A DNA stretch of 64,000 nucleotides, taken from the NCBI GenBank assembly GCA_000708835.1, contig DF237415.1:11982-75981 (forward strand). The letters are read 5' to 3'. Position 1 is the first letter of the stretch; the number at the start of each line of letters is the position of its first letter. Below are positions 1 to 64,000 of this stretch, one piece after another. Below the pieces are notes generated by a model. It ran no database searches. It was given only the letters and a program-made list of their open reading frames with translations, and was not told the origin of the DNA. The position numbers were made by a program, and so were the translations under genes. This stretch comes from Klebsormidium nitens (lineage: Eukaryota > Plantae > Klebsormidiophyceae).

Positions 1-895
1 CCGATCATGTCATCCACGTTTTTAAGCAGCCTGCCCTTACTTCCATACTTGGCAAGCACGCTCTGTAGCTGTGCATTGCGACTTAGCTGTTCAGATGAAA
101 TAGGTATAGTACGCGTTCCATGTTGGACTATCTCACCTGACGACGAGTTAACCAAGCATACACGAACCATGGTTCGTTTCTATTTGCACATTCATCCACA
201 ACATGCACCTTCATTGAACTTTAGAAGGCGACTTTCAGGGTATTTCGACGACTCGGCTCATATCTAGGAGTGCACGTGTTGAGAGGAAAGATCAGCTCGC
301 TCTAGAATCAGTCTACCCACATACACGTTTGTTGACACGGAACGGGTAGGATCATTTAAAGGCAAGCATTGATGATCAACAGGCCGCAAAGGAAGATCTG
401 AGGAAACTCTTTCTTGTATGTAGTCGGGGTAGACATCAAATTCCTCGAAACTCCCGCTTCCCCAAATCAGGACGAATCTTGGGCTAAGTCGTCCCCTCTG
501 CCGGCGATCGTTGCCGGCTGTTCTAGAGGGTCGCTAAACATTTACTGTGCACGTATGCAACACGGATCCCCAAGAGTGCCTGCCCCGTTGGGCGCATCAA
601 CCGTCGCTCGCCGGTTGTGGTCTTCATTGCCCGCTCCTGGTGCCCCCTCGATGCCAAGTCAGCCGGCCTCCTGCACGAACTAACGGGAGGCTCAACGAGA
701 ATGGGCAGCCCGCCGTGCTGGCTGCTGATCGACGCCCCGATCACACGTGCGCGAATCTGTTGCGAATGCGAGTACGACGCCCAGAGTGGTTGCGAGCAGC
801 TACGCTCCAGGCGGACAGATCGGTGACTCCTCCTGATCCGAGCGGCCACCCTCTGCCACCCAGAGTGCGCCCTCACCCGGAGGCACCGTCCGCAC

Positions 896-3800
896 TCAGA
901 TCACCTCCTCGTAGCACCTGAGCGCAGGCACACAGGTCGGGGCACAAGGTATCCCCGGCTTCGCGCTTCCCCAGCTTGCCCCCCTGCCTACTCCGGTTGG
1001 CTGTTGACCCGGTCGCTCTGCTGGGGGTGGCTGGCGAGGGGGGTCCCTCTCACCTGGTGTGGCGGCGTGCCTGCCCCGCCTGGCGGAGTGCCGTTGCCGG
1101 TGCGCTGCCGGTGTGGGCCGCCCTGCTGCCGCTCCGCCTCCAGCCACTGAATGTGCTCCCGCAGCGCGCCCACGTCCTGCACCCGCGCCGCGCGCCCAGG
1201 CCACGTCAGCCACAGCAAGGCGCAGGCGGCCAGGATGCACGGGGTGGTGAGGCGAGAGGGGCCTTTGGCGCAGCGAGGGGGGGCTACCGCCTGCCGGGCT
1301 GCTCACCTCGTCTGCTGCGGCAAGCTGAACCTCTGCGGCCAGGTCGCGGCTGAGGCGGGGGCCGGGCCTGCAAAGGGGCAGCAGCGCGGCGGGGTGAGGA
1401 GGAAGCACGCGCCGCTGGCAGGGGCGGCCCGAGGCGCGCCGGGCAGGGGGCAGGCAGACAGGGGCGACGGGGGGCGGTCGCGCCCAGCCTCGCTGCCGCC
1501 TGAGCCTGCAGCGGAGGGGTGCAGAAGCTGGCGCGGGGCGGGCTCACTGCGGGGAGTGGCCCGGGTGCAGCGCGGCGGCGATGATGGCCTCCTGCTCGCC
1601 AATGATGGCGCGCGCCGCGGCCAGCTGCGCGTCCAGCTCCAGCTCGCGCTCGCTCGCCTCGTCCTCCGCGGCGCAGCTCGCCAGCGCCGCCATACGCTCC
1701 TGCGCCACCAGCGCCGCACGCATCAGGTGTGCAGCACGGCATGGGGGCGGCTGTGAGGACACGGAGCAGAGCGGGTGGCGGGGCAGGCAGGGGGGGACCG
1801 AGCAGGCAGGCGAGCGGGGCAGACCTGGAGAGACGCCATCTTGGCGCGGAGGCTGTGCTCGATGCGGTCGCGCGCGAGGGGATACGGCATGTCGAACACG
1901 TCCTGCACACAGGCACGCCCCGCACGCCTCAGGCTCATTGCCAGGGGCCATCAAGCAGCACCTTGCGAGCATCGCCCGAGCGCTCTCAAGGAGAACGACT
2001 CATGTTTCAACCGGGGACCACTGTGGAAAGTGGACCTTGCAAAGTTTGAGGTTTTGAAGAACACAACTCAGTGATCGTTGCACGCCGAAGCCAGGACTTC
2101 GCACCGAGTCCGACTTTCGCAACGTCATCCCGTTAACAACTCTCTCGTTCAAATGAAGACTCGGGCTCCATGACCCGGCTCAGCCGAGTGTGTCACAGGC
2201 TGCGCTCAAAGGCGCCATGCGGGGCCGCATCGCAGCAGCGGCGCCTCACCAGGCGGCCCTTGAGCGGGGTGTCGCTGGGCGTGGCCGCGCCGGGGCTGCT
2301 GGCGCCGCCCTCGTGGCCGCGCACCAGCCGCTGCATGTCCTCCTGCAGACACCCACGCGATGTGAGAAGGGGCAGCGACTGCGCCGCCCGCTGGTCCAGC
2401 AGGGGGAGGGGGAGGCTGGCGAGTCAGCAGAGGCGAGCGGATGGGGGGGGAGTGGCACACCCGGTGGGTTGCACGTACCTGGAGGGTGCGCAGCGAGTCC
2501 TTGAGCGCGGCGTTCTCCGCGGTGAGCTCCTGCTTCTTGGCCTCGTACGCGTCCACCTGCAAGCAGCACACCGCCACCGCAGCTCACACACACAGCCCTG
2601 CGGGCAGCACGCAGGCGACACAGGGGGCATGCCAACGGCCAGGACAAGAGGGGCAAGTCCACGTGGGGCAGTGCCACAACGGAAGGGGATGGGCGACCCG
2701 GCAGATGTGCACGGGGAAAGGGTCTGGGGCCGGCCCACTGACAATCATCTTGTAGAAGTCGCCGTCGGCCTTCTTGCCGTCCCACGTGCCGCGCTGCCGG
2801 CCGCCCTTCTGCGCAGCGCACAAGGGGCCCAGCGTCAGCACAGCGGGTGGGCCAGCCTGGAGGCCAAGCAGAGCCGCAGGGCCTGCGGAGGGAGGGGGTG
2901 CACGCACAAGACGCGTCCGTGCAGGGGGGCCCCTCACCTGCAGCAGCGTCATAATCTCCATGCCCCCCCCGCCCAGCTTCTCCTTCTTCTCCGCCATCAG
3001 CACGCTCAGCCGCTCCTGAACACACCCAGCCCGGGTCGCACACTCAGACAGCGAACGAGAGGGGGAAGGGCCGCTGTGCGCCTGCCAGCATCTTTGCAGT
3101 CTTTGCGGAAGCCTTCTGGCGATAGTTGTGTAGGATCCGGAGGCGGGGTGCAGGCGCGCTGACCTGGAGGCGAGCGTAGTGGCCCTCCTTCTTGCGCAGC
3201 TCGTGCTGTAGCTGCGCCTGCCGTTGCTGCACACACCAAAGCACACACGACACCGCTCAAGCAGAGCAGCAGCATCAGGCGGAAGATAGCCGTGCCCAGG
3301 CAGCAGCGCGCATGGGGGGAGGCCCTCTGCCCATGGCGGCCAGGGCTGCCCCGAAGGAGCCGTGCCCAGGACCACGGCGACAGCTCTTGGCGCGGCGCCT
3401 CTGCCCGCGCGGTGGTGCGCACCTGGAGGCCGGTGGCGATGCGGTGGAACTCGTCCCGCTCGTCCTTCATCTTGTCCAGTGCCGCCTTGCCCGCCGCCGC
3501 CGCCTTCTGCTCCTGCACACAGTCGCCCTCGCACAGCTTCAGGCAGGGGTTTGTAGTTTGTAGTTTGTAGCGCAGCGCTAAGCCGGAGCAGGGCAGCAGA
3601 GCAAGGGGAGCCCGCAGCTGCAACTCGCTTGGGCTGCGCCTCCCGTTGGCGTACCTTGGTGACCGCAGCGGCCAGGTCGCGCTCCCGCGCCTCCAGCTGG
3701 GCCTGCAACCGCTGCACGCGCGCCTCGCAGCGGCTCAGGTCAGCCGCCAGCCTGCAGCGCACATACACACACCCGCAGTGAGGCAGCATTTGGCCGCGTT

Positions 3801-4949
3801 CCAGCCGCAAACTCTCTTGGCACCCATCAGGAGCACACGAGGCCGCTCAGCAGCGGCGCCCGCTGGCAGCCCTGCCAGAGATGCGCGGCAGGCCAGCCCC
3901 GGCGCCATGCGGTGGACTGAAAGGGGATTTGCGCGCAGGGCTGGGGCCTGGGGGCGCACCTGTGGCGCTGCTCCGCGGCGCTGTCCCGAAAGTCCACGTC
4001 CCGCTGCCGCTGCTGCAGGAGGGAGTACACGCAGTTGCATACCGCCGCTGCGGCGTCCTGCAAACAACAGCAGCAACGACAGGGGGCCACGCTCAGGCAA
4101 GGCAGGGGGGACAAGGTGGGGGGCAGCGACCAGCGGGCAGAGCCAAGGAGGGAGATGGCGCGCAGGCACAGGCACGGGGAGTGACCATGAATTCCTAAGG
4201 GAATCCCACCGGTGTGAGGAGTTGCAGCGGGGCCGGGTGGCGCCTCACCGCATCGTAGGCTTGCAGGGGCAGCGCGGGAAAGCCCGCAGCAGCCAGGCTC
4301 TGGTTGAGGTACCGACAGCAGCTCTCAATGTTGCCGCCGTCCGCAAATTCGTCCTTTCTGCACGCACACAAGGCACAACCATGGAGCTGCACCTTCGGGA
4401 GAGTATGGAAACCTCGGGCTGCCCGGGAGCAAGACAAGGAGGGGGCAAATGCCCGGGGGGCCTCCCTTCAAGACATGAGCTGGTAGGGAGAATGGGGCGC
4501 ACCTAGTGAGGGCCATGATACTGGCTGCTGGATGAGCTTGATCGTCCTGCAAGCAAGGGGACCTCATGTCAAAGAGGCAGGGCCAGGCCGCGGGAGCGTC
4601 TTCTATAGGCAGTGACGTCGGTGACAGATGCAGTGTTCAGGAGGGCACCAACAAAGTGCTTCAGTGATCTGGCAATTGAGATCCTCCAAGCCTCCAGAGT
4701 GCTTGCTCTGCCCAGGCTGGGCTCAGCACTGGCGTCAGCCTGGTGCTGGCAGCGACAGGGGGCGGGCCACGCAGGAGAGCTGCGCCCCCCTCTCCTGGGC
4801 CACATTACGGCAATGCCAGTGCTGGGCAGGCCCGCAGAGGACAGCCCCCCCGGCGTCTGCAAGGAGCCGCCCGTGCTCACCAGGTGGGCCATCATGGCAT
4901 TCTCCGCTGCAGGAAAAAGGGCCTCCTCCGCCAGCGGCCGCAGGGCCAT
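896..4949 (-). CDS. Afadin/alpha-actinin-binding (ADIP/SSX2IP/Msd1-like) coiled-coil protein, multi-exon; 5' end uncertain (ATG at 4949 or 4516)
   Basis: Spliced exons read ..MALT-R-KDEFADGGNIESCCRYLNQSLAAAGFPAL.., AAVCNCVYSLLQQRQRDVDFRDSAAEQRHR, LAADLSRCEARVQRLQAQLEARERD, DKMKDERDEFHR, QLQHELRKKEGHYARLQ, RGTWDGKKADGDFYKMI and VDAYEAKKQELTAENAALKDSLRTLQ. These match plant ADIP-family proteins as I recall them. GT-AG junctions are in phase at 4504/4357. The 3' stop (TGA 896-898) is tentative. Confidence 0.8.
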
Positions 4950-5549
4950 TACACGATCGCGTGTTTGGTCCGCGTGGTCAACATCTAAGCTTCTTGCCTC
5001 AGCGAGCTACTCCACCCAAGGTTGAAACTTGATGGAGAGTCTCCAGGACCAGCGGAATCTGTTCAAAACTTCGTCGTTGGACTCGAAAGAAAGGAGCGGG
5101 CAAGACTTCTACCCGCCTCAGAATCAGATTGCATGGCAGCAACTTGTGAGTTTGAAGACTTCAATTTCAACTCCAACGGAGTCCAAGTTCTCAAGCGAGC
5201 AGTAAATTTGTGCTCGCTTCAACAGTCAACTTGCTTAAATACGGTAGTAGGATTCTGCCTGCCTCGCCGTTTTCCCGGCGTTTGGAGTAGCAGCCACATT
5301 CTACGGTATACACCCTAGTACCTACACCGAAATGTAAACTAGAAACTGGCTCATGCATGCATTCCACTTTTTGCCTAATGCTTGCATAATATATCAAGCA
5401 ATACAGCCAGCACTGATCTGTTGCAGCGTATGGCCGGCAACGTAGAGAGTTTTGGGCGCGCTTCTCCCCCCTCCGTTCTGCACGATCGTGAAATTGAACA
5501 AAGCCAGTGAAATTGTTGAGTTCACCCTCAAGCAGGCTCCGCTGCATCT

Positions 5550-8500
5550 ATGGCGGCGGGCAGCGGCGTCCCTCCTGATAACACTCTGCCGCTGCTGCAG
5601 TTTGTGCCGTGGCAGAGTGCAGTGGATGTGGGCTTCTGGCAGAAGCTGGCTGCGCGCAAGCTGGCGGAGCTGCGCCTGAGCGAGGCCGAGCAGCCGCTGG
5701 CGGGCCACTTCACCGCCAGCACCCACACACAGGTGAGCGCTGCGCCGCCTGCCCCTTAGCTGCGCCGGGCCCGCTGTGCTCCGCAACTGTGCCTTAGTGC
5801 TGTCCAGCGGTGCCCGCCCCGAGTGTGAGCAGCTGACTCATGCCTGTGGTCTGCCCTTCCCCTGCCAGCTGTCCTCCCCCCTCCACGTTGGCCCGGACGC
5901 CTGGGCTGGGGGCGTCAGTGAGGGCGCAGTGCGGGGGGGGCGTGCGGTGGCCCCTGGCTCGTGTGTGTTGACCAACACTCTGGACGGCTTCAAGCAAGCG
6001 GACAAGAAGGCCCTCCTGCAAGCCGCCGCCGCCAAGGTCTGCGCCCCACACCACCACCCTCTGCGGCCCCCCTGCCGTGCATCAGTAGGCTGCTCATCAG
6101 CCATGGTCAGTCAGTACTCTGGCGCTGTGCACCTGGTGCTTCCTCCCTGTTGTGGACTGTGCGGTCCCTCTGCGTGCCCCCTCCTTCTGACGCCCCCCCC
6201 CTGGTGCAGGTATGGGCCGCCATCGTGTCGGGCCAGGCGGAGCGGGACTCGGCCCTGCTCAACCGCTTCTTCCTCCTCACCTTTGCGGACCTCAAGAAAT
6301 GGGACTTTGTCTACTGGTTTGCCTTCCCCGCTCTCGTCCTGCCCCACCCCGCGCGCGCTGCCCCGCTGCAGCCCGCCTCCACAGTGTACCCCCCCCCCTC
6401 GGGGAGGCCATGGCCCGCGCCTGCCTGGCCTGGAAGCAGGCGCCCCCGCCGGCCCCTCCCCCGGATGCAGTGGCCGGCCCTCCGGGTGACGCTGTCAGCG
6501 ACCTGGCTGCGCGCTTGGAGGCCAGCAGCGTGGAGGATCCAGGGGACGTGGCGGCGGCCAGCGTCGGGGGGGGGAGCCCCTTCTTCCTGCTGCACTGTGC
6601 GGAGGGGGAGCAGGTCACCGCCCATTCCCTGGAGCACTGGAGCGCGCTGCAGCAGCAAGCGGGCACAGTGAGCACGCCACACTTCTTCTGTGCCTTGATA
6701 GGGGGTGACCTGCGGTGGGGGTCGCCGCTGTCGTCGGCGCGTGGGCCTGAGGGAGGGCTGCCCCCTGCTTGCTACCCGCACTCTGGCCTGGCTGCCGTGG
6801 TAAAGCCTGTTACCCTGGGCTCTGACCTGGGGTTCCGCTGGAGGAGTATGTGTACACTCTTCTTCCAAACGGCATTGCAGGTCTCTGCTTTCCGCGCTGT
6901 CTGCATTGATAGCTGGCCATGCCTCCCCTGTTCTCCCTCTCCAGCCCGCCCGCCCCTCTCTGCTTCCCCTGACCCTGCGTCGCTCTGCCCCGCTGCCCCG
7001 CAGGTGGTGGCTGTGTATTTGGACCCGTGCCACCTGGCGTCCCACCCGGGGTGGCCCCTGCGCAACCTGCTGGCGCTGGCCGTGGTGCGCTGGCGCGTGC
7101 GCACGTTGCCCGTGCTGGCGCTCAAGGAGACCCGCGGCCGCCCCGACTGGGACCGCTCCCTCGCCACCACCGTGCACCTCCCGGACCTCCCGGGTCAGCC
7201 CCCCCCCGCCCCCCTCCTCCACGGAGCCCCTGCACGTCTTCCTTCTGGTGGCCCTTCACTGCGTGGCTTGGAAGCCCCACGGGGTCCGAGAGACTCGCAG
7301 GTATTCGAAGCCAGTGCGCATTGAAGGTGGTGAGTAGTGGCGCTCTGCGCTTGGCTCCCCCTTCTGACCGCCAAGGTCCGTCTGTGCAGAGTGGCGTGCC
7401 ACGGGCGCTCCCTGCCCTGCAGCAGTGGGGTGGGAGCGGTCAGCAGCGGGCGCCCTGGGTCCGCGCGTGGCGGCGCTGGGCGCGGCGCTGGACCCAGTCC
7501 AGCTGGCGGGCGCGGCGGTGGACCTCAACCTGCAGCTCATGCGCTGGCGGCTGCTGCCCAGCCTGGACCTGCCGCGCCTCACCGCCACGCGCTGCCTCCT
7601 CCTTGGCACAGGCACGCTGGGCTGCGCGGTGGCGCGCACCCTGCTCGCGTGGGGCGTCAGGGACATCACGCTCGTCGACAGGTGAGGCCCTCCCTGCAGC
7701 TGGTTCCAACAGGAGGGCAGGCCAGGCCTGGCCGCTGCATCTTCCCCCCAATCCGAGACCCCGCCGCCTCCGCTGCTCCCCGGAGAGGGTTCGACCATTT
7801 TTCACCAACTTTCTATCCTCTTTCGAAAACACTGAATTCCTTCCGGCGACACGTCATGGTTCTGATATGTGCTATGCCAGTGGTCAATTTACGAACATCA
7901 TAGTTTCTCCGGCATCGAAGATCGGAGCGAAACCATGTCCAGAAGACAAGTTTTACGAGAGATGACGTTGAGTCGCAACCATAAGCATTTCTGCGGCTCA
8001 GACTGATTTTCCCGAATTTCGGTCGGAGTCTATGACGGCAAAGTGTCAAGTGTGTTCCTATCCGTACGTACCACGTAATCGCATGTGGTGTATGCCGTAT
8101 ATGGTGGTGCTTTTGCCGCCTCTAAGGGGCCTCCGAGTAATGGAAACTTAGTCTCAACACTGAAACGTCAGCAAACGTCATCTTGGGTACAACTCACAAC
8201 GAAGCAAAACACGGTTAGTTTAATGCGAACCCTTCCCTGGTCTGACTGACTGTCGCTTCCTGTTCGTCTCGTCGGCCGCAGCGGCGTGGTGTCCTTTTCC
8301 AACCCAGTGCGGCAGTCTCTGTTCACGCACGCCGACTGCCTGGCCGGGGGCCGCCCCAAGGCGGAGGCTGCGGCGGCCGCTCTGCGCGCCATCTTCCCGG
8401 GGGCGCAGGCCAGCGGGGTGCGGCTGAGCATCCCCATGCCGGGCCACGCGGTGGGCGCACGCGAGGCGCCCGCCGTGCTGGCGGCGTGCGCGCAGCTGGA

Positions 8501-9741
8501 GCAGCTCATACAAACGAGCGACGCGGTGTTCCTGCTCACCGACACGCGCGAGTCGCGCTGGCTGCCCACGCTCCTGGCCGCCGCCCACAACAAGGTGCAA
8601 TTGTGACGCCGATACCCCCTGCTTCCGCAATCATGCAGGATTGTCCAGTTTTCAGGGCTCCCGGGTTGTTGGCAACCACTTGAGGGCGCGCTGCCTGCCG
8701 CCTGACGGTGGCCGCCCCGCGCTGCAGCTGGCCATCAACGCTGCGCTCGGCTTCGACACCTTCCTCGTCATGCGCCACGGGGCAGGCCCCCTGGCTGCCC
8801 CCCCGCCGGCTCCCTCTGCGGACGCGCCTGCCGCGGCTGGGGCGGCGGCTCCGCCCCTGCGCCTGGGCTGCTACTTCTGCAACGACGTCGTGGCGCCCCT
8901 CGACTCCACGGCCGGCAGGACACTCGACCAGCAGTGCACGGTGAGCAGCCGCCAAGCCACGCCCGCTGGGCCCCGCCCGCCGGCCGGCACGCGCAGGGAC
9001 AACAATAATGGGCGGGAACATGGTTCCATGCGGCACCGCTCGTGCTGACGGCTGGTGTGCTGTCCGCAGGTGACGCGGCCCGGGCTGGCCCCCATGGCTG
9101 CGGCGCTCGCGGTGGAGCTGCTGGTGGCCCTGCGCCACCACCCCGCCGGCCTGCACGCCCCCGCTGACAGCACGCCCCCGGGGGCCGCCTTCCCGGCCGG
9201 GGCTACGGCGCAGCCCCTCGGCCTCGTGCCGCACCAGGTGCGCCTCGCCGTGTTCCGCCATCCGGCATTCTGGCATGCATGCGGCCTCCCGGCCTGCCTC
9301 GTGTGCGCGGCCTGCCAGCGCGGATGACCGCAGCTGAGCCGGGCGGCCGCGGCGTGCAGGTGCGCGGCTTCCTGGCCTTCTTCTCGCAGCTGCTGGTGAC
9401 GGGCCACGCCTTCGACAAGTGCACCGCCTGCTCCGCGGCCGTCGTGCGCGAGTACCACCACCGCGGGCCCGACTTCCTGCTCCAGGTCAGCCCGCCCCGC
9501 GCCCCCTCCGCCCCACACAGCACCGTCAGATGAGGCACCCCCCACTGCCTCGCCCGGACGGACTGCTGTGACCGGCGCCACGGTGCGTTGCCTGACCCCG
9601 CGCCCGGCGATGCAGGCGTTCAACACGCCGACGTTCCTGGAGGACCTGACGGGCCTCACCGCGCTGCGGGCCGCCACAGACGAGCTGCTCGCGGAGTGGG
9701 AGGCAGGCGACGACTCCGCAGCCGACGCCGACGACTTCTAG
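5550..9741 (+). CDS. ATG7: Autophagy E1-like enzyme ATG7, multi-exon
   Basis: N-terminal [18 protein letters not shown]; [23 protein letters not shown]; [10 protein letters not shown]; [14 protein letters not shown]; ThiF glycine motif [10 protein letters not shown] (~7600-7625); [12 protein letters not shown]; [17 protein letters not shown]; [13 protein letters not shown]; active-site RTLDQQC (Cys codon 8935-8937) TVTRPG. TAG at 9739-9741. Confidence 0.97.
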
Positions 9742-11128
9742 GGGGCCCCCTTTGCGCAAACGGCACCGCAGAGCGGCTGGAGCGGCTCCGCAGCATCCGG
9801 CTCGGCCGACCCGGGCTTTGGCCCTCAGTGAACTTGGTGCAAAGCGTTCGTTCTGAATGAGGAGATTCCTCATCGTTCGCCATGGGTACTTGCTCGGCGC
9901 AATTATCATCTGCGAACGTCTTCTGCTCTCAATGATGCCCGCGATCCAGCGGGTTGTGCAGGCTTGCCTCCCTTGCGTCATGGACGACGTCGACCCACCC
10001 CCGACTGCCCTGGAAGGGTGCAGCGCACCCGGCTGCCTAGTCAGCGGGCCGGGACAAGAAGCTTCACTCCTGGGCGGATACCAAGGAACGCGAAAGGAAT
10101 CTCGCCGATCATTGACCCTGCATGATGCTCGTCATGCAGCCGCGCTGTGCTTGCATGAACGAAAGCAATATTGTATCAACGGGGTGACGAATGCTTGGCT
10201 TGAAATTTGCTTCCGAGCAGGCCGTAGAGCCATGCTGTCTACGCGGACGGAAGTGATGGCAATCTGAAAAGACAAACGTTCGCAGCGAGCCCCTTACCAA
10301 TCTATATACCCGGCCCGTTAGGCCCAGCAGCCGCAACCTCAACTCAACAAAACATCAGAGCACTGTGTACATTAACACTCTTTACAGAATGAAAGGTGGT
10401 CACCCGTGTCTGCTTCTACATACTTTATACGGAATTTATGGCAATGACATATGTTGCAAGTAAGGTTCAAGTCTCTTTCTAAGGTTTCTCTTTGCGACAC
10501 CGCGCATTGACTGAAGTCAGATGTGCGAACAAGCCTCTACATTCCGGATGCTGCTGATCGAGTGGGCATGTGGCCTGGCTAATTCATGTATGACGGTCTA
10601 TACGCCTCCTGATCTGCTTTAGCTGCATGCATGACAGATTACGCGGCACGGGCTGATCGGCTGTACACGTATACCGGCGTCTAAGTTAAAATGATACATG
10701 AAACAGATTGGTGGCCGAACGTGACTATATTAGTCACTGCTCATGTGCATGCATGCCAGCACATGTGTGCGCTTTTTGTATGAACCATCCAAGCGGTCGG
10801 ATCGTCAGTCGGACGTCAGGTCCAACTTGAGCGAGCGGCGTCGGGGACTATCTCGCCGCAATCACTGAGAAATGGTGTTGGCAACCTTCAATTTTCAAAA
10901 TAGCTAGTCAGCGCGCTCACTTGTGCGTACCTTCTAAAAATTGTCTAAGGAGAATCGATTCGATTCGTTGTGTCTCGGCCTTTCAATGGTCCATTTTTGT
11001 GGCCAGAACTGTTCGGTCGCGTGCCGAAGGTCCGGCTTCATATTCGCGCCTGCAGTACTGTTCCTAGCAAGAGCAACCTTCTCTGCCTAGTGCTGGCCGC
11101 CAGAGGCATGCGGTCGGCCCCCTGCAGC

Positions 11129-14100
11129 TCATTCAATGTACATGCCAAACCCAAGGTTCTTCGGCGGTCGCTCAATCATCCAGGGGGATCTGCACAACGA
11201 CAGCCCCGCCATTACCCAGCCGCGGCAAACCGCACTCCCCCTTCAAGCGCATCCAAGGCCGCCACGAGCGCAAGTCAGGCTGCCTGCTCACCAGCTTTGC
11301 GGCTGGTGAGCAGGCAGCCTCGCCGTGCAAACCGACCGGTATGCGCTACACGGGCGGCAGCGGAGCCCCGGAGCCACACTGCCGTCATTGGGACTGCTGC
11401 GGCAGATGGCTTCAGGATGCGCATCGGGCAGGAGCTGCAGGCAGGGCGCGAGCCAGTGGGCAAGGGGGGGGCTCACTTGTTGGTGACATACTGGATGCAG
11501 CCCTCCGCGGCGCGCTCCAGCAGCCGCGCCCGCGCCGCTTCGGCCACGCCTCCCTCCTGCAAGCCGGAAAATCTGTCAGCTTCAGCGGGACGCATGCGGG
11601 CAGGGCACGTGGGCACACCCCAGGCCAGCAGGCTGCGCGCAGGCGGCGGGGCGGGAGCGGCGGCGGCGGCGCTCACCTCTTCCGGGTACCACACGCCGGG
11701 CTGCGTGGCGCCCTCCAAGACGGCCTGCGCAAACGCGGCGGTGGCAGTGCCCACGCACCTGCACCACCCAGGCGCCGCAGTCAGTGGGCGCAGCAGCCGG
11801 GGACAGCGCACAGCGAGCGCACCCTACTGCGTCCATGGCCACGACCCAGCGTGTGCCATGGGCGAAGGGAGGGGCTCACTCGGAGAGGCGTTTGTGGGAG
11901 TAGAGGGAGGCGGCGCGCACGCCGTCGGAGCAGTCGAGGTCGACGCGCATGGCGCACGCCTCGCCCACACGGCCGTCCACTAAGCGCACCAGCGGCTCGC
12001 TCAACGAGGCCAGGCCCGCCACACGGCGGCGGTCGTTCAGAAAACTCTGCACAGCCACAGCCAGCGACGCGCGCACTCTTCAGCCGGAGCCACGTGCAGA
12101 CCGGGGCGTCGTGGGTGGGACGGCCCCCTCCCGCACGGACATGACCACGAGATGTACAGTGCAGATTCGCAATGCCTCCCCGCCCGGACACGCCATCTCA
12201 ACTTACAGCCCGCCAGCCAGCAGGAGCAAGCATGGCAGGTCGTGCACCGGCGCAGCGGGAGGGACCATGACCACAGACGAGGGGCCCACACTGGGGCGGG
12301 CAGGCCAGGGGAGGCCTGCTCCCGACACTCCGCCGACCCGTCAAGCCAAGGCCGGAAAGTTGCGATAAGGACGAAGGCTCCGCTGTGCTCGTGTGCCTTT
12401 CTTAAATAATTAGGGTGGGTGGGTGGGCAGGATTGCGGGTGGGTGGGAGGGGGCGGCAGCGCGCACCCGCGGCAGGAGGCCAACAAGCTGCATGGCGGTG
12501 TTCCAGAAGAAGGGCGCCGTGCCAAAGCGCGCGCTGACGGAGGGCACGCCCAGGCTGCGGTGCACCGACTCCACCTCGGGCAGCTGCCTGCACGCACGCG
12601 CGCGCCGCGAGGCAACGCACGCGTCAGGCAGCACACACACAGGCTCACAGCAACGGGATCCATCAGGGCAGGCAGCCCCATCCGCAAGCAAGGACATGTG
12701 ACGTGCTGCATCAAAGCAGGCAACCTCTTTCCATGACCAGATCTGTACACTATGGTAGCGCATTGGATCACGGTGACATCGTGCGGCAAAGCCACCCCCG
12801 CCAAATATGCTTGGCAGAAAGGGGAGGGCAACCGCAAGGAGGGGCAGAGGTTGCGCACTGGAATGTGCACCCTTTGGTGGAAGGTGGGGTCAAGAAGAGG
12901 GGAGGGCGGCAGGGCTCACAGCAGGTAGACGGCGCGCTTGCCGATGCCCTTGCCAAAGTCGACGGTGGTACCGCCGCTGTACGGCTTAAGGCGCACGGGC
13001 TCGCCTGCACAGGGACACAGGAGAGCGAGGGGAAGAGGGGGCGCCAGCAAACGAGTCGAAGAAAAGCTACATGAGCCTTACATCCGGTACTAGGGGCGGG
13101 GCCAGCCAGAAAATCATCAATCCATGCGAGACAAAATTAGAGTGAGTCACCCCCAGGCAGCCCGGCTGGCCACAGCGCAGTATCTGCAGCCTGAGTCAGC
13201 ATGTTGGGACAAGATGGCAGACTCGCTGCCCTCTGGCAGCGGTGTGCGGCGCACCTTTGCGGTAGGCCACCACGTCCTCGCCCATGAGCAGGAATGACGT
13301 CTGAAGGATGACCGGGCCAGCGCCGCCGCTGCCCGCAGTGAAGTAGGAAAACCTGCGGGGGCACGGGCAAAGCCATGAGCGGGGCAGCGGTGGGGCCAGC
13401 ACAACTGGGGAACAGACATGCCCACCAAGATGACCTCCAGCCTGCATCCATTGGGCATTATAAGGACATCAACAAGAGCAGGCATGGCCGCCCCCTCCCC
13501 AGGGCCCCTGTCATCCCGAGCTTGCCTGATCCGTTCGGGCGTGCGCTCCCCCCCAGCATCGCCTTTGGCAGTGCCCCTCCCCGCCTCGCGCACCAACTCC
13601 GCCGCCATCACTGCACCGCGCCCCGCCCACGCTCAGGCAGGCAGGCAGGCAGGCAAGCAGCAGGGGGGCCGCACAGGCAGGCGAGACAGCAATCAGGGGG
13701 CCAGTAAGGGAAGGGGAACCGGTGGCAGCAGGCCCGCGCAGAGGGGGCCACTACGAGGGTGATCCCCCGCAGGGCGGAGCAGTGTGCGGGGGGGCCAGCT
13801 GCGGTCTCACAGTTGCTGACCCCGGGGTAGATGCCCCCCGTGGTGATGGCCGCCACGCCCGCCTGGCGCGCAGCGTCGTGGTAGCCCTTGGCGCGCAGCG
13901 CATACGAGCAGTCGTCGCACACGTCCACGTACGCAGTCTGGAGCACAGACAGCGCACAGCGGAGGTCAGCGCAGGGAATGGCCAAGTTGGGGCAGGCGGG
14001 CGGCAAGAAAGGGAGGCAGGGACAGGGGGGGACGGGATAAGAGAGGGAGGGGCGGCGGGTGCGGCGGTGTACCTTGGTCTCAATGCAGGCCTCCAGGACA

Positions 14101-15125
14101 TTCATGGCCCAGGGGTGGGCGGTGGCGCGCTGGAAGGGGCCCGCCGTGTGCACCACCACGTCCGCACCTGCAGCAGGCCCGCACACTACTCACACACCAA
14201 GGGACACGCGCAGCCTGGGGCACCGCGCTGACGTAGGCAGTGACAACAGAACTCGCTCTGCCACAGATTTGAGGAAGCAAGGCGAGGGCAAGCACATGCG
14301 GCAAGTGCCAGGCCGGCCCCCACCCCCCTCTTAGAGAAACCCCGGGTGGCTGGGGGGCGGGCTCACCCTGGACGGCCGCCAGCACGGAGGCCTTGTCGGT
14401 GATGTTGCACTCGAGGAACTGGGCCTGGGGCACGCTGGTGAGGACGCGCTGCGCCCGCTCCCTGGAGCAACACACGGACCCGCCGCGCTGAGAGACAGCG
14501 CCGCGCCAGGCGAAAAAACAGGCAGGGCAACCATGAGGGGAGCTGGCGCCACCAGCAACACGGCAGACCACGAATCAGGCAACAGCCCCCACCCACTTTG
14601 CGATACATCCTTGCTCACAAAAGAAACCGCCCGCAGGGTGCGCCCTGCCCCAGCTGCCGCGCCTCACCTGCTCCTGCCGGCCACGACCACCGCCAGCGCC
14701 TGCTCCTCCTCCCCCACCTGCACCGTCCTGCGCGCCAGCGCCGCCGCCGTGGACCCGCCCACGCGACCTGTCCCCCCAATCACCAGCACGCGCTTGGTGG
14801 TGGGGGCCGCCCTGGCAGGCGGGCGCGCCTCCGCAGGGGCCTCTGAGGCAGACACCGCCCCACGCACCAGGGGAAGGCGCCCGGGGGATGGCGCGTGCGC
14901 ATGGGCAGGCAGGGCCGCAGGGCGCGGCAGCCAGGCAGGGGCCCAGGGAGCGGTGGGGGTGGTCCGAAGGGGGGAGCAGGGGCCAGGCAGCCAGGCAGGC
15001 ACAAGGGCGGGAATCAAAGCGCGGCTGCGCCCCACCTCACGAGAGACTCGAGGACGAGAGGGGGCAGGAAGGCAGGCTGGCCGCCACAAGGGAAGGGCAG
15101 CGCAGGCACAGGAAGCATCGGCCAT
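11129..15125 (-). CDS. Saccharopine dehydrogenase-like NAD(P)-binding oxidoreductase, probably plastid-targeted
   Basis: Transit-peptide-like N-terminus, then Rossmann motif KRVLVIGGTGRVGGSTA, ADVVVHTAGPFQR, YVDVCDD, ITTGGIYPGVSN, FSYFTAGSGGAGPVILQTSFLLMGE, ELPEVESVHRSLGVPSVSARFGTAPFFWN, VGEACAMRVDLD and TQPGVWYPEE. The last exon gives K-SPWMIERPPKNLGFGMYIE*, TGA at 11129-11131. This resembles the plant plastid SDH-like family. Confidence 0.9.
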
Positions 15126-15860
15126 GCTGGCGCAGCGCCAGGATCGGATGGAATCAACTTAAGCAATAAAGCGGCAGCACCGTTTCAAGTTGAGGACAAG
15201 GTCTTGAGAACTTGAAAATTCAAACTCAGGCGAAGTTTCAAGCGCAGCCTGGTCGATTGTCAATGTAGGGAGCCATTGTATGAGGAGGGAGGCGTGCCGC
15301 GTCAGTGTCTTCAGACCGCAGCCTCAGCACTGGTCGCGTATCGACCATTGCGCGTTCAAGACTACCGCCCTATCTAAACCCAATTGCTCCGAGGAGCAGC
15401 AGCTTATATTTTGCTACCGGCCGCGCGTGGCCACCGCCAACAAATACGGAGGACTCCGGCCAGCGGCGCGGCCAGCCAATTGATGTACCGGTAGTGGTCG
15501 CTGGAGTGGAGTGGCCCGCCCGGTTCTAGAGCCCGGTCACTGCGACTCGTGAGTCGTGGCGGCTTATGTATGCCTGCATTTACATGGATATGATCTCCTT
15601 ACCTGTATATGAAGTACCTAAAGTCAAAACCTGGCATCCGCACGTCGGAAGCACGGACTTCCCTGACTTCTGAACGCTGAAGGATCCTGAGCTGCTCAAT
15701 GCTGGTGGCTGTCGTCTGGGAACTCTGCACAGGGAACTTAAAATTATAGAAGGAGGCGGCCCTGGAGGGCCAGACAGCGCGCGATCTCCAGAAACCTAAG
15801 GTTGCAACGGGTCTGCTTCTGACTGGCTGACTCCTGCGCTTCTGATTGTTGCGCCCTTTG

Positions 15861-20973
<5,113 letters not shown>

Positions 20974-22287
20974 CAGTCGAGTCGTTGTTGCCATCGGACG
21001 AGGCCGGGGTTGGCAAGCAGGACGTGACGCAGGAAGAAGTTGACCGCGTGCGCATGGGGGAGCTTCTGAAGGCAAGGGCATGTCAACTTCCCTGTTCAGC
21101 TGTAGCTGGTTATGCCCACACTCCGCTGTTGCTCTTTGCTGGAGGCTGTGTACACGGCTGGTAAAACACGCAGGGCGATAGTGCATGTCTTTACCGTTGG
21201 AAGACTGGGGAGGACATAGCGCTGGTTTGAACGGCACCCTTTGGGTTGAGGGTAGACTTCAATTTTCCGTGTATTGAATCATTGACACACGCAGGCGTCT
21301 CAGGTCATGCAATGGATGCAAACAATGAGCTCTATCTTGTCATCAACGTATTACATACTTTGCACTGATCCCGATTGGCAATATTAGCACGTACTACAAA
21401 TGGTTAAATCTTGACACCATCCAGACAGTTGATTGAGCACGTGAACTTTCATATGGGCCTCTGGCAGCTTTGGCGGTTGCAGTTTCTTCGACCACCGTAC
21501 GTGTATAAGCTAAATACTATGATTTTGAAGTAAGTTAGGCAGTCTTGATCAGCAAGAATGCGGCTCTTGCGGGGTTGGTACAGCTGTGGCCCCACGAGCT
21601 AGAGTCCTTGAAGTTGCCAAGCTGGTTGTTGCATTGATTAATGCTTATCACATATGGATAGCAATGCATACCAGCGTACGCATGATACATGTCATTATTT
21701 GCAATTACCGCGTCGATCGTCGCTGTATCTTAGACTCATCGATATAATGGTAAACATATCGATCTTTTCATACTGCTAGCTCTGGCCAGCCGCGCTGCGC
21801 TGCCATGCAGGAGATGTCGCAAAGTGTTGAAGTCGGATCGAGCTAGCCTGCTGCGGGCCGCGCCCCAGCCAGTTTTAGCTTGCGTTCTCCGCGGCGCCTC
21901 AACCACACCCTGAGCTAGCTACAAGCAAAGGAGATTGGTCACTCACTACAGGCTCGCTTGACTGCATGGAACTTATGATGTTAGTCGACATGTAGCACTT
22001 GCCTGGCGATGCCAACTAACATATTGCACCTGCATTGATGGTGGATGAGGGACCATCTACAATGGTATGGATGACAGCAAAGGCCCTGGGGCCCATGACT
22101 GCATGTGTCAAACTGGCATGCAGCATGCAGCATCGATCATGCGCATGTCAGTGTGTTGTATACATGGAGGGGTCGTAAAAGTACGTGTCCCTGCTACTAT
22201 GTGTCGATCTTATCCACAGCTGCCACTATGATGATTGTGACCAGACGTCACCACGCATGTCATGGCATGGTCAAGTAAGTTCTCGCT

Positions 22288-23619
22288 TTACTGATGGCTT
22301 ATTGCCTGTTTTCTTTTTGTCTCTCTTTTCCTTTTTCTTCAATGCATCCATATGCGCCTTCAATACTGTCGCATAAGCTGTTTGGAATCGGGCAACTTCT
22401 TTGACGGAAACCTGGAGAAATGCAGACCCACGTGAGGCTCAACAAAAGCTCCCCGCTTTCGCGTCTGTGTTTGCACCGGAAGCTATCCAACAAGTGAACA
22501 CTGAGGAAGATGAGCAACAATGTGGTCGTGCATTTGCCCCTTGACAAGCATATCACGCCCCAACACGAGGTGGACACGAGGTGGTACCTCACCGCTGTGC
22601 TGATCTTCTTCTTGCCATCGGTGGCCCGTATGAGGCACTTGTAGTCCGCCTCCGCGGGTGCGTCCCCTGCTGCTGCAGGCGCCCCCTTCTTCTTTGGGCC
22701 TTGCAGGGCAGCTGCAAATAAGCCACAGCATCACTGATGCACGCAAACAAGACATGCCCCGAACAGGCCAGGGCGGGAAGTTGTCCAGCAAGCCGAGAAT
22801 CAGAAGGCAAGGACTGCCAGACAACATAATAAACAACCTGCACGCAGCAAAAGCTGCATTCCCAGCTACTCCACACCTTTGGATAACTGCTCAGGTGTCT
22901 ACGTCAGGCCGACAGCTGGGCAGCTAGCGGCCCACCTTTGGCAGCCACTTGAGACAAACCAGACACTTGCCTTCCCTTCTGAAGGCGAGAATCCAAAATG
23001 GTTGCGATCCAAACTTTGGGTAGACCGCTAAGATCCCCCGCAGACTATCAGATCAGGTTCGCCAGAGAAGCCAGTAGCTTTCACTTCACAATCAGTCCCC
23101 TCTGAAATTGGAGCTTAAATGTGCTTTCAAAGCAATCCTTCCAGTTACAAATGGCCCTCAAGCAGTGGCCGGACAGAGAGCAGTCCGCGAGAGGACGGGC
23201 GCCACTGCTGCCCTCCCCGCAACCGCCAGGGCCTGGTGCTCTACTCTGCGGGGGGGTTGGGGCTGCCCCGCAGCTCAATTGGCTCTACGCACAACCTGAG
23301 GGCGTTGCAGGGTAGCGTGGTGCGCTGCACACTCACATCGCTTGCAGGTGATCCACACAGTGCGTGCCGGCCCGGTGCTGCTCTTATTGCGCTCGTACAG
23401 CTTGTTCAGCTCATTCAAGAAGGGGTCCGGCTCCAGGAACACCTGCACGCAAGCCCCCGCACAGGGCGCGGCACCGCCAGTCAGCACCCTCCTGCGCGGT
23501 CATCCAGAGCAACTAGGAAACACAGTGCATGGCTGGCACCGGAGAGGACACCCCACTCCGGCACGTCAGACCGGCAGCACCTTCCTTCCAAGAAGCTAAG
23601 CAAGGCACCCGCTTACCAT
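22288..23619 (-). CDS. SRP14: Signal recognition particle 14 kDa subunit
   Basis: ATG|gtaagc (23619-23617) splices to VFLEPDPFLNELNKLYERNK..VWITCKR; then YKCLIRATDGKKKISTA; last exon AYATVLKAHMDALKKKEKRDKKEKQAISHQ*, TAA at 22288-22290. Confidence 0.95.
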
Positions 23620-24252
23620 GCCGCCCAACCAACCTCCGCTAAGACGGCTGCCAGCTTATGGCAACGCCGACGCCAACGCCAATGGAGGGGCCGCTTCCTT
23701 GGAAGCTACCTCCCGACCTCCTACTACTAAGTCCTACCCGGTATGTGCCATTGCTACATCCTAGCTGCAGCCTCATGCCAATGGCCCTGGGGTCTCATGG
23801 GCAGGACGAGGCTGGGAACTAGAGGGGCCGCCGCGCTGCCCCAACTTGGTAACGGCTGAGCTGCCTAAGCCATCGTAATGCATCGGACGGACAAAGTTCA
23901 CCGTGGTCTGTGGTTACGCGCCAACATATGCCCTGAGCGCCACACGATGCCTTCTAACCTGCCATCGACGGCGGCAACTCCGTTTCCAGAACTTTCACCG
24001 ACTGTTCTGCGTGGTGCAGTGCGTTGCGCCAGATCGGTGCAAGAAGCCTGTCCAGCGCCAAAACTCGTGAAAGGAGAGCTTGGAAGTTGGAATCTGGATG
24101 AAAAGGCGCTGATACATCATACATCTCAGGAGACTTGACTCGTGAGCCTGTAGCGAGGCTTCTCCCTGGGCGTATCCATCTTGCGTCTTGTCCGGTGCTT
24201 CTGTTGGGCCCTTAAGCGGTCTGAGGATCTGAGGACGGCTGTTGCACAAGTG

Positions 24253-27200
24253 ATGGCATCAAGTACTGCGTGCGTGCATAGTATAAGTGGATTAAGTTTT
24301 GGCACAGGGTTCGGTAATGCTGCAGAGCACAGCCGGCGCGAGCTGTATGCAGAGCGCAGGCTAGCTCCCCGCTGCCAACCTTTGCCTGCTGCAACGCCAG
24401 CGTCATGCAGGTACGTCCCCCATGCTCAAGACACCTGCCCGCACTTTCTCTTCTGCTGCTTCTGCTTCCCCCTTCTTGCCAGCCCCTCCTGTTTTGAGTG
24501 GTGTTTTTGCCCGTTTGGCTGCTTCTCCCCTTTTCACATGTCGTCGTGTGCCCCACGTGTTGCAGGCTTGCCAGCAGCTGCAGCAGCTTTGGAGGTGGCA
24601 GCACCCCCTTGCGGTGGCAGGCCCCGCCCAGATCTAGCAGCCAACACGGGCGGCACCGAGGTCGGCGGCTCTCTGTCAGGGCAGCCAAGGTGAGCCGGAG
24701 CGAAGCGCTTTTTTGAACTGCGTTTACATCGGACAGAGGCAGGCCTGGGCTCCAGCGCGCGGGGGGCGTCCTCTATGCTTGCTGCTTGCGGCCTGCGGCT
24801 TGCGGCCCCACAGGCGGGTCTGACTTGTGGCGGTGGTGCGTGTGCAGGACTACTATGAGGAGCTGGGGGTTAGCAAGACAGCGGAGAAAGCGGAGATTAA
24901 GAGTGGTGAGTGCCGCACTGCAGCCCTGCCAGCCGATGCCGCAGCGCGGGCTCTTCAGGCAGCTCCACTCGTTGCGGGCTGTGGTGCACTGAGCAACCAT
25001 GGCGGATTGTGTTGGATGCAGTGGCTGCCACTGAGATCTTCCAGGGACCCCGTATTGGTGCGCTTGCTTCCCAGCGCTGCCGGCTGCTGACCAATCGCGG
25101 GCCTGTGCGCAGCGTACCGGCGGCTGGCGCGCAAGTACCACCCAGACGTGAACAAGGAGAAAGGCGCAGAGGAGCGCTTCAAGGCCATCAGTAATGCATA
25201 CGAGGTGCTTTCCGATGATGAGAAGCGCGGCATCTACGACAAGTTTGGGGAGGCTGGCCTCAAGGGGGGGGCCGGAGGCGGGCCAGGCATGGTAAGTAGC
25301 ACCACGCGCAGCCCCGAGGGCCCGCCCCAGCCGGCCGCTGAGCTGGGGCAGATGCGTCCTGGGGGCAGGGGCCCACGGACTGTGCCTTGCTTGATGGCAG
25401 AGCAGGGGGAGCAGTGGCGCTTCCAGCACCGTCCCCAGATCATATGGTGGCAAGGCGCCAGTGAACGAGAACAGTTGTTGAGGGAAAGGTCGAAACAAGT
25501 TACTCGCGGAAGAATGAGAAATATCATTTTTTGAAGGTTGTCAGGCGTTTAGTTCACTCCTGAGAGAGATCCGCATATGATTGTCCCTGTTGTTCAGCCA
25601 GTTCTGCTTGGGTCTCCTTCTTTTGCTTTGCTTCCTGCGGTGGGCCAAAAGCAGCCATCTGTCGGGCCCCGCCCCACGGAGGCCCTCTTCTCCTTGCTGC
25701 CGTAACTTGCCATAAAGGCTGCTGCTGTGCCTGAGCTTGTTTTGCAGATGCAGGCTCTCGAGTCCCTTGTCAACACCGCAGGTATTGTGGCCTTGACCAG
25801 AGTTGGTTCCCAATTCAGTCGAGCCTTGCATGACGATTTTCAACCATACCCGTCACTCGCTTGCCTACAGGACTTTGAGAGTCCGTTTGACATCTTTGAG
25901 ACGTTCTTTGGCGGAGGGATGGGCGGGCGCGGCCGCGGTGGTGCGCGCGCCGGCCCGACCATGGGCGACGACGAGCGGCTGGACATCACGATCGACTTCA
26001 AGGACGCCGTGTTCGGGACGACCAAGGACGTGGACGTGAGCCGCCTCGAGGTGTGCGCCACCTGCAGCGGCAGCGGGGCCAAGCCGGGGACCACCCCGCG
26101 CACGTGCGCCACGTGTGGCGGGCAGGGCCAGGTCATGTCGGTGGCGCAGACGCCGCTCGGCAACTTCCAGCAGGTGTCCACGTGCCCCACCTGCTCCGGG
26201 TCAGGCGAGGTGAGGCCCGCCACCGCGCATAGCTGCAGGGCCCCTCGCAAGATGCGCACGGGGGGTGGGGCGCAAGCCTGGGTCATGTGTCTGGCAAAGC
26301 TGTGCGGGGACCTGCCTGGCGCAGGTGTGAAAGATCGATATGGTCTCTTAGCTGATACAGTCGAGCTTGGACGGACGACTCTAGAATCTATAAGGGGCCA
26401 TCTACTTTATTTGTCAGTTGTGTTTTTCTAGCGTCCAGGCTACGCTCTGCTGTTTGAGCGTGGACGTTCTGGACGACAGTTGCCGTTTTCGATTGATGAA
26501 GAGCCGTGAAATGCATTTTCGAGCGAGCTCCCCCAAGCTGGCATTTCCAGTCCTGCGCACTATTTCTCTGCGGGCATGCACCTTAGAAGCTGAGTGTCGG
26601 GATTTGCCCGACGTCAGCAGCTACCTTCCTACGGCGTCGGATTTGCACGGCAGTTTTGTGAGGGTCTTGGCAGCGTTCAATTGGCTGTGTCCATGCATGA
26701 CCTACGCCCAATCCAAACTAACTGGGTTTTTGGAGTCACTTCTGAAGAAATTTTCCTTCCGCGGCTTCGTTTGTTAACCAAAAACGGACGTTGTGGTTCG
26801 CTGTGTGGTCTTTCGACTGCTCCCAGGGCGAACAAGAAGAGGGAAACATGGCCACGGGCATGCGGCCCTCCTTAGCTGCCCACTGTCGAGCCGGCTCCGG
26901 CCCAGATCCATGTTGCTCGTATTGCCCGTGCGCCTGGCTGCCCCGGCTGCTCGCTGACTGCGTGCTGGCGGTGGTGGCGTGCAGCAAGTGGACCCGTGCG
27001 GGACGTGCAGCGGCGACGGCCGTGTGCGGCGCAAGAAGTCGCTGAGCCTCAAGATCCCGGCCGGGGTCGACACGGACAGCCGGCTGCGCGTGCGCGGGGA
27101 GGGCAACGCGGGGCGCAAGGGCGGCCCCGCGGGCGACCTGTACGTGTTCATCCGGGTGAAGGCCGACCCGGAGCTGCGGCGCGACGGCAGCAACGTGCTG

Positions 27201-28108
27201 GTGTCCGCCAAGATCAGCTACCTGGACGCCATCCTGGGGACCACCGTCAAGGTCAAGACCGTGGACGGGCCCGTCGAACTCAAGATCCCCGCAGGTGAGC
27301 CACCCAGGACCCTTGTACGACTGGTTGAAATCAACATGTCATTGAGCCCAACCCTGGGTAGCAGCCCGAGAGAGGGCCTGCTGGGAGGGCGATCAGCTGA
27401 TGGAGATTGGGTGTTGCACGTGCATTGTCCAGGAAGTTTGCCGCAGCTTGCGGGCAAGTTTGTCGGGGGGGGCGATCTTGAAAATGTACTGGACGCAGCA
27501 GCATGCAGAGTGTTCCACGCGTTCGACCAGCCGTAGGCTCGCGAGGATTTCCGAGGACCAGCACAGATTCGCTGCAGAATGGGTAAAATGTGGTACTTCC
27601 TTTGTTTGCTTTCGTACTTGGAGCTTTGATAGTTTGATGCATGCGAACGGTCAAAGCTGGATCCTGCCAAGAGCCGGCTGCTTCTAGTCGGATTCAAGAG
27701 GCAAACTGAGGGGATTGTCAGCATGCTGCTTCCAGCGCGTGCGCTTCGGTTGTGCCCACGCCGTGGTCGACATGCGGGCCAGCCACAGCCGGGGGCTCCT
27801 ACAGCGGCTGATCGAAGGGGGGCAGCTGACGTGCGCCCTGCAGCTGTCCGGGCACAGCGGACGCTGTCCTTCCCGCTCCTGCTGCTGGCTGTGCTGACTG
27901 CGCCCGCGTTGCTCGTGGTGGTGCAGGCACCCAGCCGGCCACGACGCTGGTGATGTCCAAGCGCGGCATCCCGCAGCTGAACCAGCCCAGCCTGCGCGGC
28001 GACCAGCTGGTGCGCGTGCAGGTCGAGATCCCCAAGCGGCTCTCCCCCGAGGAGCGCAAGCTGGTCGAGGAGCTGCGCGACATCAACAAGGTCGCAGTGG
28101 CGCGGTAG
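24253..28108 (+). CDS. Type I (class A) DnaJ/Hsp40 co-chaperone with plastid transit peptide (CDJ1/DJA-like)
   Basis: Transit-peptide-like MASSTAC..; J-domain [23 protein letters not shown]; G/F region [10 protein letters not shown]; four CxxCxGxG repeats ([32 protein letters not shown]); C-terminal [43 protein letters not shown] at 28106-28108. Confidence 0.95.
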
Positions 28109-29857
28109 GAAGAAGGGGCGCGGGCGCTAGGAAAGAGGTCCCGCTGTTCACAAAGTCAAACGGTATCGAGGTAAGCACTCGCGCGAGTGCAGTGCATGAG
28201 TGGAACCTACAGCTTTGGAAAGCAGTATCGGGGGTCGACATTGAACCGTTCGTTAGACCGTTTGTATATGGTGACCACACAAGTGATTGATGATCCAAAG
28301 ATTCATTTGGATGCATCATATGTCGCCTTCATATTTCCGCACGTATGGGGGGAAGGCTTATGAGTCATGTGAAGTCTTTATGCTACTGTTCTGCTGGTTG
28401 TCTCCAGCTTGATTTTTTCATAGGAGATGGCGGACATCGAGTTGAGAAAGTCACAGCAATTGGTGGCAACAACAAGCCAACCTCATATTTGCAAATACGG
28501 TTAGGTTGCGGGTGGTCAATTTTCAGCAAATTACTATATGCACACGTGTGTTCGTATCCGATCGAGACCGGGCCCCGCTCCACGGCCATGGAGATCATCA
28601 AGCTGCCGGGCTAAGGGACCATTCTTAATCGGTTTACTCTATAGGATTGATGTGCTTCAGTGTGTTTGACCGGCCACATGATGGATGATGTCCAGGCTAG
28701 GTCGAACTCGTTCATCACACAAGGCTCTATTGGATGGTGTCGGCCATGCAATGATAGGGATATCCTGACTGATATAACCCGAGGGTTAAGGCAGAACTGC
28801 GATGTGCGCGCTAGCTCGCGCGGCGAATGCAAGGTATTATAGTATCTCGAGCTATGTTACTAATCGCATATCAATGGCCGGCATAACTTGTTGTACGCCT
28901 GCCAGGCGTATCCAGTGCTGATCGGAAGCTTCAGCAATAACTTTCAGAACCACACTTGATGCATATGTGCCCAACTGGATCGAAGCTATCGTCTGCCGCG
29001 GCCACATGATGCAGTCAAACTATATGAGTTATATGTAACGTACGTACACGCACATGTTGAACGCATACTGAGCATGTGTCAACGCATATTCCGAACATGA
29101 AAGATCAATGCATGATCTAGGTATACATGAATTTCGATATGGCATGCATGGCTGCAGCCGCGCCGATCCGCGTCATGACATAGAATAGTCTTGCTCAATC
29201 ACATGCAATTAGGATCGATGCATCATTGCGTGATCGAGCAAGGTTATCCTACGTACATTGCCCTGTGCATGCACTATTTTAAATTGGATTTTATAAATCA
29301 CATTTATTCGAAGTCGTAATCATTTGTCGGTTCATATCTTTGTATATTGCTCAGATCCTCAAGATAGACTAGAATCTCAATTCAGAATTGCTTTTGAACT
29401 AGGTACATAAGAGTCATGATCCGTTGTATCTGTCATGCGCAGAATTGAATCGCCATGTACATGTCAGACCTCAAACTGAATCACAAGAACCATTTATATA
29501 CACTACTAACCTTAACATTCGCATAATGGAAAGTGCACAACAAGTTGGAAAAGAGCAGGTTCATTCTCTAAATGAGAGCGCTGTTTTCAAAGCGAGTCTG
29601 GTCCCGTCCTAAGCATGTATGAGAAAGAAATGACCATGCAACGAACTTGAAAGAGAATTGTGATCCACACAGCCCCGTAAGAAAGACTTCCCCTCACTAG
29701 TTTTTCGGATCCACTTGCATCAATCTATGATTCTAATAAGAGGTTACGAAAACTTCAAAATCAGGTAATTATCCACTGCCACACCGCCATCAATCCCGTA
29801 GTATCAAGGACGCCGAGGACCTACGGCACAGCAACCACATGTCAAAGGAGAACTCAC

Positions 29858-31389
29858 CTGGCACCTATGAACCATTGAGCACCTGACACTTGTAACTTCA
29901 CCAGCACCTGAGATTATCCCCTTTCTTATGCGGCAAGTTCCCTTTCGAAACAGGCCAACTCACCGCTCTGGTGAATGGTTGCAATAAGATAGATAAGTCA
30001 AAGCACATCGTACTGAAACATGACCTTGCCAAATCCAATGATTTAATCCTGGAAACAGAGAACCCGAATGGTAGCTAAAGCACGATAGAGGTTCGAACTT
30101 CAGCACTTCCAAGCGAGCTTTCCTGTTGCGAATTACAAGAAACCAGACTTCGAAATCGGGCTGTTACTTGGGAGCCACTATTTTCGTCAAGTCAATGTTG
30201 ATAAGAGGCATGTCGACTTTACATGTAACAAGCTAGACGCATGTCAAGCAGTCCAACTTGCAGCTGGTTAGAGCAGTCCAAATTCCAAATTCCCTGGTCA
30301 AACTCAGCACGAGCTACAAAGCCTGGGCAAATGGGGTCATGATGACTTGCAAATGACAGCTGGACCTTGAGTAAGATGAGAGACTAATGACGGCCTATTG
30401 TCACCGCAATTGAGAAGCAAGCCCTGAAGTGCTGTCTGCCCCCTTTTGAAGGCATTCAGATCTGAAACACACCTGGTCGCAGATTGTCTTCCCGGTGTTC
30501 GCTTCAGCAGCCAGTCCTGCTGCCACTCCTAGGAGAGCTAGTGCCCCATTCAACTCCTCCTTTTGACGCTCCTTCTGCACAAGCGCTGACCCTGCTTCAT
30601 GCTTCATCCACCATTGCCTCATCTACCGACATTATTACAAAGCTTCTGTGGCGGAAGGGAGGGCTGTCATCAATGGATCTTTTAGTGCTGATGACAAGCT
30701 GACAGTCCCGAGATGGAGTGTTGCTTGCTGGTTGTTGCTGCATAAGAGTGCTACCAAAATATCCTCACAGCAAATCTGCTACTTTTGCGCCGCTGCTCCA
30801 GCTGCACCAGTGCCAGTTGCTTTGCCACCACGGGATCCACCATCTCCTGGGACCTGACCTCCGGCGCCATGCGCTTGTTGGCTTGCGGCGGCATCCGGGC
30901 ATCCTGCACCTGCACAGCTCACCCGTTTTGATTCACCAACATAAGCGGTAGACATGAACTATCACGTCTGGTGCCGTTTAGCTCTGCAACTGGCAACAGT
31001 GCAGTGCATCATATCAACATACCTGCAAACAAGCCCGGCGGCATTTCCAGCTCCATCACTGACAGGACAAGTACCTGGGCTTGCACACTTGTACGCTTGT
31101 GTCGCCAAGCTGGTTTGTGCTGCCAGTGAAACTCTCCAACAAACCATTTTGCAGGAATATGTCTTGCAGTTTGCTGATGATGTGGTACTCTGTCGGTCAA
31201 GGCTAAGTTTCGAGCGGGTCTGAAACTCCTCTTAGCTTGAGCCAAAGCTGGGCTTGAGCCCCATGATTCGCACGATGTTGTGGTCTGCATATGGTATACT
31301 TGCATCTTATGCAGCCTTTTTGCTGTCAGACACAGATTGGAAACACAGAGAGATGAGCAACAATTGAATGCTACCTCAAGTTGAGTCAA
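29858..31389 (-). CDS. Light-harvesting-like (SEP/OHP/Lil-type) thylakoid protein with a degenerate chlorophyll-binding motif; both ends uncertain
   Basis: Exon ending at 30473 encodes KERQKEELNGALALLGVAAGLAAEANTGKTICDQ and splices in phase 0 to exon 29907-29858 (VLVKLQVSGAQWFIGA). This fits the LHC helix pattern ExxNGRxAMxGxxxxxxxExxTGxxxxxQ. Upstream exons and ORF 31009-31389 could supply a transit peptide. Confidence 0.65.
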
Positions 31390-31459
31390 AGACGAGTTGA
31401 CAATAGGGGGTCCTTTTTGTGTGTACTGACATCACTCACAGAGTCACACCACACCTATG

Positions 31460-32144
31460 ACCATGAATCCTACTCCGGATTTTGCCAACTCCGGATTTTC
31501 GACTGTCATTCATCGATGAGGATCCAAACACCGGTCTCTGGCCCGTGCTTTCACCACCTCTCTGTCTGAGCTGAGGAGATCGCCCGGGCGACATTCAGTA
31601 GCCCTGCCCGTAGCCCAACTTGCGATGTCTCTTCAATTTAGAAATAGTAAGCCCTGGCAATAGTAAGCTCCTGCACTAACACTAAAAACCTAACCCACTA
31701 AATCACCCGCTCCGCACCCGAACCCACCCTAACCACCAGACTAACCCCACCCGTCCTAGGCTATTGCTAAATTGAAGATTCTTCAACTTGCGCCCTCGGG
31801 GCCGGAAGAACCTCGGCCGGGGCTTGGTTACCGCAGTCGGGTTGCATTGGTCAGACAAGAAACAATACACACGAGATAGCCTGGTTTAACAAGCCGGTGT
31901 AAATGAGAGGGGGTGTCCTGCAGGGCTTTCACCAGCTCGGGGTTCGCCTCCCGACCAATTCCAAGGCAGGTTATCTTGCCCGTTAGAGAATACCTACGGT
32001 AGATAATAGGTCAAGAAGTGCCTCGTGTACCTATTTGCGATGTCCGCCGGCAACACCCCGGTAGAAGCAACTTTTCGCGCGTCCTCGTACGGTAGGTTTA
32101 TGCAAAAATCCGGAGTTGAATAAATCCGGAGTTGAATTCATGGT
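31460..32144. mobile_element. Non-autonomous TIR DNA transposon (MITE-like, ~685 bp)
   Basis: Left end accatgaatcctactccggattttgccaactccggatttt matches the reverse complement of the right end (accatgaattcaactccggatttattcaactccggatttt) over ~40 bp. No coding capacity. Target duplication is ambiguous (TAT..TAT with one extra G, or TGA/TTA). Confidence 0.85.
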
Positions 32145-32866
32145 TATCCACCTCAGGCTCTGGAGACCATGGCTTGGCATGAGCTCCCTCCATGAAACCG
32201 GTACTGTGTGTACCTCCCTAGGTACGGGTACACAGACTCATGACTCGCGCTGTGGGTAGGTATACGGTACCTATTACCAGCTGCTGTGGCTCCAACGTCA
32301 ACAACGGGATACAAGCCGGCAGAAACGGCTACAAAGAGCGCCTGCCGTTCAACGGACGCCGCTGTGCAGATGCACGTGCTCGAAAGATCGGAATAGCGAC
32401 CGACAACTACGGAGGGCGGCTGTACTTGTCGCCGCCTGGACCGACGTGTGCAAGTTCGAATCTGCCGCATCGAACTCAGCAAGCCACGTCGACCAGTACC
32501 GTTTTATGATCACCACAGGTAAAAGTACCATTCGTTCTTTTCTTGATTGCAACAAGTTTTGGCAGCACAAGAGTCTCCCAAGTTTCTCCCTACTGATGTG
32601 CAGGGATGGAGATGCGGAGGAGGAGGCTTGGAATTTCAAAGTCCGCGGGCTTGCTGGCTTAATTCTGCTGCACCGTTCACGGCCTACGTGTGCGTCCGTT
32701 CGGTGAACCTTTATGGCTTTCTGAGGATTTTTACTGAGGGCATCCTATTCTTTAGATTGCCCTCCATAATGAGGCATTTGCAAATCTAAGCTAAGATCTA
32801 TATTCGCTTCGGTGTCGTAACAAACGGGGCAACCAGAGAAACTCTGGAAGCAGTAGCTGAACTAGC

Positions 32867-33454
32867 ATGACGCCCCCCAGTGCTGCGTTTGAGGAGGAGG
32901 AAGACATGTTTGCCTCTGGCAATAAGCGGAACCCGTGGGTGCCAGCCGGTAAGTGTCAGCCTGTGAAGCCCCATGTTCTGTTGTTGAAGCCGCAAGGATG
33001 CCAGCTTGACAGCACTGTGCTCGTTAGGGCAGGGGTTCTAGAACTTCTTTTCGTAGTCCGATGCTGCTTCTTGCAAAGTGATGATGGAGGTGTTTGTGTG
33101 GTGCACCACTGCTGTGTCGCTGTGTTGTAGAGTTCTGTTGCCCCGCAGGGTCTGTCAAAGGTAGCTGACTTCGTACCACCCATGCAGCCTGAGCACTTCA
33201 ACCTGCTATGACTGCTGGAAGTGCATTGGTATGCTCTCCTGTTTGATGGACATCAACTGAAAGAGTAACGGGACTGGAATGTTGTAGGTGCATTCTTGAC
33301 GGCCGGCGTGCTGGCTGCGGGACTTTATGCTTTCAAGAAGGGGAACACGCAGAGGAGTCAACAGCTCATGCGCGCACGAGTGGTTGCCCAGGGGGTCACC
33401 ATTGCCATCATGGCAGCGTCGGTCGGAGCGGGGGGCTTCTCATTGAAAGGATAG
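32867..33454 (+). CDS. HIG1-domain (hypoxia-induced gene, Rcf1/HIGD-like) mitochondrial inner-membrane protein, two exons
   Basis: Exon 32867-32948 (MTPPSAAFEEEEDMFASGNKRNPWVPA) joins exon 33288-33454 (GAFLTAGVLAAGLYAFKKGNTQRSQQLMRARVVAQGVTIAIM..*). NPxVPxG and SQxLMRARVxAQG are HIG1 signatures. Confidence 0.93.
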
Positions 33455-35556
33455 ACTGTAATAGCAGGATCTATTATGGCATCAATACGTCGTGATCCCT
33501 TACTTAGGACCTGCAGTGATTTTCTGAGTGGACAAGGAGGTCATCATGGGAAACTCCACAGGGGAGTGTTTGGCCATCTGCATGTACATACCAGCAAAAG
33601 TTCTTCTGTAATATAGCTAGTGTCTCCATTATGAGATGTGTTCAGTGTTGCTCACATTGAGCAAACAGATATCAAAGAAACTATTGGATCAAAATTCCTC
33701 ATAATCTGCAAATACTTAAGTTCGAAGGGACCTCGATTTTAGTGCTGATTGACAATCATTTCAGTACGTCATCGAGCAAGCAGAATATCGACCAGAACAG
33801 GTGATCGACCAACGAAAATAGCTTGCGCTTATAGGCTTTTGCAAGTTTAACGAGGTCTTTGCGAGCAAGAAATGCACTGATCGGTCCAGTCATAGAAGGT
33901 GCAAATCTATAGAGCGTTCAGTGACAGACACTTTGTATGGTGCAGAGCAGAGAACATACGAGCATGATCATTATGCCGGACTAGCTGGCAATTTAAAGGT
34001 ACGCATGCCACATGTATCTGACTCTATTATTGACGCCTTCCTCACACTATTATTGCAAGCCATCTGGATTTGGGGAGCAAGAAACCATGCCATGTGCGGG
34101 AACATATTTGCAATATTTGTCTAAGTTCTAGGGTCTTCACTGCATGCTATACTAATTCTGCAACAACACAATTGGTCCGCTCAACATGACCATATAGTCC
34201 GCAACATTATATGGAGCCGCGCTCAGCCTGCGAGCTGCCGGTAAAGTATACCTTCGAAGTCCGGATGGTCACTTGCTGTTATAAACCCTGAGCCACGCTG
34301 AGCCATCGGGCAACACTCCGGTGAGACCGGGATACAATGAGTTGACTTTGCAGCTTGCTACGGCTGCAAGTCATGTCCGATGTTCGTCATTATTCACTGC
34401 GAAGAACAAGCAACAATCTGCAACCTACACATCATGCATACAAGGGCGAAATGTTCGTAGGCTCTACAAGTTTGAGATTGGTGTGATTCGACATATATTT
34501 CGACTATGGCCGCGGGCGTGCAAAGCCGGACAACGATCGATCACTTTCGAAGCCATCTCTTGCATATGCGCGAGCACTTTTTGGTGCAGACGATCCGTGT
34601 TCACCGCGCGTATACACCGTGACTGATTAGACTAGCAGATGTCACTGCAGGAAGATCTTGATTCGGGACCATGTGCTCCAGAATCGACCACGTATCAAAG
34701 AAATCTGAGATTATCGTATCAACTATTTTTTTTGTAGAGTCGAGCATGTTAAGTCCAATTAGTCGCGGATGCAAAGCTCTAGGTCTAAGACACTTACATG
34801 CACTTCATACATGTATGCCATGAGAAGCTTATGGCCTATTTAAGGCTACGGCGATCGTACGTTATGAAAAGAGACTATCGAGTTAATGGGCCGGGGCGCG
34901 CAGAAGCTTAGCAGGAAGCTCATCATTGGCCTTCAATGTCAATAATCCAATGATGATTCGACTTACCCTCGTTACGAATTTTCACAATACTTGGAGGATA
35001 AATGAGGGTGCACATGGGCTCTTGGATTCGGTCCCGGGTGGGGCTTGTTGCAACGGAGATGGCTTTCAACACTGTTACTATGGTTGGTCTCGATCGTTTA
35101 GCAAACCCTTGTCCCAGGGCTACGATATTTGAAGGAGCATGCCCAAAAGCATATTGAAGGACTTGCCATAATATACAGAGAAGAACCTCCGATATTTTGA
35201 AAATCGGTCCACTACCGTGAATAGCTTTACTACGATTGTGGAATCCCATGCACGTCAGTGCATATTTCCCCCATGTACCTTAGCGCAGCCCACTACCAGT
35301 TCATCTTATTTGCTATCCATGTCACAAGGGAGCTCGTTTGACGTCGGAGCCAATAATGATAAGCAGACAATACGCACAGTGCAAGGAAAGCAGAAACTGC
35401 CATCTTACCATAAACGACATGCATCTTGCAAACTTGGATATTGATAGCCTGCCTGCGGCCACGTTTCTCCAATCTTTCAGATCAGAGACTGCTTGCATTT
35501 GCCCAACAGTATATAATCAATGATTCGAGCACAAGAACAAAGTTAGTAAGCGGATA

Positions 35557-38500
35557 TTACAAAGAAGTTGACTCGACAACAGGAAGCAGTTTCGATATTT
35601 GCTCTAATGGAAGGTTGTCGGACGTAATTTTCCGAAGAGAAGGTGTGTTGTACTCTGAGCTCGGAAACTTCACCACCTGCAAAAAGACTGGGAAGAGTCA
35701 TAAACGGCGAATAATAGACCCAAGAGAATCATCGAACCGGAGACAAAGATGCCCTGCAGCCTACCAGGCCGCACAGCAGGCCCGCCCCGCTCACCGTCTT
35801 GCCCTCGGGTGTCGTGAGCTGCTCCCAGCCCTTCCGCTCCTGCTGCCCGATGTACTTGTCGAGCAGGGGGCCGTTCATGTTGATGGCCTGTCACCACGTG
35901 CCAGCAGAGGCGGCTCAGCAACGGGACAACGGACCCTAACGACCATAGCGAGAAAGAAGGCATGTGGCGCAGATCCCAATTGGGACCCCCCCCACCAGGG
36001 AGGGGGGTCAGCTGGATGATTTCATTTCAGTTGCATCAAAAGTTGGATGGCGGCATCTGTCCCGAAAACCAAGGGAAGGGCGTTCCAGATAAGCTTTACT
36101 GTGAGAGGCGCCGCATAAAATCTGCTGTCATCGGATGAGATCCACCTTGTTTGAGACAAGTGCCGGCTGTGCTGGGGGGCTCAGCGGCAGCGGACACGCA
36201 GCATAGCACCTTTAGACTTGGCTTCATTTCTTTCCACGCTTCCCTCTCTGCTCTTCTGTAGCAAAAGGCAAGGCTTCTGCGGCGCCACAGCTCAAAAGAA
36301 GAGCTGGTTTGCCGCGTGCACATCAACCACCGGCTCCTGCCCTGGCCCCGCAGTGGGCGGCCCTGTCCGGTGCCTGGCTGCTGCGGCAGGGGGGGGCTCA
36401 CCTCTGCGAGGACGGGCAGCGGCACCCGCAGGTACGTCATGGCCAGCACGTGCACGGCATACCGCTGCATCGCCGCCTCAAAGCCTGCACCAAGCCATGC
36501 GCCGCACACCGCTCACACCCTCTCGCTGCATGCTGCTGATCAGCGCTGACATGGGTCACAGCAGCAGGAGCAGCGGAACCAGGCAGAATGCGGCCATGCG
36601 AGCTGCACACCTTTCACAACGGACATTTTCACAGGGTGTATGCGGGTGAGGCTGTGGGCGTGCCCTGTGAGTCAGGCACTGTGGGCGGGGGCACGCCGTA
36701 CCTGGGATGACCTCCAGGATGTCGCGGTTGCGCGCCGCTTCGGTCCAGAACTCCTTGAAGCGCGCGGTCTGCACCACAGTACAGGCAGCGTGTCAGAGGG
36801 GGTGGCCGTCGGGTGCCAAGGACGTGGGGGTACGGCGGGGCACAGGAGCACCATGTGCGGCCCGGGGAGCCAAACAAATCCTCGTTTTAAAGGGTGGTGC
36901 TTCACACGTGCTCCTCGCATTTCGGATTTGCCACTAGTAGAGGCAGAGCTGAGACTACGAGAGCATAGCGCGTNNNNNNNNNNNNNNNNNNNNNNNNNNN
37001 NNNNNNNNNNNNNNNNNNNNNNNNNNNNNNNNNNNNNNNNNNNNNNNNNNNNNNNNNNNNNNNNNNNNNNNNNNNNNNNNNNNNNNNNNNNNNNNNNNNN
37101 NNNNNNNNNNNGTCCTCCATGTTTGGCAGAACTGATTGACCGATCCCAGATCGACCTCAGTCAGAAGAAACACAAGCTCTAAAGTGCACGCGGACTGCAG
37201 TTCCCCAGCAAGGGCCGCTCGTGCCTCGCAGGCGGTTTGCGCGAGGGCTGGCCCGGTGGCCCGCAGGCGGGGGCTGACCTCGAGGAGGGCGTCCAGGTTG
37301 AGCAGCGTGGCAAAGGGCTCCTCCACGTGCAGGCGCTCCGGGATGAGGCTCATGTACAGCTGGAAGTCGAGCGCGGGGAGCGCCATCAGGCCCTGCACGC
37401 AGGCCACACCACCGCTGCCAGCAGGCTCCCCCGCACGGACGGGCCACCAGCCAGACATGCAGGCCGGGGGCAAGCAATCGAATGGGGCACAAAGCCAGGT
37501 GCAAAGCATAGCCCCAGTCTCGGAGACGAACGTAATGCTCGTCAAAATTCTGGGCCGCTTCAACAAGCCTTCCTTTTTGTACCCAGTGGTGCGAACGTAA
37601 GGAGCTTCTGACGAGACTGAGACGAAAATTGTGCAAGAGCAGTGGTGTAGGCTCAGAGTGTGTTCGCGCACCGTTCCTCTGACCAGATGCCACCTGCCAG
37701 TGCCTTACCTTGACCAGGATGCGCGCCACAGCATGGATGTTCACGCTCGCAGGATTGAACTGCACCAGTAAGGAGCGCACTCAAACCTTGCTCTCTGCCA
37801 GCGCACAGGTCTCAAACCTCTCCCAAGTGATTGCAGTTCTGACGGGCTGACGTGTCAACCAATGACCGAAAGTCGACAAGGACAATTCAAAAGAGCTCTT
37901 GTCAGCACGGACAGCGGTAATGGCCGAGCGCCAGCACTTGCAGGCCTAACCGACCAGCTCTGGGCACCACTGTGGCGACGGCAGCTTTCCGCACGGGGTT
38001 GTCCAGTCTCACAATCTGCGAATCCAAGGAAGCCCAGGAGCAAGGGACACCGCTTACCTGATATAATCGCAGGAGGCAGAGGTTTGCGTTGAGATCGTAG
38101 GTCTCAGATACAATCTGCACAGAAACAAGAAAGTTGGACGGCAGTTCCAAAGAAAGAACTCTGTTCAAATGAGCACAGCGATCTGGCCAGGCCCCTCTCT
38201 TGCAAGCAAGGAGCCCCACGTACAAACTCAAGCTTGAAGTCAATGGGCACTACAATGCTTACCTGCTCTTGCACATAATCCTCCAGGTCAGGAAGCACGT
38301 CCGGATTGTCTGCAAATCACATAGCGAGTGAGTCTGATTGCAGCAGCTTCAAATCCTGCGAGCACCACCATTAGGGTGTACCCATCGAACTGAACTCACC
38401 AATCACCAATTACCTTCCCACTGGTCCAATGTCCATTGACAGAGATGTTGCAAACCAAGTTGTAAAAAAGTTTTACCCCGCTTCCTTTCTTGTCCTCATA

Positions 38501-38652
38501 ACCTTTCTACCGCGAATTCCCATCCAAATCACAGCGATGCGCCTTTGCTCACATTGTGCATGGCTGAGGATCTGGTGCACTCGCCCCTTGAGCGACTGCC
38601 GCTCTGCTGCCTCCTGCTTCCTCTTGCCCCAGTGGTCAGTGCTGCTCGCCAT
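35557..38652 (-). CDS. EIF3K: Eukaryotic translation initiation factor 3 subunit K; spans an assembly gap in an intron region
   Basis: MASSTDHWGK..ILSHAQ-Y-NPDVLPDLEDYVQEQ; VNIHAVARILVKALMALPALDFQLYMSLIPE; TARFKEFW; GFEAAMQRYAVHVLAMTY; last exon VVKFPSSEYNTP..KLLPVVESTSL*, TAA at 35557-35559. Confidence 0.92.
36974..37111. other. Assembly gap (N run)
   Basis: Continuous N bases. Confidence 1.
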
Positions 38653-39199
38653 CCTGGCAATGCAGGGCCTGGGAGACACGCACACTGCCGGCAGCGCCCA
38701 CAAACAAAGGCCCAGGGCACACACAGGACGACGTCAAGTGGCGCTCTGACCGTGGCCCTGGGCAACTTCACGATTTTGACAGCTCGAAAGTTCTCACAAT
38801 GACAAGAGAGTCACAAGTTCAAATCGCAGCGGCGGCAGAGCGGTTACTGCAGGGAGATCCGAAGTCCAGTCTTGAGGCACTCTCATTGTCAAGAGTCAAG
38901 GTGGCTTGGAGCCTTGGACTCTCGAGCCAAGAAAATTGCAAATCGTGCACACGACCAGTGCAGCCTAGCGACAGGAACCATCATGCAGGAACTACAGACC
39001 TGCTTCCGATCTTCACATTCACCTCATCACTGTTCACCAGATATTGTTGGCGCTCTGCTGTGGGCATCAGCTGCCAGCAGATACAAAAGTACAGCAGGCA
39101 ATCAGCCTGAACAGCAGGGCAAGTAAGATCTCTCATTGTCAATGTTTGCATGCCGCTTTGTGTATCACCTTTGGAGAGATTTACCTCCTAGTCTAGGGC

Positions 39200-41023
39200 A
39201 TGAAGCGCGGGGTGCGAGCGGTGTGCCTGGCATGGCTGGTGGTCGTGCTGGCTGTTGCGGAGGGTGCCTTTGAGTCGGACGAGCTGGAGTGGGAGGCGGA
39301 GGAGGCGCCGCTGCCCCTGCCCAAGGAGCTGCCGACCGCCACCACTCGCGCACCGGGCGCAGCGGCCCAGGACAGCGCACGGGCAGCGGGCGGAGCGGGG
39401 GCGGGGGACAGCGGCGACGCGGGCGTGGTGTTCCCCCTGGAGCACAGCCTGGACGGGGTCACCTTCACACCGGCGGGCGAGTTCAGCGCCAAGCTGAGGC
39501 CCGTGGCAGGCCAGGTGGGGTGCACCGAGAGAATTGCACACCTTGTTTGTTGCTTTCTGTGCACTGCTGCGCAGTGTTGGTTCCCCGGCTGCTGCTGCTT
39601 GCATGGTCTACAACGAGACCAGATCATGCGTTCAGGCTGGGCTGCCAGGAGCAACATTGCGCGTTGTTTTCTCAAACTCCATTCTGTGGGCCACCGGTGG
39701 TGTCTGGCTGAGTCCTCACAGTGCCCCTCTGATTAAGCTGATTGGTGTGCCTGGACACCCATGCTGCATCCCGGCTGTGCCACCGGCCCTGACGCGCTGC
39801 TCTGTGTGTTGCGTGCGCTGCAGGCTGTCCCCAAGCTGACGCGCGTGCGCCTCGCACGCCAGCCGTGGTCGCCTGCGGAGCAGCGCGCATTTGTGGACCT
39901 GATAGCACGCAATGGCTACTACCGCCTGCGCGTCCCCGCCCACGTCTTCTCGGCTGCGGGCCCCCCCTACGTGGTGACGGCGGTGCGCGCAGCGTGCCTG
40001 GCGGACGCGCGCTTCAATGAGCACTTTGACCTGCACGTGGACACCGCCGGCCACGTCCTGGCGCTGGGCTACAAGACGTTTGTGGACTGCACCAAAGCCA
40101 GCGGAGAACCGGTGAGCCTGCACGCCCTCGACTTTTCCTCGGGCCATCCCCAAATGATGAAGGATCTTGCAGCTAGCACCAGGGCCTATCGCCTGCCTGA
40201 CTGTGTGGGCTTGGAAGCTGGGTCGTTGAGATGCTGGGGCCTCGCGGGCTGCTCCATGGAGCTTGCGGATGCCGCCCGCTGATGCGCGCGTCCTCTGTCT
40301 GTGGGTGCAGCCGCGCGAGTGGACGTTCAGCAGCACGGCCACGGTGCGCTCCAGCCTCACAGCCCCCAGGTCAGCCGCGCCGCACGGGGCCCCTGGGCGG
40401 GGCGGGGAGTGGGAACGTGCTGCGCAATAGAACGTGTGCGGGGCAAGCGTGTCAGAGGGAGGCCCCCATCACATGCCTTCTGGATCCGACGTGGTTCCAT
40501 GTCTGGACATCTTGTGGCAAGGCTGGACTTGTTGCTGCCGCTGCTGTGCCTCTGTTCTGACTGCCGGGGGGGTTGCGCTGCAGGCTGGCGGCCACGCTGA
40601 GCAGCATGGACGCCCTGAAGCCGCCCAAGGCGCCCAAGCTGCCGCCGCGGGTGGAGGGGGGCGGGAGCGGCAAGGACGGCGAGGCAGCGGGCGGGGAGGG
40701 GGATGAGGAGGAGGAGGAGGAGAAGACGTTCTTCCAGAAATACGTGAGCGCCGGACAGCCAGCTCGCCAATCAACGACTTGGGTCGATGACCGCAAGCCT
40801 GAAGCTTGTTTTCGGGCTCGCTCTCTTGGGCTGCGCACACAGTCGGGTTGCGTGCGCTGCCTCTATTGCCCTCATCGTCTCGTCCTTGAGAGGTCGTGCT
40901 GCTGATCTGTTGGTTGTTCTACGCGTACAGTGGCTGTACATGATCCCCGCGGGCCTGCTCCTGCTCAACATGATGGCAGCCGCGGCGCCGGACGAGGCTG
41001 CGCAAGGGGCATCGCGGAGGTGA
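39200..41023 (+). CDS. EMC10: ER membrane protein complex subunit 10
   Basis: Signal peptide MKRGVRAVCLAWLVVVLAVA; FPLEHSLDGVTFTPAG; GYYRLRV; YVVTAVRAACLADARFNEHFDLHVDTAGHVLALGYK; C-terminal EEKTFFQKY-WLYMIPAGLLLLNMM. TGA ends at 41023. Confidence 0.88.
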
Positions 41024-41889
41024 CAGGCAGAGAGCCAAGCCTTGGTCAGAGTGACCATGTCTGGGTTGTGAGTCGGATGACGCTTCCCCTCTACGGTGCC
41101 TTCCCTACATGAACAAGGGTTCGATGGACTCGATGATCCAACTATTAATACTAGCACGTCGTTATAAAGCTGTTCTCTGCAATGTTATTTTGGCATGGCT
41201 TACGGCTTCTGGTGTATGGACATGCTTTGGTCATTAGTACAGGGAGCTTATCATGTTGAAAGCATCCAAGGCTTGTCTAACGAGTGTGTCGTGACATTCT
41301 GGCGGCCAGGGCCGATCCAATCACGTGGACAGCCTCGAAAGTGCCTAGAGTCGTCTGTTTGCAGTCGCCCTGGCGTGTGACTACCGTGCCTAGCCGGGCC
41401 AGCATGCAGCCTGAGTGACTGCTTGTACATATGACGGCGCAACTTATCACCCTTGACTGCATTCTACACCGATCCATGGTATGTATGATCGAGTCCATCA
41501 TCGGCTTCATGGCCTAGGTGTATGGCGACAAGGAATGAATCAGCATGCTCTCTCGCGACATATCATTAATTTGAATAGCCGTCTCGTTAAGGACTACGCG
41601 TGAATACCTTATATATATACACATATGATCACGTCTGCGAGGTGATTCAGTATGGCCGCTTTAAAAAGCTTTGATCATGATTTCCTCACTACGGAAACTG
41701 TCACTTTCAAGTTTGATTCAGTCGTGGTGCTATATGTCTGTAACGATGATGCATGGATTCAGCCTATTCAATATACCCACTGTCCAACTCCCACAGTCTT
41801 ACAAAAGCTTTTGAACGGTTGTGGTATTAGGGAGCAACCCTTTAACCGATGCCAACTCAATATCCAATATTTACGCCCACATTCGTTCG

Positions 41890-44800
41890 TCAAATACTGC
41901 TGATGCTTATAGAGTTCATGCTCCAAGCGGTAGCCTGTTGCAGGACAACGGAATTGGATCCATTGTTGAAGAGAAACACTCGCGCTTCTTGATCCATGGC
42001 TCCGAGCGGGTACGAACGTGTTGTAACGACAGTGTGGCCCTTTTCCGCAAACACTTCAACCACCGAGTGGTCAACCTGCAGCAAGACGTCTCAAGTGAGA
42101 TCGAAGTTTCAGTCCCATTCTCGGGCACATGATCTTGACAGAGAGGCATGGACTGTGCTGTCAGCTTCTTCGTTCTCAGATCGGTTTGCATCAACTTCCC
42201 AGCTGATTGTGAGGGTGCCTTTCTGGTCAGGCAGGTACGTTCATCATTTTAATGTTTGCTCTCACTTCACGAAGTATCAGATGAACCCTGTCTCTGCCAG
42301 CATTTCTAGCGTTGAGACTCCTCCGTTCTTGGGCAGCGGCATAAGACTTTCTGAGGCCCCTAGCGGCACGGTGGGCAGCTCCTTACGATCACTCTCATGC
42401 TCAGCGTCGCCCCGTCCCCTTCCCGCCTGACCGCGCTGCCGTAGACGCCCCGGTCCGTGTCGGGGGCCAGCGACGCGGCGCGCAGGTCGGTGCAGACGCG
42501 CGCCACCGCGGCAGTGCCGTTGCGCGCCAGCTCGAAGTAGGCCGCCGTCCGCTCCGCCCCGGCCGCCAGCACCGCGACGCCGAACGGGCCCACCGCCAGC
42601 GCGCCGCCGCCCGCCGACCCCTCTGCAACAGGCGGCCAAACAACTTGCAGCGGTCGAGAGAGACTGGCAACGACGAGGCATTCCAGCTGCTTCACGTGAC
42701 GACGACGTCCTCGCCGAGGGGTCCAGTCCGCAGATACTAGCGGCCGCGCAAAAGACTGAAAGCTCACGAGCACGGACCCCTCCTCCCGCATCTAACGGAG
42801 CTGGTGCTAGAGGCAGTGGCCGTTTTCGCCAAGCACTGCGCGCTTTTGAGGAGGGCTGCATGCGTCACCTGGGCTGCAGCGGGACGGCTCGCTGGCGGCG
42901 GATGCGGGGGGCGGCGCTGCGGCCTCGTCCTGCGGGGGCAGGGTGAACGCCAGCTCCAGGTCCAGCTGCACGCAACGGGCGCCGCGAGCAGTCAGCCGGG
43001 AAGACGGGAAGAAGGCCCCTCAAATCTGACAGCCTCAACTTGAGGAAGCCGTCGAGAACTGCGAGACGGAAGCCACGAAGCTGTGCCGCCCGTGCGAAGC
43101 CACAACCGGGGCTTGCGGCCCTGACCTGGCAGCCCGCCACTCCCGGCAGCTCCAGCCGCGCCCCCGGCGGCAGCGTCACGTTGCGCAGCGTGGCCGCGTG
43201 CTTGCGCAGCGCGTCCACCTCCGCAACGGGCCACTGCACAATGTCCGCCCCGTCCGCGGCCAGCTCCACGGCGCGCGGCAACGCCTGCACACAGCGCGCC
43301 ACACGCGCTCACCAGGGGCAACAGCTCGAAGGCGGGCGGAGTGCGCAGGGGCCCCCCAGGCGGGCACGGAACGACGTGCGCCCGTGACGGGAAGTTCTGC
43401 AGGCATTCATCGGGGGGCCGTTCGACGAAGTGAAGCAAAGCCAGCCGGCAGCCGCGCCGCCGCGCCACCTACCTGCACCGAGGCCCAACCTCGCCTGATA
43501 TTGCTTTGCTGCGAGTCGGTTTCGTAGATCCACCCGAACAAGACACGCCGCCCCTTCACGGGATCGTAGAACGACTTGGAAGCATAGTACTGCACGGGAA
43601 AAAGGGCGGCGACAGGGGTGGCTGTCAGCAGCAGATGCAAATCGCGGTCGGCATGGCGGCAGCTATGGCAGGGTACCCAGCAGATCTGGCCACAGGCGCT
43701 TCCGCCCTTCTCGTGCCTTGCAGCATGGAAGGACACCGGCTGTGCACACCGGCCGGCTTGACACCCCGCGTTTGGCACGCAGCTGTGGCCCGCAACGGAC
43801 CTTGCCGTAGTCGAGCAGCCTCCCCTGGCTGACGTCGTCCGGCCCGCGCGGCGCCCAGGTGTCGGTGGCGGCGTCATAGCTGCCGAGCGCGTACGAGTCG
43901 GTCAGCGTGTGGTCGATGCTTGCCTTGAGCACGTACGGCGTGCCGGCCGGGTGCACGCCCAACGGCAACCCCGCGTTGTGAGCGACAGGGAACAGATCTA
44001 GAACCACGGGAGGGCCCTCGTCAGCGGGCAGGCCCGGCGCGCAGCAAGCAGCGACGCAGGCCGTGCGAACAGGTGTACACTCGCATCCGGCAAGGCATGC
44101 ATTATATCTAGCGCTCTGGATCGCGATTGATAGCGTAAGATGTCAAGGTGAGCTCTCGAATCCAGCACACATACCAGTGGCGAAAAGGGTACATCGGCAA
44201 CTCACCTGGGCACTCCCACATTGGGGAACCTGCGAATATAGGAATGCATCACATCAAGGTTCAGTCTTCAATGATCAAGTTTTCCTTTCGCCCTAACATT
44301 TCATTGAAGAATCAAGATTGAAGATTCAAGGTCAAGAGATTCAAGAGACGCTTGCACGCTCTCGGACGTCCTGAAGACGGCAGGCTGAGTTCTCCACGCA
44401 GTGCTGGAGCCCTAGCGAGCCCGTGTGCCCGCGTGCACAGGCGGGGAGGTGGCCGTACCTGGCACCGCGTGGAGGGGCGCGCTGGTCGGCGTCCAGGTGC
44501 GGAAGTCGGGGCTGCTGTACATCTGCCAGGTACGAAAGAAATAACGCTGCTCTCAACCCGGAAACTTGGTACGATTCGCCAAAACGGTTGATGCCACGAC
44601 AAAAAAATCTGCAAAGGCGCATTCGAAGGCCAGAACTGCAGGGCCGCAAGGTTCAAAGTACCCCTTTCCATTGCATCGGCGCCTCCATTAAAGGAGTCAC
44701 GTTTAACGGCATTGGGTTCAACGGGCGACTCTGATGTCCGGCGCACTGTCTTCACGAGGCCAAGTGTGGATCTCTGAGAGCCGGTGCCCCCACCAGTGCC

Positions 44801-47499
44801 GCGCCAGAGCCGGCGAGCCGCGCCCCCACGAGCATGCGCCATCTGCCGTCTCCGGCCAGCCACTGCCATCAGACGGGCCACTCAGGGAGTCAGACGAGCC
44901 GCAGCCAGCAAAGTCGACAGCGTGGGATGCAAGTCTGCAAGCACAACAGACCGCAGAGGAGAAGAAAAGAATCTGACCAACGCAGCTGACGACGGCTGCT
45001 TCGCTAAGGAAACGTACCGCGGTCGTCGGATCCCGGAAATCCAGGTTGTTCACACCCGGGGGGGGAGATATCACAGGATTCTGCGGCGACTTTTTCCATT
45101 GACGCAGCAGAGGATCTGCAGCATCCACTGGCGTCGCCAGATTTTGAACCTGCAGGAGGGGCCGCCAAGAGGGTCCGTCAGGTGACGGTCGCGTAAATTG
45201 TTGGAACGCCTACACTACCCAGTGGGGCCGGCCATCAAGCGAGACGGCGACCTGGAGAACAGCCACGGACGGAGTGTGGCCAGACGGAATGGGACGTGCG
45301 AGTCACTGGACTGACGCAGGGCACCCGTCTGGCAAACGGCACGGGCAGCCGCCGTGGCCAGCGTGGTGCATGGCAGCATGGCAGCGTCGCTGGGCATCCC
45401 CGCGAGGGCTGGGCGCGGGCTGGGGGCTGACCTGCACCGACTGGTTGGTGAGCCCCGTGTACACCAGCACGACGCTGCCGTCCTGCAGCACGGTCGCAGA
45501 CCCGGACCTGCACGCAAGCAGGGGCACGGCGTGAGCGGGACGAGGGGGAGGGGCGACCAGAAGGGCCGTGGGCCAATGGCGAGGGTGTCGCTGAGAAGAG
45601 TGCGGAAGGGGACGTAAGCGAGTAGGACGTGCTAGGGCCCAGTTGTCACTTGGGGAAGAAAGAACCAGCATGTGCTGAGCTGTGCTTTTTGGACTTTGAT
45701 CTTAGACAGCACTTTGTTCAGGTTTGACAACTCCAAGGTGTATGCGGGACCAATACCCCCTATTGCATTTCAGAACGTAATTCATTTGGATTGCAAAGGA
45801 GCTTGTCTGGGCAAGGCCCGAAAACAAGACTGATAGTCTGGAAAGGATGCTTTCAAAAAGCAAGCCTGGCTGAAGTGTTGCTCAAATGCCTGATGGGTTG
45901 ATTGCAGACTCACCAGACCCCCTGCCGATCGTACCATTCATCTGGCGCGAGCGCTGCAGGTTCAGAAGCACGAAAGTAGAATTCGTATCGACAAAAGCAT
46001 AGAGACATGTTGCCAGCAGATTACCCTTGTTCCCTAACAGAACGCCGATTTGCTTTGAACTTTCAAATGCGAGTGCAGATCAACCTGAGCTGGTGATTGC
46101 AAGTTGGCAAGAGCAAAGCTTCCAAACTGACTGCCGAGGTTCTACGCGTACATTGTGCAGCGATGCCATGTAGCCTGGAGGACGGGACGCCTACCAATGG
46201 GACCCGTGTTCCAGTGGATCAGGTCACTGGAGACGGCATGGCCCCTGCACACAAGATCTGGATACTCACATCTCATCACAGCCAGGAAACCACTCTCATC
46301 TCAGAGTATGTCATCTGAGCTTTCTTGAGCAGTGCCAGGACTTGCTGCGCCCTATGCTCCATTTTACGCAGGTACCTCATTCACACAGGTAGCTCACATT
46401 GTTGACAGGATGCCTAGCGATGGGGTTGACAGGAATCAGCGTTGAACTGTGTAAGCTTAGAAGATGAAAGGAGTTTACCATGTAATGTTTCCCCAAACTG
46501 CAGCGAGGCCGTTGTACTGCAAGTCCATGACAGAGAATCTTTTGAGCAGTAGGGCTAGCTTACAGCATCCATACTTCCTTCAGGAGTCAGCTACACCTGT
46601 AACCATTTGACCTCAATCTGCACTCAGACTATGTCAACGGTGTCTGCTTAACTGATACCAAGGCTTGTCAGACAACTGAGCCAAGTTGAGAGCTGTATAC
46701 CTTCCAGACCTTTTTGACATTCAAAAGGTCCTTAGTTTGGAAGCACCCTCTATATGCAACTTGCAAGATACGGGATTGATGACTCGAGCATACCTGAAAG
46801 AACAAGTGATAGTAGCCTTTGTAGAAGACCGGGCCTGCAAGGGGGGGAGATCAAAACAGATTGGTGCTGCTATCATTGTGCACAGAAGACGTGAGTCAGG
46901 ACATGTTTGCAGGGTCAGTGGTCGGACAGTGGACCAGGTCTGCGGCACGTCAATCTGAATGGTGCGAGTTCTGTGTGCAACACTGAAGGTGGGGAAGCCG
47001 GCCTTGAGAGGCCAGCTAGACTGGCAGTCATGTGAGGCAGGGTCCGAGTTGCAGCTGAAAGGGGCTCACCATTTGGATCATTCATCCAATGACCATCAGG
47101 TGGTTGAAAGTGAAACGCCGAGCGGTAGCTTGCTGCCAGAGATGGCTTGTGCTTGACTGCGTGCTTGCCGGTAGTGAGCTCCAGTACAATGCCAAGGCCC
47201 AACACTAGAAGAATAACTATGGCAATTGCAAGCATGAGAACTTTCCTTTGCTCATACACTGCCCTTCTCCATCGCGCTTGTCTTGAGACAAGACGATGAG
47301 GCCAGAACTCTTTTTCCGGGCCCTCATTGCTGATGTCCAGTGTATGTCCCAAGATCTCCGCCTGATGGAAGGACGCATCATGAGATGCTGTAACATAGCC
47401 TGCCTTCGCTACCTCATTGTCTTTATCCAGGATGTCGATGCTAGCACTGTCTAAATTTCCCTGCTCCGGAAGCAAGCTTATTGCATCTTTCTCCTCCAT
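41890..47499 (-). CDS. GH32 beta-fructofuranosidase (acid invertase / fructan hydrolase family) with N-terminal signal-anchor
   Basis: Spliced exons give [127 protein letters not shown] and C-terminal [25 protein letters not shown]. All three catalytic motifs (NDPN, RDP, EC) are present. TGA at 41890-41892. Confidence 0.95.
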
Positions 47500-47983
47500 C
47501 GGTTAGGCAGCTCATACGCCTACAACATGAATGTAAGCCTCTGACTTTTTTGAGATAGTTGACAGCCTTCTAAGGAGCCAGGAAAAGCTCTCGAAGCATG
47601 CCCCTCTGTTCCAAGTTTACCAGCTGCCGAGGAGGGAATACATATTAAGAACTTTCAGCCCCGGCAGTGCTGGTTTCTCATTTCCTGAGCGCAGGGACCG
47701 AGATCACATGGTTTTCCGTCGATAGAGCCCCAGCAAAGCGCCCAGTCCTAGCAGCATGCTGTGAATTCATCCGCTGTAAATTTGCATGACTCAGATTTTA
47801 GGGTTTGACTTTTGACATGCAGATCTATGCACAGTCTCGTTCGGCCTTCACACGCTGGCTGTATAATACCTACGGTACATGATAAGTGCCGTAGCTGTAA
47901 ACGGCAGGTCTAAGTGTCCTGTTCACGTATCCAGTCCCGTCCGTCGAGGTCTACAGCTGTCCTGAGACGTGAGTGAGTCGTTA

Positions 47984-48092
47984 CAGCAATTTCCGGGGCA
48001 AGCTTCCCGGTTGCGATCGATAAATACATACAGTAGGGTGCCCTATCTATCGATCGCAAGTTGCAACCGGGATGCTTCTTCCGAAACTGCTG
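47984..48092. mobile_element. 109-bp foldback element with TTA target duplication (Harbinger/Tourist-like MITE, or hairpin RNA precursor)
   Basis: Left arm cagcaatttccggggcaagcttcccggttgcgatcgata pairs imperfectly with right arm tatcgatcgcaa(gttgcaa)ccgggatgcttcttccgaaactgctg. TTA flanks both ends (47981-47983 and 48093-48095). The loop holds an inner hairpin taggg-tg-cccta. Confidence 0.7.
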
Positions 48093-48614
48093 TTAAAATG
48101 TTTCAGCCCAGCTGGAGCGAGTAAATAACATTGTGAGAAACGTTGTGCCGGCAGAGAGCCCTCGTCAAGATAGACGGTTGGAAAGCCGGCATCAACTGGC
48201 CAATGCCTCTGAACGATACAACCTAATACGGTACCATGGTACCGTACACAGCTAGTAGGCGGTATGGTTTCGGGTGTGTCGTACCCCGTCGGCGCTGGTC
48301 AAGAGACCGTAGGTAGGTAGGTACCGGTGCGGTGAAGGCTCTAGTCTAGAGAGTACCGCGGTAAGACTTCGCATGTGTATAATATGTAAATAGGTACCTA
48401 GAAAGGCAAAATCCCTAGCCACAGCCAGCAGGGCTCTGCATGTTTCAATGTGTTTGCCATAGGTACGCATGTTTTCCATTGCCCTTTCGCTTAATATCTT
48501 GAAGTTGTAAACCGTAGCTGGGTCCAAGACTCCGAGTGGGTCCAAGTCGCAGAGCAAGAGATTTCGCTAAGCTGAGCTTCAAATTCTACGTTCTATTGTT
48601 CTAAGCCATCCGCA

Positions 48615-51540
48615 ATGGGTATCACTAAGCCCCTCGGATGTGCGGTGCTGGTGCTGCTGGTGCAATTTCTGAGGGGCGTGCATAGCGGGGGCATGGCTAG
48701 CGCTATATCGACTGACGGCATGCGTTTTGTGGATGCGGAGGGCAGGACTGTCATCCTGAGAGGGTTCAATGTCGCCGGCGATGCCAAGCTGCCAGACTAC
48801 CGCCCCCTCAAAAACCTGACCACTCTCAATGGTGAGCCATCTTCCCCTTTGCAAAGGCAGCATGCTGCGTAATTAGAAGCTCCTATGCAGGGCATGTGCC
48901 TGCATGTAATCATTTTCTTATGCGGGAGTCTTTTGAGCACGTCTAGCAGACCCTCTCTGCCAAGCAGGTGAATTGCCACGCTGGACCATATTATGCTTTG
49001 ACGCTGATTTATACTTCCCACAGATCTGAGACGTTTTGGGGTGAATGTTGTGAGGAGCTTATTTATCTGGTAAGCGGAAAGAAGCCCTCTGCGCTCAAAT
49101 AAGTCAGCAATTGCTAGTCCTTTTCTTCAGGGTTCTTGTACGTCAATTTCTGTTGTGCCCCTCATTCTTGAACCTCTCCATTCACTCCATCAGACTCTTT
49201 ATGTTTTTCGCGTTAGCTACTCTTCTTTATATATCATGGGATTTTGATGCTAAGAGGAATAGTTATAGACCATCTTCTGCTGGCTCCCAATTCTCGTGTT
49301 TCCCTCAGCTGCACTCGGCTGACTACCGCTCCCTGGCTTGTTGCTCCAAGTTTGCACGCTTTCCTTGATGACAAACCGCCTAGCAGCAAGGCACCTCATA
49401 TGATCGGACTGGCCTCCTTGCACTCTCTGGCGTGCAGGGAGGCGTACGAGGGCGTGCGTGGGGTGTACGACGCCAGCTACCTGGAGTACCACCTGGGGGT
49501 GGTGGACCACCTCGCGCGCCTGGGCATCCACACCATCCTGGACATCCACCAGGTGAGGACGCCCCCCCGCACCTGCGCAGCCCCAGCCCAGCGGCTGCTG
49601 CAACCAAGCGGGCAAGCAGGCCAGGGCTGCCTGCCCTCTCATTGGGCTATTCTACAGGCTGAAGTCCACAAGACCTGGACGTCCTGGCTCCGCCGCGCTG
49701 ACGATGGAAGGCCGGCTGCTGCTGCTGCAGGATGCATTCTCCCGCTATACGCTGGGGGGTTGCGGTGATGGCTTCCCGCTGTGGGCCATCCCTGCCCGCT
49801 TCTCTCCTGCGGCTCCGGACAACTCCCTCCAGAATTGCTCCCGATGGGGGCCGAGGCTGGTCACGGATCAGCCCACCCGCCGTGTTTTTGAGGCCTTCTA
49901 CAAGTGAGTGGGCTTGTGCAGCAGGAGCTGCGGCCAAGAGCCTAGACATGGCTTTGGAGGGCCTGCCCACTGGCGCCATCGCTCAAGAATACTGCTATGC
50001 AGGTTGAGGAGGATGAGAGTCTCCACAAACAGAGCGGGGGAAAGGCATCCTGAGTGTACTTGCATGCCGCTGTTTGAACTTGTCGATCTGCCTTCTCCGA
50101 CATCCTGGTTTGTGCCACCCTGGCAGCAACGAGGGCGGCGTGCGAGACAGTTACCTGGCCCTGGTGGAACACCTGGCGGGCGTGTTCCGCACGCGGCCGT
50201 CTGTCATTGGCTTCGACCTGCTCAACGAGCCCGTGGGCGACGAGGTGCGCCACGTGGCCCCCCTCTACACCGACGCAGCCGCCCGCGTGCGCGGCGCCAA
50301 CAGCAGCGCGCTCATCCTGGCGACCCCCGGCTTCCTCGTTGGCTCCGGCTTCGTGCCCACGCGGCTCCGCCCGCCGCCCGTGGACCACGCCGTCTTCAGC
50401 CCGCACTTCTACAACTTCGTCAGTGAGGACCCACCTGGCAAGCGCAGCGCAGCAAGCCTCCTCGTCTCTCAGCTGCGCCTGCGCACATGTCTGGACAGCG
50501 TGCAGGCAAGCCCCGCTGCTCCAGTCCTGATTGCCTGCCGGGTTCGTGCTGTGCAGACCTTGCTGGCGGCTACGACTTTGGTGTGTACACGCGCTCGGTG
50601 CTGCGGCGGCTGCTGGCCGTGTCGCGCTCATGGGGCGAGCCGCTGTTCTTGGGCGAGTTCGGGGTGTTCCACGGCCGCTTTGCCGACCTGTTTGCCGCCG
50701 ACATGTACCGCTTCCTGGACGACAACTTCCTGTCCGGCTGTCAGGTGCACCCGCTTCCCATACTCGACATTCCAGATTGTGGAAATGTGACTCCGTATTG
50801 TGTCGTCACTGATATGATACACTCTGTTGTTGCATACGCCCCCAAAACTGCTGTGGCGCTTGCCCCCGCTCGTCGTGTGCGTGGCTGTCTGGCTGACCCC
50901 GCAGCTGGCGCGTGCAGTGGAGCTACACCACCAACTGGTCCCCCGACAAAAAAGATGGTTGGAACGGGTGAGCATCGTACCGCCACCAGACCCTCTCTCC
51001 AAGGAACAGGTTCTGCCAAATTGTTCTGGAGTGCGGACCCTGTTAGCTTACCCGATCGGAACTTGCCTGTGGTCTTGCCCCTGGCTTTGCGCCTGGCTGG
51101 ATAGCATGTCCTTGTTGCCGCCGCTCGTGCGTCAAAGATGCTGGCCCCACTCCGCCATTCCCTCGCCGCCTTATGTCCACCTCTGACTCGTTGGCCCGCA
51201 CCTGGGCCCCCTCTGTCTCAGCGAAGATTTGTCCGTTGTGGCCGGCGGGGTAACGCGGGGCTTCCCCTTCACGCCATCTCCTCGAGTTCTTGCGGGGACC
51301 CCCCTTGTCGCTCGCACCGTGCCCCACGTCTCGTACGAGCTGTCGTGGCGCAGCAACGGGGCACCACGGACGAGGGCCGCCGAGATTTATTTTCCTCTGA
51401 ACGAGTTCTGCGGTTCTAACGGATTTGCAACTATTGAGGCATCCCCGTCGCTGGAGTGTGGGTATCAGGATGCATACTCTCTCCTGTGTAATCAAACAGC
51501 TGTTGCAGAGGGCACGCTCTCGGTGCGAGTAAATTGCTAG
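48615..51540 (+). CDS. Secreted GH5 glycoside hydrolase, endoglycoceramidase/EGCrP-like
   Basis: Signal peptide MGITKPLGCAVLVLLVQFLRGVHS; FVDAEGRTVILRGFNVAGDAKLP; FGVNVVRSLFIW-EAYE; ILDIHQ-DAFSRYTLGGCGDGFPLWA; acid/base GFDLLNEP (Glu codon 50227-50229); VFSPHFY; nucleophile LFLGEFG (Glu codon 50655-50657); WSYTTNW; PRVLAGTP in the C-terminal domain. TAG at 51538-51540. Confidence 0.88.
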
Positions 51541-54414
51541 GATAGAGGTTTCATTAAAACGCGCTCTCAAGGTGTTGTGGTACGTTATTTCCAGTGACAC
51601 GTGCCAATGTGAACTTGAGATAACAGGTTTTGTACGTTGTCGAGAGCATTCAGAGCCCCTGAATGTCATGCAGCAATCTGTTAGCCTAGGCTGCCCGATC
51701 AATCAGGATCAAGATCCATGTTGTTGACGTACTATTGATAGGTGAGCAATCAAGGATGCAGCCGGTCACCATAGGCCGCACTGCATGCTTCGGGAACTCG
51801 GTAGTACAATAGTAAGATTAATCAAGTCAGTAAGTCAATAAGCAAGACCCGGACTAAAGTAAGATTGAGGTATGATGCTTGAAAGAGGTCCAGCCTGTAC
51901 AATATTGAAGCTCGCCCGGTTGAACTATTCTTTTTCTTGTCAGGATTCAGTGCTTGACTCTGACCTCCACTTCAACCAGTGGTCAAGCCCGTCTTGACTT
52001 GGATCAAGCATTGAATAGGGCAGGGCCGCTTGAAGCATATATGTGCTGCATCAAGTTTGCGACGCTCCTTGGACAATTCAAGAAGTCATGCACTACTAAT
52101 TCATAAGATCTGACCTAGGGAAGTTGCTCGCTGCCCTTCATTCATGACTCAGCCTGCATGATGATCGCACGCAATATAGGTTCAAGGCTACAGTAGCGGC
52201 GGACAATTTTTACCCGCTCGTCAATATTATATCATTGCTATAGTACAGAGTTGCATATGCCATGTGTGCATGCCGCCGGCAGTGATATGGGCATTCAATC
52301 CCTTAATATCATAAACCTACAGGCACGCCGTTCGCGACTAGCTCGAGTTCATGTGCAATCATGAATGTGCAAATGAATAGGACGTCCATGCAGTTTCAAG
52401 CTCTGGCATGAAAGCCGATGATCGGCTGCATGTTTCTTTGTACCATATGCACAAGCAACCTATGGTGGGTATCGGCGGTCTCGATCGCGCGACGGTCCGG
52501 TCACAAATTTGAATCACCGGTGTGTCGCGTCGCGACAATTACTGTACGCGGTACTGACGACCGTGCAGACCGGTACTTGAGAATCCGGTGCGAGTTCATA
52601 AATTAGAATCTGTCTGACATTCCGATCGTCAGAAACTTCCGGAGTTTCCGGCGGTACGGTACCGATCAAGTCTGAGAGTACGTGAAACTTGAAAATCATG
52701 GTTTCGATCGGAAGTTCCGACTCGAACCACCCTAGAGTACCGCGGTACCTAACTTGAAAGGAGAGTGCAGAAGATGGAAACGGGAGTGTAGGGAATGGCG
52801 CTTTTTAGAAGCAAGCAATGGCGGCCAACTTTGCAGCCACGATGGTGCTTCTTCCGATTTGTCCTCAACATAACAAGATGTTGGAGCTTCGAAGGAGCCT
52901 TCATGACGCTCTCCCAACATTTTTTTCTGCTTGTCAGAGGTTTTTATAAGCTGCATATGGCTCTTCTTTGCGTGCCAATTTGATGCTCCTCTCAAAGTGT
53001 AAAACCTGACACTGTCTAAGAATCTCCTCACACTTACTTACGGCCCGGCAAAATTTTTCTGAGTATTTGTACCGCCCGAGTAACATAAACCTGAGTAGCC
53101 GTGACGCGAACCGCCGGTAACACTGACGATATTCGATACGCGCTAAATCGATTTTGTGGCGGCCGGAGTCGGAATCGACTCGGCCGGTACCCACCATAGG
53201 TAGCTTGTGTGTCGGCATATACTTTAGATCGAAGATTCCTTTGGCATATGCTGTCATGGCGCGTGTCACTGTGCAATACCTCCCAAGGTTGGTTTTGGTT
53301 CCGACTAATACTATAAGCGTCAGTTGTACGCCACAACCAAACTTGAAACGTACAGCTAGGCCATGGGTTTCTCGTGTATACAAGTACAAAGATTTTCCGA
53401 GTCATCATGCAATTGCGCACGCCTGCAAAAACGTATGCTCCGGCTAGCCTGAACCTTGGAAGAGTATTACACAACGTACCCCTTTCGAATTTTACTTGGC
53501 AACGTCAATTTGACTAGCCAGTCATATTGTCAATTGACAGGATTGCACGTAGACAATACCGGCCCTGGGCTCGCGCCATATATACTACAAGCCGCCAAGC
53601 CTATAAAAAATTCCCTGCTTAATTGTCCATACGTACACGTACATATATGCACTCGGTGCATCAATCGATCTTAGCAACCAGGCATAATCGCCGCGACGTG
53701 CCATCTTAAACAATAATCAATCAGTCGCAATATCCGCATGTGCCGCGTTGCATGGACTAGAACCCTCTAGCTAGGCGGCCGCGGAGAGCTGCAAATTTCG
53801 AGCAGCGCGCCTCGTTGCAAGCTATACTATGACTGCATTCGGCGGTGATTAGTGCATTGAGCGCAGGCTACTGATTGTGCGCATACTTGAATTCCACCTC
53901 CAGTGCCAGGTGGCTTGTGCGCACGTCGAGGCTGTGTGGAAAGCGGCACCAATCTTGCGGTTGGAGCTCGCGCGCGCGCGCATATATGAATCGTCTACCT
54001 TGTGTCACTACCGCTGGACGGTAGTACCGTCCAGCAGACTGAGAAGTAGGTCAGGCACTACGACAGGCGAGTCCCATGAAGTGCGGGGCTGGCTGCCATC
54101 CACCCGCACTCGAGTCATACTTCATGACCAGCCAGGCAACCAACTTGCCAAGATTGTATATGAGCGTAGAAGTGTGATTCTTGGACCTAACATGCACCCG
54201 CCCGGGGACCGGTGAATTAATGCATGACGCTTGCTTCTCTAAGATCCGATGACCCTCAGTGGGCTAATCAATACCGCGTGGCCGCGGGTCCCAGTATATA
54301 CAGCACAAGCATACATGGCGGGTCAGAAATCCGAGATGAAATGCTCCGTCTCGTTAGATTTTCTTGGCGAAGGAAAGATGTCGTCTGCCTTGTTGCATAG
54401 CCGTTAGTGCCTCC

Positions 54415-56580
<2,166 letters not shown>

Positions 56581-57344
56581 ATTGGCAGCCTCAGTCGCAT
56601 CAGCAGAAGATCAATAAAGGAAGGTGAAGGCGCCGCAACAAACGCTGTGAGAGCGATGTTGCCCCTCGGTGTTAATTCGCTTATAGATTTCTTTTGCTCA
56701 CAGTTTCGTTGTTTTACAATAGGCATGATGTTTTGCGGCACGGGGCAGCGCATATCAGCACCAAGGCCAGCATTCTAAAACAGGCTAACCAGGGCAATTT
56801 CAACGCCTCCGCCAGCAAACATTGTTTTTGCAGACATGATTACAATCTTGCAGAGTCTGCAGCTAGGAAGGTGTAAGGAAGAACGAAGAAACTTCTCACA
56901 AAACCTCTCGGACACAAGGCAGAGTCTGAATAAGCAGCATTGTTCACCTGGCCATTGCAGTGGCCCAGACGCACTACACAAGGTAGTAATACTTCAACTT
57001 ACTAGTAAAACCCAAAGAACATTCGCAGCATGATTTGCGAACACCATTGCGGAGCTGGTAGGCACGATGCATACATGCAATGCTGCTGGTCTTACCTCCC
57101 ATGAGTTTCTACAAGGAATCCCAGCAGGGACCCTATGCTTCACTGGTCTGCTAGGCAAGCTGCTGCTTAGCGGCGCCTGAAACTTTGAGCATCCAATCAA
57201 CCGAAAATCTCCACAGTCCAGACCTGATCAAGAGCTGGAACTTGAAGAGTGTAGGCCAGGGGCAGGGGCCTCCTAGACCTCGATTGCAGGCGCCATGCAG
57301 GCATAAAAGTGCTTGTTAAATCCGTGCGATAGCGAGGGTGGTCT

Positions 57345-57842
57345 ACAAATTAATAAAAACCGTATATCGCAGATGTCGGGTGGTCTACAAAATTGGAATC
57401 CCCGGGCGGTTGTCACAGGGAAGTACCGGGCAAACTAAAAACCTAGGATAGAGTGACCGCCACACACCCTAATGTCACTGGGAAGTGCCCGGTTGTCACT
57501 CGGTTGCCCGCGAGACCCTAATGTCACAGGGAGGGCCCGGTTGCTTCCCGGGCGGTACGCGAGACCCTAATGCTAGTGGACTTGCAGTGCTGGTTGAACC
57601 CGGGGCAAGCCGTCGCGAACCACCACCCCACCCCCTCCAATTGAGACGGTCGTGGCGAGCAACTTTGTGGGTCGACACGGTCGCGTTGCGCACGGTCGAT
57701 ATCGGACCGTGCGTTGCCGATCGTACGGTATACGATGCAGCCGCGGTCCAACCCTGTTGGAGTCAAATAGGCCATTTCGCACGGTCTTGACAATTTTGTC
57801 GGGAGCATCGACATCTGCGATATATGGTTTTAACTAATTTGT
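57345..57842. mobile_element. Non-autonomous TIR element (~500 bp) with internal subterminal repeats
   Basis: Left acaaattaataaaaaccgtatatcgcagatgtcg..acaaaattg (57345-57395) matches the reverse complement of 57791-57842 (acaaattagttaaaaccatatatcgcagatgtcg..acaaaattg). Internal repeats ccctaatg and cggttgtcac. No clear target duplication. Confidence 0.8.
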
Positions 57843-58734
57843 CCGGTCGTCGATCATCGCATGGAAATAAGCCACTTTCCTTACTCGCGCGCCATCATCA
57901 TAGCTCTGGCAATATGATTGCGCCCTCATTGGCATCAAAATGGGCTAGGAGGGACACCGCCCTTCGGGCGGTATCCTCCTAGTATGGGTTCAGTGGCTTC
58001 GCGGCCCTGCCAAGACCGAACCGGCCTGAGTTTGAGGCCGATGAGAAGGTCTTTATGTCCGGTAGGGCGCCTTGGTGATTCTTTCCGGGCGCTCAGCATG
58101 ACCCCGGTGCGTACCGCGGTCTGACAATCCCGTGGTTTTGGTGAAATTAGGTTTAATGGTTATATAATTTGAACTTGGTTCATGTTGCGCGCGAGCCAAT
58201 ATGTCCCCCACAGAATTCGCTCGCGGGCACATTTTGGACTGCATTTTGCGCACGTTTTTCCGGAGTTTTCTCACGATGCAGCTTGGCACGTGAGAAGGGG
58301 GTCTTGATTCCTACTGTCTCCTACTCCTAGCCAACCAGGGTAAGCTTAGATGAGTGTACTCGGCCTCTGTCTAGCCTAGACTCTAGAGGTACGTACCCCT
58401 TTTCCAGAAGGCATGAATCGCCCCCCCCCTCGCCTCTTCTCTGTTCGATGTCTTTCCATATACGGTTACCGGGTAAATATGCTGCATGCAAATTTAACGT
58501 ATATACCGGATCGAAATTGCAGGGGGTTTTGCTCGAGATATATGATCTGGTTTTCACTCGGTAAATCAGCCCTGGGGCCCGCAGATCGATATGCAAGCAA
58601 TGGAGCCTCAAGCCCCTGCCCCCCCCTTGCATGAGTTACATACAGGGGGACCAAACACCCCATGTAAGAAAGTTAGCAACATGAACCATGTGCCAGCAGC
58701 TAAACGGCTAATTGCCCGGAACTGAAGATTATAA

Positions 58735-59076
58735 GGGTAAGGTCACGTTGAAGCTGACCCCCTATGTTCAGTTCAGAGGGTGGGGGGTTGGGGGTTTGGA
58801 ATCCTAAGGGCAGCGGGAGAGGGGGGGGGCTCGGGGTTTCCGCCACTTCCGCCATGGTCGAGCCGCGCAGGCTCGGAAATTGTTGTAATATCGGTCTGAA
58901 AATGCTGTTTTCAGGGGCAAAATAGCCGCAAAACACACATATTCATACAGCCGGAGGGGGGGGGGGCTCGGCTTATGCTTGAGTGGAGCACAGCGGGAGG
59001 GGGGGGGGTTTGGCCGTTCGGGTCTCGAGGGGCTCTGGACTGAACATAGGGGGTCCACTACAAAATGACCCTACCC
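58735..59076. mobile_element. PIF/Harbinger (Tourist-like) MITE, 342 bp, TAA target duplication
   Basis: TAA (58732-58734) | gggtaaggtca..gaccccctatgttcagttcagag ... ctctggactgaacatagggggtc..tgaccctaccc | TAA (59077-59079). About 45-bp imperfect TIRs starting GGG with a TWA duplication. Confidence 0.9.
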
Positions 59077-59537
59077 TAATTATTGGGATTGAAGATCATT
59101 GAACCTCCACAGGGTCACCTTTCAAAACCCAGAGTTTGGGGTCCGGGCAACGCGCCGTTTTAGTTACATTAGTAGGAGGAATTGGAGGTAGGTTTAGGTA
59201 GGTTAACAAGCCAAAAAAGTATCAACCCACCTCTAACAATTGTATTGACCATTTCTCCAGACTAACCGAGGACCACATCGGGCTCGGGACATCCAAAATG
59301 CAATCTTGACCGTCCAGATTGGGAAAGTTCTCATCTGACGGTGCGGATCATGGTTCGCTCTGTTTCAGTGGTGTTTGGTTCCCCTGGCAACATACCGGTG
59401 AATAGGATACAGCAATTGGAATTTGGATCGAGATTTTGAAACCTTGGAACCAGGAACTTGAACTTGAACTTGAACTTTCAAATTCAACTCGAAGTGAGCC
59501 TCAGAGTCAGAGTCACAGAGAGATCACACGTTGCACA

Positions 59538-62453
59538 ATGGCGGCCACTGCAGTCTGCAGAGGGGTGGCTGGAACGAGCACTTTCGTTGTCTCGTGCCCT
59601 GTAGGCCAGCAATGTGGTCAGGGGTACAGCCGCAGCGGGGTGGCAGGACCGTGCCACTCCCCTACCCTGCAGCGATCGGGTCCGGCGGGCGCAGCTCAGA
59701 GCGCTGCCGCAGCAGCACTACGAAGCTCCAGCTTTGCAGGCAGGCAGGTGGCAGGAAAACAATGCAGGGGGGTGGCAACACGAAAACTCACAGCGGGGAG
59801 ACCCGGGGCGAGGGCGGCGGAAGCAAAGGACGACGAGTACGTGGTGACATTGGAGAAGCCGGTGGGCCTCAACTTCTATCGAGGCAACGACGGCGGAACG
59901 TACATTGACAAGATCCAGCCAGGGGGCTCTGCGGATGCCACCGGCCTGTTCACCGTGGGGGACAAGGTGCTGGAGACAAGGTGGGCCGCCCTCTCCGCCC
60001 AGCGCTGCAGATCTGGCAGCCGGAGCGCCCTTTCTCTGCCGCGCCCTGCCACACGGGAACGTGGTGTAGGTGCTTGTTGGTATGCAGCATTGCCCTTGCT
60101 GGCCTCATGGTGACTGAGCTTTGGCCAGCTGTCCGCCCAAACAACAGGCGTGCTGGGTTGATGGCATTTTTAGGGCCGCACTTGCTGCTACGAACTGGAG
60201 GCCGCCCGCTGGGCCTGGCCTAGAGCGTGCAGCGTTCCGCTCACAGCAGCTGCCCCCTCGGCAGCGGAACAGACCTTAGAGCGAGCTGCTCGCTGGTTGC
60301 GCTGGATATGGCTGGAGGAAGGAGCTCACCTCTTTGTTCTCCGATGTGAATGTGTCCAGTCTAATGATGTGTCCAGTTCATGCTTCTGGCTCCTTCTGTC
60401 CAGTTACCCAGCGCACGCACCCCGCTTGCCGCACTCTGGTCTGACTGCTCTGCTTCTTCTTCTGCACACAGTGCCGTGTTTGGGACAGAGATGTGGGGCG
60501 CCGCCGAGTTTGGGCGCACCATGTACACCATCAAGGTAGGTGCCTGCCGGGGCGCCTCCGCGTGGTGGCGCACAGCAGGAGCAGGCAGATGCGCCCGCTC
60601 TTCCGCGCCCATAGTGCCAACTAGAAGATCATTGCAGCACTTGACTCAGTGCTTGCATATTGTCGAACCCCAGCCGTGCGCATGGCCCGCCTAAGCCCTG
60701 TGTGCACATCCCAGTGCCCATAGCGTTGTTATACTGGGCATGAAGCCTTGGCCTGATGCGGTGCTGGTCGCCTGTGGTGCAGACGCGGGTGGGCAACGTC
60801 GCGTTCAAGATGCAGAAGAGGTTTGGTGAGGCCGCCCGCCAGGTTGCCACGCATTAGTGGCAGCCAGATGCCGTATGTGCACTGCCATTTGTCATTCCGT
60901 ACTTGTGGCAAGGCCTGAAGGGGCGGGTGCGGGCCAACTGCCCGGCTGACACGGCGACTGGCTTGTGCTGTGCAGGGGTGAAGCAGGAGGTGGCAGGCGC
61001 ATCGGACCAGTTTGTGCAGGAGAGGCGCTCCGGCAACTACGGCGAGGGCAGCAAGGAGCTCCAGGTGAGCGCCGCCCGCCCGCCGTGCATCATCGGAAAA
61101 CATGTATCGCTCCCGGAGTTCAAGGCTCAGGGGGTGACAGGCTCCAGGGTGTGGCCGGGGTGGCCCGCCAAGTGTGAGCCAAGCGTTGTCGTGGCGCCAT
61201 CTGCTGCATCAGGGACACGGGCAGCCATGCCAGGGGGCATCCTTTCGGTCGTCCCTTGCTGACAGGCAATGTTTCGATTGACCCATACCGTCCACTAGTT
61301 CTCCGCTCTACTTGTGCGCACACTACCCGGGCTGGACAAGCCAGGACCTCTTACGGCAGCTGGCAGACGGCAGCGTCCTGTCAATGGCGCTGCGGGTATT
61401 GGGGGCTCTGCTGACCTGCGCGTCCGCTGCCGTCCATGCAGCGGCGCAACTACCTGAAGCAGCAGGAGCTGAAGAAGCTGCGTGCCGACAAGATCGAGTC
61501 TGGCCTCAAGCTCTACAGGTGAGCCGCATCCCGCGCAAGCCCGCTCTCCTGCCCTCGAGGCGACCCTGCCTCCTGGCCTGCTGCAGCCATTGCTGGCCGG
61601 GTGGGCCGAGTGTCCCCCTCCGGGAGCGTATCTGACTGCGCGCTGCGGTGGGCGCAGGCAAGGCCAGTACGAGGCGGCGCTGGTGGAGTTCGAGACGGTG
61701 CTGGGGTCCAAGCCCACGGACCGCGAGGAGGCGGTGGCCAGCTACAACGTCGCCTGCTGCTACTCCAAGCTGGGCAACGTGAGCGCCGCGCAAGCTGCCA
61801 CGTGGCAGCCACTCAGCCGAGCAGCCACTAGGCATGTCGACATGCGCGGGTCGCTGGTCTTGCGCCTGCCAGTTTCCCGTTTCAGCCGCGCATGCTCTTC
61901 GAATCTTCATGCACACTTGCGGGACGCACTCGCGTCGCCTTTGCTGACCCCGCCCGTGCTCACCTGCTCTCCTCAGGTGGAGGCGGGGCTGGACGCTCTG
62001 GACAGCGCTCTGCGGGCCGGCTTTGACGACTACAAGGTAAGCGACCCCGCGCGAAACCTGCTGCTGTGTCCAGAGCTGCTGTGTTGCCTGTCCACCCGCT
62101 ACGTTGAGATTCCGTCAGCACACCAGCTGCATTCTGGTCCGTAGCAACTCATTGGTTGCAAGCTCAGGCACTGAGAGGTGACTTCCGTACACTTCTGACG
62201 CGCCCTAGCGCATACCTTGACCACTACGATATGGCCACGGATCAAGATGTTCCACTTCGTTGCCGGTGCTCACCACATTCGACTAAGAAACACATTTCAT
62301 GCCTCCTCGCAGACTGTTCGGGAAGATGCTGATTTGCAGACCTTGCGGGACTCTCCAGAATTCAAGGTAATTGTTAATAAGTACGATGAGCCTTTCATAA
62401 ACGAAAACGCTGTGAAAGCCTTGACGAGTGTCTTTGGCTTCCTTAAAAGATAA
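59538..62453 (+). CDS. MET1: Plastid PDZ + TPR protein MET1/ZKT (photosystem II supercomplex assembly/repair)
   Basis: Transit peptide, then DEYVVTLEKPVGLNFYRGNDGGTYI..GDKVLET-SAVFGTEMWGAAEFGRTMYTIK-TRVG; ERRSGNYGEGSKELQ-RRNYLK; TPR EEAVASYNVACCYSKLG; ALRAGFDDYK-TVREDADL..KYDEPFINENAVKALTSVFGFLKR*. Confidence 0.93.
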
Positions 62454-63792
62454 GACCAACGTGGTCAACTCCCATTTATTCAAGTTTGCCAGTGAAGCAT
62501 TAGCTTTAGCTGAGGCTAGGGCATCCGAAGTAATGCGCTGTGGCGCGTCTGGTTGAGTTGCTTGGCAAGGTGTATAGAAGGTATATTATTGAAGGTCGTG
62601 ATCTGACGGAAGTTTCTACGTCGACCGAGCAAACAAACGGATTTTGATTGCCGCTCGCTGAATCATGTGCCTCGCATCCGCCAAAACTTTCCCAAGTGGC
62701 TCATCGGATTTGTGAGGATGGACCAGTGACTCCACAGATTATATAGGGCAAACCCCCAAGTTTTGCAGCGCTCGACTAGCATAGCTGCGCGCAATCATCG
62801 GGTCGCACATGCCTGACGACATTGTTCAACTTTTCAATTGGGTCTCTGGACAGTTCCGCGACACTGCAAATCAATGATGTAGTAAGTTGCCCGTATGGAA
62901 AACGTTGGCTACATAAAAAGTGAGATTGCGTCGCCTTTTACATGACGCAAATCGACCACCGTCATTGTACATGGATCGCTCTCGTCTGCAATAATCCCAT
63001 ATTTCGCAAAGCGGCCATATGCGCGTTGAGCGCACATGTGCAGACGCCGTATGGATCATGACTTGTCGGAAAATATAATAAAATGGTACGCGTACGCTCG
63101 GAACCATCACGTTGTATGAACTATAATATACGTTCCGTGGACCTTAAAGGAGCCTAGGCTTTTTGCGTGGCCCGGCCCATTTTATAATGCATTATAAAAC
63201 GCAAAAACGCACCGATGATCGAACCTAATTAAAGATCAAGATGCTGCATGGTCTATGTACGTTCACATAAATTAACTCGCGCTTTACAACGTTACTTGCA
63301 TAAAATAAGCCCGACAAGCTAGCTCCTAGCTAGCTAAATTAATATATGTTATTGCTCGCACCCGGAACACTGAGGTTGGTGCGGCCTGGGCTTTTATTCT
63401 GAGTCCACCACTTGGTACGTCGGGCTCGGAGTGTCGCTCGATCATGGGACACTTCGAATCCGGCGTTCTGATTGGCCGAACCCACGTCAGCTGGTTGAAA
63501 GGTTGGGCCGAATCGGTAACGCAAGCCCCATTTATACTATTGATTTCGCACACATCTCTCGCGCTTGTTTGGTTATGATGTTGAAGCCATTCTGCATGCC
63601 GCGTACTGTGTGAACGAACAAAGTTTACATTAATGAACTACCATACACAGTGCATACACAATATTTGAGATATGCAAAGACGTACATTTCGATCTGATAC
63701 TGGCACATGTCTGATTATGCATCATCGTCATTAGGATTGATTGCACACTCTTTGCGCGCTTTCAAGTTTTGCAAAAAACGCGAAACCTGCAA

Positions 63793-64000
63793 TTTAGGGT
63801 TTTAGGGCTTCCGGAAACTTCGGAAACGACGTCATCATTTGCGTTTTCTGGTGACGTAAAGAGCGGGTTTTGAGGTATTGGTGCCATTTTTGGTGATGAA
63901 GTTGTGTTACATTTTCCCGGCACTTTCAGAATCTGAAAAAAAAGCCAAATTCGCAGCATAGGGTTTTAGGGTTTCTAAATTTTTTCAGAACATGACGTCA
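63793..64000. repeat. Two degenerate direct copies (~165-bp spacing) of a unit with telomere-like (T)TTTAGGG words followed by gacgtca; probably the edge of a repeat continuing past the window
   Basis: tttagggttttagggcttccggaaac..gacgtca (~63793-63834) and tagggttttagggtttctaaa..gacgtca (~63959-64000). Confidence 0.55.

Follow-up and report, generated by a model that had tools for sequence, protein, structure and literature searches.

Fourteen alternating genes in seven head-to-head pairs on a scaffold of Klebsormidium nitens: a possible case of partial opposite-strand preference

Gene order in eukaryotic genomes of at least 100 Mb is usually taken to be near-random with respect to strand, and to our knowledge Ectocarpus is the known exception. 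A run of 14 consecutive genes in Klebsormidium nitens that change strand at every step raises the question of whether this alga also prefers opposite-strand neighbors, or whether the run is a product of chance or of faulty gene models. The window analyzed here is the last 64 kb of scaffold DF237415.1 (assembly GCA_000708835.1, 100% identity). Coordinates were taken from the public NCBI annotation and converted to window positions (the position in the DF237415.1 record is the window position plus 11,981), and start and stop codons were then inspected. The genes were as follows:

659-4949, minus strand: ADIP (afadin/alpha-actinin-binding protein), 436 aa; NCBI model with PF11559, ATG and TGA verified
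5550-9741, plus strand: ATG7, 722 aa; NCBI model with ATG7_N and ThiF, exon Pfam matches
11129 to about 15125, minus strand: saccharopine-dehydrogenase-like oxidoreductase (SDH-like), 517 aa; NCBI model with PF03435, cut at the locus end; candidate ATG at 15125 as the putative start codon
about 15861-20973 (both ends predicted), plus strand: FtsH4-type AAA protease; AAA, AAA_lid_3 and Peptidase_M41 matches on plus-strand ORFs
22271 (predicted 3' end) to 23619, minus strand: SRP14, 122 aa; NCBI model with PF02290, exon Pfam match
24253-28108, plus strand: DnaJ (type I), 449 aa; NCBI model with DnaJ, DnaJ_CXXCXGXG and DnaJ_C, exon Pfam match
29761-31305, minus strand: one-helix LHC-like (OHP-like) protein, 177 aa; NCBI model, K. 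subtile transcript ortholog
32867-33454, plus strand: HIG1 (hypoxia-induced protein domain), 82 aa; NCBI model, PF04588 at E=2.9e-18, P0001
35557-38652, minus strand: eIF3 subunit K (eIF3k), 243 aa; NCBI model with PF10075
39200-41023, plus strand: EMC10, 304 aa; NCBI model with PF21203
41890 to about 47499, minus strand: GH32 invertase-like enzyme, 651 aa; NCBI model with Glyco_hydro_32N and 32C, exon match; N-terminal exon with ATG at 47499
48615 (predicted ATG) to 51540, plus strand: GH5 cellulase-family enzyme, 467 aa; NCBI model with PF00150, exon match
54415-57102, minus strand: TRM8 tRNA (m7G46) methyltransferase, 283 aa; NCBI model with PF02390, exon match
59538-62453, plus strand: MET1 (PDZ and TPR thylakoid protein), 345 aa; NCBI model, P0006

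The strict minus-plus order, which had been described in an earlier note on this DNA, was confirmed by the public annotation, by exon-level Pfam matches and by AT skew. Homology supported the stated strand for all 14 genes, and the AT skew of the gene bodies was negative in each of the seven plus-strand genes and positive in each of the seven minus-strand genes. Opposite-strand genes with facing 5' ends thus form seven head-to-head pairs, at a density of approximately 4.4 kb per gene. The weakest call in the earlier note, an LHC-like gene, proved to be a real one-helix LHC-like gene with a spliced mRNA ortholog in K. subtile (P0128), and its distant matches carry PF00504; the coding end of ADIP, placed there at 896, was moved to 659. 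Partners within a pair are functionally unrelated by annotation, as had been proposed, and do not make up a pathway or complex cluster. For example, a centrosomal adaptor is paired with an autophagy E1, a thylakoid PDZ-TPR protein with a tRNA methyltransferase, and a GH5 glycosidase with an invertase. The run is a real series of unrelated nuclear genes, arranged as seven divergent pairs with their tails facing.

Spurious antisense models in GC-rich DNA, genes that were missed, or contigs misoriented at assembly gaps could also produce an alternating pattern, and two N gaps do lie within the run. The gap at 16532-17137 falls in the 5' part of FtsH4, where a candidate first exon at 15861 (plus strand) on the left and N-terminal exons on the right suggest that the gene continues across it; a search for independent contigs spanning this gap found none. 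The gap at 36974-37111 falls inside eIF3k, but the flanking exons are both on the minus strand and in the correct order, and a single annotated 243-aa product bridges it. Given this model, the agreement of homology and AT skew in all 14 genes, and the recovery of an identical order for four of the genes in an independently assembled relative (described below), an artefact of annotation or assembly is very improbable.

Missed genes were sought by Pfam searches of 84 ORFs, Rfam and tRNA scans, and comparison with the relative, and no extra gene was found in any spacer by these methods, which an unannotated non-coding RNA could escape. None of the 42 spacer ORFs matched a Pfam family, the 42 ORFs of the FtsH4 stretch matched only FtsH4 families, and the window contained no tRNA genes or Rfam matches. 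Extra spacer genes that break the alternation, which the earlier note had named as evidence against its proposal, did not appear in the ORF, Pfam, Rfam and tRNA searches, and according to annotation, Pfam, tRNA and Rfam no gene intervenes within any of the seven head-to-head pairs. The spacers between the genes were as follows:

4950-5549, divergent, ADIP/ATG7: 600 bp ATG-to-ATG, from annotation; no inverted repeats
9742-11128, convergent, ATG7/SDH-like: 1387 bp, from annotation; spacer ORFs without Pfam match
15126-15860, divergent, SDH-like/FtsH4: about 735 bp, both ATGs predicted
20974-22270, convergent, FtsH4/SRP14: about 1297 bp, from ORF ends; no Pfam match
23620-24252, divergent, SRP14/DnaJ: 633 bp, from annotation
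28109-29760, convergent, DnaJ/OHP-like: 1652 bp, from annotation
31306-32866, divergent, OHP-like/HIG1: 1561 bp, with a MITE-like element at 31630-31778
33455-35556, convergent, HIG1/eIF3k: 2102 bp, from annotation; no Pfam match
38653-39199, divergent, eIF3k/EMC10: 547 bp, from annotation
41024-41889, convergent, EMC10/GH32: 866 bp, from annotation
47500-48614, divergent, GH32/GH5: 1115 bp, with nested inverted repeats at 47991-48086
51541-54414, convergent, GH5/TRM8: 2874 bp, from annotation; no Pfam match, AT skew near zero
57103-59537, divergent, TRM8/MET1: 2435 bp, with two MITE-like elements at 57345-57842 and 58728-59083

Four of the seven pairs had ATG-to-ATG distances of 547-735 bp, which would keep the start sites of each pair within 1 kb of each other, barring introns in the 5' UTRs. 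The other three (1115-2435 bp) contained MITE-like inverted-repeat elements. Stop-to-stop spacers ranged from 0.87 to 2.87 kb. These values matched the sizes given earlier for the four short divergent spacers and for the convergent ones, with a small correction for the TRM8/MET1 spacer, which is 2.4 kb. The median divergent spacer in this window was 735 bp, versus approximately 1.5 kb for the convergent spacers. The divergent median was also locally below the sole tandem spacer (approximately 2.3 kb including a gap), as in the Ectocarpus type of layout. No convincing k-mer common to the four short promoters was found, and the convergent spacers had no palindrome-rich zones and no common sequence signature.

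This anatomy suggests how such an arrangement might work. Each pair may be served by one common, putatively shared, short promoter region with 0.55-0.75 kb between the start codons. This region would probably be one nucleosome-free stretch active in both directions, and MITE-like insertions would have widened it in three of the pairs. As the 3' ends converge, a terminator would not adjoin the promoter of a neighbor, and interference from read-through could be limited. Co-regulation of the partners would not be required.

Whether the run calls for any orientation bias depends on how often it would occur without one. The probability given in the earlier note, 2 x 0.5^14, is arithmetically correct for one window, but among 16,215 genes a factor of 2^-13 gives about 2 start positions, equal to about one alternating run of 14 genes. 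Because approximately one such run per genome is expected under random orientation, this window by itself is no proof of a bias. Just one junction fell outside the selection of the earlier note. It lies upstream of the window, where the next annotated gene, a homeobox gene separated from ADIP by a scaffold gap of 929 N, is on the same strand as ADIP. Opposite-strand junctions therefore number 13 of 13 within the run and 13 of 14 on DF237415.1, a count from one scaffold and from a window selected after the fact. A single long run among some 16,000 genes, picked out afterwards and reflecting no orientation bias at all, would account for these numbers, for the tandem homeobox/ADIP junction, and for the lack of a shared promoter motif or termination signature. 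Against it stands the tight grouping of divergent spacers, at 547-735 bp in four pairs here and approximately 754 bp in the relative, and pure chance is considered rather unlikely.

A contig from a K. subtile-like genome (Logan contig L005) carries eIF3k (minus), HIG1 (plus), the OHP-like gene (minus) and DnaJ (plus) collinear with K. nitens at approximately 75% DNA identity, and a block of the SRP14/DnaJ spacer (23847-24253) was kept in the relative. The OHP-like/HIG1 divergent spacer on L005 is approximately 754 bp, versus 1561 bp in K. nitens, which fits the idea of a standard spacer of 0.55-0.75 kb that was enlarged by insertions. Its HIG1/eIF3k and DnaJ/OHP-like convergent spacers are each approximately 0.95 kb, versus 2102 and 1652 bp. 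Conservation of the pairs, which the earlier note had put forward as a check, thus held for the order and orientation of these four genes, but the K. nitens neighbors were absent around HIG1 in an environmental relative (L002) and at metagenomic ADIP loci.

Brown algae are already known to have a milder version of the alternating layout. In Ectocarpus, divergent pairs account for 61.7% of the genes that border start-site intergenic regions, the median length of the divergent intergenic regions is 409 bp, and pairs less than 600 bp apart have one nucleosome-depleted region in common yet are regulated independently (Genome Biol 2021, PMC7784034). More than 60% of pairs alternate in other brown algae (Phaeoexplorer preprint 10.1101/2024.02.19.579948). 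The K. nitens locus resembles these genomes in having adjacent unrelated genes on opposite strands and short divergent intergenic regions; in brown algae, close pairs have one nucleosome-depleted region. Such alternation is unusual in genomes of at least 100 Mb. The K. nitens locus differs in that K. nitens is a streptophyte, and in that its 13 of 14 junctions come from one scaffold and from sequence alone, whereas the brown-algal values of approximately 60-62% are genome-wide. Head-to-head pairs in animals and plants likewise have 5' ends less than approximately 1 kb apart on opposite strands and are often functionally unrelated, but they are a minority scattered among tandem neighbors, while the present locus has seven in direct succession, with putative promoter sharing. 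The convergent 3' ends within one intergenic zone resemble the bidirectional termination zones of yeast (bioRxiv 10.1101/2022.11.02.514956), although the K. nitens spacers are 0.9-2.9 kb long, lack a common signature and are described here from the DNA only.

The reading preferred here, with a probability of roughly one half, is that the run reflects a partial, Ectocarpus-type preference for opposite-strand neighbors in a gene-dense region, and that luck, added to the bias, partly explains why 13 of 13 junctions alternate. Both the existence and the size of a genome-wide orientation bias are inferred. The earlier note went further and suggested a genome built of bidirectional-promoter modules and shared termination zones, which would mean roughly 80% or more opposite-strand neighbors, far above Ectocarpus. 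The local anatomy, the near-complete alternation on DF237415.1 and the arrangement kept in the K. subtile-like genome agree with that proposal. It does not follow from this window, given the expectation of about one such run by chance, the tandem homeobox/ADIP junction and the lack of a promoter motif or of palindrome-rich zones, and the K. nitens genome paper and the other literature searched make no mention of it. So strong a form is unlikely. It is similarly doubtful that alternation in K. nitens, or perhaps in the genus, is genome-wide and much above the approximately 60% of Ectocarpus, for example with at least 75% opposite-strand neighbors. If that were true, a genome of approximately 100 Mb would be made up throughout of promoter-sharing pairs and tail-to-tail zones. 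No earlier case would exist in the plant lineage, and the alga would lend itself naturally to work on the influence of transcriptional interference on gene order.

K. nitens is a close algal relative of land plants, and a bias in it that equals or surpasses that of Ectocarpus would mean that this layout evolved independently in two lineages, which would indicate a general pressure that combines shared nucleosome-free promoters with the avoidance of read-through into the promoter of a neighbor. Such a preference would matter for genome annotation, for the choice of promoters and safe insertion sites in engineering, and for the interpretation of co-expression.

Strict alternation of 14 genes, arranged as seven head-to-head pairs from ADIP to MET1, was confirmed in the window. 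The window is the final 64 kb of the 75,981-bp K. nitens scaffold DF237415.1 of assembly GCA_000708835.1 (record position equals window position plus 11,981), has a G+C content of 59%, and contains two runs of N, at 16532-17137 and 36974-37111. A HIG1 exon matched a K. nitens protein, and positions 22867-43454 were 100% identical to the locus of that protein. Public gene models covered 1-14949 and 22867-64000, plus approximately 9 kb upstream, and homology searches were run exon by exon. The genes are listed in order below; each is a public gene model except FtsH4, which is placed by its domain matches.

Genes of the alternating run (window coordinates, strand, product)
659-4949, minus, ADIP
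5550-9741, plus, ATG7
from 11129, minus, saccharopine-dehydrogenase-like
within 14950-22866, plus, FtsH4 (AAA, AAA_lid_3 and Peptidase_M41 matches)
up to 23619, minus, SRP14
24253-28108, plus, DnaJ
29761-31305, minus, OHP-like (one-helix LHC-like), 177 aa
32867-33454, plus, HIG1
35557-38652, minus, eIF3k, 243 aa
39200-41023, plus, EMC10
from 41890, minus, GH32
up to 51540, plus, GH5
54415-57102, minus, TRM8
59538-62453, plus, MET1

Every complete model had an ATG and a stop codon at its listed ends. Exon-level Pfam matches backed the strand of ATG7, FtsH4, SRP14, DnaJ, HIG1, GH32, GH5, TRM8 and, weakly, MET1, and a Pfam search of 42 ORFs from both strands of 14950-22866 returned only P-loop and M41 families. 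The AT skew of the gene bodies, calculated on the plus strand, was -0.05 to -0.17 in all seven plus-strand genes and 0.00 to +0.26 in all seven minus-strand genes, with the OHP-like gene essentially at zero. T exceeded A on the sense strand in 14 of the 14 gene bodies, an excess that could be usable as an annotation-free predictor of strand in the K. nitens genome. The order proposed in the earlier note was thus upheld by the public models, the exon matches and the skew. G+C content was approximately 60-69% in positions 1-28000 versus 47-59% in 28000-64000, and that of the genes was 68-69% in the first 28 kb versus 50-67% further on.

The pattern relied on the call of an LHC-like gene between DnaJ and HIG1. 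The annotated 177-aa product had no Pfam match. A 73-residue ORF of this gene (30404-30622, minus strand) bears the motif ELNGALALLGVAAGLAAE, and an exhaustive search with it returned seven relatives. The best full-length relative was a 172-aa protein (P0128) from a Klebsormidium subtile Trinity transcript in EukProt, in which the exon segments visible in the K. nitens gene recur in the same order; weaker relatives carried a chlorophyll a/b-binding domain. In the chlorophyll-binding motif, ELNGALALLG, the usual Arg is replaced by Ala and the Met by Leu, and the K. subtile ortholog (ELNGVLALLG) likewise lacks the Arg, having Val at that position. The gene is therefore a real, spliced minus-strand gene for a one-helix LHC-like protein, and it is expressed in at least one species, the sister K. 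subtile. The call was therefore borne out.

Assembly gaps interrupt two of the genes. The gap at 36974-37111 lies inside eIF3k, where minus-strand exons on either side are in N-to-C order and a single annotated 243-aa product with an eIF3k domain bridges it; PDB and Pfam searches with the short eIF3k exons, intended to order them across the gap, returned nothing. The gap at 16532-17137 interrupts the 5' portion of FtsH4. Exons typical of the FtsH4 N terminus begin immediately right of this gap, and on its left there is a plausible first exon (MAFWRLL...) that starts at 15861. For the two flanking ORFs there was no independent spanning contig on record, and continuity of FtsH4 over this gap is inferred.

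At its right edge the window ends with the scaffold. The next annotated gene upstream, an 817-aa homeobox gene at window positions -6990 to -1653 (16603-21940 of the K. nitens locus L004), is on the same strand as ADIP, and the run therefore stops at 14 genes. This tandem junction is not secure, because a gap of 929 N (window -1447 to -519; L004 15469-16397), 206 bp upstream of the homeobox start codon, separates the two genes.

The spacers between start codons within the head-to-head pairs measured, in order, 600, 735 (with the FtsH4 ATG inferred), 633, 1561, 547, 1115 and 2435 bp, and the stop-to-stop spacers between pairs measured 1387, approximately 1297, 1652, 2102, 866 and 2874 bp; these distances agreed with the figures in the earlier note. 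Its remark on MITEs fits as well, since the three long divergent spacers contain MITE-like elements (31630-31778, 47991-48086, 57345-57842 and 58728-59083) whose terminal inverted repeats are 18-51 nt long. Comparison of the window with itself gave no repeated element and no second copy of any of them within the window, so the MITE label is owed to the terminal inverted repeats alone. A 49-bp tandem repeat was present at 57466-57572.

Additional genes in the spacers would break the alternation, and none were found, although noncoding RNAs missing from the annotation may be present. No spacer contained an annotated gene, none of the 42 spacer ORFs of at least 66 aa matched a Pfam family, and neither a tRNA nor an Rfam match reaching the gathering score was found. 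The AT skew of the long spacers was near zero. The sole spacer segment with a gene-like skew (-0.20) was 57903-58302, between TRM8 and MET1, which had no ORF with a family match. The longest convergent spacer (51541-54414) had 24 GTAC sites, approximately double what would be expected in a sequence of that length.

Comparison with a related alga bore on both the spacers and the gene order. A 10.8-kb Logan contig from run SRR23617307 (L005) was collinear with 23847-36933 at approximately 75% DNA identity, and its OHP-like exon fell in one 90% cluster with the K. subtile transcript protein. This K. subtile-like contig matches K. nitens in the order and relative orientation of eIF3k, HIG1, the OHP-like gene and DnaJ, so that the arrangement was conserved in a related alga for four genes, a check that the earlier note had suggested. 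The OHP-like and HIG1 start codons are approximately 754 bp apart in L005, and both convergent spacers are approximately 0.95 kb. Its three corresponding spacers are much shorter than in K. nitens and alignable only for approximately 250-400 bp beside the coding regions, which argues against a conserved hidden gene. The conserved noncoding blocks at 28109-28353 and 33455-33785, approximately 250-330 bp just past the DnaJ and HIG1 stop codons, are probably 3' UTRs. Another conserved block, 23847-24253, occupies approximately 400 bp of the SRP14/DnaJ spacer, ahead of the DnaJ start codon.

More distant environmental sequences gave no support for conservation of the pairs. Contig Ga0590115_0003008 of JGI metagenome 3300060285, an environmental eukaryotic contig of 51.7 kb and 48% G+C, encodes a HIG1 that is 88% identical to that in the window. 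HIG1 was the sole gene that it had in common with the window. Its long ORFs matched no Pfam family, and nothing else recognizable as a gene lay in the 10 kb to the left or right of HIG1. Neither ATG7 nor a homeobox gene was near ADIP in 11 metagenomic loci. Protein searches returned no K. nitens paralogues of HIG1, MET1 or ADIP.

The probability of alternation in one fixed set of 14 genes is 1.2e-4, as the earlier note had correctly calculated. The window was drawn from a reading of the whole genome, and the chance estimate was made over its 16,215 annotated genes. With random orientation, approximately two start positions, or approximately one maximal run, with at least 13 consecutive alternations are expected, and the window by itself is therefore no evidence for a genome-wide rule. 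Alternation at 85% or more of junctions would give hundreds of fully alternating windows.

The proposal that the genome is built from bidirectional-promoter modules separated by shared termination zones was partly supported. In Ectocarpus, divergent pairs hold 61.7% of the genes beside start-site intergenic regions, the median intergenic region is 409 bp for divergent versus 2293 bp for tandem genes, and pairs less than approximately 600 bp apart share one common nucleosome-depleted region, yet the genes are independently regulated (PMC7784034). Brown algae share this tendency, and in the Ectocarpales more than 60% of pairs alternate (10.1101/2024.02.19.579948). The 547-735 bp between start codons in K. 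nitens are compatible with the closely spaced Ectocarpus pairs, and a model borrowed from Ectocarpus, in which the short divergent spacer would act as a shared promoter, is the best-supported mechanism. The four short divergent spacers had no enriched 7- or 8-mer and only weak 6-mers, TGACGTCA was found in no spacer, and a palindrome search of the convergent spacers returned only a few short ones.

No account of head-to-head pairs, bidirectional promoters or neighbor orientation was found in the Klebsormidium literature, and the K. nitens genome paper mentions neither orientation nor intergenic regions. As far as the literature searched shows, the alternating layout is undescribed for K. nitens, though the kind of feature is already known.

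Follow-up and report, generated by a model that had tools for sequence, protein, structure and literature searches.

An expressed plant-type acid invertase gene of Klebsormidium nitens that likely retains the anchored, ancestral form of the family

The window analyzed here, a 64,000-nucleotide stretch of Klebsormidium nitens contig DF237415.1, contains an expressed gene for a plant-type GH32 acid β-fructofuranosidase. We consider it most likely (probability of ~0.6) that the product is a sucrose invertase representing the membrane-anchored, undivided ancestral form of the acid invertases and that it is sorted to the vacuole or another lytic compartment. The initial annotation had described a GH32 gene that joins a sorting-type N terminus to a WECPD catalytic motif and had proposed an evolutionary intermediate. 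The gene and its features were borne out by an RNA-backed model, the motifs, and hydropathy. The term "intermediate" holds insofar as this anchored, plant-type GH32 protein is basal to the land-plant acid invertases, but in the sense of an ancestral type.

The gene occupies positions 41890 to 47499 on the minus strand, exactly the span originally proposed, with its start ATG at 47499 to 47497 and its stop codon at 41892 to 41890. Joining exons at GT-AG sites yielded a model with 16 exons, 15 introns, and 1,956 nt of coding sequence (651 amino acids plus the stop). All 15 introns were recovered as joints at the modeled coordinates in spliced RNA contigs from four runs belonging to four studies: 12 in every run, two in three of the four runs, and one in a single run. 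The RNA contigs also cover positions 47069 to beyond 47700 without a break and thus include exon 1 (47070 to 47499), together with a 5′ leader (47500 to 47700, extending ~55 to 69 nt past 47700) that contains several upstream ATGs. Although the initial annotation had considered that transcripts might start downstream of the anchor, these contigs carry both exon 1 and the anchor.

Exon 1 encodes the tail, a basic stretch, the transmembrane (TM) segment, a short linker, NDPN, and the initial base of the following Gly codon; the gene has no separate DPN mini-exon. Model and RNA joints likewise agreed on exons 2 (46794 to 46834), 3 (46479 to 46516), 4 (46195 to 46244), 5 (45914 to 45953), 6 (45432 to 45507), 8 (44794 to 44862), 9 (44459 to 44522), 12 (43473 to 43589), 13 (43126 to 43284), 14 (42869 to 42965), and 15 (42387 to 42622), as well as on exon 7 (45018 to 45149), which carries RDP at 45027 to 45035. 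Exon 10 (44206 to 44229) is only 24 nt long and encodes S-P-M-W-E-C-P plus the first base of an Asp codon. Only one in-frame GT-AG join to the next exon is possible; it yields the Asp, and the joint was found in four of four runs. Exon 11 (43801 to 43997) completes WECPD, and exon 16 (41890 to 42075) contains the end of the C-terminal β-sandwich domain and the stop codon. Scans of the window for tRNA genes and Rfam families returned no matches.

Exon-by-exon Pfam searches identified both GH32 domains: the N-terminal five-bladed propeller (PF00251), above the cutoff for exons 7 and 12, and the C-terminal sandwich (PF08244), with an E value of 8e-10 for exon 16. The best PDB matches of the exons were plant GH32 enzymes, namely, a fructan exohydrolase, CWINV1, and 6-SFT. 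The three motifs start at residues 140 (NDPNG, within a canonical WMNDPNG), 264 (RDP), and 318 (WECPD), and the catalytic triad of Asp141, Asp265, and Glu319 (the acid/base) is intact in the RNA-confirmed model. The catalytic part has a pI of 5.5.

The N-terminal features noted initially are all present. An 86-residue tail precedes the TM segment and contains the only [DE]xxxL[LI] pattern of the protein, D-A-I-S-L-L, at residues 5 to 10 (47470 to 47487); it ends in a basic stretch of net charge +5 at residues 72 to 86 (47242 to 47286). The single TM segment spans residues 87 to 106 (47182 to 47241), where the Kyte-Doolittle mean over 19 residues reaches 3.28, the only peak above 1.6. Since the flanking charges are +5 before and +2 after this segment, an N-in, type II orientation fits, and the hydropathy and charge profile predicts a cytosolic tail, a basic region, and a single signal anchor. 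A transit peptide or plain signal peptide was rejected, given that 86 mostly acidic residues come before the only hydrophobic segment.

Because [DE]xxxL[LI] arises by chance in 15% of tail shuffles, the dileucine motif is on its own weak evidence of sorting. Its position, however, is conserved. An algal homolog, here called L001 (metagenome contig Ga0590114_0005763), has D-S-I-Q-L-L or D-S-M-Q-L-L at the N terminus, as do the variants P0002/P0004, even though the tails are otherwise only ~32% identical, and residues 5 to 10 of a second relative, P0138 (L124; Logan transcript ERR12684112), read E-N-Q-R-L-V. The box may serve as a vacuolar sorting signal. The premise that land-plant vacuolar invertases are anchored and sorted by a dileucine held for the anchor; the canonical acidic form, in contrast, was found in just 10 of the 173 anchored land-plant proteins retrieved, in which the common box is LLP or LP[DE].

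No match to the INV_N propeptide (PF11837) was detected in the window protein at an E value of ≤0.1, and only ~17 residues separate the TM segment from the catalytic domain, so proteolytic release as in seed-plant forms is at most hypothetical here. PF11837 was also missing from the non-seed-plant matches, which implies that this domain defines seed-plant forms only. A protein-atlas match of exon 1 to a PF11837 cluster scored 0.75, which is below the useful score and serves only as a lead.

An exhaustive protein search with exon 1 gave a single match, P0001, which led to L001; a word-based search with the exon 1 reading frame gave no match, its length filter and the scarcity of shared words excluding full-length relatives. 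L001 is a full-length GH32 gene whose product is 63% identical to the window protein, with the same box, a TM segment, WECPD, and introns at almost identical positions. Three introns present in the window gene are missing from L001, which retains the 9-nt DPN mini-exon. P0138, the one of these two relatives on which Pfam was run, has both GH32 domains; it is 49% identical to the window protein and carries WECPD, E-x-x-x-L-V-P at residues 5 to 11, and a TM segment near residue 65. When the metagenome transcripts L003 and L004 served as queries, only land-plant proteins were returned, with no named streptophyte alga and no annotated protein from the window among them.

A rooted maximum-likelihood tree paired the window protein with L001 (support of 100/100) and placed both outside the land-plant clade (83/97), within which a vacuolar lineage (100/98) separates from a cell-wall lineage (81/87). 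The source genome is the sole named streptophyte alga in this tree, cell-wall invertases are thinly sampled, and the root consists of distant bacterial sequences. The best tree in which the algal pair was forced to group with the vacuolar lineage was 20.7 log-likelihood units worse (AU test, P = 0.056), and grouping with the cell-wall lineage gave a P value of 0.058. Support for the algal pair branching outside the vacuolar/cell-wall split is moderate, and the AU tests reject neither alternative. The position outside the split agrees with a review that places algal acid invertases as basal and reports cell-wall invertases to be absent from algae (PMC11821009).

It is unlikely, though not negligibly so, that the protein is instead a true member of the vacuolar lineage, either its sister or nested within it. 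This would require that the split predate the Klebsormidiophyceae, that the cell-wall-type copy have been lost, and that Pro have been retained or regained by reversal. The algal protein shares with land-plant vacuolar invertases (those of carrot, tomato/tobacco [AIV], and Arabidopsis [VI]; P0097, P0094, and ~190 others retrieved) the GH32 fold, the triad, a cytosolic tail with a Leu-Leu or Leu-Pro box, a basic stretch, a single signal anchor, an acidic pI, and an intron after NDPN. Its catalytic domain is 47 to 49% identical to those of seed-plant vacuolar invertases versus ~40% to a cell-wall-type transcript; the AU test does not reject the grouping, and reviews class algal acid invertases as vacuolar (PMC11821009). 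Nevertheless, the faster evolution of cell-wall invertases by itself inflates similarity to the vacuolar ones, and the vacuolar lineage is uniformly non-Pro (WEC[V/I/L]D), whereas the alga has Pro. The architectures also differ. Seed-plant vacuolar forms have PF11837 between the TM segment and the mature N terminus as well as tails of ~25 to 45 residues, in contrast to the long algal tail, whose box lies at residues 5 to 11, and the best tree leaves the alga outside the vacuolar clade.

The proline itself had been taken as a cell-wall-type character, a premise that proved wrong. Pro follows E-C in 10 of 10 bacterial outgroup sequences, the algal pair, P0138, and every member of the cell-wall lineage, while Val, Ile, or Leu was found only in the vacuolar lineage and in L004. 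Pro is thus the ancestral residue and Val/Ile/Leu a change within the land-plant vacuolar lineage. As an ancestral state, Pro carries no information on localization and is not diagnostic of a cell-wall invertase (CWIN), and the combination of an anchor with WECPD is not a mosaic.

Nor is this combination new, since public Sphagnum and Physcomitrium proteins, along with at least one angiosperm vacuolar invertase, MeVINV3 of cassava (PMC6270675), have the same mix. The anchored bryophyte proteins comprise, from Sphagnum, the P0137 cluster (including Sphagnum balticum CAM6025648.1) and P0231 and, from Physcomitrium patens, XP_024363697 (P0216). They resemble the alga in having a TM segment and WECPD, with tails of ~150 to 170 residues in Sphagnum and 24 in Physcomitrium; P0137 is 44% identical to the window protein, and P0216 fell below the matches listed. 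Unlike the algal protein, they lack an N-terminal D-x-x-x-L-L box, and they group not with the alga but with fern and seed-plant cell-wall invertases, within the cell-wall lineage. The seed-plant cell-wall invertases and fructan exohydrolases (AtcwINV1 [2AC1], chicory 1-FEH [1ST8], P0214, and L028) share the fold, WECPD, and an Asp239 equivalent but form a separate clade, are ~40% identical to the window protein, and have no cytosolic tail, their signal peptide being short and cleavable. By these definitions, the window protein carries the CWIN motif, rather than the WECVD (or Ile/Leu) of vacuolar invertases, on a protein whose 86-residue tail, also seen in the RNA contigs, sets it apart from a CWIN.

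A cell-surface enzyme, whose catalytic domain would be held by the type II anchor at the exterior of the plasma membrane to act on apoplastic sucrose or raffinose and whose box would serve endocytic recycling or nothing, is improbable as well. Such a location would suit the short linker, which contains no obvious propeptide for release, and the AU result for grouping with the cell-wall lineage. It would also suit WECPD, which in cell-wall enzymes is tied to a reduced pH optimum and to more effective cleavage of raffinose (Goetz and Roitsch 1999, described in PMC4057674), but an ancestral Pro is uninformative on location. In a unicellular or filamentous alga, there is no phloem unloading for which sucrose would have to be cleaved in the apoplast, and an N-terminal [DE]xxxL[LV]P box, conserved across three basal sequences, argues for adaptor-dependent sorting.

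We also weighed whether the enzyme is a hydrolase or transferase of fructans or other fructosides rather than an invertase, which is distinctly improbable. Plant fructan exohydrolases and fructosyltransferases have the same fold and all three motifs, and the top PDB matches of exon 7 and the WECPD exon are chicory 1-FEH IIa and 6-SFT, respectively. In an alignment with 2AC1, made with the L001 exon, whose product matches the window protein throughout the aligned stretch, the sucrose-binding Asp239 of AtcwINV1 has its equivalent in exon 11, while the Lys242 equivalent is Leu. The latter substitution counts against a sucrose invertase. Loss of the Asp239 equivalent, however, is what marks fructan exohydrolases, and WMNDPNG is canonical here. 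Fructan enzymes of plants are late arrivals that arose within angiosperm lineages. Moreover, the source used for the soluble sugars that accumulate in Klebsormidium names sucrose and raffinose rather than fructans (PMC4207709).

Independent acquisition of the anchor by the alga, which the initial annotation had offered as its other explanation, is very improbable: the algal and land-plant tails differ in length and cannot be aligned beyond the short LLP-like box, but a tail and TM segment are present in L001, in P0138, and in both land-plant lineages (bryophytes, lycophytes, ferns, and seed plants), and Fitch parsimony on the tree placed both the anchor and Pro at the ingroup root, with four anchor/signal-peptide changes, every one of them outside the window/L001 pair.

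For the undivided, anchored form that we favor, we infer destination, membrane release, substrate, and pH optimum from the homologies and motifs described above. The enzyme would be synthesized as a type II membrane protein with an 86-residue cytosolic tail, an uncleaved signal anchor, and a lumenal propeller and sandwich. Its D-x-x-x-L-L-P box would most likely bind an adaptor and direct it along the endomembrane route toward an acidic compartment, lytic or vacuolar, following the pattern of land-plant vacuolar invertases; there, it would hydrolyze stored sucrose and perhaps also raffinose. The anchor together with WECPD would then reflect the state preceding the land-plant split of the family, after which the vacuolar lineage would have exchanged Pro for Val, Ile, or Leu, while the cell-wall lineage would have kept Pro and later shortened the anchor to a cleavable signal peptide. 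More tentatively, and with odds slightly short of even, the streptophyte ancestor may have had a type II acid invertase with a [DE]xxxL[LV]P box and Pro. On this account, Val would be the innovation, anchored WECPD precursors of the cell-wall enzymes would persist in mosses from before the loss of the tail, and the 9-nt DPN mini-exon would predate land plants and have been lost from the window gene by intron loss.

The gain is incremental, in that the basal place of algal acid invertases is already found in reviews. What the gene adds is a concrete, transcribed algal representative of the state before the vacuolar/cell-wall division of acid invertases, a division that bears on crop yield and on how sugar is partitioned. 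The gene also corrects how the WECPD/WECVD rule is commonly read, since Pro is silent on location, and provides a simple test system for how pH optimum and targeting diverged.

The GH32 gene lies on the minus strand at 41890-47499 and is interrupted by numerous short introns, so that the family landmarks fall in stop-free segments of three frames; several single segments each matched Pfam Glyco_hydro_32N or 32C unaided. Enumeration of all in-frame GT-AG joins between adjacent segments yielded a model of 16 exons, 1956 nt, and 651 amino acids, with introns of 155 to 406 nt that are all GT-AG and mostly end in a GCAG acceptor. When this model was checked against contigs from four public runs (four studies), all 15 joints were found at exactly the modelled coordinates: 12 in all four runs, 2 in three runs, and the joint 42622/42869 in a single run, where its flanks are good. 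On the plus strand, the skipped stretches read CT..AC, i.e., GT..AG on the gene strand. Since spliced contigs can come only from RNA, the gene is transcribed and the exon model is correct. Low-depth contigs also crossed introns 15, 10/9, 8, 5, and 2 (42046-42414, 43970-44486, 44494-44823, 45533-45941, and 46490-46823, respectively); possible sources are unspliced precursors, intron retention, and carried-over DNA in the runs. Elsewhere in the window, an adjacent GC-rich, multi-exon gene on the plus strand (49244-51104) matched the GH5 cellulase domain PF00150 (E = 1.3e-6 on 50074-50790), and the run of X in reading frames at ~36950-37130 reflects an N stretch, an assembly gap.

The same contigs were continuous from 47069 to 55 to 69 nt past 47700, which places exon 1, with its tail and membrane segment, in the mRNA, and an in-frame stop lies immediately upstream of the ATG. 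The initial annotation had considered that transcripts might start downstream of the anchor; because the contigs cover exon 1, this was not borne out, and additional shorter transcripts remain compatible with the contigs. The 5' leader (47500-47790, minus strand) contains at least seven upstream ATGs; the one at 47515 opens a 24-codon reading frame that overlaps the main start, which itself has a merely moderate context. Met89 (47235), the first ATG to follow in frame, lies where the transmembrane segment begins; initiation there would yield a signal-peptide-like N terminus and perhaps a secreted form.

An exhaustive protein search with exon 1 returned one protein, P0001, which corresponds to exon 1 of a homologous gene carried by L001, a 34.8-kb metagenome contig. 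Modelled by the same GT-AG approach, the L001 gene encodes a protein of 652 amino acids that is 63% identical to the window protein and likewise has WECPD and a transmembrane segment at the same position. In the window protein, NDPNG starts at residue 140, RDP at residue 264, and WECPD at residue 318, and the catalytic triad is intact. The catalytic Glu is carried on a 24-nt micro-exon (44206-44229, minus strand; S-P-M-W-E-C-P), whose last base opens the codon for the Asp of WECPD. This Asp is thus created by splicing, and the sole in-frame join that produces it was observed in all four runs. Unlike the window gene, the L001 gene has no intron at this site, nor does it have the introns between exons 2 and 3 and between exons 14 and 15. 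The best PDB matches of the window gene were plant GH32 structures. The equivalent of AtcwINV1 Asp239, which separates invertases from fructan exohydrolases, is kept, the equivalent of Lys242 is Leu, and the catalytic part has a pI of 5.5.

The N-terminal features named in the initial annotation were all present: D-A-I-S-L-L at residues 5 to 10, a basic stretch at residues 72 to 86 (net charge, +5), and a single hydrophobic segment, the only one in the protein, at residues 87 to 106. Its description of the gene was accurate. With 86 residues in front of it and positive charge on its N-terminal side, the hydrophobic segment is predicted to be a signal anchor, rather than a cleavable signal peptide, with the catalytic domain lumenal. 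A linker of ~17 residues leads to the catalytic domain, and a Pfam search detected no match to the seed-plant propeptide PF11837 in the window gene; this domain was likewise absent from the non-seed-plant proteins among the search hits. A [DE]xxxL[LI]-type pattern is expected by chance in 15% of shuffled window tails. The L001 protein shares the N-terminal box with the window protein (it starts M-E-K-D-S-I-Q-L-L-P), and since the two tails are elsewhere only ~32% identical, the box forms a conserved island; the near-identical L001 variants P0002 and P0004 keep the acidic dileucine as D-S-M-Q-L-L. Most seed-plant vacuolar invertases have a similar box, LLP or LP[DE], close to the N terminus: of 173 retrieved tails, 119 had an LP-type match and 23 had LLP, while a canonical acidic dileucine was rare (10 of 173).

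These features suggest an acid invertase that would be inserted as a type II membrane protein and that the N-terminal box may sort to an acidic endomembrane or vacuolar compartment. Klebsormidium builds up sucrose in the cold and has raffinose as a major soluble sugar (PMC4207709). The Pro in WECPD has been associated with a lower optimal pH and more effective cleavage of raffinose (Goetz and Roitsch 1999, cited in PMC4057674).

The L001 gene retains a 9-nt mini-exon (ATCCAAACG; L001:2734-2742, and also found in locus L002) in phase 1 that codes for (D)PN(G). The preceding exon 1 ends in TGGATGAACG followed by GT, exactly as in nearly all fetched land-plant genomic loci (ATCCNAAYG). The window gene has the mini-exon fused into exon 1 (47070-47082) and retains only the downstream intron. 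Its presence in an algal relative implies that the DPN mini-exon seems to be older than land plants; a limited look at open-access papers on the mini-exon found no mention of algae. On each of five low-GC plant contigs (L032, L034, L038, L039, and L040), two mini-exons are separated by 6 to 7 kb, an arrangement suggestive of cell-wall-type invertase genes in tandem pairs.

Exon 12, when used to scan metagenomes, identified 41 loci, intronless plant transcripts among them. Two intronless plant transcripts used as full-length queries retrieved ~190 seed-plant vacuolar invertases, the unplaced transcript P0138, and proteins of Sphagnum, Physcomitrium, Ceratodon, Selaginella, Diphasiastrum, Adiantum, and Ceratopteris; cluster look-up assigned P0137 and P0193 to Sphagnum and P0139 to Physcomitrium. 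A metatranscriptome GH32 (L004:150-2165; 672 amino acids) combines WECVD with a long propeptide and a start that resembles a signal peptide, and no relative above ~50% identity was found among 5.8 billion proteins.

The mix of vacuolar-type signals with a cell-wall-type motif, noted in the initial annotation, proved not to be unusual, and a reading of it as a surprising mosaic does not hold. Pro follows EC in 10 of 10 bacterial outgroups (obtained by genome scan), the window protein, L001, P0138, and every member of the lineage containing seed-plant cell-wall invertases, while Val, Ile, or Leu is confined to the lineage with seed-plant vacuolar invertases and to the orphan L004. A long tail with a transmembrane segment is present in the algal sequences, P0138, the whole vacuolar lineage, and the Sphagnum WECPD proteins P0137 and P0231 (tail, ~150 to 170 residues); the Physcomitrium WECPD protein P0216 has a transmembrane segment and a 24-residue tail. 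Cassava MeVINV3 is an angiosperm vacuolar invertase with WECPD (PMC6270675).

In a tree of 51 rows and 597 columns (LG+C20+F+G4, rooted on a distant bacterial outgroup), which sampled no named streptophyte alga and few cell-wall invertases, some as single large exons, the window protein paired with L001 (100/100). Together with P0138 and L004, this pair formed an unresolved base outside a moderately supported land-plant clade (83/97) that comprised a vacuolar (100/98) and a cell-wall (81/87) lineage. Constraining the algal pair into either the vacuolar or the cell-wall lineage was 20.7 log-likelihood units worse, with neither placement rejected (AU P = 0.056 and 0.058, respectively). Fitch parsimony placed both the anchor and Pro at the ingroup root, with two Pro-to-non-Pro changes and four changes between anchor and signal peptide. 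An older paper called the relation between the vacuolar and cell-wall types unclear (PMC4057674). Given the distribution of Pro and the anchor, the tree position, and parsimony, their co-occurrence in this alga is best interpreted as ancestral, in agreement with a review that describes algal acid invertases as basal and cell-wall invertases as absent from algae (PMC11821009). The window gene is real and expressed, and within the plant acid invertase family it is probably of the ancestral type.
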